The notes beneath the pieces were generated by a model. The model was not told where the DNA came from and made no database searches. It worked only from the letters and a program-made list of their open reading frames with translations. Shown here in pieces: positions 1 through 64,000 of a stretch of 64,000 nt of DNA; positions within the stretch are counted from its first letter, which is position 1; each line of letters begins with the position of its first letter. The translations under genes and the position numbers were made by a program. The DNA comes from a virus (lineage: Duplodnaviria > Caudoviricetes), in IMG/VR virus record IMGVR_UViG_3300037400_002591, positions 1 through 64,000 of that record; one strand, given 5' to 3'.

Positions 1-62
1 ATAAACAAAAACATTTTGGTTTACTACAAATGGTTTAATAACACTAACAATTTTTTTCATTA

Positions 63-476
63 TTAAAATCCTCCTACCTCTATTATTGCATTATCATATG
101 GGAAGAAGTAATACACATAGGCTTCATTATCTATTACCATCCATATTTCAATAGCATCTTTAGTTTTTGTTAAATCAATTCCGCGGATTTCGCCTCTATT
201 AGTTAAACATTCATCAACTAGTATTTGAGCAATCTCTTTTGCATCATCATCATTAGATATATTAACCCAACGGAATACAGTATAATCTTTTCTTTCGTTG
301 CATAATAACATATAATAATAGTTATTACATTTTTTAATAAAATCAGTAACAATTTGTTTTTTACTATTTAAAACTCCTTCACTTAATTTTATTTCATTTT
401 GTTTTACTATGTTTTTATTTATATCATAAAGAGTTCCAAACTCTATTTCTTTTTTTTCATTATTCTCTTGTTCCAT
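63..476 (-). CDS. hypothetical phage protein
   Basis: ORF with AGGAGG RBS before MEQENN; TAA stop. Confidence 0.65.
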   Translation of the reverse strand: MEQENNEKKEIEFGTLYDINKNIVKQNEIKLSEGVLNSKKQIVTDFIKKCNNYYYMLLCNERKDYTVFRWVNISNDDDAKEIAQILVDECLTNRGEIRGIDLTKTKDAIEIWMVIDNEAYVYYFFPYDNAIIEVGGF

Positions 477-1347
477 TGTCGTTTGAATCCTCCTTTTGTA
501 TATAGTCAATATCAATAACATTATATATCAAATCTTCTAAATATTTTCTTTCATCTTTACATAATGTTATATTATTTTTATTATTTTCATAATATTGATA
601 TGGGCGGTCATTAAATTTATATCCCATAGCAATTCAATCTAATATATTTTCTAAAACATCAAGAACTTCTTCTTTATTATTTTTATCAAATGAAGTTTTA
701 TTTTTTCTATATTGCCAATGGTGAGAATTGTTTTTCCAATGATGCTCCCAGGCTTTATCAAAATCTGGTTTGTTTTCTTCTTTTTCTTCGGCATTTATTG
801 GATAGAAATTTTTTCTATAAGGTATAAACTCTTCTTCAGAATATTTACTTTTATCGTGAATTAAAACTCGTCCTCATAGAGCATCTAAAATTTCACCACT
901 GTATCTTTGATATATAACAGGATTTTCTTTAATTTCTTCAAATGCTTTTCTAACATTTTCTTGATGTTCTTTTATATAATTTTTATAATTTTTTTCTTGC
1001 TTTTTTATTTTTCTATTGTTTTTAAATTTTTTTATATTATATTTTATTTTAGTAGGCATACTTAAAATAAAATAAACAATACTTAATATTCTATTTTGTG
1101 TTTTTTTAAAATTACAATCTTTAGTATATTTTCTAAATAAATGTAATTTATAAAATACATTATGAGCTATCCATTCATTAATTAGAGAGTTCATATTTCT
1201 ATTAGTTATATAATTTTCAGCCTTTTCTAAAGCCTCTGTCAAAATAACTTCCATTTTTTTGATATTATGAATTTGATAGCTGTCGATGATAGTTAATTCT
1301 GATGTCGAATAAAACATTTTCAGACCTTTAATTTTCATCTCTGCCAT
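460..1347 (-). CDS. hypothetical protein (code 4, 2 TGA-Trp)
   Basis: Track ORF 874..1395 reads through TGA (DAL-W-GRVLIHD) to TAA at 460. Confidence 0.6.
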
Positions 1348-1363
1348 TTGAGTACCTTCTTTC

Positions 1364-1807
1364 TTATTCATTATATAATTTACATTCGCCTTCAAAATGG
1401 TCTAGCTCATGTTGAATAATATCGCTCATACGACCACCTTGTGCTATTTCTTGTTGTTCACCATTTTCATCTAAATATGAACACCATACTTTTTGAAATC
1501 TAGTTACTTTTTTATATACTCCAGGCACACTTAAACAACCTTCTAAATATTCTTGTTCTCCGCGGCTACGCGTAATGACTGGATTTATAAGTAGCACCTC
1601 ATCGCCGCCCCATGAACAAATACATATTCTTTTGTTAATTCCTAATTGAATTGCAGAAAGTCCTTTTGCATCTGGAATTGCGTGTAATGTATCTTTTAAA
1701 TCTTGAATAAGGTCTTTTACTTCATCTATATTTTCTACTATTTCACTCTTTTGAGAAAGTATCTCTTTATCTTCTTCATTTCTATAGTTTAATATTCTTT
1801 TTATCAT
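1364..1807 (-). CDS. def: peptide deformylase
   Basis: Motifs GLSAIQLG, EGCLS, HELDH. Confidence 0.95.
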   Translation of the reverse strand: MIKRILNYRNEEDKEILSQKSEIVENIDEVKDLIQDLKDTLHAIPDAKGLSAIQLGINKRICICSWGGDEVLLINPVITRSRGEQEYLEGCLSVPGVYKKVTRFQKVWCSYLDENGEQQEIAQGGRMSDIIQHELDHFEGECKLYNE

Positions 1808-1868
1808 TTACACTCTTCCTTTCATTCTTATATAAATATTATATCATTATTTTTAAAAAAAGTCAAAA

Positions 1869-2288
1869 TTATAAAGATATGCGGTCTGTTAAATAACTTC
1901 TTTTAATTAATTTCTTACCTTTTTTGTTTGTATCATTTAAATGTTCAGCTTCAAAATATAAAAGTAATTCTCTTATTCTTTTTAAATTATCTATATCAAT
2001 TTTCATATTTTCATTTTCTTGTATCATATATTTTGTTATTCGTAAAAATAATTCTCTATCATATAATTCAATAGTATGTAGATATTCATGAGAAGTCTCT
2101 TGTTTAAGAATTGCACCATTTCATAATAAGTATCCTTCTCCAAGACCTTCTCTTTTACAATCTCTATGAGGGACTATTAAATGATGAAAACTTAATTCAT
2201 TAACATTTCTAAAAGTGTACCCCATAAAATCATAACCTAATTTTTTAATATTATATAATTTAATCATTTCTTTTGTAATTTCTCGCAT
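1869..2288 (-). CDS. hypothetical protein (1 TGA-Trp), His-rich HNH-like motifs
   Basis: Open only in code 4; FHHLIVPH...SHEYLH. Confidence 0.5.
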
Positions 2289-2358
2289 TTGTTACACCTT
2301 CCTATCAATATAACAAAAAAAGAGGTTAAGTAATTTTGTTCTTACTTAACCTCCTTTG

Positions 2359-2520
2359 CTATTTATTTCTAAATAATAATGCTGTATATAATAATGCTGC
2401 TCCAAACCATTGCAATGAAACAGGTCATTCAGCTTTGTTAGTAACTATATTTAAAATTAAACTACCAAGAGCTCCTGTAACCATTAATGCTGGAAAGAAT
2501 ATTTTTAAAAAGTTAATCAT
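2359..2520 (-). CDS. small membrane protein (1 TGA-Trp)
   Basis: 53 aa with two hydrophobic segments; start overlaps nrdG stop. Confidence 0.5.
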
Positions 2521-3019
2521 TTTCTATCTCTCCTGTTTTCATATTTATAATATTTTGATTACGGCTACCGCGCCATTTTAATGTTATGTCGCGTTCTTTA
2601 AGTTTAAAAGGGCCTTCAATCAAATAGTCTATATTTGTTAATATTTCCCCAACCCCAATTAAATTAGTATCTTCTCTTAATTGAGATAAAGTATATCCTG
2701 TTCATAAACAGATTTTAATATTTGGGAATTTATTTTTCACTACTTTTAATAGTAATTTTATAAAATCTCTTTTATCATAAGTATCTAAAGGTTCTCCCCC
2801 TAATATACTTAAATTTCTTTGTATTCCATTTGCGGAAATTAATTCAATGATATGATTAATTAAATCATTTCAATCTCAAATCTCTCCGCCATTAGGATCT
2901 CAAGCTTCTGGATTATGACAGCCCTTACAATGAAAATGGCAACCTTGAAGGAATAAACTAACGCTTACTCCTATTCCATTAACTACATCGTTACCATTTA
3001 TACCTGCAACTCTAATCAT
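2513..3019 (-). CDS. nrdG: anaerobic ribonucleotide reductase activase (radical SAM), 4 TGA-Trp
   Basis: FLQGCHFHCKGCHNPEA(W)D, ILGGEPL, (W)TGYT, WRGSRNQ; open only in code 4. Confidence 0.95.
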
Positions 3020-3503
3020 TCCAATTCTCCAGTTTTTTAGAATGTTTATATCTTTGTTCAGTTTCCTGTTGTTTACCTAAATTAAATGCAGTTTTATAAT
3101 CTCCTGTTAAATATCCAGTAACACGTCTAAGTTGTTGTATATGTTCGCTTCCGCACATTGGACATTTATCATTGAATTCGTCAGTATAACCGCAATCTAA
3201 ACAAGTATCATTTGGAACATTAATTGCAAAATAAGGTATATCTTTATCCATAGCATAATTAATTATTTCTTCAAGAGCATCTAAGTTATGTTTAACTCCA
3301 CCCTCTAATTCTACATATGTAATACATCCAGCATTACTATAGCCAGTTAATTGACTTTCAATATCTATTTTATCAAAAGGACTCATTTCTTTCCATACAG
3401 GAACATGAATACTATTTGTAAAATATTCTCTATCACTTACATTAGGAATAATTCCATATTGTTTTTTAAATTTTTTCATTGAAGTATAACACATGTTTTC
3501 GGC
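3012..3503 (-). CDS. nrdD: class III anaerobic ribonucleotide reductase, exon 2
   Basis: AENMCY...CLDCGY..CPMCG..RRVTGYL glycyl-radical C-terminus. Confidence 0.93.
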   Translation of the reverse strand, partial: AENMCYTSMKKFKKQYGIIPNVSDREYFTNSIHVPVWKEMSPFDKIDIESQLTGYSNAGCITYVELEGGVKHNLDALEEIINYAMDKDIPYFAINVPNDTCLDCGYTDEFNDKCPMCGSEHIQQLRRVTGYLTGDYKTAFNLGKQQETEQRYKHSKKLENWND

Positions 3504-4511
3504 CATTTGCACCCTCGGTTTCCCGATATTTATTAGGGGATTAGACTATATTATCATCTTATTATTCTATTACCAAATAATAAGAGCCTTACCTTTTGCG
3601 GCGATCGCGATTAAGAATCTTTAATCGACGTCCGCGCTACTCTACTCATTTATTCATTTAGATTTTTCTTCTAAATTATACTTTCGATAGTCGTTAGAGA
3701 ACAAAACCATCTTTTTCATATTCGGACAGATATCTAAATCAATAACCACATCGAGGTTTTGTTTTAACCTTATGATTGCATTGATTTAATATAGTAGTTT
3801 TAGTAACATTTAATTCTCTAGAAGCTTCTCCTACTGAACCATATTTTTTTATCAAATTGCCTTGTAAATCAAAGCTACAAACATGAATAGATTGACTGTC
3901 ATCTCAACTTTTAGTGTTTCATTCTAAAAAGCCAAGTTGTTCATATGCATCTTTAGTATTTTCAGATACGGTTCCTCATTTTAAATTTGTATAATGTTTA
4001 TTTTCTTTATTATTATCTATATGCATTACAATAGGATAATTATTTGGATTTGGTACAAATGCTTCCGCAACTAAGATATGGACTCTTTTTTGTTTGGAAA
4101 CATTTCCTTTATAAGTAACTCCAGTGTACCAATATCCATGGTTAAGTCATTGAGCTTTATGAAAAAATTTATTTTCTCCATAATCTTTGTAAACTTCTCC
4201 AGATGGTGTAATATAATCTGTATCACTACCATTAATTAAGACCATCTCTTCTTTAATTTTACTTCTATCTATTAATTTATCTAATAATTTTCTTTTTGCC
4301 ATTGTGTATATCTCCTTTCATTAATATATGAAAAATTACTATACACAACTTCGCAGTTCTGTCCAATATTTTTTAATAATTTTATCCTACGGGATTAACC
4401 TGCTGCGTATTTCCGCAGTTTAGTCTTTCTTACCAGCTTATTACGCTTGCCCGTTTAGTAAGGTTTATTTTTTCACATAATCACTTATGCGACACCCAAT
4501 CCGAATAGTTT
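3504..4511 (-). mobile_element. group I intron in nrdD
   Basis: Splits YYTP/AENMC; 5' exon ends in U (CCT), intron ends in G; P7-type AACGACTATC and ATATAGTCTAA elements. Confidence 0.9.
3694..4302 (-). CDS. intron-encoded HNH homing endonuclease with C-terminal NUMOD1-like domain (5 TGA-Trp)
   Basis: RVHILVAEAF..VMHIDNNKEN..NLK(W)GTVSEN; 202 aa in code 4. Confidence 0.9.
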
Positions 4512-6263
4512 AGGTGTGTAATACACTCCAATATTTAAATGTAATTCTTTTTTAAATTGAGCACATCTATCTTTAAATAATTGTTCAATTCTTTTTGCTA
4601 ATTCCATTCCCTCTGGTGTAGTATGGTCTTTACCAATTAAGATTTGTAATGTTTCTGCTAAACCAATTTGACCAATTACAAGAGTTCCATGTTTCATAGC
4701 ACTTTCTATTGTTTTTCCATCATAACCAAGCATAATATTATTTTCATACATAAATTTAGCACTCTCAGGTGATTGATTTATAATCCAATGATATCTTTCT
4801 AATAACATATCTCTAGCTTCATGAATTTTAGTATCTAATAATGTTAAGAAAATAGAATCTAAATTTTCAATAATATCTCCAGTTTGTTTGTTATACATTT
4901 CTTTAGCTTTCATAGCAATGGTTGGCATTACAATAGTAACAGGACAAATATTTCCGCGGCCATCCTTTGTTTGAGGATTAGTTCCAGGCTCTGCATTGAT
5001 ATCTGCACCATTATATGTTCTACATCCCATTGTTGAAACATATGTCTTAGGGTCATTAATATCGTAACCTTTGTTAACAGACCAATCTACATTAACATAG
5101 TTAGGATACAATCTTTGAGCTGTTGATTTAAGTGCTAATTTAAATAAATCGTAGTTAGGATCTCCTGGTTTGCGATTAACACCTTTCATACATTGAAAGA
5201 TACCGCATGGGAATATTGGAGTTTTTCTAACTTTACCAACGCCCTCAATAGAACCTTCTAGTAATGCTTTTGTAACCATTCTACCTTCAGGTAAAGTACA
5301 AGTTCCATAATTAATTGAAGTAAATGGTAATTGGTTTCCGCTTCTACTTTGTAATGTATTTAAATTATGATACATTCCTTGCACAGCTTGCATTAGCTCT
5401 TTTTCAGTCATATCCAAAGCGTATTGGTATGCTTTTGGATATGTTTTATATCTTTCATCTTCGATAGATACATTTTCAAATCTTTTATCATATTCAAAAT
5501 CATAGTTGCATATATATTTTAGTCCATCGTTGAAATGTTTTCTAAATGAAAGTCTTACATATGGAACCATAGTCCAATCTAAATGACTCGCGCTAACTCC
5601 GCCAAATTGTTGTAAACTTTGTAATTGGAATAATACTGCCACTAATTGAAATGCAGTATTAATTGAACGAGCTGGTCTTACATCTGTTTGTCTAGTATTA
5701 AAACCTTCTGCTAATAATTTATCAAAAGGGATAGTTAAACAGTTATGCATACCAACAGCATATGCATCTAAATCATGAATATAAATTTCATTATTTAAAT
5801 GATTTTCTCTTGCCATAGGAGATACAATATAATTAAGAGCATAATCTTTCATTAATTCAGATCTAGCTTCTCCCATACGGCCACCAAATGAATGTTCATC
5901 AACATTAGCATTTTGATTTTGTACATCTGAGGCTTCAATTTTCTCTTTAATATTTTGCATCAATTTACTATTAGCATTTCTTACTTTTGTTCTTTCTTCT
6001 CTATAAAGGATATAATTTTTAGCAACATCTTTTCTTTTAGTTGACATTAAACCTTTTTCAACTAAATCTTGAATTTCTTCAATTCCAGGTGTTTCATCTA
6101 CATCTAAATAATACCCTTCAATATAACTTGCTATGTTTTCAGCTTTTTCTTTTGCATATGGAGTGATTTTTCCATCTACATCTTGGAATGCTGCGAGAAT
6201 AGCTCTCTCGATTTTTGTCGCATCAAAATCTACAATACGACCGTCTCTTTTAATGACCTTCAT
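4512..6263 (-). CDS. nrdD: class III anaerobic ribonucleotide reductase, exon 1 (ATP cone + catalytic barrel)
   Basis: VIKRDGRIVDFD ATP cone; IHDLD..HNC; QPFTSINYG-like and MGCRT motifs. Confidence 0.95.
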
Positions 6264-6375
6264 AAGTTCCTCCTTAATTATTTAATTATTTTAAAGGATT
6301 TAACCTTTTAATTTATTTTAAAATTTTCTTTAATAGATTAAACTATTCTGGTTAAGGGTAGAAAAAGAGTTAGAA

Positions 6376-9300
6376 TTATTCAGTTTCTAACCCTTCTCTG
6401 TCATGAGTTAATTTAATATCTCCATTATCATATACTTCAGTTATTTTATATAATTGATGAAAACCATTATTTTTATATGTTTTTCCTACAAAAGTATCAT
6501 CTCTACGGAAACCCGCAACTAATAATTTAACTCCTCTTGTGAACCAACCTTTTTCAACTACGTGCTTAACTCCATCATCGCCAAGTTCACTAATTTGTCT
6601 ATTAAACATTGCATAATATTCTTTTGTAAACTTAACATTAACGACACCTGTTGGAGTTAATAATGTTATAGATGAACGATTATCATTTTTTCCAATTACA
6701 GTTCCAACAATTTTATATATCTTATAAATAGGAATATCCCTACCATTTCTTTTAAAGAAGTAATCAATAACAGGATTAGATGCTAATTCATTAAAATCTA
6801 CAATACCATATTTATCATTATTGACATTTATTAATTCATGTTCATGATAATAGAAACATAACGCTTCCATTTCATATGAACTGATATTTCCTGTTGCATA
6901 TTTATCCCAGCACTCTTTAAATAACATATTATTAAATTTATTAAGAATTTCCGCCTGATTATCTTTAACCCAATCTCTAGCTTTATCCATAACATTTTGA
7001 TAAATTTTTTCCCAATTAGTTTGTAAAATACAAGTTAATCCATTAATTACTTCTAACTGGTCTAAATCAAAATGCTTATTATAAAATTCTTCACAAACAT
7101 TATCAAACACATAATATTTACCAACTTTTTTATTTGCTTTTAAATATTTTGTGAATAAATAAGTTTGCTTTTGTAAATCTAATTCTGCGGGTATCAAATC
7201 ATGTTGAATTAATCCATTAAAATTTTGTAAAGTTATTCTTTTCTTTGCTTCACATACTTTAGATATATAATATATCATTGTTACGTTACGTGCGGTAGTG
7301 TGAAGTTCTTCAGCCCAAGTTTTTTCTAATTTATCAAAAGCTCCAGCTTTTATTAGACTAAACATTGCACTTTTATTTAATGGACATTTTGACATAAAAT
7401 CAGCTATTCCCGCATATGGTCTATGACTTATTATTTGTTCTATTGTTGGGCCATTTATATTACTTAATGCTTTCATACCAAATAATATTTCATTATTTTC
7501 AACATCTGGCTTAAAACTATAACTTGACTTATTAATATCAACCAAACTAACTTGAATACCTCTTGATGTTATATCTCCAATAGCCTTTGCAATTTTACCA
7601 TAATCAGTTGCTTTTTCTTTCTTTTCTACAACATATCCATCGTCATCTTCTTCAAAGTCACTTTCTTCTTCAAGTCCACCACTATTAACGATTAAACATG
7701 CTGTGTTCCAATATATCGGATTCCAATTAGTTGCTATAAACATAGTTTGAAAACCTATAAATGAATATGCAAGAGCATGAATAACGCTAAATGAATAACC
7801 CATTTGAGGTCCGATTCCGCATGCCCATACATAATGTCCTAAACAAGATGACTTTGCTTGTGTTAAAACTTTATCTCTTAATTCAGGAATTTTACTCATT
7901 TGTTTTTTACCAACTATCTTACGTGCGGCGTTAGCTTCTGCTAAAGTAAATCCGCATATATTTTCATCCATTAACATTCTCATTAACTGCTCTTGGCTAG
8001 GTGGTACTCCATATGAACTTTTAAAATATGGCTCTAATGTTTTTTGTTCTGCTTGAGTTAATCCATATTCTCTCATTTCTTTATACCATAATGATATATC
8101 ATTTTTAAACTTAATATATTTCTCCATTGGAGATTCTTGCCCTTTTTCTGCAGTCATAAGTCTCATTAGACCATTTGCATCCGCCATTTCTAACATTGAT
8201 TTAGGTTTAATTTTCTTTGCCGCCTGAGAACCTACTTCACTATCAAACTGGAAGATATTTAATACACTATTTTCTTGAAGTGCTTTCCATATTTCTTGAT
8301 TATCAATAGGCAATACATTTGGGTGAAAATATTTATCATAAACTTCTCTTAATGTCAAAGAACTATCTATTTCATTATACTCTTGTAATAATCTAATTGC
8401 TTCACATAATTTATCTTGAACTTCTGTTACTAAAAAGTCATATTTAGTCATACCACAAGCTTCACACATATGTAAATCATAAGCTGTTATAACTTCACCT
8501 TTTGGAGTTCTCATAAATGTTCCAAATTCATATGGGTCTTCATCAAATAATATTACTCCTGATGCATGACTACTACGTTTATTAACTAAACCTTCAATAC
8601 CTTCCATTATTTCTAACAATCCTGGATATGTATTTACTTCATTAATAAACATTTTAATTGGTTTTCTACCTTTATCTTCATTACCATTTATAACATCATC
8701 TAATGACCATAAGAAACCACGCTCACTTGGAATTAATGAACTTAAATATTGTGCTGTATCAACATCAATACCATCAGGATATTCTGCACTACGATAACCG
8801 CGGCAAGCTGTCAAAATTGTTGAACGAGTTCCTTCAGTTCCAAAAGTTGCTATTAAAGTACAACCTAAATTTTTTCTACTTAAATCATCTATATCCTTAT
8901 TAAAGTTTTGACCTCTTTCTTTTTTAATTTCATTTAAAATTCTTGGTCTTTTACTTGGACATAAATCTAAATCTATATCTCCTAATTCAACACGTTCTTT
9001 ATTCAAATATCTCCAGAACGGTAAGTTCCATTTAATTGGGTCAAGTTGAGTTATACCTAAAAGATAATGATTTAATCCTGAACAACTTGAACCACGACCT
9101 GCACCTACCATACTTCCGCATTCCCAGAATAAATTAACATAATGTTCCAAAGTCACAGGATAACTAAACATATTAGTTCCTAATTTTTCACTTATTGTCT
9201 TTTTTATATCTGCTTCTTCTTCAAGTCTATCTAAATAAGTTTCATTATATAAATCTAATTTTTGTAATCTTTTTAAGCATTTATTTATCCAATATCTTTC

Positions 9301-10332
9301 AACTTTATCATCTGAGTTAAGCATTTCCGCTAATATCGGATAACCAACTTCAAATTCTCTTCTTATTTCTTTTGGATAATCTTCTACTTCTACTTTTGGA
9401 ATAGTTTGATTATGTGCTAAACTAAATTTTTCTATTTTATTATAAATATTATAACTGTTTGTAAACATTTCATTTATAAATTCATCACTAAACTCTGATG
9501 CATATAAATTTTCTTTTATTTCTTCATTATCTTGAAGATATGCAAATTCATAAAATTCATCTACTTCACGTTCACCAAATTTACTATTAAGATATGCTTT
9601 ATGAACATATCTATCTTCTTTTTTAAGATAGTGTGCATCTGAACCTATAACCATTTTTAAATCAAATGCTTTTGCAATAGCAGGAAATCTTTTATTTACT
9701 AACACTTGATCGCGGCTAGCTCCTGGCGCACATTCTATATAAAAATTATCTTCTCCAAATACTTCTTTACACCATAATAAAAAGTTTACTATGTTATTAT
9801 GTGCGGTTGCCGCACCATTTGTATCTCCTGTTTTTTCTGCGTTAATTAATGCTAAAGTGTTAACACTTAATTCTCCACCTAAACAAGCGGTTGTTCCTAT
9901 TAAACTATTTGGATACTTTGATAATATTTCTTCTAAATCACTTTTTAAAGTTGGAACTCTTTCAAGACCTCTATCCCAATAACTGTTCATCCAAGCTCTT
10001 GAAGATAATTCTCTTAAAGCTCTATGACCTTCTTTATTTTTTGCAATTAAAATAAAGTGATAATATCTTTGTCCCATATCACGAGTATCTGTTAAATATA
10101 TTTCATTTCCTAAAGCAATTTTAAAATCAGGATTTTTTTCTTCTATTTCCTTTTGATAAAAATTAATCTCAGGATGTGAACATAATGCTTCGTGGTCTGT
10201 AATTGCAATACCAGCTAATCCTAATTCTATTGCTCGATTGATTAAATCTTTAGGACGATTAATGGAGTCTAATAATCTTAAATTACTATAATGTGTATGA
10301 CTATGTACTTCAAACCTTTTACTCCAATCCAT
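6376..10332 (-). CDS. dnaE: DNA polymerase III alpha subunit (PHP + family C)
   Basis: HSHTHYS, ITDH, GAGRGSS, DIDLD, HASGV, KYDFL motifs; 1318 aa. Confidence 0.95.
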   Translation of the reverse strand: MDWSKRFEVHSHTHYSNLRLLDSINRPKDLINRAIELGLAGIAITDHEALCSHPEINFYQKEIEEKNPDFKIALGNEIYLTDTRDMGQRYYHFILIAKNKEGHRALRELSSRAWMNSYWDRGLERVPTLKSDLEEILSKYPNSLIGTTACLGGELSVNTLALINAEKTGDTNGAATAHNNIVNFLLWCKEVFGEDNFYIECAPGASRDQVLVNKRFPAIAKAFDLKMVIGSDAHYLKKEDRYVHKAYLNSKFGEREVDEFYEFAYLQDNEEIKENLYASEFSDEFINEMFTNSYNIYNKIEKFSLAHNQTIPKVEVEDYPKEIRREFEVGYPILAEMLNSDDKVERYWINKCLKRLQKLDLYNETYLDRLEEEADIKKTISEKLGTNMFSYPVTLEHYVNLFWECGSMVGAGRGSSCSGLNHYLLGITQLDPIKWNLPFWRYLNKERVELGDIDLDLCPSKRPRILNEIKKERGQNFNKDIDDLSRKNLGCTLIATFGTEGTRSTILTACRGYRSAEYPDGIDVDTAQYLSSLIPSERGFLWSLDDVINGNEDKGRKPIKMFINEVNTYPGLLEIMEGIEGLVNKRSSHASGVILFDEDPYEFGTFMRTPKGEVITAYDLHMCEACGMTKYDFLVTEVQDKLCEAIRLLQEYNEIDSSLTLREVYDKYFHPNVLPIDNQEIWKALQENSVLNIFQFDSEVGSQAAKKIKPKSMLEMADANGLMRLMTAEKGQESPMEKYIKFKNDISLWYKEMREYGLTQAEQKTLEPYFKSSYGVPPSQEQLMRMLMDENICGFTLAEANAARKIVGKKQMSKIPELRDKVLTQAKSSCLGHYVWACGIGPQMGYSFSVIHALAYSFIGFQTMFIATNWNPIYWNTACLIVNSGGLEEESDFEEDDDGYVVEKKEKATDYGKIAKAIGDITSRGIQVSLVDINKSSYSFKPDVENNEILFGMKALSNINGPTIEQIISHRPYAGIADFMSKCPLNKSAMFSLIKAGAFDKLEKTWAEELHTTARNVTMIYYISKVCEAKKRITLQNFNGLIQHDLIPAELDLQKQTYLFTKYLKANKKVGKYYVFDNVCEEFYNKHFDLDQLEVINGLTCILQTNWEKIYQNVMDKARDWVKDNQAEILNKFNNMLFKECWDKYATGNISSYEMEALCFYYHEHELINVNNDKYGIVDFNELASNPVIDYFFKRNGRDIPIYKIYKIVGTVIGKNDNRSSITLLTPTGVVNVKFTKEYYAMFNRQISELGDDGVKHVVEKGWFTRGVKLLVAGFRRDDTFVGKTYKNNGFHQLYKITEVYDNGDIKLTHDREGLETE

Positions 10333-10382
10333 ATTATCATTCCTCCTTCACTTTATCTATATATATTATATCATTATTTTTC

Positions 10383-10898
10383 TTAAAAATCAAATGGTTC
10401 GTCCTTGATTGAAGCTAGGCTATTAATCGGATAATCTAACTCTTTACATTCTACTCCATGTGCATTAAAGAAATCTTGTAATGGTTTACGTTCACTACAT
10501 GGGTTAGTTGGAGTTTCATATACTATAAGGACTATTATAATTTCTTCATTTATTTTATTAGCAATAGCATAGCGATTAGCTAAATCTTCCATATCCGCCA
10601 TCATTTTATCAAAATCTATTTTTTCTAAATTTTCACGATACTGACGCAAAAAAGAACAAGTGTTATAGTCTTTAGTTTCACATGGACATATATCTGGGCC
10701 ATGGTTAGACTGTCTACCTTGTTCAATAATAGGTTCTATACGCAAACCATTTAATATATCCCTTTTATCTTTAAATAGATAGAAATAATCTCCGGTGAAT
10801 GCATGAAACCACTTTGGGTCTCATATTGCAGTGGAAATAGGTATCATATTGCGTGTAAAATTGCGAATTTGATAAAAATATGATGTTCTTATTTTCAT
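10383..10898 (-). CDS. DUF488-like hypothetical protein (1 TGA-Trp)
   Basis: MKIRTSYFYQIR..ISTAI(W)DPKWF extends track ORF 10383..10745. Confidence 0.6.
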
Positions 10899-10925
10899 TT
10901 TTTCACCTCTTTTAGATTGACCGGA

Positions 10926-11216
10926 TTATGCAGCTCTACTCTGAGTCTGATTCTCCATTGAGCGGTTTCCGCGAAATACATTAGTAGGTTTGTAAAAGTT
11001 TCTTGTAGCATTACTTAATATTTGTTCATCTAATTGCTCTTGTGTTTTATCTTTACCTTTTACTTTCCATCTAAAAGCAAATTTAGCTGGTCTAGTTCCA
11101 GGGAAGCAATCTATAATTTTCCATACTCCTAATTTACTTTTATCTTTTGGTGTTTCCATATACCATACTGCGTATCTATCAAACATTAGTCTATCAAATT
11201 TATATTTTTTATTCAT
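10926..11216 (-). CDS. hypothetical protein
   Basis: ORF with RBS within minus-strand operon. Confidence 0.6.
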   Translation of the reverse strand: MNKKYKFDRLMFDRYAVWYMETPKDKSKLGVWKIIDCFPGTRPAKFAFRWKVKGKDKTQEQLDEQILSNATRNFYKPTNVFRGNRSMENQTQSRAA

Positions 11217-11229
11217 TAAAATCTCTCCT

Positions 11230-12423
11230 CTAATCTTTCTTTATAATAACTAGTTTTTTAGCAGCCCTAGTCGCAGCTGTATATAACCATTGTTTATGTT
11301 CTTCTTTTTCAAAAGGGAAGCCTTCTTCTATAACAAGTACGTTATCCCATTCTGAACCTTGTGATTTATGACAGGTAATGGCATAACCATAAGTAAACTG
11401 GTCTGGAATTTTATCTTGAAATCTCCAATTTCTACCCATCTTATAACTTGTTTTCCAATCTAAACCTGGGACTCCAGTAGTGATTAATTGTTTATCCATA
11501 TTTAATATGCCATAATCTTCTTCTGTATCCGATATAAAATTAGCGGTTAATATATCTAATTTTTTTGGCTGTCCATCACTAGTTATTTGTCTAGGTAAAT
11601 TAATATATGTACTAAAACTATCTTTTAAATATCCAATAGTTCCATTAACAAGAGGATTATCATTAACTGAATATATATCCCAATTATTTTTTAAACAAAT
11701 AACTTTATCTCCGTCTTGCGGACCTCCGCTTCTACCAAGCAAATCTCTCATTTGATTATTTAAAGCTATTCTAGTTTCATTTTTTGCACAAATTATCTGG
11801 TCTGCCCATAATAGCATACCTGTTGTTAATTCATCTTTATTTAAAACTTGAACTTCTTTTCCTTGATAACGAGTTAAAGGTTTTCCCGCCCTTATATCCA
11901 TAGTTAAATTAATAATTTCACTTTCCGCTTCTTGACGCATAATTTCATCTAAGAATATATGCGGATGGTCTAGCAAATGATTATCTTCATTTTTATTTAT
12001 TGGTGGCAATTGGCCTGGGTCTCCTAAACATATAATATGAACATTATATTTAATTAATCGTTGTAAAAGTTCTTTTGGTACCATGCTACATTCATCTACT
12101 ATAACTATTTTATATGGTATAAACTCTACAGGCTTACGAAAGAAAGTTCCATCTGGTTTAGGGATACTTTCAAATAATAATTTATGTAATGTGCTTACAT
12201 TTTTATTACCTTTTTTTTGTAAAACTTGTGTTGCTTTACCTGTAAAAGATGTATATATAACATCTTCATCTGGATTGATATTAGGTAAAGCGGCGACTAT
12301 AAATTTAACTAGTGTCGACTTACCTGTTCCCGCATATCCAGATATAACTGTGTAACGTTCTTTTCGTTTATATCTATCTACTGCTATATCTAAACCTTGC
12401 TTTTGTTTGTCATTAAGTTCCAT
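11230..12423 (-). CDS. RecD/Dda-like SF1B helicase
   Basis: GYAGTGKS, IVDECSM, GDPGQLPP, YAITCHKSQGSEW, YTAATRA. Confidence 0.9.
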   Translation of the reverse strand: MELNDKQKQGLDIAVDRYKRKERYTVISGYAGTGKSTLVKFIVAALPNINPDEDVIYTSFTGKATQVLQKKGNKNVSTLHKLLFESIPKPDGTFFRKPVEFIPYKIVIVDECSMVPKELLQRLIKYNVHIICLGDPGQLPPINKNEDNHLLDHPHIFLDEIMRQEAESEIINLTMDIRAGKPLTRYQGKEVQVLNKDELTTGMLLWADQIICAKNETRIALNNQMRDLLGRSGGPQDGDKVICLKNNWDIYSVNDNPLVNGTIGYLKDSFSTYINLPRQITSDGQPKKLDILTANFISDTEEDYGILNMDKQLITTGVPGLDWKTSYKMGRNWRFQDKIPDQFTYGYAITCHKSQGSEWDNVLVIEEGFPFEKEEHKQWLYTAATRAAKKLVIIKKD

Positions 12424-12702
12424 TTATAGTCTCCTTTCTAATATAGTAATTAGACTATCTAATCTCCTTATAATTTTTTGCTCATCATCATCTACTCTTT
12501 TTAAATAGTTAATAATATTATCATTCTCTTTATGTAATTTATCTACTTCATTTGCAACTGCTTGAATTACTTTGTTATTTTTTAAAGCGGCAATATCATC
12601 ATCATTCATATTTTTCATTTGAGCAAAGAAACTAATTAAAGATAAAAAATCTAATATATCAAAATTTCTATTTATATTATTATTATTATTCAATATTATC
12701 AT
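12424..12702 (-). CDS. hypothetical protein
   Basis: ORF abutting helicase start. Confidence 0.55.
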   Translation of the reverse strand: MIILNNNNNINRNFDILDFLSLISFFAQMKNMNDDDIAALKNNKVIQAVANEVDKLHKENDNIINYLKRVDDDEQKIIRRLDSLITILERRL

Positions 12703-12749
12703 CTCTTTTCATATATTTATATTATATCATTTTTATTTAATAAAATCAA

Positions 12750-14570
12750 TTAAAAGAGATATTTTCCTGAACCGGTAATTTCATAATCTTCTATAAATAT
12801 CTGTGGAGATATATTCCCCATTCACTCATTTTGATTACATTTTCCTACAATATTTAATGATAAATATGCTCCTTCAAAATTTTCTAATTTGAAACATTCT
12901 TCATCAGTTGCATTAAATTTCATTAAACTTATTTTATTTGGTAAAGATATTTTTAATGTATTCCCTGTTTTTCTATATACAGTTATCATATCTTTACTTA
13001 TTTTTAAATTTTCAACAGCCACAAGGGCTTCATCAAAGTCTTTTCCTCATAAATTACCTAAATTAGCAATAGTTAAAATGTCGTTTGCTTGAACATCTGC
13101 GCCATTGTAAATATAATCTACATAATATATAGGTTCTGCTGAGATGTCTGCTAATGCAGCATCGGTCTCACTTAAAAATCTTTTGATCTGATCTTCCGCA
13201 AGACACATACCAAATGCATTTTCATGACCTTGGCACCATTCAGCCCCAGCCGCCTCACATATAGTTTTAAAATTAGTTACACCTGTTGCTTCATATCCTC
13301 TTGCGCTACCTTGATATAGTACTCTACTAGCACTAGTTACAAAAACTTCAGTTCCATTTTGTAACATAGTTGTATGTCCAGGGTCGATTTCTAAGGTTTT
13401 ACTTAATATACAACAAGGTCTTTGATATTTATTAGCAATTTTATTTGCAATTAATCCCGCAATATTTCTATTTAATTCTTTATTATCAAGAGTAAATAAT
13501 ATAACTTTATGGTCTAACAAACCTAAATCTTCTATTAAAAGTTCTAGTTCTTCCATTGTTTTATCTTGTTCTCTTGTTTGTCTATTTTTAACATTTGTAG
13601 ACATACGAACTGCTTGGTCTACTAATCTTTCCATTTCACCTGAAGCATGTCCACGCTTATTAGATGGGATCATTTCAAAAGCCTCATGTTTTAACATAGC
13701 CTTAAATAATAATTCTTTTTCTTCAATTTCTCCACTACGTTGAACCGCATTAATCATAGGAACTATATAAAATGCTGCATCTATTGAAGTTATATGTTCA
13801 CCTAGTTTAAACTTATTCTTTTGCCACATTTCATAAATATATGGATTGTGAATACTTTCAGGTTCAAAGCCTTTCATAATCAAATGTTTTGTTTCTATTG
13901 ATGTTAATGACATCATATCTCCAGTAAGACCTAATGCTACTAAATCTAAATAATAATCTGCAAAATGAGTTTTCATTTTTTCATCTATATATCTACAAAA
14001 TTGATATACTACACCTACACCTGATAATTCTTTATTAGGATAATCAGATAATTGATTATTAATTACAATAGCATCATCACTTAATTTATCAGCTAAGTGG
14101 TGGTCTAATATTATTGTATCAATATTTTTCTTTTTAAGTGCGGCATGGGCTTCATAATCGTTAGATCCAGCGTCAGGAATTAATACCAAATCAAAAGTGT
14201 GTGAATTAATATAATCCATACAATCATTTAGTCCATGTTGTTTTCCTTCATGAACCCATCATTTAAGATTTGACTCAACCCAACTTGGAACTAAGTCATG
14301 AAGATAATTAATAAGTAATGCGGCAGAGGTAAAACCGTCGCAATCGCAGTCTACAATAACTAAAGCACGACTTCCCGCAGCAATATGTTGTATTAAACAT
14401 TGGGCGGCTTGTGTCAAACAGCTTTGACCAAATGCTTCTGGTTTATTAATATCTTCATCGGTAGTATTTAAATAATGAGACACTTCCGCAAGTGGGATAT
14501 GTCTATTTGTTAATATTGTTTCTATTGTAGAATATTTTGGATTAATTGGATTTATTAGTTGATATCTCAT
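12750..14570 (-). CDS. recJ: RecJ-like DHH ssDNA exonuclease (3 TGA-Trp)
   Basis: Three in-frame track ORFs fuse via TGA; DCDCDG, PDAG, LDHH, GHENAFG, (W)GKD; 606 aa. Confidence 0.9.
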
Positions 14571-14838
14571 TGTTATCCTCCTTTAATTCATAATATTTAC
14601 ATAATCTTGGTAAATTTTCATAATTAATTATTTTATCTTTTAATAAACATTTTCCATATCCCAATGTTAATCAATGAGGATATAAATAATATTTATAATA
14701 TTTGCATCATTTACATTTTTTATGTAATGTTCTATATTCTTTTATTTTATTCATCATCATCATCACCTGCAGATACTATACACATTAATATAAATCCACA
14801 TATAGTGCCAAACATAAATCAGCCTAAATTGCTTAACA

Positions 14839-15933
14839 TTATAACATTACTCTCCTTTCAAAAAGTTGAGTAAAGATTTCAGGACCACAGTCAATTGGAG
14901 CATCTTTATATCCTAATAAATTCCATTTATCAAACATAAAACTAATTTGAATAATAGAACTATATTTTTTATTTATATCGGTTAATTTTTTAACCCAACC
15001 CTTCCATTCTTTATCTCCTATTTCTTTAAATTGCTTATCAAAAGCAATTACAATTTCTTCAACATCTAAAGATTTTAAAAGTTGTATTTGATAATTTGTT
15101 AAGTTACTTCCGCACACTGCGACGCTAATATCATTATCAATTCCAAAATAAGATTGATACAATAAACAACTTTTTTCTCCTTCAAATACAATCGCTTTTT
15201 TTATTTTTCTAATATTATCTTTACTATTATTTAAATTATATAAATTAAAACCTAATGGGTGATTATACATTTGATAATTTAAAATAGCAGGTTTATATTT
15301 TCCATTTTCCTCTTCTTCTTTAATTAATGTTCTTTCTCTAATTCCAATTAACTTACCATCAATATTATAATGCGGGATTACTATCCCCCATGAAACTGGA
15401 TCAAACGCAATTCCGCAATTATCCATCGCCTCTTGCGATATACCCTCTTTTAACCACATAGGAATTTTTGGTCTTGGTAAATATTTTAAAATTTTATCAT
15501 CATAAAATTTGAACTCAATTATTTTTTCTTGCTTTTCTTGAGAACTATTTTGTTCATATTTATTAAGAATTTGCCAATCCCCTACTTCTTCATTACTATA
15601 AACAAAATTTTCATTTGAGATTGCCAAATTGAAAAAAGTAATTACAAATTGAATAGCTTGGAATAAAGTAAAATCAATACCTTCTAATTTTTTATTTTTT
15701 ATAATAAAATCATATATATCAAATATATCACTGCATTCAGTATAACATCTAAATAATTTAGTGTTATCATAATAATATAATTTATGGCTTTGACCCCCGT
15801 GACATATAGTCCTAGCTATAATAATATCACCTTTAAGTATTGGGTCGCCACCAAGAGCGTATAATAATTCTTTTATTTGTTCTATTGTTAAACTATTTTT
15901 AATATTTTCAGACCATTCTTTTATATTATCCAT
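14839..15933 (-). CDS. DNA primase (Zn finger + TOPRIM)
   Basis: TICH..FRCYTEC Zn site; VFEGEKS and IAFD TOPRIM motifs. Confidence 0.8.
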   Translation of the reverse strand: MDNIKEWSENIKNSLTIEQIKELLYALGGDPILKGDIIIARTICHGGQSHKLYYYDNTKLFRCYTECSDIFDIYDFIIKNKKLEGIDFTLFQAIQFVITFFNLAISNENFVYSNEEVGDWQILNKYEQNSSQEKQEKIIEFKFYDDKILKYLPRPKIPMWLKEGISQEAMDNCGIAFDPVSWGIVIPHYNIDGKLIGIRERTLIKEEEENGKYKPAILNYQMYNHPLGFNLYNLNNSKDNIRKIKKAIVFEGEKSCLLYQSYFGIDNDISVAVCGSNLTNYQIQLLKSLDVEEIVIAFDKQFKEIGDKEWKGWVKKLTDINKKYSSIIQISFMFDKWNLLGYKDAPIDCGPEIFTQLFERRVML

Positions 15934-15990
15934 TACTATTCACTCCTTTTCATATAATTATATTATAACAAAAATTATTTATATAATCAA

Positions 15991-17526
15991 TTAGAAAGCA
16001 GAAACTTGCAACTTAGGATTAACATTTATTTTAAAGTCAGGTAAGTCTACTAATTGATAATTGTAATCAGTAGCAAACATAGGTATCACGCGGCAAGTAG
16101 CTTGATTTGCTTTACACCATAATAAAATATCTTTATATTGACCTCTACGATTTTTATAAACAGATATTTTAATTGCAGGCTCTTCAAATTTAAATCTCGC
16201 TATAACCTCTCTTAACGCCTCTTTATCTTCTTTGCTTGTTTTAAGCATAATCATACCTAAATCAATTTTATCTGCTATTGATTTTGCTCCACGTAATAGG
16301 TTTTGGTCATATTGTTGTGCAGTAGTATAATCTGCGTTAAGTTGAGTAGCAGTAAGAATAAATACTCCATATTCATTACATATATCTTTTAATTTAATTG
16401 AAATCATAAATAATACATTATCTTCTCTTAAACCTTTAATTCCAGTTTTTGAAGTTACTTCACTTAATATTTTCATAGAAGTATGTAGATAATCAAAGAA
16501 CACATATCTGACATCCCACTCATGAATACCAAATTTAATAGTATTTTCAATATCTTTCATTGAGAAGTCAGGCAATTTTTTAATATATAGCGGACATTTT
16601 TTAATAAGCTCAGCCGCATAAATAACACGCTCTAACTCTCCAACTTCATATGCATTATATATAATATGATTTTCATTTACATCAGATAAAAATGCTAACA
16701 TCATAGTCTGTATTTCATCAACCTCTTGCTCTGTTGTTATAAACATAGTAGGTTCTTTAGTTCCATTTTCAACCCATTTACCTAAATCTGAATCATATAT
16801 TTTATCGCAAGCTATTGAACATGCATCTGCAATCATACTACGAGTTTTACCGACACCTGTTGCCGCAGACCTTAAATAGAACTTTTTTAAACGAGCTCCA
16901 CGTGTAACTGTATTAATAAGAGGCCCATACATTGGATATCCAATTTCAGGTCGCTTTTGAAGATTTTCAATTAATTCAACCATTCTATCTCCAGCTTGAA
17001 TAAAATCTTCATTTGAATCATCTACATATTTCATTCTTATTTCAGTAATTTTTTTATCTATTAAATCTGCAATACTATCAAGAGATGAATTGTCTAACCA
17101 GTCTTCTTGAGCCTGTTTCTTTTTAACATCTAATATATTATTAATATCATATAACCAAGATAAGTCCATTCCCGCGTTGCTATACATACGCAATAAAGTC
17201 ATCTTTTTAACTCTTTGATAATAATAATCAAAAGTTGATAATTGTATATTTTCTGTTATTTTTTGTAAATATTCTGCACCTTTATATGTTTTATAAGTTG
17301 CTAAACTTTTTGGTCTATCTTTTAAATAATCTTCTATTGTATTAACATTAACTTCTTTTGCCCCAAGAGCATGAAGATTGTAAATAGAGCCAAATAATAT
17401 TTTATGAAATTCTTCAGTAAAATCATCTTCATTGAAGAAATATCTTTCATCATCTAATAAAGAAGGATTTTGATAGATGCACCCTATCACTTGAATAGTT
17501 GCTGATAAATCTACATATTTCGCCAT
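15991..17526 (-). CDS. dnaB: DnaB-like replicative helicase
   Basis: AATGVGKT, FFDYL, TATQLN, SIADKID, KNRRG. Confidence 0.85.
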   Translation of the reverse strand: MAKYVDLSATIQVIGCIYQNPSLLDDERYFFNEDDFTEEFHKILFGSIYNLHALGAKEVNVNTIEDYLKDRPKSLATYKTYKGAEYLQKITENIQLSTFDYYYQRVKKMTLLRMYSNAGMDLSWLYDINNILDVKKKQAQEDWLDNSSLDSIADLIDKKITEIRMKYVDDSNEDFIQAGDRMVELIENLQKRPEIGYPMYGPLINTVTRGARLKKFYLRSAATGVGKTRSMIADACSIACDKIYDSDLGKWVENGTKEPTMFITTEQEVDEIQTMMLAFLSDVNENHIIYNAYEVGELERVIYAAELIKKCPLYIKKLPDFSMKDIENTIKFGIHEWDVRYVFFDYLHTSMKILSEVTSKTGIKGLREDNVLFMISIKLKDICNEYGVFILTATQLNADYTTAQQYDQNLLRGAKSIADKIDLGMIMLKTSKEDKEALREVIARFKFEEPAIKISVYKNRRGQYKDILLWCKANQATCRVIPMFATDYNYQLVDLPDFKINVNPKLQVSAF

Positions 17527-17537
17527 TTGCTACCCTC

Positions 17538-18044
17538 CTAATCTTCATCATCATCTATCTTAAATAATTTTGTTGGATTTGTATAAACACGTGGAGATGC
17601 TATTTCTACTTGTTCAACTTTAGGCTTATACTCTCCAATATTATCATTAACTAATTTTGCCAAATATAGTGTATAATAATATTTTTCGGCATCATCATAA
17701 ACATATGGGACTATTCCAATACCATCTTTAGCCAATTCTATTGTATGTCCTTGTATTTCATACCACCAATATAAAGTCTTTAGCATTCCAGAATAACTAT
17801 ACCCATATTCTTCTCTAAAATCTTTAATTTGTTTTCTTGTTTTTGCATTAATAGTATTTACTTTGAATAATTTTTTTATATATAATTCTAAACTATTATA
17901 ATCTTTTTCGTCTTGCGGAATGGTTGCTTCTACTTTTTCGGCGCAAGTTTTATGCGCATATCGTCTAGGGCTAACTTCTATGGCCGGCTCTAAATCTCTA
18001 TCAAAGCGGATCCCGCAATACTTACAAGTAACAAAATGTGCCAT
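17538..18044 (-). CDS. hypothetical protein with N-terminal CxxC...HxxC site
   Basis: ORF upstream of helicase; possible loader (inference). Confidence 0.6.
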   Translation of the reverse strand: MAHFVTCKYCGIRFDRDLEPAIEVSPRRYAHKTCAEKVEATIPQDEKDYNSLELYIKKLFKVNTINAKTRKQIKDFREEYGYSYSGMLKTLYWWYEIQGHTIELAKDGIGIVPYVYDDAEKYYYTLYLAKLVNDNIGEYKPKVEQVEIASPRVYTNPTKLFKIDDDED

Positions 18045-18161
18045 ACTCTATACACCTTCTTTTCTTCTTTATTATATTATAACATAATTTTAAGTAAAAA
18101 TCAAAAAAGAGAAGATATAGTTTACGTCTAGATATCTTCTCTTTATCACTCCTCTTTACTT

Positions 18162-19154
18162 TTATTTTATTAAATCTTCTAAATCAATTACAATAAGATT
18201 AAGCATTTCAACTTGGTCTCTTGTGCATTGACTAGCTTTTTTACCTTTACCAAGATACTTTTCAGTAATTTGTGTAATTTTAGGTGTCCATACTTCTTCC
18301 ATTTCTTTTTCAGTATGAGAAGTTATAATCTTTGTAACTATTTCTTCAAATTTTGCTTTTACAGTATCAAAATCTAATTCTTCTACTTTAAATTCATTCT
18401 TTTCATTAGTTACAAATTCTGCACCTTTTTCTTTTGCGGCAGCATCTATAGCATCATTAAGTGCCTTTACAAGAGCATCATAATTAGCAGGTACTTCTTC
18501 TACCATATGTTTGAAGCGGCAACCACATGTTACGCTACCATCTTGAGAACGTAATCTAATCTTACGAGTTGTTACTCCATCTGTTGTATCTGCATACATA
18601 TAACCATAAATATCAGCCATATTTTCAATTATTCTATTATAAGTATCTGACACAGAAGGTCTGATAATTGAAAATTCAGAACCATCTGATTTTTTAAAAC
18701 TACCTTCTTTATAATGAGCGATGAAATATACTGCATATCCTAATTGAGCTATTGAACGGAATACTTCTTCAAATTCCTTTTTAAGTAAAGTCCATCCTTG
18801 ACCATAAGGAATTTCCCCTAGAGCATTAACTCCATTTTGTCCGCATATATATTTTTCACATTGGATTGCCGCAACATCTACGGTATCCACTATAATAGTT
18901 GAAAAGCTTTCTTTATTTTCAGGTTTCTTTAATTCTCTTACTACTTGTTTAATTTCTGACCAAGACGAAATGTCTTGAGCAATAATTCCAGCTAAAGCAT
19001 TATAACCGCGTTCAAATGCTAGTAATAATGGTTTAGGCATATCTGCACCTAAAGAAGTTTTACCTACTTTTGGCGCTCCATATATATAAGTAATATATCC
19101 ACTTAAATCTCTACTTACTTTATGAGGTGTTAATTTTTGTAAATCTATAGCCAT
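18162..19154 (-). CDS. AAA_24/Sak4-like ATPase
   Basis: YGAPKVGKT, IVDTVD, GQGW, FIAH. Confidence 0.8.
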   Translation of the reverse strand: MAIDLQKLTPHKVSRDLSGYITYIYGAPKVGKTSLGADMPKPLLLAFERGYNALAGIIAQDISSWSEIKQVVRELKKPENKESFSTIIVDTVDVAAIQCEKYICGQNGVNALGEIPYGQGWTLLKKEFEEVFRSIAQLGYAVYFIAHYKEGSFKKSDGSEFSIIRPSVSDTYNRIIENMADIYGYMYADTTDGVTTRKIRLRSQDGSVTCGCRFKHMVEEVPANYDALVKALNDAIDAAAKEKGAEFVTNEKNEFKVEELDFDTVKAKFEEIVTKIITSHTEKEMEEVWTPKITQITEKYLGKGKKASQCTRDQVEMLNLIVIDLEDLIK

Positions 19155-19230
19155 TTTATATTTCTCCTTCTTCTTTATTCTTATATATTAAATAAGGAGG
19201 AGGCTACGCTCCTCCATTTATAGAGTTTTA

Positions 19231-20193
19231 TTAAAAATTAAATGTCCCTTTAGCTGCAGTTACAGTAGTAGTTGTAGTTGATGGTGTAGCTGCTGGAGCT
19301 GGAGTAGATCCTCCGTCTCTTTGAGCTCTATATTCTTCACTACGTTTCTTTGTATCTGCTAACATTAATTCTCTATCTTGCATAGCCTTTTGAACTTCAG
19401 CAACAGTTAATACAGTTTCATCTCCAAAATCATATGGTACTTTTGATGTTCCTGTGATAATCCATTCTCTTATTTTTCTTTCAAAAGTTCTAACAGCTTC
19501 TTCACCAAATGCAGTTTCTTCTTTTACTTCATTTGCGATTGAACCACAATTAATTCTACCCCATACTTTTGTGAATACTGGTTCATTTTGAGATGCATTT
19601 AAATCTTCAAAATATCCCATACCTTCATCATTTCTAACGATAAAATCAACAGGTAATAATGCATTTCTAAAATTAAATATAGCACCTTTTACTACTACAT
19701 AATCTTTATCTATGTTCTTTTCAGGGTCAGCTTCAACTCTTGTTACATTTGTGATTAACATATCAGTTGTAAATGTATTTCTTTCATTCTCTGGACCTAA
19801 GTCAGATATGATTGTAACAAATCCGCCTTCATTTACTTTAGTTGATACTAATCTATCATCTTGTGTATAAAAATCATTTAATGCTAATGCAGTATCAATT
19901 CTTATTTTTAATGCTTCATCTTTTCCATCTGTAACCCAAGTTTTGCCACCATTGATAATTCTATCTAAATTTGTATAAGTTGCATTTTTATTTCCTGAGT
20001 TAGTTGTTTCTACAACATATGTAAAGTGTACTGGAATTACTACTAATCCTTCTTCATCAACAGCAACTTCAATATTACCTGATATAAATTCTTTACCAAA
20101 GTTTTGAGATGCTTGATTTTGTACAGTTTTCTTTACTAAATTATGTTGATAAATTCTACCTTCTACTCTTTCAGTATTAATCATTTTTTTCAT
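19231..20193 (-). CDS. hypothetical protein, possible ssDNA-binding protein
   Basis: Beta-rich, flexible tail ending TFNF; next to recombinase-like ATPase. Confidence 0.55.
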   Translation of the reverse strand: MKKMINTERVEGRIYQHNLVKKTVQNQASQNFGKEFISGNIEVAVDEEGLVVIPVHFTYVVETTNSGNKNATYTNLDRIINGGKTWVTDGKDEALKIRIDTALALNDFYTQDDRLVSTKVNEGGFVTIISDLGPENERNTFTTDMLITNVTRVEADPEKNIDKDYVVVKGAIFNFRNALLPVDFIVRNDEGMGYFEDLNASQNEPVFTKVWGRINCGSIANEVKEETAFGEEAVRTFERKIREWIITGTSKVPYDFGDETVLTVAEVQKAMQDRELMLADTKKRSEEYRAQRDGGSTPAPAATPSTTTTTVTAAKGTFNF

Positions 20194-20266
20194 TTATTTT
20201 CTTCTCCTTTTCTAATTATTCTTTTAATTTTCATTTTTCTATATTAATATTATATCAAAAATTTTT

Positions 20267-20596
20267 TTAATCGTCAAGCTGAGTTTCACTGCCTAAAGTT
20301 GTCAACTCATATGTCACAGGGTTTGTAGCTTGTTTGCGGCAATACCCCTCATTAAGTAGCTTTTTCATAGCTCCAGATACTGAGCGTGGAGGCATAAATA
20401 ATAATTCTCCTAATTGTTTTGAACTAAAAGTTTTATATGTTGCTTGATTTCGTTGCATACAAATAAGTATTTTTCTACCATTTTCAGTAAAAGTGTTTTG
20501 AGTTTTTTCTTTTAATTCGGTATAAAAATCCATTGCCGCAGGACTAAAATATTTTGAATATTGTTCTAATTCTTTTAAAAATTCATTCATTGTCAT
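20267..20596 (-). CDS. winged-HTH protein
   Basis: SSKQLGELLFMPPRSVSGAMKKLLNEGY...YELT. Confidence 0.7.
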   Translation of the reverse strand: MTMNEFLKELEQYSKYFSPAAMDFYTELKEKTQNTFTENGRKILICMQRNQATYKTFSSKQLGELLFMPPRSVSGAMKKLLNEGYCRKQATNPVTYELTTLGSETQLDD

Positions 20597-20609
20597 ATTA
20601 TTTCCCTCC

Positions 20610-21248
20610 CTATCTATCTTTCTTTACATAATGATAATGATTTCTTGATACTTCGTTACATATATGCAATTTAAATGCGTCATCAGTATTAAACCACCAT
20701 TCATTTTTGCAATGCTTATCATATTGAGCTTCTGTAATTCCTGTTTTTTCAATTAAAGAAGTTTTTATATTTGCTTGAATAGTAGTTAATAACATATTTT
20801 TACTATAAAAAGTAGACTCATTTTCTTCTTCAACTGGCTTTTGGAAAATACTATCTGTAAACATAAATGTTGAATCAGCGTAAGTAAATCTTTTATGTCC
20901 AGCTAAATACACCAAAAAACTCTCTTTATGCACAGAACCAATATTAAAAGTATAAACAGGTGTTTTAGATATTTGAATTGAGTTAGCGATTGTAATTGCT
21001 GCATCTAAACTTCCACCAATTGAGTTTATATAAAGTTTAATAGGTTCTCTTTCAGATAATGAAATTCCCATTTCATCATCTGCTAAATTCCAAAATCTGA
21101 TATAAGCATCAATAGACTCAGCTATTTGAGGTGTTAAAGTATCTAATTGTAATTCTCTATTGCTGACTTTCATATATTTTGGAATATCTTCAAGAGAAGT
21201 AATATATTGTTTATTTTTGTTCATTCTTTTTAGAAAAGATAACCACAT
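20610..21248 (-). CDS. ClpP-like protein lacking catalytic Ser/His
   Basis: LYINSIGGS motif present; GxAAS replaced by GSVHK, MIHQ by MFTD. Confidence 0.75.
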   Translation of the reverse strand: MWLSFLKRMNKNKQYITSLEDIPKYMKVSNRELQLDTLTPQIAESIDAYIRFWNLADDEMGISLSEREPIKLYINSIGGSLDAAITIANSIQISKTPVYTFNIGSVHKESFLVYLAGHKRFTYADSTFMFTDSIFQKPVEEENESTFYSKNMLLTTIQANIKTSLIEKTGITEAQYDKHCKNEWWFNTDDAFKLHICNEVSRNHYHYVKKDR

Positions 21249-21308
21249 ATTATTTTTCTCCTTTCATTTTCTAATTATATTATATCATTTTTTATTTAAT
21301 AAATCAAA

Positions 21309-22241
21309 TTAGGAATTTCTAATTCCCTTATTAGAATTATATCCATAATCATATGAATTATATAAATTAATATAAAAGGCTTCTTTTTCATTTAAATCTG
21401 CGGCAGCGCACTCCTCAAGCATTTCAAAAGTAAAATTATCAATTCCTTCTTTATACATAGCTTGATATAATTTATTATTTGCGGGAGTATCTATTCCAAG
21501 ACCGCATTTCATATGCTCACGCCATCTTTCTCTAATTTTTTTAGCTTGTCCTATATAACACAATTTATTTGTTTTATTTGTAATTTTATATATTCCGCAT
21601 TTTTCTTCTGTTCCTAATACTCTTGCAGCAAGTTCGTTTGCTTTTTTGGAATAATATGTTTGTCATATAATCATGCGGATAGGCCTAGGATCACGGAGCT
21701 CATTTTCAATAGATTGTAATATTTTTGTTTCTCGTTTATCTATGTCATCAATAGATAAAGAATAATATTCTGCTTGTTGTTGTATTTTTTCTTCTTCTAA
21801 TTGTGCTTGAATTGCGGCGGCGCGAGTTGCAGAAATTTTATCTAGATCTACGCGGATCTGATCGATTTCCGCATTAACCTTATCTTGTATATCTCCATAG
21901 CTTTTGTTTAATAAATCTATTGCCGCATAATATTCTTTTTCTTTTAATTCATATTCTTTATCTAAAGTATCCATATAATTTTCAAATGCTTTTCTGGATA
22001 CTTGTTCAGAATTTTCTATTGATTGTTGAACTTTATCTAAAATATTTTGTTTATTTTCAATTTCTTTTTGTATAAAATCTTTTTTCTCATTTAAGTATTT
22101 ATTTTCATCTTCTATTTTTTCATTTTCTTTTTTAATATTTTCATTTATTTTATTTATTTCTCTTGTTTTGTTTTTTTCTTTATAATACAAATAAAATAAT
22201 AAACAAGAAATACATAATAATAGAAATATTATAAAATACAT
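21309..22241 (-). CDS. membrane-anchored coiled-coil GIY-YIG nuclease (1 TGA-Trp)
   Basis: N-terminal TM helix, coiled coil, then GIYKITN..YIGQA..RWREH; two track ORFs fuse in frame at TGA 21663. Confidence 0.8.
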
Positions 22242-22317
22242 TTACATCACCTTTTTAAAATAAAGAAAAGCAGAGGATTACCTCCTCCGCTTTCCTATGT
22301 TAGATTTTTATTAAAAA

Positions 22318-22590
22318 TTATTCAGCTTTTGTTTCTTCAGCATCTGGATTAAAAGCTTTTCCTTCAGCAGTTAATTTAATAAACTTAACTGATTTATGGC
22401 TTCCATCTTCTAATTCGATTTCAGCAGGAATTCTTTCCATTAATCCTTTTCTTTGGAATGCAGATGTAACAATACCATTTACTTGTTTAGTATCTAATCC
22501 TGTTCCTTCTGCGATATCAGCTGCAGTAATATTCTTACCGTCATTAGCTTTTACAAATTCATAAACTGTTCTACTATTTGGTTTTAACAT
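22318..22590 (-). CDS. small winged-HTH DNA-binding protein
   Basis: TAADIAEGTGLDTKQVNGIV...IKLTAEG. Confidence 0.7.
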   Translation of the reverse strand: MLKPNSRTVYEFVKANDGKNITAADIAEGTGLDTKQVNGIVTSAFQRKGLMERIPAEIELEDGSHKSVKFIKLTAEGKAFNPDAEETKAE

Positions 22591-22670
22591 AATTCTTTCT
22601 CTCCTTTTTTTATTCTATTTTGATGTTTTTCATCTTTTTTATTTTACATATATATTATATCATAAAAATT

Positions 22671-22856
22671 TTACTTTGTCAAAAAATTTTCATTAGTTAT
22701 ATATGCATCTATAGCGAGCATTTCTTCTACTGAAAGAGATTGAATAAGTTGCTCTATCTTACTCACATTTTCTTGAACGTTATTTCCGAGTTGGCATTCT
22801 TTTTCATATTTAATTATCTGTTCCGCTAACTCTTTTAGTTTTTTCTCATCTTTCAT
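22671..22856 (-). CDS. hypothetical protein
   Basis: Short ORF after promoter-like spacer. Confidence 0.5.
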   Translation of the reverse strand: MKDEKKLKELAEQIIKYEKECQLGNNVQENVSKIEQLIQSLSVEEMLAIDAYITNENFLTK

Positions 22857-22880
22857 ATATATATTATAACAAAAAATTTT

Positions 22881-24848
22881 TTATAAATCAAACATATCCA
22901 TGAAAGTTTGCTCATCAATAATCTGTTTGCCCAATTCTTTAGCTCTCAAATTTTTACTTGATGTTGAATTAATGTCGTTATTTATTAAATAATCCATGTT
23001 TGTAGAAACTGAACCCACTACTTTTCCGCCTAATGAAGTAATAAAACTAGATAATTCATCTCTATTCTTCCATTGTTTGATTTTTCCGGTTACACAAAAA
23101 GTTAAACCTTCTAATTTTTGTTCTTTCCTTTCTTCTATTTTATTATTTATAGTTAAGAAATTTTCTACAATATAATCTAATTCATCATAATTATAATTTT
23201 TTAATGATTTATTCATTTCATATCCAAAGCCATCTATTTCTGAAAAATCAAAATTCCCGATTGCTTCTCTAAAATCTTCGTATGTATTGAAGATGCTTGT
23301 GATTTGTCTAGCCACTGTTCTACCAATAAGTGGAATTCCTGCTGCACTGATAACGGACTCGAGGTCAGTATTACTACTTTCTTTGATGGATGTGATAATA
23401 TTGTTAACAGACTTTTCTCCAAAACCTGCCTTCTTCTTCCAATCCTCTGCATACGCATCAAGTATGAATACATCTTTGATTCCATTAATCCATCCCCAAT
23501 CTATTAATTTTTCTATTGTTGCTTTTGATAGCCCTTTAGCATTTAAACCTTTTTTACTAAAGAAATGTTCTACTCTATTTAATAATTTACCTTCACAAGC
23601 TGGGTTTCCGCATTGTAAAAATATACTATCATTATCTCCAAAAAGTTCTGTCTCATGTCCGCATATAGGGCATTCATTAGGTGGATTAAGATAATCTAAA
23701 CTATCTTCTCCTGTTTCTTCATATTTTTCTACTTTTGATATCTGAGGAATTATTTGATTTGCTTTATAAATATATATTTTTTGTCCTTTTTTAGGAGTTT
23801 CATTAAACAAATCTCTAATTACCGATATATTATGTAGATTAGCTCTTGACACTTCAGTCCCATCTATATCAATAGGTTCAAATATAGCTACAGGAGTTAA
23901 TACTCCAGTTCTTCCCATAGTCCATTCTATATTTTGTAAAATGGTTTCATATTCTTCATCATAAAACTTATATGCTAATCCACCCTTAAAATGATGGTCT
24001 GTTTTACCTGCGGCAATATATTCATCACAATTATCATACTTAAAAACTAATCCATCAATTGGATATATAGAACTAGATTTTTTTACTATTTCCATAATTT
24101 GTTCTATTGTTTCATATTCAGGTAAATTAATTTCAAAAGGAACAATGGTAAAACCTAATGTTTCTGCTTTTGATAATTTATTACTTAATCTATCATAACC
24201 TGTTAATAATTTTTCTTCATCAAGACCTTTTATAATATCCCATACTACAAAAGTAAGTTTTCTCATTGAACTTTCTTTACTATCTAGTAATCTTATACTA
24301 CCACTTGCAAAATTTCTAGGATTTTTATATTCTTTTTCAAAATCTTTAAAGTCATTATAAGTACAAATTATTTCTCCATCTATAATTAATTCTTCTTTAT
24401 AATTAATTTTATTAGGAATATTTTTTACTTGTAAAGCATTATGAAGAATATCTTCTCCTTCAATACCATTTCCGCGGGTTTCCGCAGACACTAATTTTCC
24501 ATCTAAATATCTTAATGAACAAGTTAAACCGTCCATTTTAGCCATACAAATAAAATCTTTATTTCCTAAAAAAGATTTAATTGCATCTATTGATTTAGTT
24601 TTATCAAGTGATAACATAGGGTGATTATGTTTTACTTTATTTAATTTATTTACGACTTGATAATTAATATTTTGAGTTGGGCTATCTGATAAATAAATAT
24701 TATATAGAGTTTCTAAATTTTGAAGTTTGAAATACATATCATCCCATTCTTTATCACTAATTGCAGGATGTCCTTCATCATATAACTTTGTATAATAATT
24801 TAATTTGTCGACTAATGTTCTAATTTCATTTTCCATAATCTTCACCAT
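22881..24848 (-). CDS. ligA: NAD-dependent DNA ligase
   Basis: MLSLDK, KMDG, NPRN, DGLVFK, GRTG, ANLHN, Zn finger, BRCT. Confidence 0.95.
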   Translation of the reverse strand: MVKIMENEIRTLVDKLNYYTKLYDEGHPAISDKEWDDMYFKLQNLETLYNIYLSDSPTQNINYQVVNKLNKVKHNHPMLSLDKTKSIDAIKSFLGNKDFICMAKMDGLTCSLRYLDGKLVSAETRGNGIEGEDILHNALQVKNIPNKINYKEELIIDGEIICTYNDFKDFEKEYKNPRNFASGSIRLLDSKESSMRKLTFVVWDIIKGLDEEKLLTGYDRLSNKLSKAETLGFTIVPFEINLPEYETIEQIMEIVKKSSSIYPIDGLVFKYDNCDEYIAAGKTDHHFKGGLAYKFYDEEYETILQNIEWTMGRTGVLTPVAIFEPIDIDGTEVSRANLHNISVIRDLFNETPKKGQKIYIYKANQIIPQISKVEKYEETGEDSLDYLNPPNECPICGHETELFGDNDSIFLQCGNPACEGKLLNRVEHFFSKKGLNAKGLSKATIEKLIDWGWINGIKDVFILDAYAEDWKKKAGFGEKSVNNIITSIKESSNTDLESVISAAGIPLIGRTVARQITSIFNTYEDFREAIGNFDFSEIDGFGYEMNKSLKNYNYDELDYIVENFLTINNKIEERKEQKLEGLTFCVTGKIKQWKNRDELSSFITSLGGKVVGSVSTNMDYLINNDINSTSSKNLRAKELGKQIIDEQTFMDMFDL

Positions 24849-24902
24849 TCCTTTATATAATAATTATATCATTATTTTAAAAGAAAATCAATAAAGTGAC
24901 TT

Positions 24903-25112
24903 TTAGCAAGTCACTTTATATGGAGGAGTTAGTTCTTTATCTTGTTCTCTTGTGTTTGTATATGTTATAGTTGTTCCATTTGGTTTAACTGTCCATGGGA
25001 TATTTTGTTGAGATTTTAATTCTTCATAACGACCTTTAATTATTAAAAGTTCTTTATATTCTTCAAAAGGAATTTCAATAGTTAAAGGAGTTTGTTTAAC
25101 TTCTTGTGCCAT
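24903..25112 (-). CDS. hypothetical protein
   Basis: ORF whose SD is separated from ATG by a 59-nt hairpin. Confidence 0.55.
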   Translation of the reverse strand: MAQEVKQTPLTIEIPFEEYKELLIIKGRYEELKSQQNIPWTVKPNGTTITYTNTREQDKELTPPYKVTC

Positions 25113-25195
25113 ATAATATTTGCGGGAGTCGGTTAACCGGGCTTGAAAATCCGATTGAAAATTAATAAACCGACTGCCGCCTCTCCTTTCTATAT

Positions 25196-26017
25196 TTAAT
25201 TTATAATAAAATTACTAGTTTCTAATAATAAATCTTCTATACATATTTTTTCAAAATGTGTATAAGGTATTCTAATTAATGGAATATTTTTATTTTTACA
25301 ATATTCATTTTTAATTTTATCATGTTTTTTACGAGTTTCTATTTTGTCCTTTCCTCCTCATAATTGAATATCTTTAAAATGTTGAATTCCATCATATTCA
25401 ATAATATAATAGTTATTAATATAAAAATCAAATGGTAATGGTAATATATCTTTGCAATCTTCAAATCTTTTTTCTTTTTCATAGATGATATTATATTCTT
25501 GTAACAGCAATTCTATTTTTTTGACTCCTTTAGATTGATTTAAACATCCACATGAAGAAGTTCTCAAAAATGAAGTAGAGTCTTTTTCACATAATGTTCC
25601 ACATAATAAACATTTACATAATCAAATTTTTTGTCTTGATGAATTAATTTTTTCAGTTGGCTTAATAGCCACTAATCAATCATGAGTTTGATTTGTCAAA
25701 TCTTTATAAAATGTTTTTTCTTCTTTTTTCTTTTCTATTAGTTTATACATATTTTCTTTACTTTTTTCTTTTGCATAACATCCACAACTTTTTGAATGTT
25801 CTGTTCTAAAATGTGCTCCTCATACAGTAGTATAATTACCGCAATCACATTTACAAAAATAATAACTTCCTCGATTATCTCCTCTAGAATAAACCATTTC
25901 AATTTTTAATAATCCATTTTGTTGATGTTTTCCAATATCTTTATTATTAATTCTAACAAATTTTATTTTATTATCATATAATGAAATTTTATTAATCCAT
26001 TGTTCTTCTATTGTCAT
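25196..26017 (-). CDS. free-standing homing endonuclease (CxC repeats + Vsr/EDxHD-like domain; 4 TGA-Trp)
   Basis: CKCDCG, SCGC, FDFY..IEYDGIQHF..HD..K..C..IPLIRIPY; 273 aa in code 4. Confidence 0.85.
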
Positions 26018-26087
26018 AATAATTTATCCTTTCTTATTATACTATGAGAATAAGGATAATTAATTTAACCATCCCTACCCAACACGA

Positions 26088-28418
26088 TTATATTTTTACA
26101 ACAGAAGTAATAATAGAATCTTTTATCATTAAATTCCCAATGGTGTCTCTTTTTAATAAGGGAAGTTCTTGACCTAATATACATATAGATCTTGGATTTC
26201 CACAAATTAATATTTCGTTTTCATCATTAAGTGTTACTGCTCCTACAACCTCATCTTTACAACATCTTACTCCACGTCCAGCTCGCATTTGAAGTGGGAA
26301 TTCATCTATATTAGTTTTTTTAGCATTTCCAAATGAACTAAACACTGCAACGGTTTCTTTTTTATCTCTTATTGGTAAACCTACTAATACTTCATCGTCA
26401 TCTGCTAATTTAATTGCTTTTACTCCAGCAGTAACTCTACCGATTGCCGCAATCTCTTTAGTTTCAAAATGAATTGAATAACCTTTTTTAGTTATTATAA
26501 TCATATCTTCATCATTCATTAATTCTATATTAGCAATACTATCTCCATCTTTAAGATTTATAGCGGCTATACCTGTACTTCTTTTAGTTTTAGTATATTC
26601 TTCTATTGATGTTTTCTTAAATAAACCATTCTTTGTAATAAATACAACATATTTATTTTCATTTCCTCTTGCTAAATTAGTTATAGCAATAACTTTTTCA
26701 TCATTTTCTAAATTAATTAATGTCGATACATTAGAACCTTTTGATACATTTGTTCCAATAGGTATGTTATCTACTATAATTCTATACATTTTTCCTTTGT
26801 TTGTAAATAATAATAAAGCATCAATAGTATTAGTTCTAATAGTAGCCATTATCGCATCGTCTGCAGTTTTTACTCCTTTTCCGCCTTTTCTTTGTGTTCT
26901 AAAGCTAGCTTTAGGTATTCTTTTAATGTCTCCTGTTTGTGATAGCATAACAACAACATCTTCAGGAATAACTTCTGCAATTTCCTTTTCTTCTTTTGGA
27001 ACTTCGATTTGTGTTAGTTCAGTTCTTCTTGCATCTCCATATTTTTTAACTAAATCATCTAATCTACCTAGAATAACATTTAATTGTTCAGTTTCTGAAC
27101 CTAATATTCTATTTAAATCATCTATTGTTTCATTTAATTTAGCTTTTTCATCATTAAGTTCAACACCTTCGAGTTTAGCTAAACTACCTAATCTCATAGC
27201 TACGATAGATTTTGCTTGAGGTTCAGTAAATCCAAATTCACTTACTAATCCATCTTTTGCGGCAGCACTACTAACAGATTTTTTAATAAATGCAATTATA
27301 GTATCAATATTTTGTAATGCTTTTAATAAACCTTCTACTATTTCTAGGCGGGCTTCCGCTTTCTTTAAATCAAAATCGCATTCTTTTATTAAACATTCAA
27401 TATTATGATTTAGGTATATTTTAATACAATCTTTTAAATTAACTTCTGTTGGAGTTTTATTTATTAAAGCAACTTGATTATATGAAAAACTTGTTTGTAA
27501 ATTAGTTTTTGCAAATAACTTATTTGCTATTACATCAGGATTAACATCCTTTTTGCATTCTATAACAATTCTTAATCCTTTTTTATTACTTTCATTTCGT
27601 ATATTAGTAATTTCACTTAATTCTTCTTCTGCTACTTTACCTATTTCCGCAATAAGTGCTTCTGTTGATGTTCCATAAGGTATTTCATAGAATACTAAAT
27701 TTTGTTTTTCTACTTTATATTTACCTCTAATTTTTACACTACCATGACCGCTTCTCATAATTGCAGGCACATCATCTTTATTAATTACTATACCTCCAGT
27801 TGGAAAGTCTGGTCCAGGTAGCATAGGCTCTTCACCTTTAACATAATCATGAATTGCTTGTGCTACTTCTTTTAAATTGTGTGGAGCAAAATTACAAGCC
27901 ATAGCAACACCAATACCAGTATTTGGATTGCATAATAAGTTAGGAAATATAGCAGGTAAGGTTACTGGTTCTTCGCAATCTTCAGAGTAGTTAGGAATAA
28001 AATCGACATTTCTTTTCTTTATCCCATTTAACATACCATCTTCTGCAAGTTTTGATAATCTAGATTCTGTATAACGCATTGCTGCAGGACCGTCACCATC
28101 TATATTACCATTAGAACCATGCCAATCTATAAGTGGATATCTCATAACCCAAGGTTGTGATAATCTAACAAGAGCACCATATATAGAGCTATCTCCATGT
28201 GGATGGTAAGTTCCCATTACATCTCCGACTATCTTAGCTGATTTTACATGAGGTTTACTAAATGTATAACCTTTTTCATAAGCTCCCCATAAGATTCTTC
28301 TATGAACAGGTTTAAGACCACTTGTTGCATCTGGAATTGCACGGTCTGTATTAACTGCAACAGCATATTCAATAAAATTTGTACTTAATTCATTTAAAAT
28401 ATCATTATTCATAGCCAT
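26088..28418 (-). CDS. gyrA: DNA gyrase/topoisomerase IV subunit A
   Basis: GLKPVHRRIL, YHPHGDSSIY, AAMRYTE, QRKGGKG GyrA-box-like, beta-pinwheel. Confidence 0.95.
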   Translation of the reverse strand: MAMNNDILNELSTNFIEYAVAVNTDRAIPDATSGLKPVHRRILWGAYEKGYTFSKPHVKSAKIVGDVMGTYHPHGDSSIYGALVRLSQPWVMRYPLIDWHGSNGNIDGDGPAAMRYTESRLSKLAEDGMLNGIKKRNVDFIPNYSEDCEEPVTLPAIFPNLLCNPNTGIGVAMACNFAPHNLKEVAQAIHDYVKGEEPMLPGPDFPTGGIVINKDDVPAIMRSGHGSVKIRGKYKVEKQNLVFYEIPYGTSTEALIAEIGKVAEEELSEITNIRNESNKKGLRIVIECKKDVNPDVIANKLFAKTNLQTSFSYNQVALINKTPTEVNLKDCIKIYLNHNIECLIKECDFDLKKAEARLEIVEGLLKALQNIDTIIAFIKKSVSSAAAKDGLVSEFGFTEPQAKSIVAMRLGSLAKLEGVELNDEKAKLNETIDDLNRILGSETEQLNVILGRLDDLVKKYGDARRTELTQIEVPKEEKEIAEVIPEDVVVMLSQTGDIKRIPKASFRTQRKGGKGVKTADDAIMATIRTNTIDALLLFTNKGKMYRIIVDNIPIGTNVSKGSNVSTLINLENDEKVIAITNLARGNENKYVVFITKNGLFKKTSIEEYTKTKRSTGIAAINLKDGDSIANIELMNDEDMIIITKKGYSIHFETKEIAAIGRVTAGVKAIKLADDDEVLVGLPIRDKKETVAVFSSFGNAKKTNIDEFPLQMRAGRGVRCCKDEVVGAVTLNDENEILICGNPRSICILGQELPLLKRDTIGNLMIKDSIITSVVKI

Positions 28419-28653
28419 TTTCCTTTCTTGTTATTCTATATTCAAATTTTTCTAATTCTGGATTTAAAAATATTCTACACCCAAATAAAATTTCAGGATA
28501 AGCATCTTTATCAAATGTAGGCGCAATTGTTTTACATTGTAATCTTAAATAAGTATATAAATTAGGACTTACTTCAATATAAGTTGTATAATTATTATAA
28601 TTTTTTAATATTGCAAGAACTTCTTGAAGGCTATCTATTTCACTATTCAACAT
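28405..28653 (-). CDS. hypothetical protein (third cassette of gyrB 3' array)
   Basis: Starts in repeat unit 3 (MLNSE). Confidence 0.6.
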   Translation of the reverse strand: MLNSEIDSLQEVLAILKNYNNYTTYIEVSPNLYTYLRLQCKTIAPTFDKDAYPEILFGCRIFLNPELEKFEYRITRKENGYE

Positions 28654-28780
28654 TATAAATAGCCTCCTTCACAAAAATATAACCTAAATAATTGATTTTA
28701 TTTATATTTGTTTTAATATTTAAAAAATTTTTTAAAACATTAAATAAGGAAGGTCTTAAAAATACATATCTATTCTGCAT
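28643..28780 (-). CDS. 45-aa ORF ending KEAIYNVE
   Basis: Starts in repeat unit 2, ends in unit 3; very AT-rich. Confidence 0.4.
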   Translation of the reverse strand: MQNRYVFLRPSLFNVLKNFLNIKTNINKINYLGYIFVKEAIYNVE

Positions 28781-29120
28781 TATATGTAGCCTCCTTTTCT
28801 TCTTGTTCTAATTTATTATACATTTCATAAAATGTTAGTTTTTTATCTTCTTCACTTCTTGTATCTATAATTTTTTGATTTTTATTATCCCATTTAATTT
28901 GACTAAGAATAGTATGTCATCTTCTAACTTCTGGTGAAGATTGTCATTTTTCTAACTGTTCACTATCTTCTCAACAATAATGTTTTCAAGTTCCAACAAA
29001 ATTAAATAAATATCTTTTTAAATTTCCTTTTGCATAATTCCATAATGTTTGAGAAAATGGTTTATTTATAGACTTTATATATTCTAACTCTTCATTTGAT
29101 ATAGAATAATTATTCTGCAT
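28770..29120 (-). CDS. hypothetical protein ending KEATYNAE (4 TGA-Trp)
   Basis: Starts inside gyrB terminus (MQNNYS), 116 aa in code 4. Confidence 0.6.
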
Positions 29121-29300
29121 TGTAAGTTGCCTCCTTGCTATGCTCTTTAATAAAATCTTTACGGCTTTGTATTGTGGTTCCCATTAAATCATTAAATAAT
29201 TTATCTGCGGCTGCCGCATCTTCAACTGTTATTTGCTTAATTATTCTGTTATCAGGATCGGTTAATGTTTCTTCAGTTTCATCAACTGACATTTCACCTA
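29110..29300 (-). CDS. gyrB: gyrase subunit B, exon 2
   Basis: T+TA GGT GAA ATG restores KGLGEM; ETL.DP..R.IKQI..LMG...RK.FI. Confidence 0.9.
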
Positions 29301-30320
29301 CGTATTAATCCTTTGTCACCAAAGGTACTGACTATTTCTTCGCCTTGCGGCGGGCACCGTTTCGAACTGCGTATCAATAGCAGTCCTACTCCCCAACAAC
29401 GGGGATAGTCGATACAGGTTTATACTACGATATTTTTTCAATTTTGATAACTTCAAATGTTTGTAAAACTACCTTTTGTTAATTTATCTTTATAGTCTTC
29501 ATAAACATCTTTTAAAGCTTCTCCATTTTTTCTTCTTAATCTTATATTATAAACATCTTGTTCTGTTATTTTAGATCTGCCGTTTGAAGAACCTTCATTT
29601 CCAGAATGCATTTTATGATATTCTTTATTTTCTTCTGTATATACTTCTGGAAGAATGTTCTTTCAAGTCTCTCCTTGTCATACTTTTTTAAATCCAGATT
29701 CTCCAATTCTATTATTATAATCTAAATAAACAGTTTTTTTTCTTTCATGATTATTATATCTTATGCGGATATTAATTACATCTTGTTCAGTTAATTTGTG
29801 TCCAGGATGATTCTCTCCATAATTATCTTCTCCGCCAATAGTTTGATTATAACCATCTTTATAAGTATTATAATATTTAATATAATATTTTTCTTTATTA
29901 TTTAGGTCTTGTGGTTCACATTCTTCTAATATTTCAAATGTAAAATTTTCTAATCCATATTTTTGAAAAGCTAAATATAAAGGTTTTTTACATTCTCTTT
30001 CTCAATTATATTTAGTTTTGTGTTCGCTTCATCTTTTTTCAATATGAATACTTTGACCTATATAACTATGATTATTTATTTGATTTGTTATTTTATAAAT
30101 TCCTATCATATCTATTATCTCCTTTATTTGAGATAATATCGTAGTATACTTCCCACGAGATTATCTTATTTTTCTATTATTATATGAATTTTAAACATTT
30201 CAGTTTGTCCTGAGATGTCCAAAATTTTTAATAATTTTATAAGACTCCCTCGTTAGCCATGTGGTTGCCGCATGACCCCACTGATAAGTGGAAAAATGCC
30301 TAAGGGCCAGACTATCTCTT
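29301..30320 (-). mobile_element. group I intron in gyrB
   Basis: 5' exon ends GGG-T, intron ends G; splicing restores MKGLGEM; CGACTATC and TAGTCAG P7-type elements. Confidence 0.9.
29420..30109 (-). CDS. intron-encoded GIY-YIG homing endonuclease (6 TGA-Trp)
   Basis: MIGIYKITN..YIGQSIHIEKR(W)..H..E..E..YN..GG; 229 aa in code 4. Confidence 0.9.
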
Positions 30321-32037
30321 ACCCTTTCATACGATTGACAGTTATTTTTTTGTCGCCTATTGATTTTTTAAATTCTTCTAATTCTTCGTCATTTTTAATA
30401 TATTTATATTCTTTACCTATTGTTACTTTATATAATGGTGGAACTCCTGCGTATATATAGCCATCTTCAATTAATTGAGGACAGAAATTCCATATAAAAG
30501 TATAGAATAAGTTTTTGATATGCGCTCCATCAACATCAGCATCTGATTCAATAATAATCTTACCATATCTTAAACTATCTTTATCATAAGTAACTTGCAT
30601 AGTTTTAGTATCAATATATAACCCAAAAGCATCAATCATTGTCATAATCTCTGCATTTTTTTGTATTTTATCTAAACTTGCTTTTTGAGTATTAAGTATT
30701 TTACCACGAACAGGCATAACAGCTTGAAATTCATTATTACGAGCAGATTTTAAGTTTCCACTTGCTGAATCTCCCTCTGTAATATATATCTCACATTTAC
30801 TTCTATCTTTTGAATAGCAATCTGCAAGTTTACTATCAAATTTTAATGCTTTTTCTTTTTTCTTATTAGTTTCTCTTACTCTTTCACGAGCATTTTTAGC
30901 TGCCTCTCTAGCTTTTCTAGCGGCTGCCGCTTTATCAAATATATTTTTTACTTCTTTTTCATTGTTATTAAACCATACTGATAAAGTATCTGCTAATGTT
31001 TGAGTAAAAGGTGTCATATCTATTTTAGTTACTGTTGATTTAACTTGAGCATCATATCCGATATTAGGGGCTGTGATATTAAATACTATATACATTCCCT
31101 CTTGAATATCATCTCCAGTTAAATTTTCATCTTTATCTTTTAACCATTTTTTATCTCTAAAGAATTTATTAAACTCTCTTGTGATAATAGTTTTAACTTG
31201 AGTTATATGAGGCCCTTTCTCTGTAAGACCTGTATTTACATAAGGAATTAATGTTAATGAATAGTTAGAAGTATATGTTAATACCATATCCATTTTATTT
31301 TTACCTTCTGTAAAATTCATATTAAATCTATTATTTATTATTTCTTTATCTTTTACAGCTTTATCAACTAAATCATTTAATCCATGCTCTGAATAATATT
31401 TTGTAATCTCTCCATTATTTGATAACTCTATTGTCAATCCAGGGCATAAACAAGTTATAGTTTGAAATAAATCTTGAATTTTAGCAATTTCAACAGTTGT
31501 ATGAGTAAAGAATTCTTCACTAGGTTGCCAACTAATCATAGTCCCTGATGGTATTCCATCATCGTGCTCTCTAACACTTCTATCTCTAAAAACTCCTTCT
31601 TTGAATCTAACTAATTCAGATTTACCATCTCTCCAAGTTTGAACTTCTAGCCAATGACTTAAAAAAGTAGTAATTTTTGAACCAATACCAAACGAACCTA
31701 ATGAAGTGCCTTCATAAGTTCCATCTTCACGGTATTTTCCTGATGTATTAAGGATACTAAATGCAGCTTCAAGAACTGTTTTACCATCTTCTCTTATTTC
31801 ATTAACTAAAAAGCCTTGTCCATAATCTGTAACAGTAACTATATCATTTTTAATATCTACTTTTATTAAATTTCCATGTCCTAATCTGAATTCATCTACC
31901 GCATTAGAAACTATTTCAACTAATAATTGAGTTGAATAAGTAGTATCTCCTGCATAAACTCCAGGACGAAGTCTTGTGAACTCAAGTGGACTTAATGACT
32001 CTATACTATCTTTATTATATAATTTCTTATCGTCCAT
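30321..32037 (-). CDS. gyrB: gyrase subunit B, exon 1
   Basis: RPGVY, EIVSNAVDE, DYGQG, GSFGIG, ITEGDSA, DADVDG. Confidence 0.95.
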
Positions 32038-32085
32038 TTATAGTTCTCCTTTCATTTTTTATCTATTATAATTATATCATATTTT

Positions 32086-32622
32086 TTATTGTAAGTCAAA
32101 ATTTTCTACTTTTTCGTAGAAGTAATCATTTTCTTTTAAAATTTTGTCTATTTTTGCTTGATTATTTGTTGATAGGGCGTCTGCAAGTTCATTACCTAAT
32201 AAACCTGAATGCCCTGGAACTTTTTCAACAGTAAAGTTGGGCCATTCTAATTTACAATACTCCCATATTTGTTTAACTAAATCTAGATTTTCAATAGGTT
32301 GATTTTTCTGTCTAACCCAACCATTACGTTGCCAATTATATATCCAATCATTAAACATATTAACACAATAGGCTGAATCTGATTTAATTACACATTTATC
32401 ATTTTTATAACGAGTTTGTGTTGCGGCAAGAGCAAATATTAAGGCAGTTAATTCCATGCGGTTGTTAGTTGTATTTTCTTCTTGTTTTGATATAGTATAA
32501 TCAATGCGGAAACCGCTTTTACAGCTTTGATTCTCAATTAATCCTACTACACCCCAACCGCCGCAATTTTCTTTAGCACCATTATTTTTTGCACTTCCAT
32601 CAGTATAAATTTCTACTTTCAT
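32086..32622 (-). CDS. rnhA: ribonuclease HI
   Basis: YTDGS, TNNRMEL, SDSAY, VPGH..GNELADAL. Confidence 0.92.
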   Translation of the reverse strand: MKVEIYTDGSAKNNGAKENCGGWGVVGLIENQSCKSGFRIDYTISKQEENTTNNRMELTALIFALAATQTRYKNDKCVIKSDSAYCVNMFNDWIYNWQRNGWVRQKNQPIENLDLVKQIWEYCKLEWPNFTVEKVPGHSGLLGNELADALSTNNQAKIDKILKENDYFYEKVENFDLQ

Positions 32623-32686
32623 ATAAATACACCTCTTTAATTTATTATATTATATATTTTTATACAAATCAAATAAAACAAGATAA

Positions 32687-33127
32687 TTATTCATTATCTT
32701 GTTTTTTATTCATCATATCATTTACAATGCCAGGTCTACTATTAATTGCAGTTTGTAATCTTTCTGTTAATGTTTTAACATTAGTTTTATAAGTTTCAAT
32801 ATCATCTTCTAAAGTATAAATTTCTTTTTCTAATAATTTAATTCCTTTGTTATTCATATCACAATTTTTCTTATTTGTCAAGATATTGTATACTCTCTTT
32901 AAAGGTTCTAATTGATATTTTGAAACTTTTATTTTTTCTTTCATATATTTAATACCAGCACGCATTTCCGCATATCTACAACCAGCAAAGTGTGAAGCTA
33001 TTTCTGCATCATCTGGGTGTAAAGAAGCATAACCAGTAATTAAACCTAAATCTGTTGCAACTGTTACTTTTGATAAACCTGTTTCTTCATTGTAATCTGA
33101 AGATATAGTTTTCATTTGAATTTTCAT
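32687..33127 (-). CDS. hypothetical protein
   Basis: ORF in operon. Confidence 0.6.
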   Translation of the reverse strand: MKIQMKTISSDYNEETGLSKVTVATDLGLITGYASLHPDDAEIASHFAGCRYAEMRAGIKYMKEKIKVSKYQLEPLKRVYNILTNKKNCDMNNKGIKLLEKEIYTLEDDIETYKTNVKTLTERLQTAINSRPGIVNDMMNKKQDNE

Positions 33128-33128
33128 A

Positions 33129-33701
33129 TTAATCCTCCTTATAGGTATCCATTTCTATTTTTTTATTTTTAACATCTTCAAGTATTTGCTCTAATGATAC
33201 TGGATAATTATTATGAGCATCTAAACATACACAATACATATATGGATTATCATTATAGAATTTACTTTGTTGGTGAGTGTGTCCATATATGTTAATTAAA
33301 TGTTTTGCCCATGGTTTATCATCATCATAATTTGCGGTAATAGTTGGATAATGGCATAGCCAGAAATAATATTTTCCAATTTTAATCTCTTTTGCATCAT
33401 CAATAGATACTATATTAGGGCAAGTTTTATAAAGTTCAATTCTAGTATCTGTGTCATGATTACCAACAAAAATATGAATTTTTCCATTAAGTCTTTTAAT
33501 ACACTCAAGTCCATGTTCATTATCATTAAGCATTACATCTCCAAGATGATAGACTTCATCTTCTGGGTCTATTATTTCATTCCAATTACGAATGATAGCT
33601 TCATCATGTTCTTGAATTGAATTAAAACCTCTAGGACTTCAAAGAAAATCTTTTATATGTCCAAAATGAGTGTCTGACACAAACCAATATTTCTTTTCCA
33701 T
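33129..33701 (-). CDS. calcineurin-like metallophosphoesterase (1 TGA-Trp)
   Basis: SDTHFGH, HLGD, GNHD, YGHTH. Confidence 0.9.
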
Positions 33702-33702
33702 A

Positions 33703-34155
33703 TTATTCCACCTCCAATATTTCTGTAAATCCTTCATCAAGAGTTGGTCTAGTTAAAGAATTAAACATATTTACAACAGCATCTTCAGGAACAAGTGCAC
33801 GACCAGTTCTTTGAGCATTTCTTTGTAATATGGTGTCAAGTGGTGTAGTAAAATATATACCAATAATTTCATTAGGTTTCTTTGTTAATCTACTAAATAG
33901 TTTATTGCGGGCTGCCGCATTTAAAGATGTTTGGTCAACATAAAAATCTTTATTATCTGCGATTGCCGCATTGATTTGTTTAATAAATTCATTATAGACT
34001 TCTTTTTCTTTTGAAAAATATTCATCTGTGTCTTTTAATAAACTAAATCTTATTTTATCTCTTGATATAACTATTTCATTTTCTTTCAAATGATTTTGAA
34101 TATAAGTGCTTTTTCCACAGCCTGGAGCACCAATTACCATATACATTTTACTCAT
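33703..34155 (-). CDS. P-loop kinase (AAA_33, PNK-like)
   Basis: GAPGCGKST, SRDKIR, R.A.R.GRALVP. Confidence 0.85.
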   Translation of the reverse strand: MSKMYMVIGAPGCGKSTYIQNHLKENEIVISRDKIRFSLLKDTDEYFSKEKEVYNEFIKQINAAIADNKDFYVDQTSLNAAARNKLFSRLTKKPNEIIGIYFTTPLDTILQRNAQRTGRALVPEDAVVNMFNSLTRPTLDEGFTEILEVE

Positions 34156-34525
34156 TAATATCAACCTCCTTAACTCTATGACCACAATCATTAGACCAGT
34201 TGCTATTCCAACATTTTCCATTTACATTAAATGGACAACTACTACAAGAGCAATCAAGTAAATCTTTAATAGCAATTCTATTGCCATCTACAAATCTACC
34301 TAAATTATATTCTTGTTTAAAATCTTCAATATCATATCCACCTATTTCGCGGATTTCCGCATGATTTACTTCTTGTTTACAATACATACAGTATAATTTT
34401 TTTAAATGTCCACCTTCTCTTTCTTGACCTTTCTTCCTTTGTACGGGAATTCCTTCTCGTCCACATTGTGTGCAGAAAAATCTACTTGGTGTCATATTAT
34501 AAAATTTTGCCATATTTTTCATCAT
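34148..34525 (-). CDS. Cys-rich hypothetical protein
   Basis: CTQC, HLKKLYCMYC, CSSCPF. Confidence 0.6.
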   Translation of the reverse strand: MMKNMAKFYNMTPSRFFCTQCGREGIPVQRKKGQEREGGHLKKLYCMYCKQEVNHAEIREIGGYDIEDFKQEYNLGRFVDGNRIAIKDLLDCSCSSCPFNVNGKCWNSNWSNDCGHRVKEVDINE

Positions 34526-34598
34526 CTCCTTTTCCCTTATATAAATATTATATCATAAAATAAAAAAATAATCAATAAGGGATTATTAATCTCCCTTA

Positions 34599-35810
34599 TT
34601 AATTATTTCCATATTTAGAAGTTAAATAGTAATTTGATACTGCTTTAAATGAATTTACTCCATCTGCAGTTCTTAATACTACACCTTCGCGGTAATCGCC
34701 ATCTATAACAGAATTTCCATCTGCATATGCTACCATTTCGTCTATTGAGTTTGGTAATTTAAAATGTTCATCTAAGATTGGAACGCAAGGTATATTATAA
34801 GTATTTGTTAATATTTCTGTCATTTCTCTTGGGTTTAATCTTTTTGTAGTGCCATCTTTGTAACCAAATATTAAGTTAAACGCTTTGAAGTCTACATTAT
34901 CCATATGATAATCTCTTTGTTGAACTGATTTTCCATATGTTTCTCCTTGTATTGTTACGAATTCAAATTCATTATGAGTTTCTAATATATTTTTTAATAC
35001 TTCTTCTGCATTATATTTTATTGCCATTTCAGTATATACATTAGTTTCATAAAATAATTTTTCTTCTTTTTCTGGTTTATCAAAGCATACATTTCTTGAA
35101 CATACATAGAATTCATATTTATTTCTTTTTAATCTTTTCATTGTAAAAGTTGTTGATGTTCCATCTACTTTTTCAGTTACAAACCATTCTGTGTCGTCTG
35201 GTGGGAATAATTGAGGTAAATTTTGTACTCTTTCTTCATCAGTTTTAACTACCCAGCTAGGCCAGAATGCTGCTTTTTTATCTCTTTTATTTCCTAAGAA
35301 TAAGAATAATAATTTTTTACCCCAAGTTCTAGCATATAACCATTGAACTAATTTATTAGTTTTAAATAATTTTGCGTGTCTTTGAGCCATTCTTTTATAT
35401 TTATCAACTGATGCTTTTCTTTTATTATCTTCAACAACAGAATATTTAACTCCTAATGTTTCAGTTAAGAAATCTCCAACTTCGTATGCATTAATATCCC
35501 AACCAAAATCTTCAAAAGACATTAATAACCCTTGAGAAATCATTAAACCTTTGCCACCAAAAGTATATTTTTGAGTTTTTACTTTATAATGTTTTGGTGC
35601 TAAAAATGCAAAAGTTTCTGTTTCAGGCACTTTACTATCTATTTCAAAATATACGGCTTTATCTCCAGCTTGGAAAGTTCCTTTTCTAGTCATAACTCTC
35701 CATCCACCGACTACTGCCGCCTCGCAATTATCAGAACCTACTATTGGTTCTATACGGTCTATATTAACTACATAACAAAGTTCACGTTGTTTTGTACGAG
35801 GGTTTATCAT
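34599..35810 (-). CDS. RNA ligase, DRB0094/Rnl5-type
   Basis: N-terminal OB-like (IEPI.GSD..E..GW..YFEIDS), TEKVDGTS motif I, QGE, FNL, EGVV, FKAVS. Confidence 0.88.
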   Translation of the reverse strand: MINPRTKQRELCYVVNIDRIEPIVGSDNCEAAVVGGWRVMTRKGTFQAGDKAVYFEIDSKVPETETFAFLAPKHYKVKTQKYTFGGKGLMISQGLLMSFEDFGWDINAYEVGDFLTETLGVKYSVVEDNKRKASVDKYKRMAQRHAKLFKTNKLVQWLYARTWGKKLLFLFLGNKRDKKAAFWPSWVVKTDEERVQNLPQLFPPDDTEWFVTEKVDGTSTTFTMKRLKRNKYEFYVCSRNVCFDKPEKEEKLFYETNVYTEMAIKYNAEEVLKNILETHNEFEFVTIQGETYGKSVQQRDYHMDNVDFKAFNLIFGYKDGTTKRLNPREMTEILTNTYNIPCVPILDEHFKLPNSIDEMVAYADGNSVIDGDYREGVVLRTADGVNSFKAVSNYYLTSKYGNN

Positions 35811-35828
35811 ATATTATCTCTCCTTTCA

Positions 35829-36605
35829 TTATTTTAATATTATATCCTCTATTTTTAAATTTTCTAATTGATAGTAAGGAATTCTAATAATAGGAATATT
35901 ATTTTCTTTACATCAATTATTTTTAAAATTATCATGTTCTTGTATATTCTCTAAGTTTTGTTCAAAAAAATTATTAATTTCAAAATGTTGCTTTCCATCA
36001 AATTCAATAATATATTCATTATTAACATAAAAATCAAATCTTGCCATTTTATTTGTATCAGGGAAACGACAATTATTAAATTGTTTTTCTCGTTCAAAAA
36101 ATATATTATTTTCTCTTAATAGTTGACTAATTTTTTCTTCTCCGAAAGATTTTATACACCCACAAGATTTCGTATCTCCTTTTGTTAAGGAATTTGTAGT
36201 AACATATGTAATATTACCGCAATCACATTGACACTTTCATACTACATTTTTATTTTTTCTTATGTTAGTTTGTTCTAATACTATTAGTTTACCAAATCTT
36301 TTTCCTATTAAATTTAATGAACTATTTTTAATTTGATTTTTCTTTTTAGAAGAATTTAATAAACCTAAACTAATATTATGTTTTTGCATTTCTGTTAATG
36401 GTTGTCTATTAAGATACTTTTCACATCCGCAAGATGTAGCTTTTTTTATTACCGATGCTCTAAATGATTTTATATTACCACAATCGCATTTACATTTTCA
36501 TCAAGCTTGTCTTTCATTTGGATGCTTTTTAGGTTCTTCATAATCTCTTTCTAATACTAGAAGTTTTCCAAATCTTTGATTAGTTAAATCAATAGCTTTT
36601 GCCAT
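35829..36605 (-). CDS. free-standing homing endonuclease (CxC repeats + Vsr-like domain; 4 TGA-Trp)
   Basis: DLTNQRFGKL..(W)KCKCDCG..SCGC twice; FDFY..IEFDGKQH..HD..IRIPY; missing from track. Confidence 0.88.
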
Positions 36606-36705
36606 TTTACCATCTCCTTCTAATATATATAAAAAATGATATATGTTAAATCTACAAAGTTGTCCTTGTTTTTGGATTTAACATATTTATTCTCCTTTCT
36701 AATTT

Positions 36706-37239
36706 TTATACAAAAGACCATTTTCTATTACAATATAATGTTTTTGTTAAAATTGCTTTATTTATTTTCTTTTTTATATTATCTCTATTTGGATTACTGC
36801 CATTTAAAACCATTGTTTTTATAACATAATCAATAGCATCTTCAATATTATTGAATAATAATTTTCCTGTCTTTATTTGCTTTTGATTATTTGTATCTAA
36901 CTGAATAAAATCTTTTTTTGCTCTTGTCTGATTAGTTTCAAATGTAGTCCATTCTAAATTAGATAATTCATTATTTCTTTTATTATGATTTAAATGGTCT
37001 ACTGTTAAATTATCCATTGACTCAAGAGGTTTATATGTCATTAATACTAATCTATGGGCAGCTTTTAAACCTTTCCAAGTATTTACTATACAATAACCAT
37101 TAGAGCCAATTAACATTTTAATATCTTTTTTATGCTTATCTTTAAATCTTCCTAATGAGGATACATAAATTTGATATTCTTCATTATATTTCCATCTTTC
37201 AACTTTAAATTTTATAGATGGCAATATTATCTTAAACAT
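36706..37239 (-). CDS. HNH endonuclease (NUMOD4-like N-terminus)
   Basis: YVSSLGR, AHRLV, VDHLNHNKRNNELSNLEW. Confidence 0.85.
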   Translation of the reverse strand: MFKIILPSIKFKVERWKYNEEYQIYVSSLGRFKDKHKKDIKMLIGSNGYCIVNTWKGLKAAHRLVLMTYKPLESMDNLTVDHLNHNKRNNELSNLEWTTFETNQTRAKKDFIQLDTNNQKQIKTGKLLFNNIEDAIDYVIKTMVLNGSNPNRDNIKKKINKAILTKTLYCNRKWSFV

Positions 37240-37294
37240 TTAAAATCAACTCCTTCATTAATTTTACATATTTATTATAATATAATTTATAAAA

Positions 37295-37963
37295 TTAATC
37301 AATTAAGGATTTTAAATTAGTTATATTATTAAAAGTTATATGTGTTCCTTTAACACCGCGGCTATCCACTGCTGCAACTCCATATTCTTTTAATTTATAA
37401 AATAATGTTCTAAAAACAGATGTTGATATATTGTATTGTTCTGTTGCTTGACTTACTTTTATATCTCCTTCATTAGAATTTTTAAAATTTTTTATTATTA
37501 ATTCTAATACTTTTAATTCTGTTTTTGTTAATATATTTATTAGTTCTTGTTCTTTTGAATTACTTTCAAAATTCATTTGAATTAAATTTTTAATAAGATT
37601 TTTAAGTTTTTTTATAACTACTTCATCATTATCTAAAAAAATTAATTTTAAATAAGTAAAAAAATCATTATCTATATATTGTATGTATTTAGGATTAACA
37701 ATTTTATATGGGGTTAATATAGTATCTAATAAAGAACTATCTTTATCAAGAGCTAGAGATATAATATTGCGGATGTCAATCAAATCATTATGTGATGTAA
37801 TATTATATAGTTCATCTTCAGTTGGTAAATAACATGCGGTTATTGGTCCACCAGGCATAGAATCTTGCTCATAGGCTGAATGACCGGCTGCCGCAATTCA
37901 AACTATTCTATCTTCACCATATTCTTTTACTAATTTATTATATTGTTCTTGTAAATTATTCAT
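37295..37963 (-). CDS. protein with C-terminal CodY-type winged HTH (1 TGA-Trp)
   Basis: KLKEYGVAAVDSRGVKGTHI resembles CodY [20 protein letters not shown]. Confidence 0.7.
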
Positions 37964-38651
37964 CTTTATTCTCCTTGAAATATTTAACTTGTAAAGTATC
38001 CAAATCTAATACCGCAATTTTATTAGAACTTGGTGTCCCCATATCTATATCAATTTTATGATTATTATAATATCTATAAATTTCAGGAATTATTTTATCT
38101 GGCTGTATAGTTTGAACAGGTGTATGCCCATGAACTATATACCAATATTTATATCTGTTATCCCATATTTTATTGCTTTTGATATGTTCTCTATCCCATA
38201 ATAATTTCTTATCATCGATTTCGTTAATAGCATCAATATCAATTCCCGCATGGCTTAAGAAAAAATTTTTCTTTTCTTTATTTATATATATATAATAATT
38301 TTTTGTTTTTTCTTTTAAATTCTGGATTAATTTATTTTGTTCTATTGGATTTAAGTTTTGATAATCTCGTAATGTTTTTAAACTTCCATTATAAGTAATT
38401 AATTCCATAGAAGTTATTAATGATTGTTCTATACCATCTTGTATATATTCTAATAACATTTGTTCGTGATTACCTAATATATATATAACTCTACTATCTT
38501 TAAACATTTCTTTTATTATTTTTATTCCATCAGGACCTCGATCGCATGCGTCTCCTAAGAAGATTAATGTATCTTTTGGTCCGTAGTAATTTTTGATAGC
38601 AGTCCATAAATTATAATTTCCATGTAAATCTGCAAAACAAACAGTTTTCAT
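37956..38651 (-). CDS. Ser/Thr protein phosphatase (PPP family)
   Basis: DLHG, GDACDRG, GNHE, HAG, HGHTP. Confidence 0.88.
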   Translation of the reverse strand: MKTVCFADLHGNYNLWTAIKNYYGPKDTLIFLGDACDRGPDGIKIIKEMFKDSRVIYILGNHEQMLLEYIQDGIEQSLITSMELITYNGSLKTLRDYQNLNPIEQNKLIQNLKEKTKNYYIYINKEKKNFFLSHAGIDIDAINEIDDKKLLWDREHIKSNKIWDNRYKYWYIVHGHTPVQTIQPDKIIPEIYRYYNNHKIDIDMGTPSSNKIAVLDLDTLQVKYFKENKDE

Positions 38652-38680
38652 ATTTACTACCTCCATTTCTATACACAATT

Positions 38681-38772
38681 ATTATATAATATTTTTTATT
38701 AAAAATCAACGATAAGATGGATAAATTTAGGTAAAAAATCTTATTGATTTTTATTTTATTTTTTTATATAAT
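38681..38772. promoter_or_regulatory. divergent sigmaA-type promoters at the strand switch
   Basis: Minus: TTGATT 38709-04, 17 nt, TATAAT 38686-81; plus: TTGATT 38744-49, 17 nt, TATAAT 38767-72. Confidence 0.8.
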
Positions 38773-38805
38773 ATAAATGTAAATAAAAGTTATGAGGTGA
38801 TTATT

Positions 38806-39486
38806 ATGATGTTAAATAAGTTTTTAAATGAATATGAAAATGAAATAAGAGAGATTTTAGATGCGTTACACGAGGGGTATTTTGATGAATTAGACCAATA
38901 TAGTTTTGATGATGATGTTTTATATCCTTTTAGAGATGCATATAAAAAACCTTTTAAAGCAGCAAATGGAGCAACAAAAGGAGTATTAATATTTCCTAAT
39001 TTTGGATTTGTTATTAAAATACCTTTTATCTATTGTGATGGTGATGAATTATGCGGAGCCCAAGATGGAGTGAATGCATGGGATTATTGTAGTCAAGAGG
39101 CTTGTAGATATGAAATGGCTGAAGAAGAAGGCTTTGGAGATATATTTTTAGAAACTGATTTGTTAGGCGAAGTTAATAATCATCCAATTTATATACAACC
39201 ATATGCAGATATCTTAGGCGGAATGGATTCAGACAATTATAATAGTAATCACTGTTCAAGTACAGATATAGATAGAACTCTTGTTAAAGAAATTAATAAT
39301 AATGAACATTATGATTGGTTAGATTCAAGTTGGGAAGCAGATTTATTAGTTCAATATGGTATAGAAATATTTAAAAGATTTAAAAAATATTTAAAAGATA
39401 ATTGGATTACCGATTTAAGAGATGCAAATATTGGATATGTTGGTAAAAAACCTGTGCTAGTTGACTATGCAGGATTTGATGATTAG
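38806..39486 (+). CDS. protein-kinase-like fold protein
   Basis: FVIKIP, DLRDANIG...VLVDY resemble catalytic-loop and DFG-region motifs. Confidence 0.5.
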   Translation: MMLNKFLNEYENEIREILDALHEGYFDELDQYSFDDDVLYPFRDAYKKPFKAANGATKGVLIFPNFGFVIKIPFIYCDGDELCGAQDGVNAWDYCSQEACRYEMAEEEGFGDIFLETDLLGEVNNHPIYIQPYADILGGMDSDNYNSNHCSSTDIDRTLVKEINNNEHYDWLDSSWEADLLVQYGIEIFKRFKKYLKDNWITDLRDANIGYVGKKPVLVDYAGFDD

Positions 39487-39498
39487 GAGGTGTAATAT

Positions 39499-39765
39499 AT
39501 GATAAGATTTGATAATCCTTTTGATATATCTAAAGATGGACAAAATCCACTTCTAGATGGTATAAGAATTCATATTAGAGCAAGTGCAGATAATAAGGAA
39601 AGAATAATTGAATATATTGAAAAATATGTTTCAATTACTGGAGATCCAAGTCCGTTTGATATATTAAAATGTGTAATGGAAAGTTTACAAATTTCAGATG
39701 CTGAACTTACTGTAAATGACGAACATGATATATTAGATTGGATTAGATTGCAGTTTCGAGGCTAA
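39499..39765 (+). CDS. hypothetical protein
   Basis: AGGAGG RBS. Confidence 0.6.
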   Translation: MIRFDNPFDISKDGQNPLLDGIRIHIRASADNKERIIEYIEKYVSITGDPSPFDILKCVMESLQISDAELTVNDEHDILDWIRLQFRG

Positions 39766-39776
39766 AAAGGAACTCG

Positions 39777-39805
39777 TTGATTTTTTTTAAAAATTTTGAT
39801 ATAAT
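39777..39805 (+). promoter_or_regulatory. sigmaA-type promoter (representative of many copies before genes on both strands)
   Basis: TTGATT-17-TATAAT; also TTGACT-17-TATAAT at 42242-42270. Confidence 0.75.
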
Positions 39806-39837
39806 TAAATTGTAAAAAATGAAAGGAGAAAAAGAAA

Positions 39838-40221
39838 ATGGAAGAAAAGAAGTTAACAAAGAAAGATTATTACAGTTTAATCAAGGATGTTCTTGAAGCA
39901 ACAGAAATCGAGGCTAAAGATGAACTATTAGCATTCGTAGAAAAACAAGTAGAAATGATTGAAAGCAAGGCAGAAAAAGCAAAAGCTAGAGCTGCTGAAA
40001 AGAGAGCTGTTGGAGATGAATTAAGAGAAGTAATTAAATCTGTATTAACTGATGAATTCCAAACTGCAGATGCAATCACTAGCCAAATTGATGGTGAAGA
40101 TGTTACAAGAGCAAAGGTTATTGCTAGACTTGGACAACTTGTTAAAAATGGTGAAGCTGAAAAGACAGATGTTAAAACTGATGATAATAGAACTGTAAAA
40201 GCATATCGTATTGCTGAATAA
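39838..40221 (+). CDS. hypothetical protein, likely HTH DNA-binding
   Basis: TADAIT...VIARLGQLVKNG. Confidence 0.65.
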   Translation: MEEKKLTKKDYYSLIKDVLEATEIEAKDELLAFVEKQVEMIESKAEKAKARAAEKRAVGDELREVIKSVLTDEFQTADAITSQIDGEDVTRAKVIARLGQLVKNGEAEKTDVKTDDNRTVKAYRIAE

Positions 40222-40225
40222 TAAT

Positions 40226-40251
40226 AGGGTGGCAACATACCACCCCTTTTT
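40226..40251 (+). terminator. intrinsic terminator
   Basis: GGGTGG/CCACCC hairpin + T run. Confidence 0.7.
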
Positions 40252-40274
40252 CCTATTAAGGAAAGGAGGATATA

Positions 40275-41081
40275 ATGAAATATTGTTTGAATTATAATAG
40301 AGATACTGAACGCGCTAATCATATACAAGATGCGGATGAATGAACTATCAAATATAATAGTAAAGATACTACTTTATTAGAGTTTTTAGATTTACATAAA
40401 GACAAAAGAATTAATATATATTTTGAAGAAGAAATTAAACAAGATTTTTTAGAAGAATTATGTAATAAATATTCTAATGTATATATTAAATTAAATTATC
40501 AATTATATGATAAGATTTTTGCGGATAAACAAAATGAGCCAAAAATTCGTTTCTTTTTTGATACACAAATCAGTGATGTTGATACTTTAAATGCTCTACT
40601 TAAATTAGGAGCAACTGATGTATATATTGTAGAAAATTTGTGTTTTGAATTAGATAAAATTTCTGAGCTAGTTCATTCATATAATGCAGCGATCAGGGTG
40701 TATCCAAATATAGCCCAATCTAAATGGGATGATACTCCCGCATTAAAGAAGTTTTTTATTAGACCAGAAGATATAGATGAATATGAAAAATATATTGATA
40801 CAATAGAATTTTACAATGTTGATAAACAAATTGACATATATTACAATATTTATAAAATAAAGAAACAATGGTTTGGTAAATTAAATGAAATTATATTAGA
40901 TTTTAATTCAGAGATAGATAATAAATATATAATTCCAAGATTTGCGGAGATGCGTATTAAATGTGGTAAAAACTGCTTTAAAGGAGGGCATTGCCGCCGC
41001 TGTGAAGTAATAGAAGAGCTTTCTAGTTCTCTTGAACAAAGCGAATTAGTTGTAAAAATTGATAAAAATAAAAATATATAA
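40275..41081 (+). CDS. possible U32 peptidase-family protein (1 TGA-Trp)
   Basis: FIRPEDI..Y...D.IEF and C-terminal CxxxC..CxxC; start extended through TGA. Confidence 0.5.
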
Positions 41082-41096
41082 TATAATAAATATATA

Positions 41097-41654
41097 ATGA
41101 AAGGGGAAATGGATATGAAAACTTTACCTAGTATTTTTGATTATGGAAAAAGACATAAGAATTTCCCTATTATATTTTTAGATTTTGATGGAGTTGTAAA
41201 TACTATATATTATCGTTTTTATGAACGAGATAATCAATATAAATTTAGGTATGCGAATTCTACAGATGGTTTTGTAAATAATGAGCAAGCTATTCAATGG
41301 TTAAATGAGTTATATAGAAATTATCCTTTTGATATAGTTATTACTTCGACATGGAGAACTCATTGTAATTATAGAAGAATATTATATAATAGTGGCTTGA
41401 ATATGAAAATTTCTATTCTTGGATGTACACCTAACATAAGTGGGGCAAAAAGAGGAGATGAAATTGCTCAATGGATTATAGATAATAAAGAAAGAGATGC
41501 AGATATTATTATTTTAGATGATGATACGGATATGAGTGTAATGAAATCAAATCTTGTGAAATGCGACCCGTATCTTGGATTTACAATTTATCAATATCAA
41601 GAATGTTTAGAAAGAATGAAACAATTTGAAGAATGGAGGATAAACAATGGCTAG
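41097..41654 (+). CDS. HAD-family phosphatase (Swiss-Army-knife RNA-repair-like)
   Basis: FLDFDGV, VITSTWR, RGDEI..W, IILDDD. Confidence 0.8.
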   Translation: MKGEMDMKTLPSIFDYGKRHKNFPIIFLDFDGVVNTIYYRFYERDNQYKFRYANSTDGFVNNEQAIQWLNELYRNYPFDIVITSTWRTHCNYRRILYNSGLNMKISILGCTPNISGAKRGDEIAQWIIDNKERDADIIILDDDTDMSVMKSNLVKCDPYLGFTIYQYQECLERMKQFEEWRINNG

Positions 41655-41952
41655 AGGAGCTGTAAGTAAAACTAAAGCTACTGAAATGATATTAAAAGCG
41701 TTTCCAGGTAGTTTTACATATGATAAAGAAATTAGAATTCCTTTCCAAGAAGATGGAGAAGAAATTCAATTAAAATGTGTTCTTACTTGTGCTAAGGTTA
41801 ATGTAGAACCAAATGGTGATGTTGCTATCCCAGGAGAGGTTCCTGCAGATATTAATTTTGAAGATAGTAAAACTATTGAACAAAAAGTAGTAGAACCTAC
41901 ACAAGAAGAAAAAGATAATGTTAAGAAATTAATGGAGACTTTTGGATTATAA
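41647..41952 (+). CDS. hypothetical protein
   Basis: Overlapping start/stop with upstream gene. Confidence 0.6.
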   Translation: MARGAVSKTKATEMILKAFPGSFTYDKEIRIPFQEDGEEIQLKCVLTCAKVNVEPNGDVAIPGEVPADINFEDSKTIEQKVVEPTQEEKDNVKKLMETFGL

Positions 41953-42050
41953 AATTTGGAACAATAGTATTTATCTTACTATTGTTTTTATTTGCTTTTT
42001 TATAAAAATTATTGTATAATTATATTGTAAATTAAAGGAGGAATTTTATT

Positions 42051-42239
42051 ATGGAAAAAGAAAAGATTTATATTCAAATTGAAGATGATGAAGAAGAAGT
42101 TATTAAACCTCCATATTGGTGGGTAGAATACATTGATGATTGTGGTTATAGACACTTGGCTACTGTTAAAGATGAAACATACCTTAAATATTTACAAACA
42201 AATTATTCAGTAATAAGTGTTAAGGTCATTGGCGAGTAA
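42051..42239 (+). CDS. hypothetical protein
   Basis: RBS AAGGAGG. Confidence 0.55.
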   Translation: MEKEKIYIQIEDDEEEVIKPPYWWVEYIDDCGYRHLATVKDETYLKYLQTNYSVISVKVIGE

Positions 42240-42317
42240 GATTGACTTTTTATAAAAATTTTGATATAATTATATTAAGTAAGAATGTCAAGATGTTTTA
42301 TTTAAGGAGGTCTTAGT

Positions 42318-42725
42318 ATGTTTAATGATAAAGATTTAGATATTTTAATAGATACTTTTTTCCCTTTAGATTGGGATAAAAAGAACTATAAATTTAATAG
42401 GGAAGAAAAAGATATGCATCCTTACACTATTAAATATAGTGAAAAAGAAATGTTTATTACTCACAATATCCTAGGTATTGATAAAAAAGATTTAAAAATC
42501 ACTAATGAAAGCGAAAATGGAAAAACTTTTATTTCTATAAAAGGAAAAACAAAAGACGCAATCACTGGTAAAGAGTATTCAATTGACTCTAGATTTTCTT
42601 TAAATGCTGATGAATTAGATTTATCAGGAATTAAAGCAACTGCAAAAAATGGTTTGTTATATATAACAATCCCTACAAAGAAAAAAGAATTAAAAAAAGA
42701 AAGTAAGAATATAGAAATCTTATAA
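42318..42725 (+). CDS. Hsp20/alpha-crystallin-like protein
   Basis: IKATAKNGLLYITIP..IEI C-terminus. Confidence 0.75.
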   Translation: MFNDKDLDILIDTFFPLDWDKKNYKFNREEKDMHPYTIKYSEKEMFITHNILGIDKKDLKITNESENGKTFISIKGKTKDAITGKEYSIDSRFSLNADELDLSGIKATAKNGLLYITIPTKKKELKKESKNIEIL

Positions 42726-42771
42726 TTATAAAAAACATATTGTTTTTTAATCTTGACTTCTTACTTCTTAT

Positions 42772-42846
42772 GCACCCATAGCCAAGTAGCTAAGGCAGAG
42801 GACTGCAACTCCTCGATCGTAGGTGCGAATCCTACTGGGTGCTCCA
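42772..42846 (+). tRNA. tRNA-Cys(GCA)
   Basis: Cloverleaf, GAGGA-CTGCAAC-TCCTC, U73, CCA. Confidence 0.92.
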
Positions 42847-42916
42847 TGTCAACATAAGGAAGCCTTCTCGTGGCGTTGATGTTTAAACTAATTCCTTAAT
42901 ATGTCTTTATTTTTAA

Positions 42917-42972
42917 AAGAAGTAGACAGCAAAAGACTGTATCTAATATAATCATTTGTGAACCGCTTCTTG
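42917..42972 (+). ncRNA. stem+ACAGCAA small RNA, copy 1
   Basis: AAGAAGT-AG-ACAGCAA...GCTTCTT-G. Confidence 0.55.
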
Positions 42973-43373
42973 TGTTTTATGAAAGATAAGGCTAAAGATA
43001 AAAAGAAGCTCTGAAGATAGAAAGGTCTATCATATTTATGATTTTTATTGAGGCTCCGTTAAGTGATTTCACACTTTGGATAGTTTATATATTCCTCAAC
43101 AATATATAGATTAGAAAGATGGTCGGAAAATCAATAGAAAAAGTAAATAAAATGCGGGGATCGCCGTCCGTCAGAATGGAATTTTATCTCTTATTGGAAG
43201 TAAAAATGAGAATAAAGAATGAGCTGCGGTAGCCTGCCTAGTGGCTACAACAATCTGGACATGCGGATTGAAGAGCGACGACCGCGCAATTAAATTATAT
43301 TAAAGAGGTAGTAAAAATTACCTTTATAGATAATAAAATAAGCCTCTTTTCTTAATTCTATGGGAGTGATAAT

Positions 43374-43730
43374 ATGAAAGTAGTAAAGTGGATACATCCA
43401 AATGAATTAGATGAACAAAAAGAAGTTTACTATTGCGGATTTGGACGTAGTTATATAAATAAATATATAAAAGCAGATTATGATGAAAATTATGAAGATG
43501 CTATAATAAAAGAATTAGTAGATAATCAATATATTATATGTGGTGATACTCATCAATATATGTGTTTGCCCGTTTTTGAAGATGATGAATATGTAATGTT
43601 ATCAATGAGAAAATGGGGAGAAGTTATGGCAAAAGCAATGAATTTGATTGAAGGTTTAAATAAATATCAATATACAGATTTTTATTTAGTAAGTCTATGT
43701 AAAAAAGAAGAAAAGTTGCCTATTAAGTAA
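43374..43730 (+). CDS. hypothetical protein
   Basis: ORF with RBS. Confidence 0.6.
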   Translation: MKVVKWIHPNELDEQKEVYYCGFGRSYINKYIKADYDENYEDAIIKELVDNQYIICGDTHQYMCLPVFEDDEYVMLSMRKWGEVMAKAMNLIEGLNKYQYTDFYLVSLCKKEEKLPIK

Positions 43731-43787
43731 TGCTATTGATTATTTTTAAAAAATATAATATAATATAAATGTAATAAAGAAAGGGAA

Positions 43788-44099
43788 GTGATATTAATGG
43801 AAGTTTTTTTAAGTATGAATAGATATATTTATAATAAATTATTAGAAGAATATCCTAATTGTATAGACATTAGAGAAAATGTTGAAAATTATGAATGGAT
43901 GGTAGAGCAAGATGGAAATAAATATATAGGATATTTTGATAATTTAGATACATTTGATAAAATGATTTCAAATATCTTTCCTAATATAAAATATATTGCA
44001 GAAATAAATCATAGTGATAAAGATATTGAAATTAAAAATATAGATTATTCAGCAGATATTCATGGAGATGGAACGATTGGAAAAAGGAGAGTGAATTAA
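43788..44099 (+). CDS. hypothetical protein
   Basis: ORF after promoter-like AT tract. Confidence 0.55.
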   Translation: MILMEVFLSMNRYIYNKLLEEYPNCIDIRENVENYEWMVEQDGNKYIGYFDNLDTFDKMISNIFPNIKYIAEINHSDKDIEIKNIDYSADIHGDGTIGKRRVN

Positions 44100-44101
44100 A
44101 A

Positions 44102-44320
44102 ATGGCTAAAAGAAAAGGTAAGTCAGGTAGCGGAGAAGGGCATTTTATAATTACCCAAGCAAACCTAGATAAAAAAGGAAAAACTAATAAGAAATTAAAA
44201 AGAAATCCTATGGCTTCTAAGTATTTAACTGTAAAAGGTAGAGAATTAAAAGACGCAGGAGAAGCAGCATATAAAGAAAATATGACTAAGCATAGAGAAA
44301 GAATGAAACAAGCCTCATAA
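44102..44320 (+). CDS. basic hypothetical protein
   Basis: ORF with GGAG RBS. Confidence 0.55.
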   Translation: MAKRKGKSGSGEGHFIITQANLDKKGKTNKKLKRNPMASKYLTVKGRELKDAGEAAYKENMTKHRERMKQAS

Positions 44321-44326
44321 TAGGAG

Positions 44327-44557
44327 GTGAGTTTTATGGCTATGCATAAAGCGATTAAAAGTGGAAAAGAACATAGAGTAGAATATGGTACAAAAGGACA
44401 ACCATATTGTAAGGCTGTTGATAAGACTTGCAGAAATCATGGCGGAAGAAGTGGTGGTGCTGCGAATCAATGTCTGTGGTGTTTAGGCAATAGAATAAAT
44501 AAATATAAAAATATGGACAAAATAGCCAAAAAAGAGATTAGAGATTTTCAAAGATAA
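44327..44557 (+). CDS. small Cys/His hypothetical protein
   Basis: CRNHGG..CLWC. Confidence 0.6.
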   Translation: MSFMAMHKAIKSGKEHRVEYGTKGQPYCKAVDKTCRNHGGRSGGAANQCLWCLGNRINKYKNMDKIAKKEIRDFQR

Positions 44558-44629
44558 ATACATAAGGTGGTTGGTCAGAGCCGTGTGCAGAAAGCACCTT
44601 TATAAAAACGGGGTCACGGCATTATATAT

Positions 44630-44706
44630 CGCGGGGTGGACCAGTGGTCTAAGTCGTCAGGCTCATAACCTGAAGGTCGTAGGTTCGAATCCTACTCCCG
44701 CAACCA
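44630..44706 (+). tRNA. initiator tRNA-fMet(CAT)
   Basis: C1:A72 mismatch, TCAGG-CTCATAA-CCTGA, CCA. Confidence 0.92.
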
Positions 44707-44986
44707 TTGATTATTAGAGGCGGACAAGGCTTTGGCAGGTGAAACAGACTGGTGGGACGCGAGTGGCCTCTTCTTATATATGTTCTGTACTCGAAACCTA
44801 GGGAGTATATTAGTAAGGCGGGAGGTTAATTCCTCCCCGCAGAACACCGATTTAAAAAATATTTGATTTTTATAAAAAAATATAATATAATATATATAGA
44901 AAAGTTAAGAAAAAATAACTTTTGGGTAAAAATAGTAAAATTACCTACCATACTTTTCTAATAATAATAGAAAAGGAGAAAATATT

Positions 44987-45397
44987 ATGGAAACAAAAAT
45001 ATGCACAAAATGTGGTAGAGAATTACCATTAGATATGTTTAATTGAAGAAATAAAGAAAAAGGGACAAGAAGAGCTGATTGTAAAGAATGTCATTCTGGT
45101 TATATGAGAAAAAAATATCAAGAAAATAAAGATATTATTGCAGATATGAAAGCTAGTCAAGGATGTGCAAAATGCGGAGATACAAGAAGCTATGTTCTAG
45201 ATTACCATCATATTGACCCTAATACAAAAGTAGAAGGAATTGCAAGAATGGTTAGTAATCATTATACTTCTTTAAATGAAGAAACCCTTAAAGAAATTAA
45301 AAAATGTGTTGTTTTATGTGCAAATTGTCATAGAGAATGGCATTATTTAAAAGAAAGAAATAATGAATTAGCATTTGAAGATTACATCAATAGTTAA
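44987..45397 (+). CDS. HNH endonuclease with Zn ribbons (1 TGA-Trp)
   Basis: CTKCG..CKEC; CAKCG..LDYHH..LCANCHREWH. Confidence 0.85.
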
Positions 45398-45406
45398 TTC
45401 TTATAT

Positions 45407-45481
45407 TGCCGGGTGGTGAAGCGGTAACACAAACGGCTTTGAACCGTTCACGCGTTGGTTCGAATCCAACCCCGGCAGCCA
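45407..45481 (+). tRNA. tRNA-Gln(TTG)
   Basis: Cloverleaf, AACGG-CTTTGAA-CCGTT, CCA. Confidence 0.92.
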
Positions 45482-45582
45482 TTTAGTTAATTATTGGGAT
45501 ACTGCGGTGGTGATGTTCTAACCCATTTAAAAAAGTAACATAAAACCAGCCGAGCAGCAGGTGCATAAATGCTGTGTCTTAT

Positions 45583-45658
45583 GGGGAGTTAGCTCAGCTG
45601 GGAGAGCACCTGACCTGCAATCAGGAGGTCACGAGTTCGATCCTCGTACTCTCCACCA
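45583..45658 (+). tRNA. tRNA-Ala(TGC), C instead of U at position 33
   Basis: G3:U70 pair, CCTGA-CCTGCAA-TCAGG. Confidence 0.9.
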
Positions 45659-45758
45659 TTTAGATTATTATTGGTAATCTTGGGTAGTAGTAGATTTTAA
45701 ATGTTATTAAAGAGATAATTGAAAGATATTATATTCCATTAACAGCCATTTTATATAT

Positions 45759-45823
45759 GTCATAATAGTTTAATAAAAGAACGCCGTTTATCGGAAATGT
45801 GAGTGAAAGTCTCGCTTATGGCT
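45759..45823 (+). ncRNA. degenerate tRNA-like RNA with shortened anticodon arm
   Basis: GTCATAA/TTATGGC acceptor, D arm, CCG-TTTAT-CGG, GTGAG-TGAAAGT-CTCGC. Confidence 0.5.
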
Positions 45824-45959
45824 ACCTATATCACAAACCTTCCTATTACAATGTGATTATGCGGGCTTCAAAGCTCGCTATGCGGGAATCGGCTTGTTAA
45901 TCCTCAATCGAGGTATAAAGCTGTAGTCACCGATTCCCGCATAGGGGGTTTTGAAAAAT

Positions 45960-46382
45960 GGGGATGTTTAGGTTTCGACAGGAGTTGGCGAAAAGTTAGA
46001 ATACAAGTACTAGGCAGTTAGTTAAAAGGCAACAAATAAAAATAAACGGAAACTTATTTTCAAAAATTACTAATAAAGTTAAATCTTTATTCGCATTTAA
46101 TTGCGTAGCCTTCGCGTAAGGTTAAGTAACTTCTATGTTAAGTACCAGTAGCGGACAGGGAAACGCATAGTCGTATTAATGATTCAAGGACCGCCATTAT
46201 AGGTCAGCTATCTATGCCAGCCGCCTTTAATGACTTACTTATTTGCATAGACTTGCTCTTGAGATTTGTATATGGTAAAGAGTATAGATAGAACGGTATA
46301 CACAAAACTTGTAAGGTAAGAATGAGATTTCTAATTAGTAGTTGATTTTTGGACGCGGGTTCGAACCCCGCCATCTCCACCA
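45960..46382 (+). ncRNA. ssrA: tmRNA; tag (A)GNLFSKITNKVKSLFAFNCVAFA at 46048-46119
   Basis: GGGGATG..GGTTTCGAC 5' end; GACGCGGGTTCGAACCCCGCCATCTCCACCA 3' end; G3:U70; ATAAAC upstream of resume codon. Confidence 0.93.
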
Positions 46383-46385
46383 TAT

Positions 46386-46944
46386 GCAGGTGTAACTCAG
46401 TTGGTTAGAGTACTCGTCTGATTTCACAAACTATTATTGTTGGCTATTAAGATTATGTTAAATTCAAAACAAATAGGAAATATAACTGAATTAGAATGTA
46501 TGTTAGCATTTGTAAAATTAGGTTATAATGTATTAACTCCATACGGAGATTGCGAAAGATATGACTTTATAGCTGATGTAAATGGAAAGCTATTAAAAAT
46601 ACAAGTAAAAACATCTAGACCTTCTAGAACTAGTGAGGGCAGTATAGTATTTAATACTTCAAGTCAAACTACAAAAGAAGGAAAAATGGTTCATCATTCT
46701 TATGATGAAACACAGATAGATTACTTTATGACTTTTTATGATAACCAAGCTTATTTAATTCCTGTTAAGGAATGTAGTGTAAGAGAAAAAACTTTAAGAT
46801 TTGAGCCCCCAAAAAATGGACAAATCAAAGGAATAACTTTTGCACAAGAATATGAGCTAGAAAAGGTGGTGAATAAAATAGTCAACATATAGCATTGTAA
46901 AATCACGCGTGATGTCGGAGGTTCGAATCCTCCCACCCGCACCA
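46386..46944 (+). tRNA. tRNA-Ile(GAT) interrupted between positions 36/37 by a 482-nt insert (46423-46904)
   Basis: 5' half 46386-46422 ends CT-GAT; 3' half 46905-46944 AC-GCGTG-ATGTC-T arm-CACCCGC-ACCA. Confidence 0.8.
46455..46892 (+). CDS. PD-(D/E)XK endonuclease (group-I-intron-associated / I-Ssp6803I-like family)
   Basis: IGNITE..C..YDFIAD..KIQVKTS..IDYF...YLIP. Confidence 0.85.
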   Translation: MLNSKQIGNITELECMLAFVKLGYNVLTPYGDCERYDFIADVNGKLLKIQVKTSRPSRTSEGSIVFNTSSQTTKEGKMVHHSYDETQIDYFMTFYDNQAYLIPVKECSVREKTLRFEPPKNGQIKGITFAQEYELEKVVNKIVNI

Positions 46945-47179
46945 TAATTTGAATATTAGGTTAGCTTTTGTGACTATTAGTTAACATATATAGAGTAACT
47001 AAATTCCTAGTGAGTCAAAGTGGAATCGGTTCAATATCTAGTTAATATTGATTGGGTTGCACGAGCCTCAAGGGTAAGTACCAGTCGTGCTAGGGTGGTG
47101 AAATGCAAGAATCATGAGTTGCAGAGTAAGAAGCCGAACATTTAGGCGGGGATTACATTGAATAAAACCCGCTCCATAT

Positions 47180-47254
47180 ACGCTTGTAGTCTAATGGTTA
47201 GGGCGCACGGCTTATATCCGTGTTATCGGGGTTCAAATCCCTGCGAGCGTACCA
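47180..47254 (+). tRNA. tRNA-Ile(TAT)
   Basis: CACGG-CTTATAT-CCGTG, A73, CCA. Confidence 0.85.
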
Positions 47255-47434
47255 ATTAATGATATTTTAATTATTTTCAAAGAGTTTTTCATTTTATTCT
47301 CTGCGTCAAAAATAAAATGCTTCCTTCTTTCTAGAGCAGGTTATCTGGTGTAAATACGCATAGCTCTTTTATATACATTTTTGTTGATTTTATTTAAAAA
47401 ATATAATATAATAATAATGTAATAAAAAAGGAAA

Positions 47435-47860
47435 GTGATAAATATGGAAGAATTTTTTAAAAAAGAATATGATAATTTTGATAGTTATGAATATCATTTT
47501 GTGGACAAAGTTTTAAAAGAAATATTTGGCAAAAGACAAATGATAAAAAGATATTCGTTAGCAGGAGAAGGAATATTTAATCTCCTATATATAGATAATT
47601 ACATTTATGAATTTAGATTTAAAAAAATTAAATCTTTACCTGTTAGTGATGGTAAAAAAGCATTTAGAGATGCTAAAAAAGATGAGATTATTGATGCGGT
47701 TGCCGCAACATTAAGTAAATATAATTTAGATTTTGCTATCACAGGTGGAAAATTCATATCTTTTAAAGATAGAAACTATTTAATTCAAATAGAGATAGTT
47801 AAAAAAATAAAAGAGCCATCTAATCTTGGAAAAGTTAAAATAGATGGAGAATGGATATAA
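47435..47860 (+). CDS. hypothetical protein
   Basis: ORF after TTGATT/TATAAT promoter. Confidence 0.6.
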   Translation: MINMEEFFKKEYDNFDSYEYHFVDKVLKEIFGKRQMIKRYSLAGEGIFNLLYIDNYIYEFRFKKIKSLPVSDGKKAFRDAKKDEIIDAVAATLSKYNLDFAITGGKFISFKDRNYLIQIEIVKKIKEPSNLGKVKIDGEWI

Positions 47861-47868
47861 AAAATTAA

Positions 47869-47897
47869 TTGATTTTTTATAAAAATAATGATATAAT
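47869..47897 (+). promoter_or_regulatory. sigmaA-type promoter upstream of small RNA copy 2
   Basis: TTGATT-17-TATAAT. Confidence 0.75.
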
Positions 47898-47914
47898 AAA
47901 TATGTAAAATAAAT

Positions 47915-47997
47915 AAGGCATACACAGCAAAGTTTTTGGTAAATAATTAGGTCTGCAAATCCCGATTTAGATGGTTCAATCCCATTGCTATGCCTTG
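47915..47997 (+). ncRNA. stem+ACAGCAA small RNA, copy 2, with tRNA-Cys-like interior
   Basis: AAGGCAT-AC-ACAGCAA..TGGTAAA..CTGCAAA..ATGG-TTCAATC-CCAT-TGCT-ATGCCTT-G. Confidence 0.65.
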
Positions 47998-48019
47998 TAT
48001 AAAAAGAATAAAAAGTTTA

Positions 48020-48516
48020 ATATAGTGAGGGCTGTGTCACTCACACCAAGTTATAGTTTTACTGGTAGATAGACCACACCGTTTAGTGAGGCTTGGGCGT
48101 AAGAAACCTCACCGCCGCTATGGTGAAAGAGATAGATGGTTGCTTAGCTATTGCTTATCCATAACTGAAGGAATAGTAAAAACTAATACTACTTAATTAG
48201 TAGTATTCTAATAATATACAAAAGAAGAGAGGTAAAAGGTAGAGATTATTCAATAGTGATATGACTAAAATAAACTCCTTGGATAGGGTGAGACATATCT
48301 CAACAGACCCGAAAAAACCTTTATATTATTAGAATAGTGCTAATTAAGCATGATACTTACTGCTCAAGAAGTAGATAAGTCCTATTACAGAGAAATCTGT
48401 AAATGTTAGCTCATTGACCAAGTGTTGAAGGAGCGGAGATTACACAAAATGCGTATTCATATAGGTGAATGGCAGGACGAAACCACCTAAAAGTCATTTA
48501 TAAAGCATTCGTCCAT
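48020..48516 (+). ncRNA. large structured ncRNA candidate (ROOL-like size and context)
   Basis: ~500 nt without a credible ORF; helices GTGAGG/CCTCAC, AATACTACT/AGTAGTATT, TACAGA-GAAA-TCTGTA; family not verified. Confidence 0.5.
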
Positions 48517-48523
48517 TTAATAT

Positions 48524-48599
<76 letters not shown>

Positions 48600-48602
48600 T
48601 AT

Positions 48603-48678
48603 GCGGAAGTAGCTCAATTGGTAGAGTTCCTGCCTTCCAAGCAGGCTGTTGCGGGTTCAAGCCCCGTCTTCCGCTCCA
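48603..48678 (+). tRNA. tRNA-Gly(TCC)
   Basis: CCTGC-CTTCCAA-GCAGG, U73, CCA. Confidence 0.93.
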
Positions 48679-48818
48679 TTTAAAATTATTGATAATATTT
48701 AAAAAATATTATATAATATATATGTAAATAAAAAAGACCATAATAAAATTCTTGTTGGTATCTCAGTGGCACAGAGAGTAAAGAGTGTTGATTGCTACAA
48801 CCGCCAATATATTATTAT

Positions 48819-48893
48819 GGCCGGTTCGTCAAGAGGTTAAGACACAACCCTTTCACGGTTGCATCGCGGGTTCGAATCCCGCACCGGCTACCA
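48819..48893 (+). tRNA. tRNA-Glu(TTC)
   Basis: CAACC-CTTTCAC-GGTTG, CCA. Confidence 0.92.
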
Positions 48894-48921
48894 TATATTT
48901 ATGAAAAGGAGCTGATTAATT

Positions 48922-49548
48922 TTGGCATACATTTATAAAATAATAAATAAGAAAAATAATAAAATTTATATTGGAAAGACAGAATTTAGTATTGAAAAGA
49001 GATGGCAGGAACATCTTAGAGATAGTAAAAAGAATTTAGATAGACCTCTTTACAGAGCAATGAATAAATATGGAATTGAAAATTTTGATATTGAACAAGT
49101 AGAAAAAACAGATAATCCAGTAGAAAGAGAACAATATTGGATTGAATATTATGGCTCTTTTAAATATGGATATAATGCAACAAAAGGCGGAGATGGCAGG
49201 TCATATTTAGATTATGATTTAGTAATTTCAACTTATAAAGAATTAAAAAATGCAACTGAAACTGCTAAAAAATTAGGAATTTATGAAGAAAGTGTCCGAA
49301 ATATTTTAAAAGCTCGTAATGAATATATTTATTCTAGTTCAGAGGTTAATCAAATGAAGTTAAGTCATATAATTAAACAATATAATTTGCAAGGGCAATA
49401 TATTCAAAGTTTTCCATCTGCAAGAGCAGCTGCGGAAAGCATAAAAGGGAAAAATTGTTCACACGGAGTTATTTCTCATATAACAGATGTGTGTAAAGGA
49501 ATACGAAAAACTGCATATAGTTTTATATGGAAATTTGAAGAAGAATAG
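48922..49548 (+). CDS. free-standing GIY-YIG homing endonuclease with NUMOD1-like tail
   Basis: YIYKI.N..IYIGKT..RW.EH..E..GYN.T.GG; QYNLQG..FPS...A. Confidence 0.88.
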   Translation: MAYIYKIINKKNNKIYIGKTEFSIEKRWQEHLRDSKKNLDRPLYRAMNKYGIENFDIEQVEKTDNPVEREQYWIEYYGSFKYGYNATKGGDGRSYLDYDLVISTYKELKNATETAKKLGIYEESVRNILKARNEYIYSSSEVNQMKLSHIIKQYNLQGQYIQSFPSARAAAESIKGKNCSHGVISHITDVCKGIRKTAYSFIWKFEEE

Positions 49549-49551
49549 CTA

Positions 49552-49660
49552 TTGAGTATGGCGGAATAGGTAGACGCTGTAAGTTAAGGAACGATTAGAA
49601 AGGCTCGGACAAAGTGTACATAAAACCTTTCATGTAAGGTGCAAATCCTTATTACTCAAT
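49552..49660 (+). ncRNA. tRNA-like RNA with intact acceptor/D/T arms and expanded non-canonical middle
   Basis: TTGAGTA/TACTCAA, TGGCGGAATAGGTAGACGC, GTAAGG-TGCAAAT-CCTTAT; no CCA. Confidence 0.6.
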
Positions 49661-49680
49661 TAATATATTTTAATATAAAT

Positions 49681-49741
49681 AAGACGCGAACAGCAAAGCA
49701 ATTATCACTTTTTTAGGGAAAAAGCAAGAGATTGCGTCTTG
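49681..49741 (+). ncRNA. stem+ACAGCAA small RNA, copy 3
   Basis: AAGACGC-GA-ACAGCAA..CTTTT-TTAGGGA-AAAAG..GCGTCTT-G. Confidence 0.65.
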
Positions 49742-49745
49742 ATTT

Positions 49746-49820
49746 GGTGCGTTGGTCCAACGGTTACGACGCTAGACTGTCACTCTAGCAACAGGAGTTC
49801 AACTCTCCTACGCACCGCCA
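49746..49820 (+). tRNA. tRNA-Asp(GTC)
   Basis: CTAGA-CTGTCAC-TCTAG, G73, CCA. Confidence 0.92.
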
Positions 49821-49839
49821 TTTAATATAATAAAAGGAA

Positions 49840-50544
49840 GTGAGTCAGGTGAATATAGTAATACCTTTTAGAAACACATGCGGGACTGACGAGCTTGATA
49901 TGTGTATCAAATTAATCAAAAAGAATTTAAAAATTAATTATGATAACATTTATATTATTGGGGATGAGGTTAATCAATTTAAAGACTCAGTTATTAATAT
50001 TGTTGTAAACGAACAAAAATATAATAAGTGGTTAGATAGCAACTTTTTAGTAAAAACTTATATTGAAACAATTGGAAATCCTTTTATTTTATTTAATGAC
50101 GATTTCTTTTTAACTGAAAATGTTGATACTATTCCTTGTTATTATTTTGATACTTTACAAAATAGGTCTTTAACAACTTATATTATCAACGAAAAAATAA
50201 ATAAACTTAGATTATCAACATATGGGCTAAATATTGACTCATTCTTAAAAAGATTTGGTAACTTTGAAAATTATGAAGTTCATATTCCTATGATAATAGA
50301 TTATCCAAGTGTTATGTATGAAGCTATTGAACAATGTAATATAAACGATTGTCCTGCTTTAAAAAGGACAATGTATATAAAATTATGTGAAGAAAAAAAT
50401 TTTTCTAACACAATAGTAGAAATCAAACACGATGTTAAATTTAATGAACCTTTAAGAGTAATGCAATACCCATTCTTTTCTCTAACTGATAGAGCAGAGT
50501 TTGATGTATTTAGAGATGCTCTTGAAGAAATAGCAAAACAATAA
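49840..50544 (+). CDS. hypothetical protein, glycosyltransferase-like
   Basis: IVIPFR..NIYIIGD..FILFNDDFF (DxD-like). Confidence 0.5.
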   Translation: MSQVNIVIPFRNTCGTDELDMCIKLIKKNLKINYDNIYIIGDEVNQFKDSVINIVVNEQKYNKWLDSNFLVKTYIETIGNPFILFNDDFFLTENVDTIPCYYFDTLQNRSLTTYIINEKINKLRLSTYGLNIDSFLKRFGNFENYEVHIPMIIDYPSVMYEAIEQCNINDCPALKRTMYIKLCEEKNFSNTIVEIKHDVKFNEPLRVMQYPFFSLTDRAEFDVFRDALEEIAKQ

Positions 50545-50548
50545 ATGT

Positions 50549-50644
50549 AGGGGCTTAGTGTAATGGTAGCACAGCGGTCTTCAAAACCGTAAAGACGGGT
50601 CTCCAAAACCCGGGGTGTGGGTTCGAGTCCTACAGCCCCTGCCA
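50549..50644 (+). tRNA. tRNA-Trp with two tandem anticodon arms (TCA then CCA)
   Basis: AGGGGCT..GCGGT-CTTCAAA-ACCGT-AAAGA-CGGGT-CTCCAAA-ACCCG-GGGT-GTGGG-TTCGAGT-CCTAC-AGCCCCT-G-CCA. Confidence 0.85.
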
Positions 50645-50649
50645 ATTTT

Positions 50650-50723
50650 AGGGGTGTCGTTCAATGGTAGGACTCTGGTCTCCAAAACCAGGTATCTGGG
50701 TTCAAATCCTAGCACCCCTGCCA
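50650..50723 (+). tRNA. tRNA-Trp(CCA)
   Basis: CTGGT-CTCCAAA-ACCAG, A1:U72, G73, CCA. Confidence 0.93.
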
Positions 50724-50758
50724 TTTAGATTATTAAGGCGTTGCCGCGAGGTGATATT

Positions 50759-51394
50759 ATGAGTAAAAAAACTAAAGAAATGATTGATAAAGTTTTTGAA
50801 AAAGAAACAAAAAGAAGTGAAGAAATTACTAATCTAATAATAGAATTTTATAATAATGAAGATAATAACACTAATGAAAAATGAAATGAATTATATGATA
50901 ATATAGTTTCTATTATGCATATTTCATTAGTTCAGACTTATAAAATTACTATGCAAGAAGCTAGTAAAATATATGATTTTTTTCCAAAAGAAGACACTTC
51001 TCATATAAAATATAAAGATGTTGAACCGTATACATATACAGAAGATGATTTAACTCTTGAAAAAAGAATTTTAAAACATATAAAAAATGCAAAACAAAAA
51101 GATTTTAATAAATCAAATCGCAATGCATTAATTTCAAAAGAGGTTAGAATTTTAGACAATGAAACTATGATAGTTAATCAAAAACTTATTTATAAAAAAA
51201 TGAAACAAATAGAGGGTGTATATGTTTGTTTAAATCCTGGAGGCGGATGCGGTAGAAGCTGTTGTAATACAGGTGTTAACGAATGAATGCCGATTGGAGA
51301 TATTCCATCACCACCACCTTATCATACAAACTGCCAGTGTTCTTTAGATTATGTTGATGATTATATAGAAGAACCAGAAGATATAGAAGAATAA
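50759..51394 (+). CDS. protein with C-terminal Mu gpF-like motif (2 TGA-Trp)
   Basis: Readthrough yields CCN..NE(W)MPI...PPYHTNCQCSL. Confidence 0.65.
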
Positions 51395-51395
51395 A

Positions 51396-51424
51396 TTGAT
51401 TTTTTATAAAAATTATTATATAAT
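51396..51424 (+). promoter_or_regulatory. sigmaA-type promoter of large ncRNA candidate
   Basis: TTGATT-17-TATAAT. Confidence 0.75.
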
Positions 51425-51449
51425 ATATATGTAAACATTAAGAAATAAA

Positions 51450-52330
51450 TTAAATGTGGAAACGAATGTATCTCCGTTCTGTCTTGCTCTTTAAGAGTGA
51501 GGCGGGATGCTGAGCTAGGGAGCAAAGGCATTCCATCAGACCGTTTGTGGGTTGGGTCTGCGAAAAGTTCTTTGAAAATAAAATTATTTGTAACTCAAAT
51601 AAGGATAGGTTTCGTCCTAAGAGTGGACTCTTACACCACCTCAAAAGGGTAGGTCATTAGTGCGGAAGCACGAGGGAGAGTCGCTGTCGGAATAACAAGC
51701 ATAAGGTGCTATTGATTTCGTGGTTCATTTAACAATGTGAGAGTTGGCGTCTCAAACAGGTTAAACGGCTGAGCCTTGGCGGTTGAAATAAGAAAGCAAT
51801 AGGCAACTAGCATAAATCCGTTGTAGCAAATGGCAAGTAGAACCTTATATGTTGAAGGTAATCAATCCTTCCTATGCGGAAATGCCAGGTCGTCGGCCAA
51901 CGAACTGGTGCATAGTAGCTTTATACTTATTCATTATATTATTGAGATGTGCTGGAAGATGCATCTCTGCGGAAGCAAGGTTGGTGGTAACGTTGACCGG
52001 CCGCCGCATATACTAATAACAGTAGACGCTGTAAGTAGCTGTGGTCATAGCCTATGAAAAAAGGATAAAAAGTTGATAAACTTAAGTGAGCAGGCGAAAA
52101 TATAATGAGTATAAGGAAAGTTGTGTGCGATTGGGTGCGAGCTCCAATACGACCTTAGCCGGGCGTAACACAGGACGACTGTGTGGAGAAGTGAGCACTG
52201 GGTGGTTGAATCAGGTCAAACTGAGTATAACAATGTGGCATATGGGCATATAAGAAAACCACTATGAAAAAGATTTGGTGATTACAGACGATTAGATGAA
52301 TGGTCTGTCTTATAAACTCCAGTCTATGCT
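51450..52330 (+). ncRNA. giant structured ncRNA candidate (GOLLD-like size and context)
   Basis: ~880 nt, markedly more GC-rich than flanks, no credible ORF, own promoter, inside tRNA island; family not verified. Confidence 0.55.
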
Positions 52331-52467
52331 ATGTTTGTAGAGTATTGGTCTCTACCTTGTGACTGAATATGCGGTTATTCTGTTGGAAGACTTGTGGGTA
52401 TGCGAAATTCCCACCAAATAATTTTATTTTCAAGGAACTTTTTAGAACCTTGAAAGAGAGTGATAAT

Positions 52468-52797
52468 ATGGAAAATTTAAAATGGTATGTTTTAAATTAT
52501 GATTTTAATGGAAAAAAAATAGAAAATTTTAACATTTTTAGAAGTGTTAGATTTGTAGAAGGCGTTCAAGATTTATTAGAACATTATATTACTTTTGAAG
52601 ATTTTGTTGAAAAATTAGAAAGTGAACTTAGATATGCTTTCTGGAGTAAAAGAGAGTATGAAATATCAGTTAGTGATGCTTTTGAAACTGACTTAAATAA
52701 ATATGAAAAAATAGATGTATATTCTCAAGTTAAACCAAATGTGAGAATATTAGCAAAATATATAATAGACAACTATAACGATGGGCTAAGCTGCTAA
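52468..52797 (+). CDS. hypothetical protein
   Basis: RBS before MENLKWYV. Confidence 0.6.
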   Translation: MENLKWYVLNYDFNGKKIENFNIFRSVRFVEGVQDLLEHYITFEDFVEKLESELRYAFWSKREYEISVSDAFETDLNKYEKIDVYSQVKPNVRILAKYIIDNYNDGLSC

Positions 52798-53126
52798 GTG
52801 CCTAAACCTATCTAAAGTAGCGTTTATGAGGTCATTGCCAATAGGGCTGATAGGAGTCGCTATTAAGTGATGAACTCGTATATAAGCGGAAGAGATAAAA
52901 CTTTGTTATAAATAGTAGAAAATTCTCATATTATCGATCTCGAACTCTTCCGCTTATACACGAGGTCATCCTGATATCGAGATAAAATATCGTGTGCATC
53001 TAGTATTGGAATATGTTTAAAATGGGACACAAAGCATATTCGTTCTAATTTATTAACACAACTCGATTATATGTGCGTAATAAATTAACTAGATGCTATT
53101 TTTATAGAATAAAGGAGCTGATTATA

Positions 53127-53543
53127 ATGATTTTAAAATTAAATAAGTATTTAAAAGAATTAGGTATAGATGAACATAATTGGCTTTTTGATAAAGAAAC
53201 ACAAGAAATAGATGATAGATATAAACCTGATGAAGAAGGATTTGTAGATGCAGAACATTTTAATTTAGATTATTCATTAAGTTTATATATTTATTCACAA
53301 TTATGCTATTTCCGCGACCATTGTTTAGTAGGACATCCTGCTTATATGACTTTTGAACAATGGAAAGATATTATTGATAAAATGATTGAAGCATTTAAAC
53401 TTCAAATATTAGAAGATAATACTTGGGATAGATTTCAATATCCTAATGAGGCGGAAAGAGTTAAAGCAAGTAAAAACAGACAAAAAAAGATTAATTATGG
53501 TATGAGATTATTTATTAAATACTATAATCATCTTTGGTATTAA
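53127..53543 (+). CDS. hypothetical protein
   Basis: AAGGAG RBS before MILKLNK. Confidence 0.6.
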   Translation: MILKLNKYLKELGIDEHNWLFDKETQEIDDRYKPDEEGFVDAEHFNLDYSLSLYIYSQLCYFRDHCLVGHPAYMTFEQWKDIIDKMIEAFKLQILEDNTWDRFQYPNEAERVKASKNRQKKINYGMRLFIKYYNHLWY

Positions 53544-53547
53544 TTCT

Positions 53548-53638
53548 GCGAAGTTGGGTGAGTTGGCTTAAACCAGCAGTTTGCTAAACTGCCGATCGAG
53601 TTTTCGGTCCACTAGTTCGAATCTAGTACTTCGCGCCA
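53548..53638 (+). tRNA. tRNA-Ser(GCT)
   Basis: GCAGT-TTGCTAA-ACTGC, long variable arm, G73. Confidence 0.92.
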
Positions 53639-53639
53639 T

Positions 53640-53715
53640 GGGTCGTTAGCTCAGTTGGTAGAGCACAGCACTTTTAATGCTGGGGTCCAGAGTTCAAACC
53701 TCTGACGACCCACCA
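53640..53715 (+). tRNA. tRNA-Lys(TTT)
   Basis: CAGCA-CTTTTAA-TGCTG, CCA. Confidence 0.93.
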
Positions 53716-53718
53716 TAT

Positions 53719-53810
53719 GCCGCGATGGCAGAGCTTGGCTTATTGCACCTGACTTGAAATCAGGCGTACGTGCAAGCGTACCGAGGGTTCAAATCCTTCT
53801 CGCGGCGCCA
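53719..53810 (+). tRNA. tRNA-Ser(TGA)
   Basis: CCTGA-CTTGAAA-TCAGG, long variable arm. Confidence 0.92.
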
Positions 53811-53922
53811 TTTGATTATAACTTGCAAAAGATAGATTAGAGTAATTAACTAATTGAAAGCCACTACTCTCGGTTTCTTTTGCAAGATAATATAATATTA
53901 GAGAGTAGAGAGGAGAGTAAAT

Positions 53923-54339
53923 ATGGCATTATATAATGCAATACAAGGTAATTTAGGACTTGGTAAAGCAATAGAATATTTTACAAGTCAAAATATTCCT
54001 GTTGCTATTCCATTAAATGATACTCAAAAATATGATATTGTTGCTGATTTTGATGGAAAACTTCAAAAAATATCTATAAAAACAAGTAGGTATCAACCAA
54101 GAGAAAATGTTTTTGAAGTGATGTTAAAAAATACAGGTGGTAGTTCTGGAAATAATAAAATTAGATTATTTGACAATAATAATTGTGATTATATTTTTAT
54201 TTATACTGCTAATGAAGATTTATATTTAATTCCATCTAAAGAAATAACTGCAACAAATTCTATTTGTGTAGGAAATAAATATGTTGAATATAAAGTATTT
54301 ATAAAAACATTGTCAGATTTTGATGAAGAAGTCAGATAA
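53923..54339 (+). CDS. free-standing PD-(D/E)XK endonuclease (same family as 46455..46892)
   Basis: QGNLG..YDIVAD..KISIKTS..CDYIF..YLIP. Confidence 0.8.
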   Translation: MALYNAIQGNLGLGKAIEYFTSQNIPVAIPLNDTQKYDIVADFDGKLQKISIKTSRYQPRENVFEVMLKNTGGSSGNNKIRLFDNNNCDYIFIYTANEDLYLIPSKEITATNSICVGNKYVEYKVFIKTLSDFDEEVR

Positions 54340-54407
54340 TTTTATCTATTATTGATTTTAATAAAAATATATGATATAATAATTATATAATAAAGGAAGT
54401 GAATGAA

Positions 54408-54821
54408 ATGAGATTATGGCATACAAAATTAATTAAAGCATTACCAAATATGCATTTACAAGCACAATGGAGAGAACTATCTGCTATTGCAGGGGCTATT
54501 CAAAAGAATGGAACTCCAAATCATGTTTTGGTAAACTTTGTATTAGATTATGATTATGATAATTTTATTTCTTATGCTTATTATATAAGACAAGAAATGA
54601 CTAATAGGGGTATTAGAACTATGAATTCAGTATGGGAAAAGATTATTAGTTTAAAACCTGATTATACTATTTTACCTATTGAAGAAGTATATAAAGAAAA
54701 AATGGACAAACTATATTTAAAAATATGTTATTATAACCTATTTGAAAAATATATTTGTGGTATGTTTGATGATATTACTCCTATTAATGACGCTGTTAAA
54801 GATATGGTGGAATTAGTATAA
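54408..54821 (+). CDS. pyrimidine-dimer DNA glycosylase-like (DenV family) protein
   Basis: MRLWH..L...HLQAQWREL. Confidence 0.65.
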   Translation: MRLWHTKLIKALPNMHLQAQWRELSAIAGAIQKNGTPNHVLVNFVLDYDYDNFISYAYYIRQEMTNRGIRTMNSVWEKIISLKPDYTILPIEEVYKEKMDKLYLKICYYNLFEKYICGMFDDITPINDAVKDMVELV

Positions 54822-54881
54822 TGGTTAGTACGCGGGTTTGTGGCACCTGAGGTAGGGGTTCAATTCCCTTATTCCACCCCA
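54806..54881 (+). tRNA. tRNA-His(GTG)
   Basis: G-1:C73, CGGGT-TTGTGGC-ACCTG. Confidence 0.92.
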
Positions 54882-54882
54882 T

Positions 54883-54968
54883 GCGGGGTTAGCCGAATTG
54901 GTATAGGCACGAGTCTTAGAAACTCGCGGGTTCGCCCATTACAGGTTCAAGTCCTGTATCCCGCACCA
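54883..54968 (+). tRNA. tRNA-Leu(TAG)
   Basis: CGAGT-CTTAGAA-ACTCG, variable arm. Confidence 0.92.
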
Positions 54969-54976
54969 TTATATTT

Positions 54977-55052
54977 GGCTAGGTAGCTCAGTTGGTAGAG
55001 CATCAGACTGAAAATCTGAGTGTCGGCTGTTCAATCCAGCCCCTAGCCACCA
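54977..55052 (+). tRNA. tRNA-Phe(GAA)
   Basis: TCAGA-CTGAAAA-TCTGA. Confidence 0.93.
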
Positions 55053-55053
55053 T

Positions 55054-55140
55054 GCGGGAGTGGCGGAATGGTAGACGCAACGGACTTAAAATCCGTTGGG
55101 ACCTAGTCCCGTGAGGGTTCAAGTCCCTCTTCCCGCACCA
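55054..55140 (+). tRNA. tRNA-Leu(TAA)
   Basis: ACGGA-CTTAAAA-TCCGT, variable arm. Confidence 0.93.
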
Positions 55141-55191
55141 TTAAATTTGTTTTTAAAGTTTTTTATCTTTTTAGATTTTACAGAAAGGTAA

Positions 55192-56121
55192 ATGGGTATA
55201 TATATGAATACACATTGGCTTAAAGTATTTTTAGTTAGTTTATTGCTTACAATTTGTATAGTTGGAGGAATATTTCTAGCAATGCAAAAGACAAAAAGTA
55301 AAAATACAGCATTAGAATTACAAAATTTTGAGACAAAAATATTAGATGAACACAAACAAAAATTAACTGGACAGGGATATGAAGAAGTATCTTATGAATT
55401 AAATAAAATCATTCAAGAAATGCAAAAAAATAATATGGTATATAGACCATCAGTTAATTTAAACAACAGCATTAAAGATACAGTTATTAAAAAATATGAT
55501 TTTTATGCAACTTATTATAAAATTACAATAGATGATAAAGATTATATATTTAAAAATAAAGAAAAATGTGAAGAGTTCATTAATAATATTCAGCAATACA
55601 CTAGCCAAAAATATGAAATGACTACTGCAAGATTAATGGTGAATAAAGAAACATCTGATGAAGATTTAACAAATATAATTGCGGATAAAAAAGCAGCATA
55701 TGAAAAGGCTAAAGCAGAAGAAGAAGCTAGAAAAAAAGCTGAACAAGAAGCTGCTGCCGCAAAAAAGAGACAACAGCAACAGCAACAAAATGTTTCTCCT
55801 GCTACTTCAGGAAGCAAAGCCGAATATCAACAGTATGCTCATGATTTAGTAATTAACACATATGGATGGTCAGAACATGACTTCCAATGTTTAGTTAATT
55901 TATGGGAGAGAGAAAGCGGATGGAATCCAAATTCTCACAACAAGTCTTCAGGGGCTCATGGTATTCCACAATCTTTACCTGCTTCAAAAATGGCAAGTGA
56001 AGGTGCAGATTATTACACTAATGGATATACTCAAATTAGATGGGGATTAAAATATATCAAAGGAAGATATGGTTCACCAGCTAATGCATGGAGTCATTTC
56101 CAATCAAAAAATTGGTATTAG
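55192..56121 (+). CDS. membrane-anchored lytic transglycosylase (SLT/Rpf-like C-terminus)
   Basis: N-terminal TM; Ala/Gln linker; LWERESGWNP..SSGAHGIPQ..NGYTQI.WG..YI..RYGSP..AW. Confidence 0.85.
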   Translation: MGIYMNTHWLKVFLVSLLLTICIVGGIFLAMQKTKSKNTALELQNFETKILDEHKQKLTGQGYEEVSYELNKIIQEMQKNNMVYRPSVNLNNSIKDTVIKKYDFYATYYKITIDDKDYIFKNKEKCEEFINNIQQYTSQKYEMTTARLMVNKETSDEDLTNIIADKKAAYEKAKAEEEARKKAEQEAAAAKKRQQQQQQNVSPATSGSKAEYQQYAHDLVINTYGWSEHDFQCLVNLWERESGWNPNSHNKSSGAHGIPQSLPASKMASEGADYYTNGYTQIRWGLKYIKGRYGSPANAWSHFQSKNWY

Positions 56122-56128
56122 CCCAAGT

Positions 56129-56205
56129 GGCGGCGTAGCTCAGTTGGCTAGAGCATCCCGTTCATACCGGGAAGGTCGTAGGTTCGAGCCCTACCGCCGC
56201 TACCA
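56129..56205 (+). tRNA. elongator tRNA-Met(CAT)
   Basis: GGCGGCG acceptor, TCCCG-TTCATAC-CGGGA; Ile2 identity not excluded. Confidence 0.88.
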
Positions 56206-56210
56206 AATAT

Positions 56211-56283
56211 ATAGATATAGTTTAATAGTAAAACTACCGCTTGATACACGGTAATAGAAGTGCAATTCTTCTTATCTATGCCA
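56211..56283 (+). tRNA. atypical tRNA (GAT-centred loop, A1:U72, G73, CCA)
   Basis: ATAGATA/TATCTAT acceptor; TACCG-CTTGATACA-CGGTA; non-canonical TGCAATT T loop. Confidence 0.55.
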
Positions 56284-56565
56284 TTGAACTTTTATAACTA
56301 TTTTAAATCTAAGCGTAATCCGGTATGGAGCGATAAAGACCTAAGGGCGTGTCCTATGGTAACTTGGAGTAAAGTATTAAGTGAAAATCTTAATTGGGAT
56401 GTGGCTATTGAAGAAATAAGATAGCGATGGTAAATATTATAAAGGGGAAATGATATATATTTCTACAAGAATTGAAGGAAGGAACGCCTTTAGTTACAAG
56501 TGCGGTGAGGCGCAGACGGTATTAAAACACTGGTTGTGGAGATATTTGTTTAGAGATATATATTT

Positions 56566-56642
56566 GCGGGACTAGCTCAGTTGGTTAGAGCACTTGCCTT
56601 ACAAGCAAGGGGTCGGGAGTTCGAGCCTCTCGTCCCGCACCA
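56566..56642 (+). tRNA. tRNA-Val(TAC)
   Basis: CTTGC-CTTACAA-GCAAG. Confidence 0.93.
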
Positions 56643-56667
56643 TTTAATTTTGTTGAAGAAGGAAGAT

Positions 56668-56820
56668 ATGTATATGAAAAAGTCGTATTGTGAATTAGAA
56701 ATTTATGCTGAAAGAAGATATATCGCATATAGTTATAGTAAACACTATATAAAGGCACTTTATTGGCTTTTGAAATATAAATATTATAAAAAAAGACACG
56801 AACAGCAATTTAATAGTTAG
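56668..56820 (+). CDS. small hypothetical protein
   Basis: 50 aa; stop lies inside small RNA copy 4. Confidence 0.4.
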   Translation: MYMKKSYCELEIYAERRYIAYSYSKHYIKALYWLLKYKYYKKRHEQQFNS

Positions 56821-56867
56821 GATAGCGCCATTATCACCAATCTGCTAAATTGGAAAAATGTGTCTTG
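56793..56867 (+). ncRNA. stem+ACAGCAA small RNA, copy 4
   Basis: AAGACAC-GA-ACAGCAA..GATA-GCGCCAT-TATC..CCAAT-CTGCTAA-ATTGG..GTGTCTT-G. Confidence 0.65.
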
Positions 56868-56872
56868 AATAT

Positions 56873-56949
56873 CGGGGAGTAGCGTAACTTGGTATCGCAC
56901 TTGGTTTGGGACCAAGGGGTTGCAGGTTCAAATCCTGTCTCCCCGACCA
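56873..56949 (+). tRNA. tRNA-Pro(TGG)
   Basis: CTTGG-TTTGGGA-CCAAG. Confidence 0.93.
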
Positions 56950-56950
56950 T

Positions 56951-57026
56951 GCCTCAGTAGCTCAGTTGGTAGAGCAAGCGGCTGTTAACCGCTGGGTCGC
57001 ACGTTCAAGTCGTGCCTGAGGCGCCA
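56951..57026 (+). tRNA. tRNA-Asn(GTT)
   Basis: AGCGG-CTGTTAA-CCGCT, G73. Confidence 0.93.
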
Positions 57027-57101
57027 TTATTATTTTTTGGATAAAAATTAAAAAATAACTCATTACTATTTTGATATATAAATAGAAGGAGATGAGTTAA
57101 A

Positions 57102-57665
57102 ATGCCAAAAGCTTTAGATTTAACAAATAAAAAATTTGGAAAATTAACTGCAATCAAAAAATTACCTAGTAAAAAAGGAAAAACATATTGACTATGTCGT
57201 TGTGATTGTGGAGTTGAAAAAGAAGTTCAAACAGGTCATTTAACACATGGATTAATAACATCTTGTGGAGCAACAACTTGTAAAACTCAAATATTAAAAG
57301 AATATGAAAAGAAATGTTTAATTTGCAATAAAACATTTATTACTAATTATAATAACAGGTTATATTGTTATGAATGCAGTCCGTCTCAGAATAAGAATGA
57401 TGCTAGTTTATATCAAAAAACTAAAAAAAGAGCAATTAAACATCAATTAATTCTTTATAAAGGTGGGAAATGTGAAAAATGTGGATATAATAAATGCGAA
57501 GGAGCTTTGCAGTTTCATCATGTAAATCCACAAGAAAAAGATTTTACTATAGGTGAAATCAATATTAATAAAAACAATTTTCAAATGGAATTATTATATA
57601 AAGAAGTTGATAAATGTAAACTTTTATGTGCTAATTGTCATGCTGAAGAACATTTTGAAAATTAG
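57102..57665 (+). CDS. HNH homing endonuclease (1 TGA-Trp)
   Basis: DLTNKKFGKL..Y(W)LCRCDCG; CEKCGY..LQFHH..LLCANCHAEEH; missing from track. Confidence 0.85.
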
Positions 57666-57674
57666 TTTTTCTAT

Positions 57675-57750
57675 GTCCCGTTAGCATAACGGATAATGCA
57701 ATGACCTTCTAAGTCATCGATTTCAAGTTCGAATCTTGAACGGGACACCA
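57675..57750 (+). tRNA. tRNA-Arg(TCT)
   Basis: ATGAC-CTTCTAA-GTCAT. Confidence 0.92.
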
Positions 57751-57776
57751 TATTTAATAAATGTAGGAGGTAAGGT

Positions 57777-57986
57777 ATGGATAATATAAAAACAACTCCA
57801 ACTAAAAATCTAATTCATATCTTATGCGAAGCTACAGACCAAAACATAACCAATATAATTGCTTATGAATTAGCTTGCAGAATATATGTTCCAGATAATA
57901 ATCAAGGAGTAACATTTGAACAATTATTAAATGATTTTGGTTATAAAACAAAAGAAGAAGATATAAGACAATTAAAAAGAAAATAA
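57777..57986 (+). CDS. hypothetical protein
   Basis: GGAGG RBS. Confidence 0.6.
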   Translation: MDNIKTTPTKNLIHILCEATDQNITNIIAYELACRIYVPDNNQGVTFEQLLNDFGYKTKEEDIRQLKRK

Positions 57987-57992
57987 TTAAAT

Positions 57993-58079
57993 GGGCGGGC
58001 GCCGGAGTGGGAGAGCCGGGGCGGACTGTAAATCCGTTGACCTAGGTCTGAGGTGGTTCGAATCCACCGCCGCCCACCA
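57993..58079 (+). tRNA. tRNA-Tyr(GTA)
   Basis: GCGGA-CTGTAAA-TCCGT, variable arm. Confidence 0.92.
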
Positions 58080-58311
58080 TTAAATTAGATGGCACGTTAT
58101 TCTAGTCATCTGCAAATTATTGCTATTGAAATAATCTAGGACGATTTCATAAAAGTTTAGAGTGTAGACTAAGTGGTAATCAAGTCGCGATCATCCGATC
58201 GCCGCAAGATTAAAACGAAAGTGCAATTCTGGTAACGGAATGTTCTTAGCGAGGAAAACTTACTTGACCTAAGCTGCAATGTTATTTTTATTGAAAGCCA
58301 TCTAAAATTTT

Positions 58312-58340
58312 TTGACAAAGTGAAAAATTTTTGATATAAT
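58312..58340 (+). promoter_or_regulatory. consensus promoter of small RNA copy 5
   Basis: TTGACA-17-TATAAT. Confidence 0.85.
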
Positions 58341-58358
58341 ATAAATGTAAAATAAAGT

Positions 58359-58515
58359 TAGACAAGAGAACAGCAATTAGTTAATTAACAAACAGTTAGT
58401 GAATATTAAGTGGTACTAATAACAACTCTCTTGGAGAGCGTAGAAGGGAATATCTGTTATGGGATATTGGGGTATTCCTCTAACGAAAGCAATTTAGAAT
58501 ATTCTTCTTGTCTAG
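58359..58515 (+). ncRNA. stem+ACAGCAA small RNA, copy 5 (long form)
   Basis: TAGACAAGA-GA-ACAGCAA...TCTTGTCTA-G between its own promoter and terminator. Confidence 0.7.
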
Positions 58516-58564
58516 ATTTTTCATTCATTCCCTTTCAATGGACTTTGTAATAAGTCCAATATAT

Positions 58565-58607
58565 GCGGAAACCTTTAATTAATATATAGGGTTTCCGCGA
58601 TTTTTTT
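58565..58607 (+). terminator. intrinsic terminator
   Basis: GCGGAAACC/GGTTTCCGC + T run. Confidence 0.75.
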
Positions 58608-58611
58608 ATGC

Positions 58612-58650
58612 AAAAAAAAGAAGCGACTATATTATTTTAGTCGCTATTTT
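58612..58650 (-). terminator. intrinsic terminator for the converging minus-strand module
   Basis: AGCGACTA/TAGTCGCT hairpin flanked by A and T runs. Confidence 0.7.
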
Positions 58651-60010
58651 TCATTAATGCGGTAGCATTTATAATAAAAGGTAAATTATTATTTTTTTGA
58701 TTTATGTTTGTTTGATTTTCTTTACTCTTTGTTTTATATATTTCTTCCAATTGATCTGTTAGAGTAGTATCTTCTATTAGAGTATTAGTTGGTGTTGCTA
58801 GTGGGAAATATACTTCTACATTATTATTTGATAACCAAGTTTTATAGTCAGCAACTGTGCTTTCTATTGCACTTAAATATATATATTTAGTTGTTCCTCA
58901 TTGTGAAAAACCAATAGTATTACTTGTAGGTGTAACTCCATTTTGAGCAGAACTTGTAAAACGATTACTATAACTAGGTGTTAGGTTTGATACACTTGAA
59001 GCAGTATTAATTAAGACATTTGCTATTTCAGTTACATTATTACTTGTATAACCAAATCTTTGTCCATTGTCATATATCGTTCCTCCACCTTCCGTACCAT
59101 TCAATACAACCTTACCTATCTCTTTATGTAAATACCATACTCCGTTATCTTTATAGATATAGTCTTGGTATGTTTCTATTTTACATAGTTCTATATCTCC
59201 TAAATATATAGGGTATGATTTATTTATATATGGTTCATAGGTATCATTTATATTTGACAATCTAAACATTGGTTTAAATACTTTACCACTAACATTAGTT
59301 CCACTATCAATTCCAATAACCATACTAATAGATTGTACATTTTCCGATATTGAAGGCATTGTTATTGTAAAAGAGTTACCTATATCTGTCATAAGATTTT
59401 TCCATGGCAATTCATGAAGTCTTAAATAATAAGTAACATTAGTTCCCCCACTCGGACAACCACTTAAAGTATAAGAACTACCTATCGTTATTTTATTTAA
59501 AAATTCACTTCTAGTGTATCTAGCAACTACAAAGGTAAGATTTCCTGTACAAGTTCCATTTAATTCTATTCTATCTAAAACTCCATTTATAAATACAGGC
59601 GTAATATCTATTCCATTTTTTGTAAATTTATTGCCAGATCAAGTTCCAGATGTATTCCATTCTTTCATTTGTTCAAAAGTTGAACCTAATAAATTTTTTC
59701 CATATATATCTATTGTATTATCTCCACTTACTACATTAACACCTATAGGTGAAGATGGCGTTGGTGTTCCATTTTGTGAAGTGTTTCCTTTTAATTGTAA
59801 ATTCATTTTACCTTTTTTAGTGTTTTCTAAATTAATGGTCGTATCTTCATCACTTATCTTTGGTCATTCTTCATATAAATTTTCAATTTTTTCTGCATAT
59901 TCTCTAAAAGTTGTTTCATTATCTATTTCAGAACCTAAATCATCTAATTTATCTTTAATTAAAGATTTAGTTTCATTTATATAATTTAATTTTTCATTTA
60001 TACTTGCCAT
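58637..60010 (-). CDS. tail-fibre/receptor-binding-like protein (3 TGA-Trp)
   Basis: 457 aa in code 4; QNGTPTPSSP..V.G.N....GKNL and IELCKI..YQDYI..WYLHK.IG motifs typical of phage tail proteins. Confidence 0.6.
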
Positions 60011-60011
60011 A

Positions 60012-60464
60012 TTAAATTACCTCCCCTGATATTTCATCAAGAGATGTTGATATATCTGCCATTTGATCATGATATTGAGAACCAACTCTCTTTAATAATA
60101 AAGTAAAGTTTTCATCATCTAACTCTGCGGTAAATGCATTTGAAGTTGTATTATCAATATATTCTGTGATTTCCGCTTTGTCCTCTTCTGTTCAATAATC
60201 TACACCTTTTTCAGGTTTAACAAAAGGAACTCCGCCAGCGTCGATAGTTGTGCCATCAGACATTGTACAAATTAAGCTTCCATCATCATCTATATTCATA
60301 TCTACTACCGAGACACCATCTGCAGGCTCTGGAACTGTTAATGTAACTTGAGAACTGTCATTAAGAGTAAAAATAATATCTAGTCCATCAACTTCAACAT
60401 TACTAAAACCTGCGGCAACTTTAGTAGCAAATTTCTTCGCTAATGCTAATGTTATAATATCCAT
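60012..60464 (-). CDS. virion-associated-like protein (1 TGA-Trp)
   Basis: Readthrough gives KGVDY(W)TEEDKAEI, a motif common in phage tail proteins. Confidence 0.6.
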
Positions 60465-60467
60465 ATC

Positions 60468-60647
60468 TTATTGCTCCTTTCATTCTTTTTTACTATTTAA
60501 AATAAACACTTGTTGTGTTGCAATTATATATGCTACACTTCCTGTAGCACATTCATATACTGGAATTGTAGATAATTCATCTAATGTATCTAAATAATAT
60601 TCTTTATAATTATAATCTACCCTTCCACCTTGTTTAACTATATACAT
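60468..60647 (-). CDS. small hypothetical protein (1 TGA-Trp)
   Basis: DTLDEL..C.TGSVAY..FILNSKKE(W)KEQ. Confidence 0.55.
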
Positions 60648-60793
60648 AATATACATCCTCCTTTTCTAAATCTATATAAAAATAAGGAAAAACATCTTAA
60701 TTAAATTCGTCCGAATTGACTACTTTAAAAAATAATGATATAATATATATATAAAATAAAAATCTTGAAAAAGATTAAGGAGGAAATGAAAAT

Positions 60794-62308
60794 ATGGAAA
60801 ATACTTTTTTAGATAGTATGAAAAGAGATATGAATTATACAGAAACTGAAAATGGCGGAATTACTCATAAGTCAACTCTAGATGCTGTGTACGATATGTT
60901 CGCACTTGGTGGAGCATACCGCAGCCGCAGTGATGAAGATTGTATATTACTTTTTAAGAAGGCTCTTGAAGAAAATGAAGAACTTGCTTTAAAATGTTTA
61001 TTCTACCTTCGTGATATAAGATGCGGGCAAGGCGAGCGTAGATTCTTCCGTGTATGTTTTAAATGGTTAGCAAAAAACTATCCAGAATTAGCATTTAGAA
61101 ATTTAGATAATATACCTGAATATGGTAGATGGGATGACCTATACTGCGTAGAAGGAACTGAATTAAGAGCAGATGCTTTTGATGTAATTCAATGTCAATT
61201 AAATAAAGATTTAATGTCATTAAAAGAAGGAGAAAAAGAGGGCGTATCTTTACTTGGTAAATGGTTAAAATCAGAAAATGCTTCCGCAGAAGATACAAAA
61301 TATTTAGCTAATCAAACTAGAATTGCTCTTGGATATTCTCATAAAAAATATCGTAAAATTTTATCAGCTTTGCGTACAAGAATTAATATTGTAGAAAAAC
61401 TTATGTCAGAAGGCAGATGGGAAGAAATTGAATTTGCAAAACTACCAAGTAAAGCAGGTTTAATTTATAGAAATGCGTTTGCTCATAATGACTTAATTAA
61501 AGATAAATACGAGGCATTTATCAATAGTAAAGAAACTAAAGTAAATGCGGCAACACTTTATCCATATGAAATTGTTAAAAAGGTTACTGATACTCTTGAT
61601 TATTGGGGACATACAGACTTAGAAGAAACAGAAAGAGAAGTTCTTAATAAATATTGGGCTAATCAAAAAGATTACTTAGAAGGTAAACCTTGTAAAATGA
61701 TGTGCGTAGTAGATACATCTGGTTCAATGGACAGTTCATATGGCACAAGTGTCAAACCTATTGATGTAGCTATTTCACTTGGAATGTATTGTGCAGAAAG
61801 AATTGGAGAACCTTTTAAAAATTATTTCATTAGTTTCTCAAGTAGACCTCAATTAATTGAAGTTGAAGGAATAGACTTCTGTGATAAAGTTAAAAGAATA
61901 TATCAACAAAATCTTTGTGAAAACACAGACTTAAAAGCGGTATTTGATATGTTGCTTAATATGTATACAAGCGGCAAGGTTAATCCTGAAGATATGCCAG
62001 AACAACTTGTTGTAATTTCAGATATGGAAATTGATCGCGGATCTTATTGGAGAGATGCTCATAGAAGAAATACTGAAATGGAAGCTATTAGAAATCAATG
62101 GGCAATGGTAGGAGTAAAAATGCCAAAATTAGTATATTGGAATTGTAGTGCTCGCCATAATAATATTTTAGATGACCCAGATAATGAAGATGTAACTTTT
62201 GTATCAGGATGTTCACCAGTAATTTTTCAAAGTGTTATAACTGGTAAAAGTGGAATTCAGCTTATGTTAGAAAAACTAAATAGTGATAGGTATAAGCAAG
62301 TAAAATAG
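60794..62308 (+). CDS. DUF2828 / TROVE(Ro60)-like helical domain + VWA protein
   Basis: TENG..T, FYLRDIR.GQGER, YGRWDDL, GKWLKS, LYPYEIV, VVDTSGSM, VISDME, VYWN. Confidence 0.8.
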   Translation: MENTFLDSMKRDMNYTETENGGITHKSTLDAVYDMFALGGAYRSRSDEDCILLFKKALEENEELALKCLFYLRDIRCGQGERRFFRVCFKWLAKNYPELAFRNLDNIPEYGRWDDLYCVEGTELRADAFDVIQCQLNKDLMSLKEGEKEGVSLLGKWLKSENASAEDTKYLANQTRIALGYSHKKYRKILSALRTRINIVEKLMSEGRWEEIEFAKLPSKAGLIYRNAFAHNDLIKDKYEAFINSKETKVNAATLYPYEIVKKVTDTLDYWGHTDLEETEREVLNKYWANQKDYLEGKPCKMMCVVDTSGSMDSSYGTSVKPIDVAISLGMYCAERIGEPFKNYFISFSSRPQLIEVEGIDFCDKVKRIYQQNLCENTDLKAVFDMLLNMYTSGKVNPEDMPEQLVVISDMEIDRGSYWRDAHRRNTEMEAIRNQWAMVGVKMPKLVYWNCSARHNNILDDPDNEDVTFVSGCSPVIFQSVITGKSGIQLMLEKLNSDRYKQVK

Positions 62309-62328
62309 GCGGCAACCGCCTATTTTTT
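62304..62328 (+). terminator. intrinsic terminator
   Basis: AATAGGCGG-CAA-CCGCCTATT + T run. Confidence 0.75.
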
Positions 62329-62439
62329 ATTGATTTTTTATAAAATATATGATATAATTATTATAGAAAATGAAGGACAAATGTATTATAACAGGAGATA
62401 CAATTTTTCATATATATTAAAAGAAAGAGAGGTTTTATA

Positions 62440-63201
62440 ATGGGAAAAGTAAAAGATGAAACTGGAAATGTATATGGAAAATTAACAGTATTACAAAGAG
62501 GAGAAAATGCAGGAAGACTTGCAACATGAATTTGTCAATGTGAATGTGGTAATATCATTACAGTTAAAGGTACTTCTTTACGCAGTGGAAATACTAAATC
62601 CTGTGGATGTCAAAAATATATTGGATTGCAGAAACAACAAACAATCCAAAATAAAAGTTCAATTCAAATTGGAAATCAATATGGAAAATTAACAGTTTTA
62701 AAGGAATTAGATTTAAGACCTCATGGAACTCAAGGGCATAATAGAAGATGATATTTATGTCAATGTGAATGTGGTAATATTATTGAGGCTATGGGAAATT
62801 CTTTACAATCAGGGCATAAAAAATCTTGCGGGTGTATTAAATCAAATGGTGAAGCTTATATTGAAAAATTATTAAAAGAAAATAAAATAGAATATAAATC
62901 AGAAGTAATAGATGAATTATTAGTAAAACAATATAATAGAAGATTAAGATTTGATTTTGGTATTTATAAAAATGATAAGTTAATAAAATATATAGAATTT
63001 GATGGTAGACAACATAAAGATGGTTTTGATAAAGGTATCTGAAGTCATACTGAAACTTATGATATTATAAAAGAAAGAGATGAAATAAAAAATCAATTTT
63101 GTAAAGAACATAAAATAGTATTAGCTAGAATACCTTATTGAACTATTAGAAATAACAACTTAATATTAGAAGATATATTAGGAGATAAATATAATATATA
63201 A
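62440..63201 (+). CDS. free-standing homing endonuclease (CxC repeats + Vsr-like domain; 4 TGA-Trp)
   Basis: YGKLTV..(W)ICQCECG..KSCGC twice; LRFDF..IEFDGRQH..RD..K..C..RIPY; 253 aa in code 4. Confidence 0.88.
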
Positions 63202-63216
63202 GAAAGGAGTGATAAT

Positions 63217-63921
63217 ATGAGGTTTTTTGTGACTGGGGACACACACGGCAATTTAGACCGTATATATAATTGGATAGATAGAATGAATTTTAATGATTTT
63301 GAAATTAATATTATCATAGCGGGTGATGCTGGGATATGTTGGCGTAAAGATAAAAGAGATTTAAAACAAACTATTCAATTTCACGAAGATAATTATAATT
63401 TTCATATCTGGTTTATAGATGGTAATCACGAAAACTTTGATGTGTTAAAATCATATGAACCCGATGAATATGGAATTGTTAATATAAGTCCACATATTCA
63501 TTATATACCAAGAGGCACAGGCTTATTTATTCAAACTGATGCTGGGGTAAGGTCTATATTATGTTGCGGCGGTGCTGATAGCATAGATAAATTTCGTAGA
63601 ACTCCACATATAAGTTGGTGGGCTGATGAAACTATTACTCCAGAAGATATATATAAATGTTTAGAACATAAAAAAGATATAAAAAAAGTTGATTATATAA
63701 TCACACATTGTTGTCCATATAGTGTGTTTAAAAGATATGCAGTTTATTTAATTACATTAGATGGTATTGACCAAAGTACAGTTGAACATGAATCTGAGTT
63801 AATGTTAGAACAGCTTGCCGCAAATATGGATTTTGATAAATGATTTTTTGGACACTATCATGTAGATAAACAACTTGATGATAAATACACTTGTTTATTA
63901 AATGATTTTATAGAATTATAA
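63217..63921 (+). CDS. metallophosphoesterase (1 TGA-Trp)
   Basis: GDTHG, AGD, DGNHE, ITHC, (W)FFGHYH after readthrough. Confidence 0.9.
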
Positions 63922-64000
63922 AAGAGGAAGGGAATGAAATAAATGAAAAAAAGAGATTTTAATTATTTTGAAACTAATTTTGCTATAATAACAGGATTAT

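Follow-up and report, generated by a model that had tools for sequence, protein, structure and literature searches.

A putative phage RNA family with a constant stem and ACAGCAA handle, and its link to a Ro60-like gene

Within the tRNA array of a Caudoviricetes virus, five short stretches share an end-to-end stem and the same seven letters, ACAGCAA, which raises the question of whether they form a genuine RNA family and, if so, with which protein such RNAs might work. They lie in a window of 64,000 nt, the whole stretch of DNA analysed here (positions 1 to 64,000 of IMG/VR record IMGVR_UViG_3300037400_002591). Judged from their sequences, the five small RNAs belong to a real, widespread and apparently undescribed phage RNA family. 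We consider it probable that they serve a divergent phage Ro60 as Y-RNA-like partners, with a handle for docking and swappable cargo.

Architecture of the five elements

All five elements proposed by a sequence-only reading were found exactly where it had placed them, on the plus strand (Table 1). In each, the 5' strand of a perfect Watson-Crick stem of 7–9 bp is followed by a 2-nt spacer and ACAGCAA; a variable interior leads on to the closing strand, which has a G after it. The 3' ends of copies 3 and 4 fall 4 nt before tRNA-Asp and 5 nt before tRNA-Pro, respectively. Orthologues in related phages were found for copy 5 (L107 and L109) and for copy 4 (L109), the latter with a compensatory stem change to AAGACAT/ATGTCTT. 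Copy 1 starts 70 nt 3' of tRNA-Cys.

Table 1. Features of the locus, with strand and supporting detail
Feature	Position	Strand	Detail
HAD_SAK_2 gene (HAD domain of 'Swiss Army Knife' RNA-repair proteins)	41097..41654	+	E 3.9e-22
Copy 1	42917..42972	+	56 nt; AAGAAGT-AG-ACAGCAA ... GCTTCTT-G; covariance model R1 27.7 bits, E 3e-4
Promoter-like site of copy 2	47869..47897	+	TTGATT-17-TATAAT, extended -10 TG; 17 nt upstream of copy 2; consensus match only
Copy 2	47915..47997	+	83 nt; AAGGCAT-AC-ACAGCAA ... ATGCCTT-G; R1 28.2 bits
Copy 3	49681..49741	+	61 nt; AAGACGC-GA-ACAGCAA ... GCGTCTT-G; R1 43.5 bits
Copy 4	56793..56867	+	75 nt; AAGACAC-GA-ACAGCAA ... GTGTCTT-G; R1 48.1 bits
Sigma-70-type promoter match before copy 5	58312..58340	+	TTGACA-17-TATAAT with TG; perfect, 12/12 positions; consensus match only
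Copy 5	58359..58515	+	157 nt; 9-bp stem TAGACAAGA/TCTTGTCTA, then GA, ACAGCAA, terminal G; R1 partial match 23.2 bits
Terminator-like hairpin and U7 run	58565..58609	+	11 bp (58565-58598); z -5.1; 50 nt past copy 5
DUF2828+DUF7788 gene, candidate partner	60794..62308	+	504 aa; Ro60 fold predicted (HEAT-repeat ring, C-terminal vWA)
Calcineurin-like metallophosphoesterase gene	63217..63921	+	downstream of the Ro60-like gene
Thg1-like gene	contig 64061-64861		just beyond the window; next after the metallophosphoesterase gene

The promoters claimed for copies 2 and 5 and the terminator claimed for copy 5 were likewise recovered, the promoters as consensus matches; the terminator-like hairpin had been overlooked by a simple terminator scan because of its 12-nt loop. 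Copy 5 contains no ORF. RNA-repair genes (HAD_SAK_2, metallophosphoesterase and Thg1) flank the tRNA/small-RNA array, the HAD_SAK_2 gene lying at its upstream edge, and the order Ro60-like gene, metallophosphoesterase, Thg1-like gene is kept in relatives. Homing-endonuclease genes (GIY-YIG, PD-(D/E)XK) are scattered within the array.

The position in a tRNA array with tRNA-like spacing, the 7-bp terminal stem with one unpaired 3' base, and the T-arm-like hairpin and anticodon-like loop of copy 2 could all be read as signs of decayed or unconventional tRNA genes, that is pseudogenes or minimal armless tRNAs left in the array. The stem had indeed been called acceptor-like, a description that stands as a resemblance but not as an identity: the first pair is A-U, CCA is lacking in the elements whereas the adjacent tRNA genes encode it, and 0/5 copies were called by ARAGORN or the Rfam tRNA model. 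Furthermore, the invariant ACAGCAA is no tRNA feature, copies are present far from any tRNA, and conservation of the motif together with stem covariation across phyla would not be expected from decay, which makes such an origin very unlikely.

Covariation and distribution of the family

ACAGCAA by itself is not enriched in the window (9 occurrences against 7.2 expected); the compound architecture of motif plus closing stem is far above chance, five of the nine occurrences showing perfect 7-mer closure. Phage loci yielded 311 distinct occurrences of ACAGCAA; a closing 7-mer was present in 64 of these at an offset of 2, compared with only 5–13 at control offsets of 4–40 nt. Pattern matches in IMG/VR were complementary at all three free stem positions in 34/106 cases, where ~1.7 would be expected, whilst in cellular genomes the corresponding figure was 3/121, the chance level. 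The family is confined to phages. Its stem covaries, as the sequence-only reading had suggested. Double changes also occur at 7/7 stem pairs of the family alignment, a count that is partly circular because its sequences were picked by requiring the stem; the non-circular tests are the IMG/VR free-position count and the offset control. The presence of ACAGCAA in 73/73 collected members likewise follows from selection, and the variants TCAGCAA and ACAGCGA were recovered with the covariance model.

The consensus stem is AAGAC.C / G.GUCUU with G-U pairs tolerated, and RNAalifold returned this terminal stem as the sole consensus helix. Stem and ACAGCAA are all that the members share and their interiors are unalignable, in keeping with the earlier idea of a common scaffold with interchangeable cargo. 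The family covariance model, run against the whole 79-kb contig, found the five elements alone at E<0.005 (next match E=0.66), and the family proved common in phages. No named family could be given for the elements originally, and an Rfam search with the five copies matched none, even at E<=5; no paper describing an ACAGCAA-handle RNA family was found in the literature.

Short terminal inverted repeats with homing-endonuclease genes interspersed might also mark elements acting at the DNA level, either small inverted-repeat mobile elements or targets of recombination or endonucleases. We give this hardly any credence, as the repeat sequences vary between copies while pairing is kept, an RNA signature, the elements always occupy the tRNA/gene strand and tolerate G-U pairs, and neither target-site duplications nor conserved ends are present.

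A Ro60-like candidate partner and tRNA-like cargo

The earlier suggestion of a protein-binding scaffold is strengthened by a specific candidate, the Ro60-fold DUF2828 protein encoded at 60794-62308, for which binding is predicted. DUF2828 and DUF7788 are its sole Pfam domains at E<=0.01; the TROVE profile gave no match at this threshold, and a phmmer search against PDB sequences found no Ro60. Its AF2 model (pLDDT 92), used as a Foldseek query, gave best 12 matches that were all Ro60/Rsr/TROVE, including the phage phiLo Ro60, with full-length alignments and an E of 7e-10 to 1yvr. By VIA, the model matched 1yvr with Z 20.7 and rmsd 3.9 Å over 418 aligned residues, compared with Z no higher than ~10 for matches restricted to the vWA domain. 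According to the model, then, the protein folds as a divergent Ro60. The MIDAS motif is intact, and D307, S309, S311, T378 and D410 are invariant across 60 diverse homologues. On the strand of the gene, copy 5 lies 2.3 kb and copy 4 lies 3.9 kb upstream of it, and copies 1–3 are 11–18 kb away; three minus-strand ORFs separate the gene from copy 5, the nearest.

The RNA family is tightly linked to the DUF2828 gene. PF11443 was present on 11/15 RNA-positive viral contigs versus 0/10 chance-match contigs. Among 13 cultured phages, all eight with a DUF2828 gene have ACAGCAA elements on the strand of the gene and all five without it (T4, T5, Bxz1, LP65 and K) lack them, a co-occurrence that tRNA-rich phages could in part owe to common descent and that is measured against a small control set (5 phages). 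The eight infect Listeria, Enterococcus, Staphylococcus, Bacillus, Mycobacterium, Salmonella, Campylobacter and Vibrio. In seven of them the nearest element is no more than about 350 nt from the gene, either upstream (Listeria AG20, three copies, 74 nt; Enterococcus EF1, 44 nt; Campylobacter NCTC12673, two copies, ~22 nt; Bacillus Thrax1, 128 nt) or downstream (Staphylococcus SEP9, three copies, 20 nt; Mycobacterium phage Rumpelstiltskin, two copies, 41 nt; Salmonella ST11, 340 nt), and in KVP40 it is 7 kb away. SEP9 and Rumpelstiltskin lack tRNAs in the vicinity, hence the RNAs track the DUF2828 gene and not tRNAs. Neighbours at the Listeria AG20 locus are RtcB, an RNA ligase and a phosphoesterase.

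Elements that lie in untranslated sequence 5' or 3' of the gene, as in these seven phages, or between tRNAs, as in the window, could instead be cis-acting processing or regulatory signals, serving as nuclease entry sites in the tRNA operon or in autoregulation through the UTR of the DUF2828 mRNA, and not trans-acting RNAs. This is improbable given that copy 5 lacks an ORF and comes with a perfect promoter match and a terminator of its own, that loci carry multiple tandem copies with differing cargos, some of them complete tRNA-like domains, and that elements are found both upstream and downstream of the gene, at distances of up to 18 kb.

The cargo often mimics part of a tRNA: some members carry an anticodon-arm mimic, others a T arm or a domain resembling YrlA. 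In the window, anticodon-arm-like hairpins occur in copies 3 (CTTTT-TTAGGGA-AAAAG, a 5-bp stem with a 7-nt loop) and 4 (CCAAT-CTGCTAA-ATTGG, with the loop CTGTTAA on the same stem in the L109 orthologue). Copy 2 alone carries a T-arm-like hairpin (GATGG-TTCAATC-CCATT), together with an anticodon-loop-like CUGCAAA, and its AGCAA is able to pair with TTGCT. The cargo of copy 1 is one hairpin and that of copy 5 is large and multi-hairpin. Within the 73 family members, T-arm-like hairpins number six and anticodon-arm-like hairpins 14, against 2.3 +/- 1.4 in shuffles. Some members (L072) enclose a permuted tRNA-like domain matching positions 24-84 of Rfam YrlA (32.3 bits, E 3.9e-5), and domains resembling it are also found in ST11 and EF1.

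This enrichment of anticodon-arm-like hairpins, with loops including UUU, GUU, GCU and UGG, the change from CUGCUAA in copy 4 to CUGUUAA in its orthologue on an unchanged stem, and the location in tRNA arrays with RNA-repair genes would all suit free-standing decoys, whose tRNA parts would sequester anticodon nucleases of the host or other defences aimed at tRNAs, with the handle only stabilising the ends and the Ro60-like protein a mere neighbour in a counter-defence island. We regard this as unlikely, although the least so of the alternatives: a stabilising stem leaves the single-stranded ACAGCAA, invariant in phages of three bacterial phyla, unexplained, clear anticodon-arm mimics make up just ~1/5 of cargos, and elements lie 20–130 nt from the DUF2828 gene even at loci away from tRNAs.

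Given that phages of very different kinds encode the family next to a Ro60-like ring protein, a viral Ro60/Y-RNA particle carrying mimics of tRNA parts is the most likely explanation, and on this basis we infer expression as discrete RNAs, binding through the handle and a biological role. The RNA would consist of a constant handle (7–9 bp end-to-end stem, 2 nt, single-stranded ACAGCAA, unpaired 3' G) and a swappable cargo. It would be transcribed together with the tRNA array or, for copies 2 and 5, from its own promoter, and copies 3 and 4 may be released through processing of the adjacent tRNAs. The handle would be the docking site for the DUF2828/DUF7788 Ro60 homologue, and the cargo would lend the ring protein tRNA-related specificity, either by recruiting tRNA-directed enzymes for repair or decay, or by showing decoy tRNA parts to host nucleases. 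Against the Y-RNA reading, the established Ro-binding motif (GNCGAA / CGAA / GGUCCGA) is absent from the elements, the protein does not match Pfam TROVE, and in the window no copy is nearer to the gene than 2.3 kb.

Comparison with known Y RNA and Ro60 systems

Metazoan Y RNAs offer the general precedent, in which a vWA ring protein binds a conserved terminal-stem site, mostly on the 5' strand, and a variable loop recruits other factors. Their binding helix, however, is GGUCCGA with a bulged C, they have Pol III oligo-U ends, and their cargo is no tRNA mimic.

YrlA-type Y RNAs (RF02553; PMC4201824) are closer; Ro60 makes its main contacts on the 5' strand of a motif close to the Y RNA 5' end (PMC4201824). 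In these as in the phage family, the 5' and 3' ends form a terminal stem that closes a variable or modular interior, which mimics tRNA in some phage-family members, a short conserved motif sits on the 5' strand close to the 5' end, and several paralogues occur per genome, on the same strand as a nearby Ro60-fold gene with RNA-repair genes adjoining. Proximity to the gene on the same strand within ~4 kb, as in the YrlA type, holds for copies 4 and 5, and the distance is 20–340 nt in seven of the eight cultured phages. Some phage-family members also hold a domain matching the core of the YrlA model. The phage family differs in that its motif is ACAGCAA right after the 7-bp stem, not GNCGAA, with no CGAA in the handle, that most members are merely 55–70 nt with a single-hairpin cargo, and that the candidate protein is Pfam DUF2828/DUF7788, not TROVE. 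No family member reached the RF02553 gathering threshold (69 bits), the best score being 32.3 bits for the model core only, and the YrlA model gave no match to the five window copies even at E<=5. The 2014 search for YrlA RNAs (Chen et al. 2014) covered only TROVE-annotated genomes (PMC4201824).

Thermus phage phiLo encodes a Ro60 with Yrl1 and Yrl2 immediately upstream, and binding has been demonstrated in vitro (PMC12135203; PDB 9KOP, 9L5Y). It shares with our locus a phage-encoded Ro60-fold protein, itself among the fold matches reported above, and accompanying small RNAs. Unlike our locus, its RNAs have the canonical CGAA, its protein is a recognisable Ro60/TROVE homologue and there is no tRNA array.

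The gene for the Ro60-like gp130 of Bas63 (Felixounavirus) immediately precedes a run of tRNA genes, and its product counters Ppl defence (PhageMaP preprint, PMC11482910). Those authors guessed that unrecognised Y RNAs lie among the tRNA genes, the RNAs themselves not being identified there (PMC11482910). As gp130 retains its effect against Ppl when supplied alone, on a plasmid or in T7 (PMC11482910), the anti-Ppl activity, at least, is independent of phage RNAs. The DUF2828 gene of the Felixounavirus ST11 is likewise directly upstream of a tRNA stretch, and four ACAGCAA/TCAGCAA elements lie among those tRNA genes; genus and synteny suggest that Bas63 gp130 is a DUF2828 orthologue.

Five handle-bearing candidate RNAs at a phage tRNA array

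The five elements, all on the plus strand, have the architecture proposed in the sequence-only reading. A terminal stem of perfect Watson-Crick pairs (7 bp in copies 1–4, 9 bp in copy 5) is followed on its 5′ strand by 2 nt and ACAGCAA; the interior measures 32 to 130 nt, and a G comes after the closing strand. We refer to the closing stem, 2 nt, ACAGCAA and 3′ G as the handle, and to the variable interior as the cargo. Bare ACAGCAA was not enriched in the window (9 observed vs 7.2 expected), the enrichment lying in the compound architecture and not in ACAGCAA by itself. The covariance-model check proposed by that reading was run with a model (R1) built from family members elsewhere and three window copies; at E < 0.005 its only matches in the contig were the five copies. 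R1 missed both Campylobacter copies described below, hence its sensitivity to divergent stems is limited. A single phage K match to R1 (E 0.07) was rejected as it had no ACAGCAA.

Copies 3 and 4 end 4–5 nt before tRNA-Asp and tRNA-Pro, the same spacing as between adjacent tRNAs. Promoters had been placed ahead of copies 2 and 5, and both were recovered (10/12 consensus match plus an extended −10, and 12/12, respectively), as was the terminator ascribed to copy 5, a strong hairpin with U7 downstream. Copy 5 and the Ro60-like gene are separated by a minus-strand cassette whose size varies among relatives.

The elements had not been matched to any named family, and Rfam gave no match on them at the gathering threshold or at E ≤ 5; weak YrlA matches in the window were rejected, being located on ordinary tRNA T arms, off the elements. 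tRNA identity was also rejected, with no call by ARAGORN or a tRNA model and no CCA, though CCA is encoded by neighbouring tRNA genes. Ribozyme, retron ncRNA, K-turn and RNase P-substrate readings were set aside, as conservation outside the stem is limited to 7 unpaired nucleotides and the ORFs at 41–73 kb of the contig included no reverse transcriptase or other fitting partner.

The contig (79 kb, of which the window is 64 kb) is AT-rich and phage-like, with small ORFs scattered through the tRNA array, several of them homing-endonuclease-like. Many window ORFs stay open only if TGA is read as Trp, hence the UCA tRNA labelled ‘SeC’ by ARAGORN is probably the UGA reader of the phage. The tRNA-like stretch before copy 3, not called by ARAGORN or Rfam, may be a disrupted or intron-bearing tRNA. 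Several tRNA-model matches in three other viral arrays (L078, L029, L104) are 117–135 nt long, pointing to insertions of about 45–60 nt in these tRNA genes, and tmRNAs also occur in four other ACAGCAA-positive viral loci (L019, L076, L093, L097). A piece of OLE RNA within a phage tRNA array was unexpected; in one relative (L109, 3602–3746, 85 bits) the same fragment precedes the copy 5 orthologue by about 70 nt, and it was not found in a closer relative (L107). Two ORF-poor, GC-richer stretches (48020–48516 and 51450–52330) gave no ROOL or GOLLD match in Rfam, even at E ≤ 5, the sole Rfam match near them being a weak manA-like one (52336–52424, E 0.9).

Features of the window and its flank, with two family members from other viral loci
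Feature	Position	Strand	Details
HAD_SAK_2	41097–41654		flanks array
26 tRNA genes and tmRNA	about 42.7–58.1 kb	+	ARAGORN/Rfam
Copy 1	42917–42972	+
tmRNA, phage-encoded	45960–46382	+	77 bits; tag peptide called by ARAGORN
Nuclease- and DNA-glycosylase-type ORFs (two PD-(D/E)XK, one GIY-YIG+NUMOD1, one Pyr_excise)	46401–46892, 48859–49548, 53923–54339, 54399–54821		among tRNAs
Copy 2	47915–47997	+
tRNA-like stretch	49560–49665		between GIY-YIG ORF and copy 3; D-loop-like GGTAGA, T-arm-like GGTGCAAATCC
Copy 3	49681–49741	+
tRNA, anticodon UCA	50549–50644	+	96 nt; immediately before tRNA-Trp(CCA)
Copy 4	56793–56867	+
OLE RNA (RF01071) match	58149–58291		143 nt; model positions 441–590; 84 bits; between tRNA-Tyr and copy 5 promoter
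Copy 5	58359–58515	+
Bidirectional terminator-like hairpin	58622–58645		between copy 5 unit and convergent minus-strand ORF 58637–60010
Ro60-like gene	60794–62308	+	DUF2828 (PF11443) and DUF7788
Metallophosphoesterase	63217–63921		flanks array
Thg1-like gene	64061–64861 (contig)		flanks array
Member enclosing complete tRNA	L076, 430–550		tRNA, with CCA, inside handle
Member enclosing circularly permuted tRNA-like domain	L072, 6403–6516	−

Covariation and distribution of the family

Differing stem sequences with pairing retained had been read as covariation, and this was borne out. IMG/VR was scanned with a pattern that left three stem positions free (AAGANNNGAACAGCAA, 30–60 nt, then TCTTG), and all three were complementary in 34 of 106 matches vs about 1.7 expected. 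When the viral loci were rescanned for every ACAGCAA with a closing 7-mer, 93 distinct elements emerged, several per locus and co-oriented with the tRNA arrays around them. In an offset control, the 7-mer two bases upstream of ACAGCAA was closed in 64 of 311 distinct occurrences, compared with 5–13 of 311 at offsets of 4–40. Finally, the copy 4 orthologue in a relative with an 83% identical Ro60-like protein carries a compensatory C-G to U-A change. Main weight is placed on the free-position test and the offset control, which is non-circular. A 48-sequence alignment has double substitutions at every stem pair, and RNAalifold predicted the handle helix and no other from it; its 100% pairing is circular as members were selected for pairing. 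The consensus is A-A-G-A-c-r-C preceded by A or U, two free bases, ACAGCAA, the interior and G-y-g-U-C-U-U-G.

As a negative control, bacterial and archaeal genomes were scanned with the same pattern; three of the 121 matches listed were complementary, i.e. chance level, and none of the three has a tRNA nearby, hence by sequence pattern the handle class appears essentially viral. The RNA family is real and not in Rfam. It also appears to be unpublished, as we found in the literature neither a description of an ACAGCAA RNA family nor a connection between DUF2828 and phage RNAs.

A Ro60-like protein encoded beside the RNAs

The ORF at 60794–62308 contains no TGA and has no Pfam TROVE match beside its DUF2828 and DUF7788 hits. 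AlphaFold2 modelled the protein with pLDDT 92 from a 60-sequence alignment of diverse homologues, in which the MIDAS residues are invariant. The best twelve Foldseek PDB matches were all Ro60, Rsr or TROVE, aligned over their full length, and VIA-align against Xenopus Ro60 gave Z 20.7 (rmsd 3.9 Å, 418 residues), with vWA-only matches ending near Z 10. The DUF2828 family was detected by tblastn in 704 phage-collection records, its usual annotation being no more than ‘RNA-binding’ or ‘hypothetical’; mycobacteriophage annotators had already named it ‘Ro-like RNA binding protein’. A locus search with the Ro60-like protein alone returned no viral relative, and close relatives were obtained by searching for homologous proteins and then for the contigs encoding them.

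The RNAs and this gene occur together. PF11443 was present in 11 of 15 RNA-positive viral contigs vs none of 10 chance-match contigs; the four negatives are fragments (54–90% complete), three of which carry RNA sequences identical to positives of the same sample. Of 13 cultured phages examined, eight have the gene, and each of the eight carries ACAGCAA elements in the orientation of the gene; ACAGCAA is unaltered even in a GC-rich mycobacteriophage. None of the five without the gene has elements (T4, T5, LP65, K and Bxz1, the last of which carries a TROVE-type Ro protein). In SEP9 and Rumpelstiltskin no tRNA lies within 1.5 kb, hence the RNAs track the gene rather than tRNAs.

Handle-bearing elements in cultured phages with the gene
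Phage	Copies	Nearest copy relative to gene	Remarks
Listeria AG20	3	74 nt upstream	tandem
Enterococcus EF1	4	44 nt upstream	copies in locus
Campylobacter NCTC12673	2	about 22 nt upstream	found by eye
Bacillus Thrax1	5	128 nt upstream
Staphylococcus SEP9	3	20 nt downstream
Mycobacterium phage Rumpelstiltskin	2	41 nt downstream
Salmonella ST11 (Felixounavirus)	4	340 nt downstream
KVP40	1	7 kb away	TCAGCAA variant; within KVP40 tRNA array

tRNA-like cargo and comparison with Ro60/Y-RNA systems

Conservation of Ro60/Y-RNA particles extends from bacteria to humans, yet what they do is still poorly understood. Anticodon-arm mimics, strictly defined (5 bp stem and 7-nt loop Y-U-NNN-R-N), were found in 14 of 73 non-redundant members, including window copies 3 and 4, vs 2.3 ± 1.4 in shuffles, and T-arm-like hairpins in six of the 73, including copy 2. 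The cargo of some members contains a permuted tRNA-like domain (T arm, closed acceptor-like hairpin, D arm), which scores 32 bits (E 3.9e-5) against the Rfam YrlA core, with comparable domains in ST11 and EF1. The overall design is hence, by analogy, that of a Y RNA: the stem, which is constant, would bind the protein, and the module that it carries varies and is often tRNA-like. The family is best filed with the Ro60/Y-RNA kind.

From the genomic arrangement observed and the structures computed here, we infer that the RNAs would be co-transcribed with the tRNA operon or would use promoters of their own, that the handle (helix and single-stranded ACAGCAA on the 5′ strand) would dock on the Ro60-like ring, and that the cargo would steer the particle to tRNA-related partners or targets. 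A bolder reading, which we hold to be rather unlikely, makes the handle an address tag that loads any cargo onto the viral ring, with cargo cassettes aimed at specific tRNA-cleaving or tRNA-sensing immune systems of the host. Phages would then have evolved cassettes from anticodon arms of particular tRNAs, T arms and whole or permuted tRNAs, and the particle would serve either as bait or, together with Thg1, RtcB or phosphoesterases, as a platform for repair. If true, phages of Gram-positive, Gram-negative and actinobacterial hosts would share a cargo-swappable RNP counter-defence.

The large DUF2828 family gains a concrete, testable candidate RNA partner with a recognisable 16-nt handle, and cultured model phages (Listeria A511-type, Felix O1-type, SEP9, cluster L mycobacteriophages) are available. 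The handle could offer a simple rule for annotating phage genomes, and it may also be of use as an RNA-display scaffold. The findings point to Ro60-like proteins and tRNA mimicry being connected with each other and with counter-defence or RNA repair in phages.

To our knowledge, phage Ro60 systems described so far are only TROVE-type with CGAA-motif RNAs. Chen et al. (2014) restricted their search to genomes with TROVE-annotated proteins and defined the Ro-binding motif as GNCGAA(N)G, Ro60 contacting mostly the 5′ strand (PMC4201824). In phiLo, CGAA-motif RNAs lie upstream of the phage Ro60 and binding was demonstrated (PMC12135203). The Ro60-like gp130 of Felixounavirus Bas63, encoded directly upstream of tRNA genes, counters the bacterial defence Ppl and is by itself enough against it once moved to T7, and the authors of this PhageMaP preprint speculated that some Bas63 ‘tRNA genes’ are Y RNAs (PMC11482910). 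Our family supplies candidates for the RNAs which that study only guessed at. The genes flanking the array (HAD_SAK_2, metallophosphoesterase, Thg1-like) are of RNA-repair type, and their order is kept in relatives. Downstream of the Ro60-like gene of Listeria AG20 come an annotated phosphohydrolase, tRNA-splicing ligase, RNA ligase and phosphoesterase, a neighbourhood which recalls the bacterial rsr-yrlBA-rtcBA operon (PMC7790460).

What the first reader, a model, noticed from the sequence alone, without database searches (positions are those of the whole stretch)
46386..46944. tRNA-Ile split at the anticodon by a ribozyme-less, hairpin-closed endonuclease element
Seen: removing 46423-46904 restores a canonical-length tRNA with loop CU-GAU-AC. 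The insert is almost entirely a PD-(D/E)XK ORF (about 32 nt before it, 12 nt after), leaving no room for a group I core. Instead 46419-46448 pairs with 46877-46905 over ~26 bp, so the anticodon itself pairs with the insert's 3' end and the anticodon stem continues as a long helix. Established: this nuclease family (I-Ssp6803I) normally sits in group I introns of tRNA genes; anticodon-intron pairing is typical of protein-spliced archaeal/eukaryal tRNA introns, and helix-closed IVSs in bacterial 23S rRNA are cut by RNase III. Inference: a new kind of protein-dependent tRNA intron or IVS, perhaps excised by a dsRNA nuclease and sealed by the phage RNA ligase; the helix would also mask the ORF's initiation region. 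Caveat: A3-C70 and a U-U pair in the anticodon stem could mean the tRNA is decaying.
Basis: partly seen in the sequence, partly recalled or inferred. Interest (0 to 1): 0.85.

Follow-up and report, generated by a model that had tools for sequence, protein, structure and literature searches.

The report
Ribozyme-less endonuclease insert splitting phage tRNA-Ile
A phage isoleucine-tRNA gene is cut in two just after its anticodon by a 482-base mobile insert that holds only a homing-endonuclease gene and an RNA helix pairing with the anticodon; over 100 phage tRNA genes carry such inserts, so phages may splice tRNAs with proteins, or the insert may simply use the tRNA as a shell.

Summary
Removing 46423-46904 restores a tRNA-Ile(GAU). 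The insert is 32 nt of leader, a 145-aa I-Ssp6803I-family (PF11645) ORF and 12 nt of tail.

It is one of more than 100 related inserts in large phage genomes. This scan has reported the family before on other DNA. All sit between tRNA positions 36 and 37, in tRNA-Asn, Ile, Lys, Ala and Met(CAU) genes. The last three insert bases are always complementary to the anticodon, and the ends form a covarying rod selected at RNA level (G-U:A-C = 67:2).

It is not a group I intron, a bulge-helix-bulge intron or a known self-cleaving ribozyme. RNase III geometry does not fit.

New here:
- Uninterrupted alleles exist, fixing the junction at 36/37.
- The window's two stem mismatches come from a chimera of two natural tRNA-Ile alleles, not from decay.
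- RNA ligases in carrier phages are lineage traits, not insert-specific.

No RNA data could be obtained. My reading is protein-dependent splicing (about 0.45). The main rival is an unspliced endonuclease mRNA carried in a natural tRNA scaffold (about 0.35).

The parts
46386..46422 (+). 5' exon of tRNA-Ile(GAU): acceptor, D arm, anticodon-stem 5' strand, C32, U33 and G34-A35-U36
   Evidence: Sequence; ARAGORN intron mode. Identical to the 5' exon of L040 and to the uninterrupted allele in L157.
46423..46454 (+). Insert leader (32 nt), the 5' strand of the closing rod; no Shine-Dalgarno sequence
46455..46892 (+). Homing-endonuclease ORF (145 aa plus a TAG stop) of the I-Ssp6803I / PDDEXK_5 family; its last codons and stop codon lie in the rod
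   Evidence: Pfam E 4e-31; 2OST E 1.9e-10 with the D...Q-V-K residues aligned; model pLDDT 91.8, TM 0.75-0.78 to 2OST.
46893..46904 (+). Insert tail (12 nt) ending AUC, complementary to the anticodon GAU; the last base is C, not G
46905..46944 (+). 3' exon of the tRNA: A37, C38, anticodon-stem 3' strand, variable loop, T arm, acceptor, A73 and CCA
   Evidence: 100% identical to the 3' exon of L041 and to the first 13 bases of it that I printed for the uninterrupted allele L154.
46419..46448 (+). Rod, 5' strand (U33, anticodon, leader)
   Evidence: MFE and centroid fold; family covariation.
46877..46905 (+). Rod, 3' strand (end of ORF, stop codon, tail, A37)
34599..35810 (-). Context: phage RNA ligase (PF21189 OB domain plus PF09414), a candidate sealing enzyme
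33703..34221 (-). Context: AAA_33 P-loop kinase beside the ligase, a candidate 5'-OH polynucleotide kinase
   Evidence: E 1.4e-17.
33129..33533 (-). Context: weak calcineurin-like phosphoesterase match, a possible 2',3'-phosphate healing enzyme
   Evidence: E 5.8e-4, below Pfam's cut-off.
56211..56283 (+). Second, uninterrupted but atypical tRNA-Ile(GAU) in the same array
   Evidence: ARAGORN score 104.6; T loop TGCAATT; lowest Rfam tRNA score in the window, tied with two tRNA-Ser genes (51.9 bits).
53923..54339 (+). Free-standing PDDEXK_5 paralogue with its own Shine-Dalgarno sequence, lying between tRNA genes
   Evidence: E 1.1e-13.

Best explanation
Shown: this is a mobile, homing-endonuclease-only intervening sequence. 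It lies exactly between positions 36 and 37 of a phage tRNA-Ile(GAU) gene. It belongs to a large family found in tRNA-Asn, Ile, Lys, Ala and Met(CAU) genes of 85-190 kb phages. It is transcribed in the tRNA's own direction. Its 5' leader and 3' tail, including the last ORF codons, form a rod of about 25-30 bp. The rod stacks on the anticodon stem: U33 pairs with A37, the anticodon pairs with the last three insert bases, and the rest of the rod follows. The rod is kept by selection on the RNA strand.

Inferred: the tRNA halves fold into the cloverleaf, and the rod presents the two junctions 3 bp apart across the helix. A protein endonuclease cuts both junctions. This could be the insert's own enzyme or an unidentified phage or host enzyme. 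The nicked anticodon loop is then sealed by an RNA-repair ligase. In this phage that would be the Rnl-type ligase with its neighbouring kinase and possible phosphoesterase; in others it would be RtcB. The product would be a working tRNA.

The endonuclease also drives homing into uninterrupted alleles. This copy is the product of such an event between two different tRNA-Ile alleles.
For: 1. Removing the insert at 36/37 gives a cloverleaf in 107 of 108 elements. Uninterrupted alleles fix the junction: 29 of 31 Schiekvirus records carry an intact tRNA-Asn with exons identical to those of EFP01, and intact L154 and L157 alleles match the window's exons.
2. Anticodon-tail covariation: GAU/AUC, GUU/AGC, UUU/AAA, UGC/GCA, CAU/AUG. 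Pair +2:-5 shows five pair types and no mismatch in 63 sequences. The distal rod also co-evolves.
3. G-U:A-C = 67:2 in the first seven pairs, which points to selection on the sense RNA.
4. In-silico spliced tRNAs score as well as intact neighbours: 117.4 (n=70) against 114.7 (n=394). The discriminator base fits each identity in the copies I read (A73 in Ile and Lys, G73 in Asn), and the Ala class keeps G3-U70.
5. In most arrays the split gene is the only gene for that anticodon.
6. None of the 94 unique ORFs is frameshifted. Seven carry in-frame TAG, three of them in phages where I saw a CUA suppressor tRNA, which argues for long residence.
7. Heal-and-seal enzymes are present in the window. 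Nineteen of 21 carrier genomes have an RtcB or a PF09414 match, though five of those PF09414 matches fall below Pfam's cut-off.
8. There is no ribozyme alternative.
Against: - No RNA evidence.
- No bacterial or phage endonuclease is known that cuts both strands of an RNA helix 3 bp apart.
- The insert's protein has a DNA-nuclease fold. Its nearest structures are I-Ssp6803I, Hjc resolvases and restriction enzymes, and no tRNA-splicing endonuclease appears among its fold matches.
- No EndA homologue in 22 carrier genomes.
- The ligases are lineage traits. EFP01's RtcB is found in 23 Enterococcus phage records, nearly all without the insert, and RtcB in 594 phage records overall.
- Exon integrity can reflect recent homing. 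The same insert sits in alleles that differ by 24%.
- A few copies look non-functional as tRNAs: the window's chimera has two stem mismatches, and L078 has a GCU anticodon in an Asn-type body.
- An earlier copy of this claim in the scan was later priced low. The grounds were not shown to me.
Confidence: 0.45

Rival explanations
1. Not spliced: a natural tRNA scaffold for a selfish gene. The endonuclease gene homes into the anticodon loop and sacrifices the tRNA. RNase P and RNase Z trim the tRNA ends out of the array transcript. The cloverleaf plus rod then protects the embedded endonuclease mRNA, as in the laboratory 'tRNA scaffold' for recombinant RNA (PMC3753655). Pairing the anticodon-loop bases removes a single-stranded site open to nucleases and to synthetase binding.
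For: - It needs no unknown enzyme.
- It explains the orientation, the RNA-level rod and the folded halves through selection acting on the element itself.
- The element is actively mobile. The same insert sits in divergent alleles, only 1 of about 30 Schiekviruses carries it, and the window copy is a chimera.
- Anticodon changes are tolerated in L078 and L056.
- Four arrays keep an extra uninterrupted copy.
- The ligases are not insert-specific.
Against: - The strict three-base complementarity to five different anticodons is stronger than a scaffold seems to need.
- The intronic ORFs lack Shine-Dalgarno sequences, while the free-standing paralogue has one.
- No decayed copies were found among 94 unique ORFs or 70 unique tRNAs, although my search favoured intact ORFs.
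- Free-standing relatives manage without destroying a tRNA.
Confidence: 0.35
2. A plain disruptive insertion in a dispensable, decaying tRNA gene. On this reading the helix is incidental, or serves only as a terminator or RNase III site for the endonuclease mRNA.
For: Two stem mismatches in the window copy. A second tRNA-Ile(GAU) exists in the window.
Against: - The mismatches are explained by a chimera of two natural alleles.
- The rod covaries across 63 unique variants.
- Exons score like intact tRNAs in 70 unique copies.
Confidence: 0.07
3. Self-splicing or self-cleaving RNA hidden in the ORF or the rod: an unrecognised ribozyme.
For: Classic group I introns do occur in these phages' tRNAs (L123 tRNA-Leu(UAA)). 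In the Asn and Lys classes the rod carries a conserved internal loop, (C/U)UGA opposite CUGAUG.
Against: - Only 44 non-coding nucleotides.
- The insert ends in C or A or G by anticodon class (C in the Ile and Asn classes), never a fixed terminal G.
- The leader holds no complement to the 5' exon that could form a P1 pairing.
- No RF00028 or small-ribozyme match inside 17 inserts at E<=0.5, while the same search finds the neighbouring true group I intron at 49.9 bits.
- Synonymous-site identity is flat at 0.52-0.72 along the ORF.
- The window's class lacks the GA loop.
Confidence: 0.05
4. DNA-level role. The inverted repeat forms a hairpin or cruciform that copies the endonuclease's half-site and cut centre. 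It would serve mobility or immunity, not RNA processing.
For: In the hairpin, both exon-insert junctions fall where an I-Ssp6803I-like enzyme would cut: top strand after 36, opposite strand across from 33/34. The cleavage pattern is from my memory of Bonocora & Shub 2001. The fold is close to Hjc junction resolvases.
Against: G-U:A-C = 67:2 is the signature of one-strand RNA pairing, not of a double-stranded DNA palindrome. About 420 nt separate the arms.
Confidence: 0.03

Closest known systems
Group I intron of Synechocystis PCC 6803 tRNA-fMet encoding I-Ssp6803I (655 nt, 150-aa ORF; PMC1995217, PMC3384342)
   Same: Same endonuclease family (PF11645; 2OST is the best sequence and fold match). 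Same kind of target, a tRNA anticodon loop. Mobile by homing.
   Different: No ribozyme. The insert is 482 nt with only 44 non-coding, has no terminal G and no RF00028 match. It has a closing rod that pairs with the anticodon instead of P1/P10.
Archaeal and eukaryal protein-spliced tRNA introns (EndA/Sen endonuclease plus RtcB or Trl1)
   Same: Anticodon-intron pairing that extends the anticodon stem. No ribozyme. RtcB or heal-and-seal ligases are at hand.
   Different: No bulge-helix-bulge. The junction is 36/37, not 37/38. No EndA homologue in 22 carrier genomes. The insert carries a homing-endonuclease gene. The setting is bacterial phages.
Free-standing homing endonucleases in phage tRNA clusters (T4 SegB, PMC13096335; PDDEXK_5 ORFs of My1, phi-pp2, Sf-FR1 and the window's own 53923-54339)
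   Same: Selfish nuclease genes living in, and probably targeting, phage tRNA arrays. Distant members of the same protein family.
   Different: Those sit between tRNA genes or overlap a tRNA's 5' end and leave it intact. This clade sits inside the anticodon loop.
Helix-closed intervening sequences of bacterial 23S rRNA cut by RNase III
   Same: An insert closed by a long helix. Excision by protein.
   Different: rRNA fragments are not rejoined. RNase III's 2-nt stagger does not fit the 3-bp offset here.
SOS splicing of DNA transposons from animal mRNAs (AKAP17A, CAAP1, RTCB; PMC12779559)
   Same: A mobile DNA element is removed from RNA after its inverted ends pair, and an RtcB ligase joins the pieces.
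   Different: An animal nuclear system acting on mRNAs. The factors have no known phage counterparts. This is an analogy only.
'Enigmatic' tRNA introns of Lak megaphages (PMC6784885)
   Same: Phage tRNA genes with conserved inserts of unknown splicing mechanism.
   Different: As far as the text I read goes, those are not reported to encode PDDEXK_5 nucleases. One holds a tRNA-like sequence.
Engineered tRNA scaffold for recombinant RNA (PMC3753655)
   Same: Cargo RNA inserted in the anticodon arm and closed by a helix that continues the anticodon stem. It is processed and stabilised like a tRNA.
   Different: Man-made. Here the cargo is a translated mRNA and the shell was once, and may still become, a working tRNA.

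Membership tests
Group I intron | Conserved catalytic core (P3-P9), detectable with Rfam RF00028 | tested here: not met
   No RF00028 match at E<=5 in 45700-47400, nor at E<=0.5 inside 17 related inserts. Positive control: the tRNA-Leu(UAA) intron at L123:2648-2845 scores 49.9 bits.
Group I intron | Terminal G at the 3' end of the intron, and a P1 pairing of the 5' exon with an internal guide | tested here: not met
   The insert ends in C here. The last base is C or A in 63 of 63 unique relatives of the four main classes, and G only in the single Met(CAU) copy. On reading, the leader holds no complement to the 5' exon end.
Group I intron | Enough non-coding or constrained RNA to build a ribozyme | tested here: not met
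   Only 32 + 12 nt lie outside the ORF. Synonymous-site identity is flat at 0.52-0.72.
Archaeal/eukaryal BHB tRNA intron | Two 3-nt bulges separated by a 4-bp helix at the splice sites | tested here: not met
   Pairing is continuous through 33:37, 34:-1, 35:-2, 36:-3 and +1:-4 with no bulges.
Archaeal/eukaryal BHB tRNA intron | A tRNA-splicing endonuclease (PF01974) available | tested here: not met
   0 of 22 carrier phage genomes; the archaeal controls ring. Host genomes were not tested.
I-Ssp6803I / PDDEXK_5 homing endonucleases | PF11645 match above the curated cut-off | tested here: met
   108.3 bits against a cut-off of 26.1.
I-Ssp6803I / PDDEXK_5 homing endonucleases | Fold and catalytic residues of 2OST | tested here: met
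   TM 0.75-0.78. The YD and QVK residues are aligned and identical and are invariant in 32 relatives.
I-Ssp6803I / PDDEXK_5 homing endonucleases | Cleaves the uninterrupted tRNA gene at the anticodon; mobility by homing | tested here: inconclusive
   Presence/absence polymorphism with identical exons, the same insert in divergent alleles and a chimeric copy all fit homing. Cleavage itself was not tested.
RNase III-excised intervening sequence | Cuts with a 2-nt 3' overhang in a long helix yield the functional ends | tested here: not met
   The junctions lie 3 bp apart, so a 2-nt stagger would leave an 8-nt anticodon loop (geometry).
Known small self-cleaving ribozymes (hammerhead, twister, HDV and others) | A match to the Rfam model inside the insert | tested here: not met
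   None at E<=0.5 inside 17 inserts or in the window.
Spliced intron (any mechanism) | A joined mature RNA exists | not testable with these tools

The most novel reading that the evidence does not exclude
Bacteriophages have a protein-only tRNA splicing pathway. A rod that pairs with the anticodon presents both junctions 3 bp apart. An endonuclease cuts them; it may be the insert's own restriction-fold enzyme, working on an RNA copy of its DNA target. A phage or host RNA-repair ligase (RtcB, or Rnl with kinase and phosphatase) then reseals the anticodon loop.
Probability: 0.3. Interest if true: 0.95.

Novelty: new variant of a known kind. Interest (0 to 1): 0.72.

Why it matters
In bacteria and their viruses, tRNA introns are known only as self-splicing group I introns. 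A widespread intervening sequence made of nothing but a homing-endonuclease gene and a helix, lying in the anticodon loop, leads to one of two outcomes.

If it is spliced, it would be the first protein-dependent tRNA splicing outside archaea and eukaryotes. It would also link homing endonucleases, RNA-repair ligases and tRNA maturation.

If it is not spliced, it would be a natural tRNA scaffold that a selfish gene uses to be expressed from tRNA operons, at the price of a phage tRNA.

Either outcome is directly testable, because one carrier, Enterococcus phage EFP01, is a cultured isolate with insert-free sister phages.

Tried and rejected
- **Group I intron:** rejected. The same search found a true group I intron in a carrier phage's tRNA-Leu, so the negative result carries weight.
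- **BHB/EndA splicing:** no bulges, and no EndA homologue.
- **RNase III:** the stagger does not fit.
- **Junctions other than 36/37:** a 35/36 junction would give a UUA stop anticodon in the Lys class. Uninterrupted alleles settle it at 36/37.
- **RNA ligase co-occurrence as evidence:** RtcB appears only in three carriers that lack any PF09414 match. But EFP01's RtcB is shared by insert-free Schiekviruses, and RtcB by 594 phage records. It is permissive, not diagnostic.
- **ORF-less mini versions of the rod:** none recognised. ARAGORN's short 'introns' in these arrays are other tRNA-like RNAs or parsing artefacts.
- **The ORF's 3' end as a relic copy of the 5' exon:** significant only in EFP01 (z about 7) and weakly in two others, so not general.
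- **A 5'-half remnant upstream of the free-standing phi-pp2 ORF:** none seen.
- **Exon conservation as proof of function:** undermined. Whole tRNA genes, intact ones included, are far more divergent than their spacers between related arrays.
- **Single-protein search of viral contigs:** found nothing. The alignment query worked.
- **Literature searches:** no description of this element found.

Full report
**What is in the window.** The window is part of a 79-kb IMG/VR phage record. It carries 24 tRNA genes plus a tmRNA. At 46386-46944 a tRNA-Ile(GAU) is split:
- The 5' half ends ...CUCGU-CU-GAU at 46422.
- The 3' half starts AC-GCGUG at 46905 and ends with an encoded CCA.
- ARAGORN in intron mode finds the gene.

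The 482-nt insert has a 32-nt leader, a 145-codon ORF and a 12-nt tail.
- The ORF is PF11645 PDDEXK_5 (E 4e-31).
- It matches I-Ssp6803I (2OST) by sequence, with the YD and QVK residues conserved.
- Its AlphaFold model (pLDDT 91.8) has 2OST as best structural match (TM 0.75-0.78). Hjc junction resolvases, SPARDA nucleases and restriction enzymes follow. No tRNA-splicing endonuclease appears.
It starts at U33:A37 and runs through the anticodon.

**It is one member of a large family.**
- The protein has 875 relatives at E<1e-10 in the 5.8-billion-protein collection.
- Using an alignment of 32 of them (A1), I fetched 29 loci from viral contigs, 3 from genome assemblies and 80 from metagenomes.
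- Splicing every candidate junction in silico and scoring with ARAGORN gave a cloverleaf, with the insert removed at 36/37, in 107 of 108 elements.
- Hosts are tRNA-Asn(GUU) (about 68), Ile(GAU) (about 20), Lys(UUU), Ala(UGC, with G3-U70) and one Met(CAU).
- Insert length is 450-485 nt, the leader 22-37 nt and the tail 9-15 nt.
- The scan had already reported this family on other DNA.

**The junction is exact.**
- Of 31 Schiekvirus records, 29 lack the insert and carry an annotated tRNA-Asn. Only EFP01 has the insert.
- Alignment of the empty and filled sites shows insertion between T36 and A37, with exons 100% identical.
- For the window's class, uninterrupted tRNA-Ile genes matching its exons exist in four viral contigs.
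- A 35/36 junction is excluded because it would give a UUA anticodon in the Lys class.

**The rod is real and is selected at RNA level.**
- In 63 unique leader/tail pairs, the pairs 33:37, 34:-1, 35:-2, 36:-3 and +1:-4 to +3:-6 are 91% paired in register, against 38-53% in shifted registers.
- Position 35:-2 reads U-G 41, A-U 16, U-A 2, G-C 2, C-G 1, with one mismatch.
- Position +2:-5 shows five pair types and no mismatch.
- The last three insert bases follow the anticodon: AUC, AGC, AAA/AGA, GCA, AUG.
- The distal part, which contains the last ORF codons and the stop codon, co-evolves with the leader. Cognate duplexes average -13.5 kcal/mol and non-cognate ones -6.2. The cognate tail ranks in the top 5 of 63 in 52 cases.
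- G-U pairs outnumber A-C oppositions 67 to 2 in the first seven pairs. That is the signature of pairing in the sense RNA rather than of a DNA palindrome.
- Asn- and Lys-type rods carry a conserved internal loop, (C/U)UGA opposite CUGAUG. It looks like tandem G-A pairs, as in a C/D box or kink-turn. The window's class has a nearly continuous helix instead.

**What it is not.**
- *Group I intron:* 44 non-coding nucleotides, no fixed terminal G and no P1 guide.
  - There is no RF00028 match in the window or in 17 related loci at E<=0.5.
  - The same tool finds a genuine 208-nt group I intron in the tRNA-Leu(UAA) of a carrier phage at 49.9 bits.
- *Hidden ribozyme:* synonymous-site identity along the ORF is flat at 0.52-0.72, so nothing suggests an embedded one.
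- *Small self-cleaving ribozyme:* none matches inside the inserts.
- *BHB intron:* there is no bulge-helix-bulge, and no EndA homologue in 22 carrier genomes.
- *RNase III:* a 2-nt stagger would leave an 8-nt loop, because the junctions are 3 bp apart.
  - From memory (Bonocora & Shub 2001; I could not retrieve the paper), that offset equals the 3-nt 3' overhang that I-Ssp6803I leaves around the anticodon on DNA.
  - The base of the rod therefore copies one half-site and the cut centre of the enzyme's DNA target. This is an observation, not evidence that the enzyme cuts RNA.

- The window's 5' exon and insert are identical to those of L040, apart from one silent base near the end of the ORF. 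L040's tRNA is fully paired.
- The window's 3' exon is 100% identical to that of L041.
- Both parental alleles also exist uninterrupted, as L157 and L154.
- A3-C70 and U28-U42 are among the few paired positions where the two alleles differ.
- This copy is therefore a recombinant with the crossover within about 6 nt of the 3' junction. That is the kind of footprint expected from homing into a heterologous allele.
- The window's other tRNA-Ile(GAU), at 56211-56283, is atypical (ARAGORN 104.6, T loop TGCAATT).

**Does the tRNA still matter?**
- In-silico spliced tRNAs (n=70 unique) score 117.4 on average, against 114.7 for 394 intact neighbours.
- In most 20-kb array neighbourhoods the split gene is the only one for its anticodon. 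The exceptions are the window, L126, L131 and L137.
- None of the 94 unique ORFs is frameshifted. Seven carry in-frame TAG codons, mostly at or near the conserved Tyr30 codon. Three of the seven lie in phages where I also saw a CUA suppressor tRNA, so the gene seems to have lived in recoded phages for some time.

These points are weakened in three ways:
- My searches favoured intact ORFs.
- The same insert (98.6-100% identical, with flanks 98-100% identical) sits between exons that are only 68-84% identical.
- Intact tRNA genes in the same arrays are likewise far more divergent than their spacers.

Exon integrity may therefore reflect recent homing into live alleles.

**Ligases.**
- The window encodes an Rnl-type ligase (PF21189 + PF09414), an adjacent AAA_33 kinase and a weak phosphoesterase match.
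- Among 21 other carrier genomes, 16 have a PF09414 match, some weak.
- Three carriers, all of which lack such a match, have RtcB.
- However, EFP01's RtcB is present at 95% identity or more in 23 Enterococcus phage records, almost all insert-free, and RtcB in 594 phage records overall.
- Sealing enzymes are therefore available but are not specific to carriers.

**Verdict.** The element is a real and apparently undescribed variant of a mobile tRNA intervening sequence. Literature searches found nothing closer than the 'enigmatic' Lak phage introns.

Two readings remain:
- *Protein-dependent splicing (about 0.45).* It best explains the strict complementarity to five different anticodons and the family's long persistence. 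It lacks a known endonuclease.
- *Unspliced endonuclease mRNA in a natural tRNA scaffold (about 0.35).* It needs no new enzyme (compare PMC3753655). It explains the orientation, the rod and the folded halves through selection on the element itself.

SOS splicing in animals (PMC12779559) shows that excision triggered by paired inverted ends and sealed by RtcB exists elsewhere. No RNA data could be obtained. The EFP01 / phiSHEF16 pair offers a direct test.

Noticed in passing
window 45960-46382: Phage tmRNA (Rfam 76.6 bits; ARAGORN tag ending ...NCVAFA). It ends 3 nt before the split tRNA begins.
   Followed up: no
window 58149-58291: Match to part of the OLE RNA model (positions 441-590, 84.3 bits, above the gathering score), just after the tRNA array. 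This is unexpected in a phage. Another carrier, EFP01, has a full ROOL RNA near its array (L031:2133-2719, 264.8 bits).
   Followed up: no
window 50549-50644: A 96-nt tRNA with anticodon UCA (called SeC by ARAGORN), directly before tRNA-Trp(CCA). It may be a UGA suppressor or a sign of recoding.
   Followed up: no
window 33129-35810 (-): RNA repair cassette: an Rnl-type ligase with a PHA02142 OB domain, an AAA_33 kinase and a weak metallophosphoesterase match. An HNH/NUMOD4 endonuclease ORF lies nearby at 36706-37239 (-).
   Followed up: partly
L130:9400-11505 vs L126:8712-10760: Between two related arrays the spacers are 94-99% identical, apart from one unaligned 62-nt spacer. The intact tRNA genes between them are only 48-59% identical (Leu, Ala), and the split tRNA's exons 68-84%. 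tRNA genes behave as hypervariable cassettes. This may be an arms race with tRNA-targeting nucleases or with homing endonucleases.
   Followed up: partly
L123:2648-2845: A classic 208-nt group I intron after U34 of tRNA-Leu(UAA), in the same phage genome that carries a PDDEXK insert in tRNA-Ile (RF00028 49.9 bits, E 7e-12, just under the gathering score).
   Followed up: yes
L013:1673-1740: HDV-like ribozyme match (RF02682, 38.4 bits against gathering 44, E 1e-3) starting right at the 3' end of a split tRNA-Asn that has no encoded CCA. It may process the 3' end.
   Followed up: no
L009, L025, L036, L086, L106, L108, L095 (endonuclease ORFs): In-frame TAG codons, mostly at or near the nearly invariant Tyr30 codon. 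I saw tRNAs with a CUA anticodon in three of these phages (L009, L025, L036). This points to TAG recoding, perhaps read as Tyr, or to regulated read-through of the endonuclease.
   Followed up: partly
L001:3395-3425 vs L001:2945-2976 (EFP01): The last ~22 nt of the EFP01 endonuclease ORF resemble the D arm and anticodon stem of its own 5' exon (local alignment z about 7). This is not general in the family.
   Followed up: partly
L143:4039-4700, L141:16632-16746, L133:17944-18068 and others: tRNA-like RNAs of 115-130 nt, with normal acceptor and T arms but an enlarged anticodon arm holding an ACAGCAA-like motif. They seem to be the same family that another first-stage note reports in this window (42917-58515).
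   Followed up: no
L005:1204-1653 (phi-pp2), L004, L007: Distant free-standing PDDEXK_5 ORFs overlap the 5' part of the next intact tRNA gene. In phi-pp2 the ORF reads through the tRNA-Met 5' half and stops at U36-A37-A38 of the anticodon loop.
   Followed up: partly
L078:~960-1500 and L056:~960-1500: Two copies whose anticodon does not fit the tRNA body or the tail. L078 has GCU in an Asn-type body, which makes a perfect pairing with the AGC tail. L056 has GAU with an AGC tail, giving one A-G mismatch.
   Followed up: partly

What the first reader, a model, noticed from the sequence alone, without database searches (positions are those of the whole stretch)
50549..50644. A single tRNA-Trp with two anticodon arms, UCA and CCA: the only UGA decoder in a UGA-recoded window
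Seen: one perfect acceptor stem (A1:U72, G73, CCA), one D arm and one T arm enclose two complete 5-bp/7-nt arms, CU-UCA-AA and CU-CCA-AA, joined by AAAGA. The UCA arm has canonical spacing to the D arm and the CCA arm has canonical spacing to the T arm. A normal tRNA-Trp(CCA) follows 5 nt later, so the CCA arm is not needed to read UGG. Established: bacterial TrpRS recognises the CCA anticodon, and long variable arms are tolerated by ribosomes. Inferences: (a) a UGA suppressor whose extra arm is a built-in TrpRS identity element allowing charging by a standard-code host; (b) a two-state fold that switches readthrough on and off; (c) a fusion by deletion between tandem UCA and CCA genes, functional or not.
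Basis: partly seen in the sequence, partly recalled or inferred. Interest (0 to 1): 0.92.

Follow-up and report, generated by a model that had tools for sequence, protein, structure and literature searches.

The report
Two-headed phage tryptophan suppressor tRNA
A ruminant-gut phage that writes about a quarter of its tryptophans with the stop codon UGA carries one tRNA that reads UGA and also bears a conserved second hairpin copying the normal tryptophan anticodon loop; comparison with sister phages shows that the amino acid follows this second loop rather than the decoding anticodon, so it is most likely the handle by which the host's tryptophan-loading enzyme accepts the tRNA.

Summary
Window 50549-50644 is a 96-nt tRNA with a Trp-type frame (A1:U72, G2-G5, G73, CCA), a UCA arm in the anticodon position, and a second 5-bp/7-nt arm with loop CUCCAAA in the variable region. 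Independent assemblies carry the same junction. It recurs in dozens of phage contigs: 37 unique sequences in 14 clusters. The second stem covaries while U-C-C-A stays invariant. In-frame TGA (87 of 306 Trp-type codons) aligns with Trp. This is the only UCA tRNA in the record and in a complete relative. No phage with this arm encodes a TrpRS (0 of 43).

The design is general. Long-arm amber suppressors (CUA) display the Gln anticodon loop (52 of 76), and those phages read TAG as Gln. A sister phage with CUA plus the Trp loop reads TAG as Trp (W 27, Q 0). The amino acid therefore follows the second loop.

Best reading (about 0.68): a UGA-to-Trp suppressor whose extra arm gives the host TrpRS the CCA it needs. 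Charging and expression are untested. A conserved fold switch and a dead fusion are not supported. I found no published description. This scan had noted the same design on other genomes; I re-tested it here independently.

The parts
50549..50644 (+). 96-nt tRNA(UCA) with Trp-type frame and two anticodon-like arms (whole gene, CCA encoded)
   Evidence: ARAGORN; Rfam RF00005 60.4 bits, full length; five-arm fold predicted by RNAalifold and supported by covariation
50549..50555 (+). acceptor stem 5' strand (A1, G2-G5); pairs with 50634-50640; carries the bacterial Trp acceptor determinants
   Evidence: sequence; identity set from PMC9976931; 6 of 7 pairs covary
50558..50572 (+). D arm (4-bp stem, 7-nt loop), not the 6-bp/4-nt D arm of tRNA-Sec
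50574..50590 (+). arm 1: true anticodon arm, loop CUUCAAA, anticodon UCA at 50581-50583, reads UGA
   Evidence: the Rfam model aligns it as the anticodon arm; it sits 1 nt after the D stem in all 37 members; pair 28:42 covaries
50591..50595 (+). 5-nt linker AAAGA between the arms (0-7 nt across the class)
50596..50612 (+). arm 2: decoy arm in the variable region, 5-bp stem, loop CUCCAAA (CCA at 50603-50605), a copy of the tRNA-Trp anticodon loop
   Evidence: UCCA is invariant in 37 of 37 unique members, with 33 distinct stems; it is the most covarying helix; UCCAA occurs in 0 of 64 control long-arm tRNAs
50613..50616 (+). GGGU, the remainder of the variable region; the last U can form the 15:48 pair with A15
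   Evidence: sequence; same length as the neighbour's variable loop; the tertiary pairing is an inference
50617..50633 (+). T arm
50634..50644 (+). acceptor 3' strand, discriminator G73 (50641), CCA end
   Evidence: G73 in 37 of 37 members
50650..50723 (+). ordinary tRNA-Trp(CCA) with a 5-bp anticodon stem, 5 nt downstream; probably co-transcribed
   Evidence: no terminator between or around the two genes
50741..51394 (+). example client gene: ORF with 2 in-frame TGA, one of 35 ORFs in the record that need a UGA decoder

Best explanation
The gene encodes the phage's UGA-to-tryptophan suppressor tRNA. Arm 1 (UCA) stacks under the D arm as the real anticodon arm and reads UGA on the ribosome. 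This lets the phage translate the roughly 40% of its genes that contain in-frame TGA. In a complete relative these include tail and tail-fibre genes, while the large replication enzymes contain none. Changing C34 to U removes one of the major determinants that bacterial TrpRS reads. The tRNA compensates by carrying a second hairpin in its variable region that displays the wild-type Trp anticodon loop (U-C-C-A-A). Together with a full Trp acceptor set (A1:U72, G2-G5, G73), this arm is proposed to occupy, or tether the tRNA to, the anticodon-binding domain of the standard-code host's TrpRS. The host is probably a member of the Bacillota. The host enzyme would then charge a stop-codon reader with Trp, and the phage would not need its own synthetase.

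Shown here: the structure, its conservation and covariation, TGA = Trp, that it is the sole UGA decoder, the absence of a phage TrpRS, and the parallel Gln and Trp designs on amber suppressors with matching codon meanings.

Inferred: that TrpRS physically reads arm 2, that arm 1 and not arm 2 enters the A site, and that the gene arose by duplication or fusion of anticodon arms.
For: (1) Real, selected structure. RNAalifold, given no structure, returns the five-arm fold with 16 of 25 pairs compensatory. The explicit fold pairs in 98.5% of cells, against 82% when shuffled and 35-48% when slid, and arm-2 pair 53:67 has 14 double changes.

(2) In a scan that left arm 2 free, 35 of 51 unique long-arm UCA tRNAs carry UCCAA there, against 0 of 64 Ser/Leu/Tyr controls, p = 2e-17. 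The exceptions look like ordinary tRNA-Sec. The 37 unique members form 14 clusters at 80% frame identity with two D-arm types. All have G73 and UCCA, and 33 have distinct arm-2 stems.

(3) Arm-2 loops are 6-9 nt, and some have a pyrimidine after CCA, so they are constrained for the motif and not for decoding.

(4) TGA = Trp. Window TGAs align to TGA 12, TGG 7, TAT 6 and TTT 6. Relatives' TGAs align to W 37 and Y 13. TGA matches the conserved W of E. coli PFL activase and of the RecJ NEWxG motif.

(5) Sole UCA tRNA in the record and in a complete relative.

(6) TrpRS-family genes: 0 of 43 decoy-arm records (0 of 12 near-complete), against 3 of 18 records with plain UCA tRNAs.

(7) Published identity rules: G73, C34-C35-A36, A1-U72 and G2-G4 (PMC9976931).

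(8) Convergent design. Among long-arm tRNAs, UCA genes have UCCA 42 and UYUGA 0 of 73. CUA genes have UCCA 2 and UYUGA 52 of 76. Controls have 5 and 0 of 141.

(9) Natural experiment. A sister phage with CUA plus the Trp loop reads TAG as Trp (W 27, Q 0; no in-frame TGA). 63 loci with CUA plus a Gln loop read TAG as Gln (Q 88, W 2). A plain tRNA-Trp with CUA is known to be charged with Gln in E. coli (PMC9976931).

(10) Host clues point to standard-code Bacillota: the polymerase is nearest to those of SPbeta-like Bacillus and Enterococcus phages. The only cellular hit is a Bacilli MAG that has RF2.
Against: There are no charging, binding or expression data. The RNA contigs laid on the region stop at the gene's edges.

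Geometry is unresolved. A 5-bp arm leaving the variable region does not place its loop where TrpRS normally meets the anticodon, so the enzyme would have to dock differently or the arms would have to rearrange.

The decoy is not universally needed. 15 of 18 records with plain UCA tRNAs also lack a TrpRS. Seki et al. found 9 of 31 phage UCA tRNAs active with E. coli's own enzymes, with structures not reported.

In the natural experiment the acceptor frame changes together with the decoy loop, so the loop's own contribution is not isolated.

The TrpRS association is weak statistically (about p = 0.02) and is not corrected for phylogeny.

The host is inferred, not known.
Confidence: 0.68

Rival explanations
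1. Arm 2 is a binding site for a partner other than TrpRS. Candidates are a modification enzyme that reads A36-A37-A38 loops, a T-box leader of host trp genes (specifier UGG), a host tRNA-Trp-directed nuclease that it distracts, or a phage factor. Charging would rely on the acceptor stem and on C35-A36 of arm 1.
For: The conserved element is a displayed single-stranded UCCA(A) that could pair with UGG or be bound by any reader of the Trp anticodon loop. Plain UCA tRNAs work without it in other phages.
Against: The parallel Gln-loop arm on amber suppressors, and the match between loop type and codon meaning, call for a partner that exists for both Trp and Gln and that sets the amino acid. The synthetases fit this best. 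No candidate factor gene was found next to the tRNA. T-box recognition has the same geometric problem.
Confidence: 0.12
2. Arm 2 is a tolerated structural leftover of an anticodon-arm duplication or of a fusion between tandem UCA and CCA genes. It would be kept only because a stable hairpin is needed for folding, with no role in identity.
For: The 3' half of the gene matches the 3' half of ordinary tRNA-Trp genes. Arm 2 keeps canonical spacing to the T arm in this clade. The two arms share 12 of 17 positions.
Against: The stems drift freely (33 distinct of 37) while the loop motif UCCA is invariant across 14 clusters and two D-arm architectures. Ordinary long variable arms never show it (0 of 64 and 5 of 141). 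Amber suppressors independently show the Gln loop.
Confidence: 0.08
3. The tRNA swaps arms or decodes with both. Either arm can stack under the D stem, so one molecule reads UGA (UCA arm) or UGG (CCA arm), or it toggles between a chargeable and a decoding conformation.
For: In this clade arm 1 has canonical spacing to the D arm and arm 2 has canonical spacing to the T arm. In the window sequence two folds are nearly isoenergetic, -33.6 against -34.3 kcal/mol.
Against: The alternative secondary structure is not conserved: 72-74% paired with almost no compensatory change. The linkers around arm 2 vary from 0-7 and 1-6 nt. Nine of 37 arm-2 loops are not 7 nt, and two more have U after CCA, so many could not decode. 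A normal tRNA-Trp(CCA) sits next door. A chargeable-versus-decoding tertiary swap overlaps the best explanation and cannot be tested here.
Confidence: 0.07
4. It is a selenocysteine tRNA, as ARAGORN labels it, or a serine-accepting long-arm tRNA, so that UGA means Sec or Ser.
For: It has a UCA anticodon, G73 and a long extra arm. SerRS recognises long variable arms by size (PMC9976931).
Against: It has a 7/5 architecture, not 8/5, and a 4-bp D stem with a 7-nt loop. The general tRNA model outscores the tRNA-Sec model. TGA aligns with Trp and aromatic residues, with Ser codons at 2 of 49. 87 in-frame TGAs in 35 ORFs is not a selenoprotein pattern.
Confidence: 0.02
5. Assembly artefact or dead pseudogene.
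For: None beyond the oddity of the structure.
Against: The junction is identical in independent assemblies from other studies and hosts and in many IMG/VR contigs. Covariation is seen in all five helices.
Confidence: 0.01

Closest known systems
Phage-encoded suppressor tRNA(UCA) of TGA-to-Trp recoded gut phages (Borges et al., bioRxiv 10.1101/2021.08.26.457843; 'Agate'-like, low-GC, cattle and other animal guts)
   Same: A low-GC animal-gut phage whose replication genes are in the standard code. TGA stands for Trp in other genes, including late ones. The phage encodes its own UCA tRNA, and the host is predicted to use the standard code.
   Different: That work leaves open how host synthetases charge such tRNAs, and it detected suppressors in only 35% of TGA-recoded genomes. 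It describes no extra arm. Here the tRNA has a conserved second anticodon-like arm. Whether this phage belongs to the Agate clade itself was not tested.
AP1 TrpRS:tRNA-Trp(UCA) and the Jade-phage 'code change module': the phage brings its own TrpRS (Seki et al., PMC12636597; Borges et al.)
   Same: Both address the same problem, which is getting Trp onto a UGA-reading tRNA in a standard-code cell.
   Different: Those systems add a dedicated synthetase. Here no TrpRS is present in 43 records with the decoy arm, while 3 of 18 records with plain UCA tRNAs have one, two of them with A73 tRNAs. The decoy arm looks like the alternative, enzyme-free solution.
Tandem tRNA-Trp(UCA) and tRNA-Trp(CCA) genes of Mycoplasma and other code-4 bacteria (from my own knowledge; Mycoplasmatales tRNA-Trp(UCA) is discussed in PMC13092985)
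   Same: A UCA gene is followed directly by a CCA gene, and UGA is read as Trp.
   Different: Those UCA tRNAs are of ordinary length and are charged by a co-evolved cellular TrpRS. The double-arm form appeared in only 1 contig among about 185,000 species genomes, and that contig looks like a recoded phage element.
Long-variable-arm (type II) tRNAs and tRNA-Sec, where the extra arm is an identity element for SerRS, LeuRS or TyrRS
   Same: An extra helix leaves the variable region, and that helix contributes to synthetase recognition.
   Different: In type II tRNAs it is the size and orientation of the arm that matter, the loops are short and their sequence is not conserved. Here the loop sequence is the conserved part and it copies an anticodon loop.
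Anticodon-arm mimics in mRNA that bind their synthetase: the E. coli thrS operator (my knowledge) and the yeast HisRS mRNA mimic (PMC6542539)
   Same: A hairpin that displays a cognate anticodon loop outside its normal tRNA position is used to engage the matching synthetase.
   Different: Those mimics regulate translation of an mRNA. Here the mimic sits inside a tRNA and is proposed to promote aminoacylation of that same molecule.
E. coli su7 (tRNA-Trp with anticodon CUA), which is charged with Gln (PMC9976931)
   Same: It shows that changing the Trp anticodon shifts identity, that is, the problem a Trp suppressor faces.
   Different: The sister phage's CUA tRNA with a Trp decoy arm goes with TAG = Trp and not Gln.

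Membership tests
Phage opal-suppressor tRNA-Trp(UCA) | tRNA fold with anticodon UCA | tested here: met
   ARAGORN; Rfam tRNA model 60.4 bits with the UCA arm aligned as the anticodon arm
Phage opal-suppressor tRNA-Trp(UCA) | The genome uses in-frame TGA at Trp positions | tested here: met
   87 in-frame TGA in 35 of 86 ORFs; TGA exchanges with TGG, TAT and TTT; it matches conserved W in standard-code PFL activase and RecJ
Phage opal-suppressor tRNA-Trp(UCA) | Bacterial Trp acceptor identity (G73, A1:U72, G2-C71, G3-C70, G4-C69, G5-C68) | tested here: met
   sequence against the identity set in PMC9976931; G73 in 37 of 37 members and A1:U72 in 28
Phage opal-suppressor tRNA-Trp(UCA) | Charged with Trp and suppresses UGA in the infected cell | not testable with these tools
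   No aminoacylation or reporter data. RNA contigs do not cover the gene.
Bacterial tRNA-Sec (selC) | 8-bp acceptor stem plus 5-bp T stem | tested here: not met
   7 + 5 bp
Bacterial tRNA-Sec (selC) | 6-bp D stem with a 4-nt loop | tested here: not met
   4-bp stem and 7-nt loop. A few distant class members do have 5-6-bp D stems.
Bacterial tRNA-Sec (selC) | Best match to the tRNA-Sec covariance model | tested here: not met
   RF00005 wins the clan competition here and in all relatives
Bacterial tRNA-Sec (selC) | SelA, SelB and SECIS elements; UGA at rare Cys-like catalytic sites | tested here: inconclusive
   SelA, SelB and SECIS were not searched. The number and Trp-like alignment of TGAs argue against this feature.
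Type II tRNA (Ser/Leu/Tyr) | Long variable arm with a stem of 3 bp or more | tested here: met
   5-bp stem
Type II tRNA (Ser/Leu/Tyr) | Ser, Leu or Tyr identity, with an extra-arm loop that is short and not sequence-conserved | tested here: not met
   Conserved 7-nt loop with UCCAA; 0 of 64 controls carry it; TGA is not aligned with Ser
Synthetase-binding anticodon-arm mimic | A hairpin that displays the cognate anticodon loop outside the decoding position | tested here: met
Synthetase-binding anticodon-arm mimic | Demonstrated binding by the cognate synthetase | not testable with these tools
   The complex predictor takes proteins only. No biochemical data are available.

The most novel reading that the evidence does not exclude
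Phages have evolved a class of 'two-headed' suppressor tRNAs that separate decoding from identity. One anticodon arm is shown to the ribosome (UCA or CUA). A second, anticodon-like arm is shown to the host synthetase (CCA for TrpRS, YUG for GlnRS). The second loop decides which amino acid a reassigned stop codon receives. This would be a natural, portable way to rewrite the genetic code of a standard-code cell without bringing a synthetase.
Probability: 0.6. Interest if true: 0.93.

Novelty: new variant of a known kind. Interest (0 to 1): 0.85.

Why it matters
It bears on an open question stated by the authors who described stop-codon recoding in phages: how does a standard-code host charge a phage tRNA that reads a stop codon?

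If the second arm is the synthetase handle, it is a new kind of tRNA identity element, an anticodon copy placed outside the decoding position. It is also a natural precedent for uncoupling what a tRNA reads from what it carries.

That would be directly useful for genetic-code expansion and for suppressor-tRNA design, because in principle the anticodon could be changed freely while the native synthetase is kept.

It would also explain why tRNA finders mislabel these genes as SeC, Pyl or undetermined, which probably contributes to the low reported detection of suppressors in recoded phages.

It gives simple predictions to test: delete or mutate arm 2, or swap the Trp and Gln loops.

Tried and rejected
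(1) Expression. Two metatranscriptome runs were laid on the region. Their contigs cover the flanks (50300-50547 and 50636-50769) but not the gene. They are contigs only, so this gives no evidence either way.

(2) Seki et al. Table S1, to see whether double-arm tRNAs were among the 9 active UCA suppressors: no supplementary files are held.

(3) The cellular-genome scan gave 27 hits, of which 26 were chance matches in coding sequence. My prior estimate of about 3 random hits was too low.

(4) Leaving arm 1 free, anchored on the D arm and arm 2, returned only 9 close relatives, all with UCA. This is a weak test.

(5) GenBank and INPHARED phages: no full-length match, so no cultured phage carrying this gene was found.

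(6) The single-sequence MFE fold did not give the cloverleaf (z = -1.25). I tested that alternative fold as a candidate switch and rejected it because it is not conserved.

(7) The promoter and terminator scan was at chance level, so no transcription unit can be defined.

(8) The first all-ORF version of the TAG test in the sister phage was noisy, with spurious TGA and TAA sites from non-coding frames. I replaced it with the curated-ORF version.

(9) Five literature searches and seven papers read found no description of a second anticodon-like arm. The library lacks most subscription journals, so absence is not proven.

(10) No TrpRS or release-factor gene was found in the record, but the record is only about 50% complete.

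(11) I considered arm 2 as a mimic of the 3'-terminal CCA end. I rejected this because the base before CCA is always U, as at position 33 of an anticodon loop, and not the discriminator G, and because the Gln counterpart has no CCA.

Full report
WHAT IS THERE. The window is the first 64 kb of a 79,062-bp IMG/VR phage record that is about half complete and has 28% G+C. The minus strand from 1 to 38 kb carries a replication module. It holds a 1318-aa PolIII-alpha-type polymerase, NrdD, topoisomerase II subunits, an NAD ligase, RecJ and DnaB. The plus strand from 42.7 to 58 kb carries 25 tRNA genes and a tmRNA.

- a perfect 7-bp acceptor stem with A1:U72, then G73 and an encoded CCA;
- a 4-bp D stem with a 7-nt loop;
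- arm 1, 5 bp with loop CUUCAAA (anticodon UCA), 1 nt after the D stem;
- the linker AAAGA;
- arm 2, 5 bp with loop CUCCAAA;
- GGGU, then a normal T arm.

A normal tRNA-Trp(CCA) follows after 5 nt. ARAGORN labels the gene 'SeC'. Rfam's general tRNA model matches it end to end at 60.4 bits, against 60.0 for the normal neighbour. That model treats the UCA arm as the anticodon arm and arm 2 as a 23-nt insertion in the variable region.

NOT AN ARTEFACT. The 600-bp stretch occurs in ruminant-gut metagenomes (cattle, goat, sheep) from 17 studies. Contigs from two other studies cover 50558-50644 with 0 differences, and 50398-50644 with differences only upstream of the gene. No joints were reported. 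A pattern that spans both loops found 17 further viral contigs. Each has a 94-98-nt 'SeC(tca)' gene, usually next to a tRNA-Trp(CCA).

A CONSERVED CLASS. My first pattern fixed both loops, so I rescanned with only arm 1 and the T loop fixed. Among 51 unique long-arm UCA tRNAs, 35 carry UCCAA in the extra arm. None of 64 ordinary long-arm tRNAs (Ser, Leu, Tyr) from the same loci does (Fisher p = 2e-17). The exceptions have G1, GGAAG- or GGGAG-type starts and 7-bp extra stems, which makes them ordinary tRNA-Sec.

The 37 unique decoy-arm genes have these properties:
- They fall into 14 clusters at 80% frame identity.
- They include two D-arm architectures.
- All have G73, and 28 have A1:U72.
- All show U-C-C-A in the arm-2 loop, in contexts such as CUCCAAA, GUCCAAA, UUCCAAC and GUCCAUA.
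- They have 33 distinct arm-2 stems.
- Stems are always 4 bp or longer (mean 5.4), against a mean of 2.7 for shuffled flanks.

RNAalifold on 24 sequences, given no structure, returns the five-arm fold, and 16 of 25 pairs show compensatory changes. Counting the explicit fold gives 98.5% paired cells, against 82% when shuffled and 35-48% when slid. Arm 2 is the most covarying helix.

Arm 1 always sits 1 nt after the D stem. The linkers around arm 2 vary, and its loop is 6-9 nt long. So arm 2 is constrained to display UCCA and is not constrained to decode.

WHAT UGA MEANS. Reading TGA as sense lengthens many ORFs. In the record, 87 of 306 Trp-type codons are TGA, spread over 35 of 86 ORFs. Usage is bimodal. 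The polymerase has 0 TGA and 19 TGG. Homing-endonuclease genes, the NrdG-type activase and many small genes use mostly TGA.

Window TGAs align in related phages to TGA 12, TGG 7, TAT 6 and TTT 6, with Ser codons at 2 of 49. Relatives' TGAs align to W 37 and Y 13. Against standard-code proteins, TGA falls on the conserved W of E. coli PFL activase, on the W of the RecJ NEWxG motif, and on F of PFG. So TGA = Trp, and not Ser or Sec.

The double-arm gene is the only UCA tRNA in the record. It is also the only one in a complete 135.8-kb relative. In that relative the TGA-bearing genes include tail and tail-fibre proteins, and the replication module has 1 TGA against 113 TGG. The neighbouring tRNA-Trp(CCA) has a normal 5-bp anticodon stem, so it is not the 4-bp type reported to read UGA (PMC13092985).

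WHY A SECOND ARM. The published determinants for bacterial TrpRS are G73, the anticodon C34-C35-A36, A1-U72 and, in B. subtilis, G2-C71, G3-C70 and G4-C69 (PMC9976931). The gene has all the acceptor determinants. The only major one missing from the decoding arm is C34, and arm 2 displays the complete wild-type loop.

A TrpRS-family gene is absent from all 43 phage records with the decoy arm, 12 of which are near-complete. It is present in 3 of 18 records with plain UCA tRNAs. This points in the predicted direction, but it is weak and not corrected for phylogeny.

The form is essentially restricted to phages. Among about 185,000 species genomes the only true hit is a contig of a Bacilli MAG. 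That contig gains ORF length when TGA is read as sense, while the MAG has RF2 and so uses the standard code. The polymerase is nearest to those of SPbeta-like Bacillus and Enterococcus phages, at 39-40% identity. OLE-like and ROOL RNAs occur in relatives. A standard-code Bacillota host is therefore likely.

GENERALITY AND A NATURAL EXPERIMENT. If the arm is a synthetase handle, other suppressors should use the same trick. A scan for long-arm amber suppressors (CUA) with the extra arm unconstrained gave 76 unique genes. Of these, 52 display U-Y-U-G-A, the anticodon loop of tRNA-Gln (CUCUGAA, CCCUGAA, CUUUGAA), and 2 display UCCA.

The cross-table is:
- UCA genes (n = 73): UCCA 42, UYUGA 0.
- CUA genes (n = 76): UCCA 2, UYUGA 52.
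- Controls (n = 141): UCCA 5, UYUGA 0.
The p values are 1e-14 to 8e-32.

In 63 loci with CUA plus a Gln loop, in-frame TAG aligns to Q 88, against W 2. One phage pairs CUA with the Trp-type arm (GUCCAAA) on a Trp-type frame. It is 146 kb and 93% complete, and its polymerase is 66% identical to the window's. It has no UCA tRNA, no TrpRS and no in-frame TGA. Its 60 in-frame TAGs align to W 27, TGA 3, Y 6, F 2 and Q 0.

So the amino acid follows the second loop and its frame, and not the decoding anticodon. This matters because an ordinary tRNA-Trp with CUA is known to be charged with Gln in E. coli (PMC9976931).

WHAT REMAINS INFERENCE. No tool here can show binding, charging or expression. The geometry is unresolved, because a variable-region arm does not put its loop where TrpRS normally meets the anticodon. 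Either the enzyme docks differently or the arms rearrange.

The alternative secondary structure predicted for this one sequence is not conserved, so a designed secondary-structure switch is unlikely. A tertiary swap is not excluded.

The decoy is not obligatory in every host, because plain UCA suppressors exist without a phage TrpRS. Seki et al. also found 9 of 31 phage UCA tRNAs active with E. coli enzymes, and all 13 analysed inserted Trp.

The origin could be an internal duplication of the anticodon arm or a deletion that fused tandem UCA and CCA genes. The 3' half is indistinguishable from an ordinary tRNA-Trp, and I cannot tell these two origins apart.

NOVELTY. Borges et al. and Seki et al. 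do not mention an extra arm. Five full-text searches found nothing comparable. Earlier agents of this scan reported the same design on other genomes, for both Trp and Gln. I formed my reading before consulting those notes and reached the Gln class independently. The TAG = Trp test was prompted by one of those notes, and I carried it out here.

I class the gene as a new variant of a known kind, the phage suppressor tRNA. If the mechanism holds, it represents a new principle of tRNA identity.

Noticed in passing
window 58149-58291 (+); also L006:5210-5602, L008:5822-6158, L009:11595-11987, L010:5177-5380, L013:5077-5348, L018:8205-8376: Compact OLE-like RNAs score above Rfam's gathering threshold (78-124 bits; 84.3 in the window, covering only model positions 441-590). 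They lie inside the phage tRNA arrays, in the window just after tRNA-Tyr. OLE RNA is known from anaerobic Bacillota, and a shortened phage-borne version recurring in 6 of 8 relatives is unexpected.
   Followed up: partly
L009:3625-4261 (-): A full-length ROOL RNA (151.7 bits) lies in a related phage near its tRNA array.
   Followed up: no
window 45960-46382 (+): Phage-encoded tmRNA with tag peptide GNLFSKITNKVKSLFAFNCVAFA. Relatives carry tmRNAs whose tags also end in ...FA, and the TAG-recoded sister phage has one ending in ...ALAA.
   Followed up: no
window 3694-4302 (-), 29420-30109 (-), 2513-3019 (-): TGA use is gene-wise bimodal. HNH (5 TGA, 1 TGG) and GIY-YIG (6 TGA, 0 TGG) homing-endonuclease genes and the NrdG-type activase (4 TGA, 1 TGG) are TGA-rich. 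They sit inside a replication module whose large enzymes have no TGA. This suggests that these inserts or accessory genes are translated only once the suppressor is made.
   Followed up: partly
L246:7800-7892 (+), record G063: A sister phage recodes TAG, not TGA, to Trp. It uses a CUA tRNA with a Trp-type decoy arm, placed right after tRNA-Trp(CCA). This is a rare TAG-to-Trp code in a phage.
   Followed up: yes
L013:138-214 (-), L015:3898-3974 (+): Two relatives that carry the double-arm UCA tRNA also carry a normal-length tRNA(CUA), which ARAGORN calls 'Pyl'. They may therefore suppress two stop codons.
   Followed up: no
L002:1370-1467, L004:12-109: ARAGORN misreads two 98-nt members of the class as tRNAs with a 4-base anticodon ('aaac'). 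Standard tRNA finders give these genes inconsistent labels (SeC, Pyl, ???).
   Followed up: partly
L029, L039 (records G047, G050): Plain-length phage tRNA(UCA) genes with an A73 discriminator co-occur with a roughly 330-aa TrpRS-family gene. This looks like self-contained, possibly orthogonal TrpRS-tRNA pairs.
   Followed up: partly
full record 69659-69732 (outside the window): One more tRNA, tRNA-Ser(CGA), lies outside the window, away from the main array.
   Followed up: no
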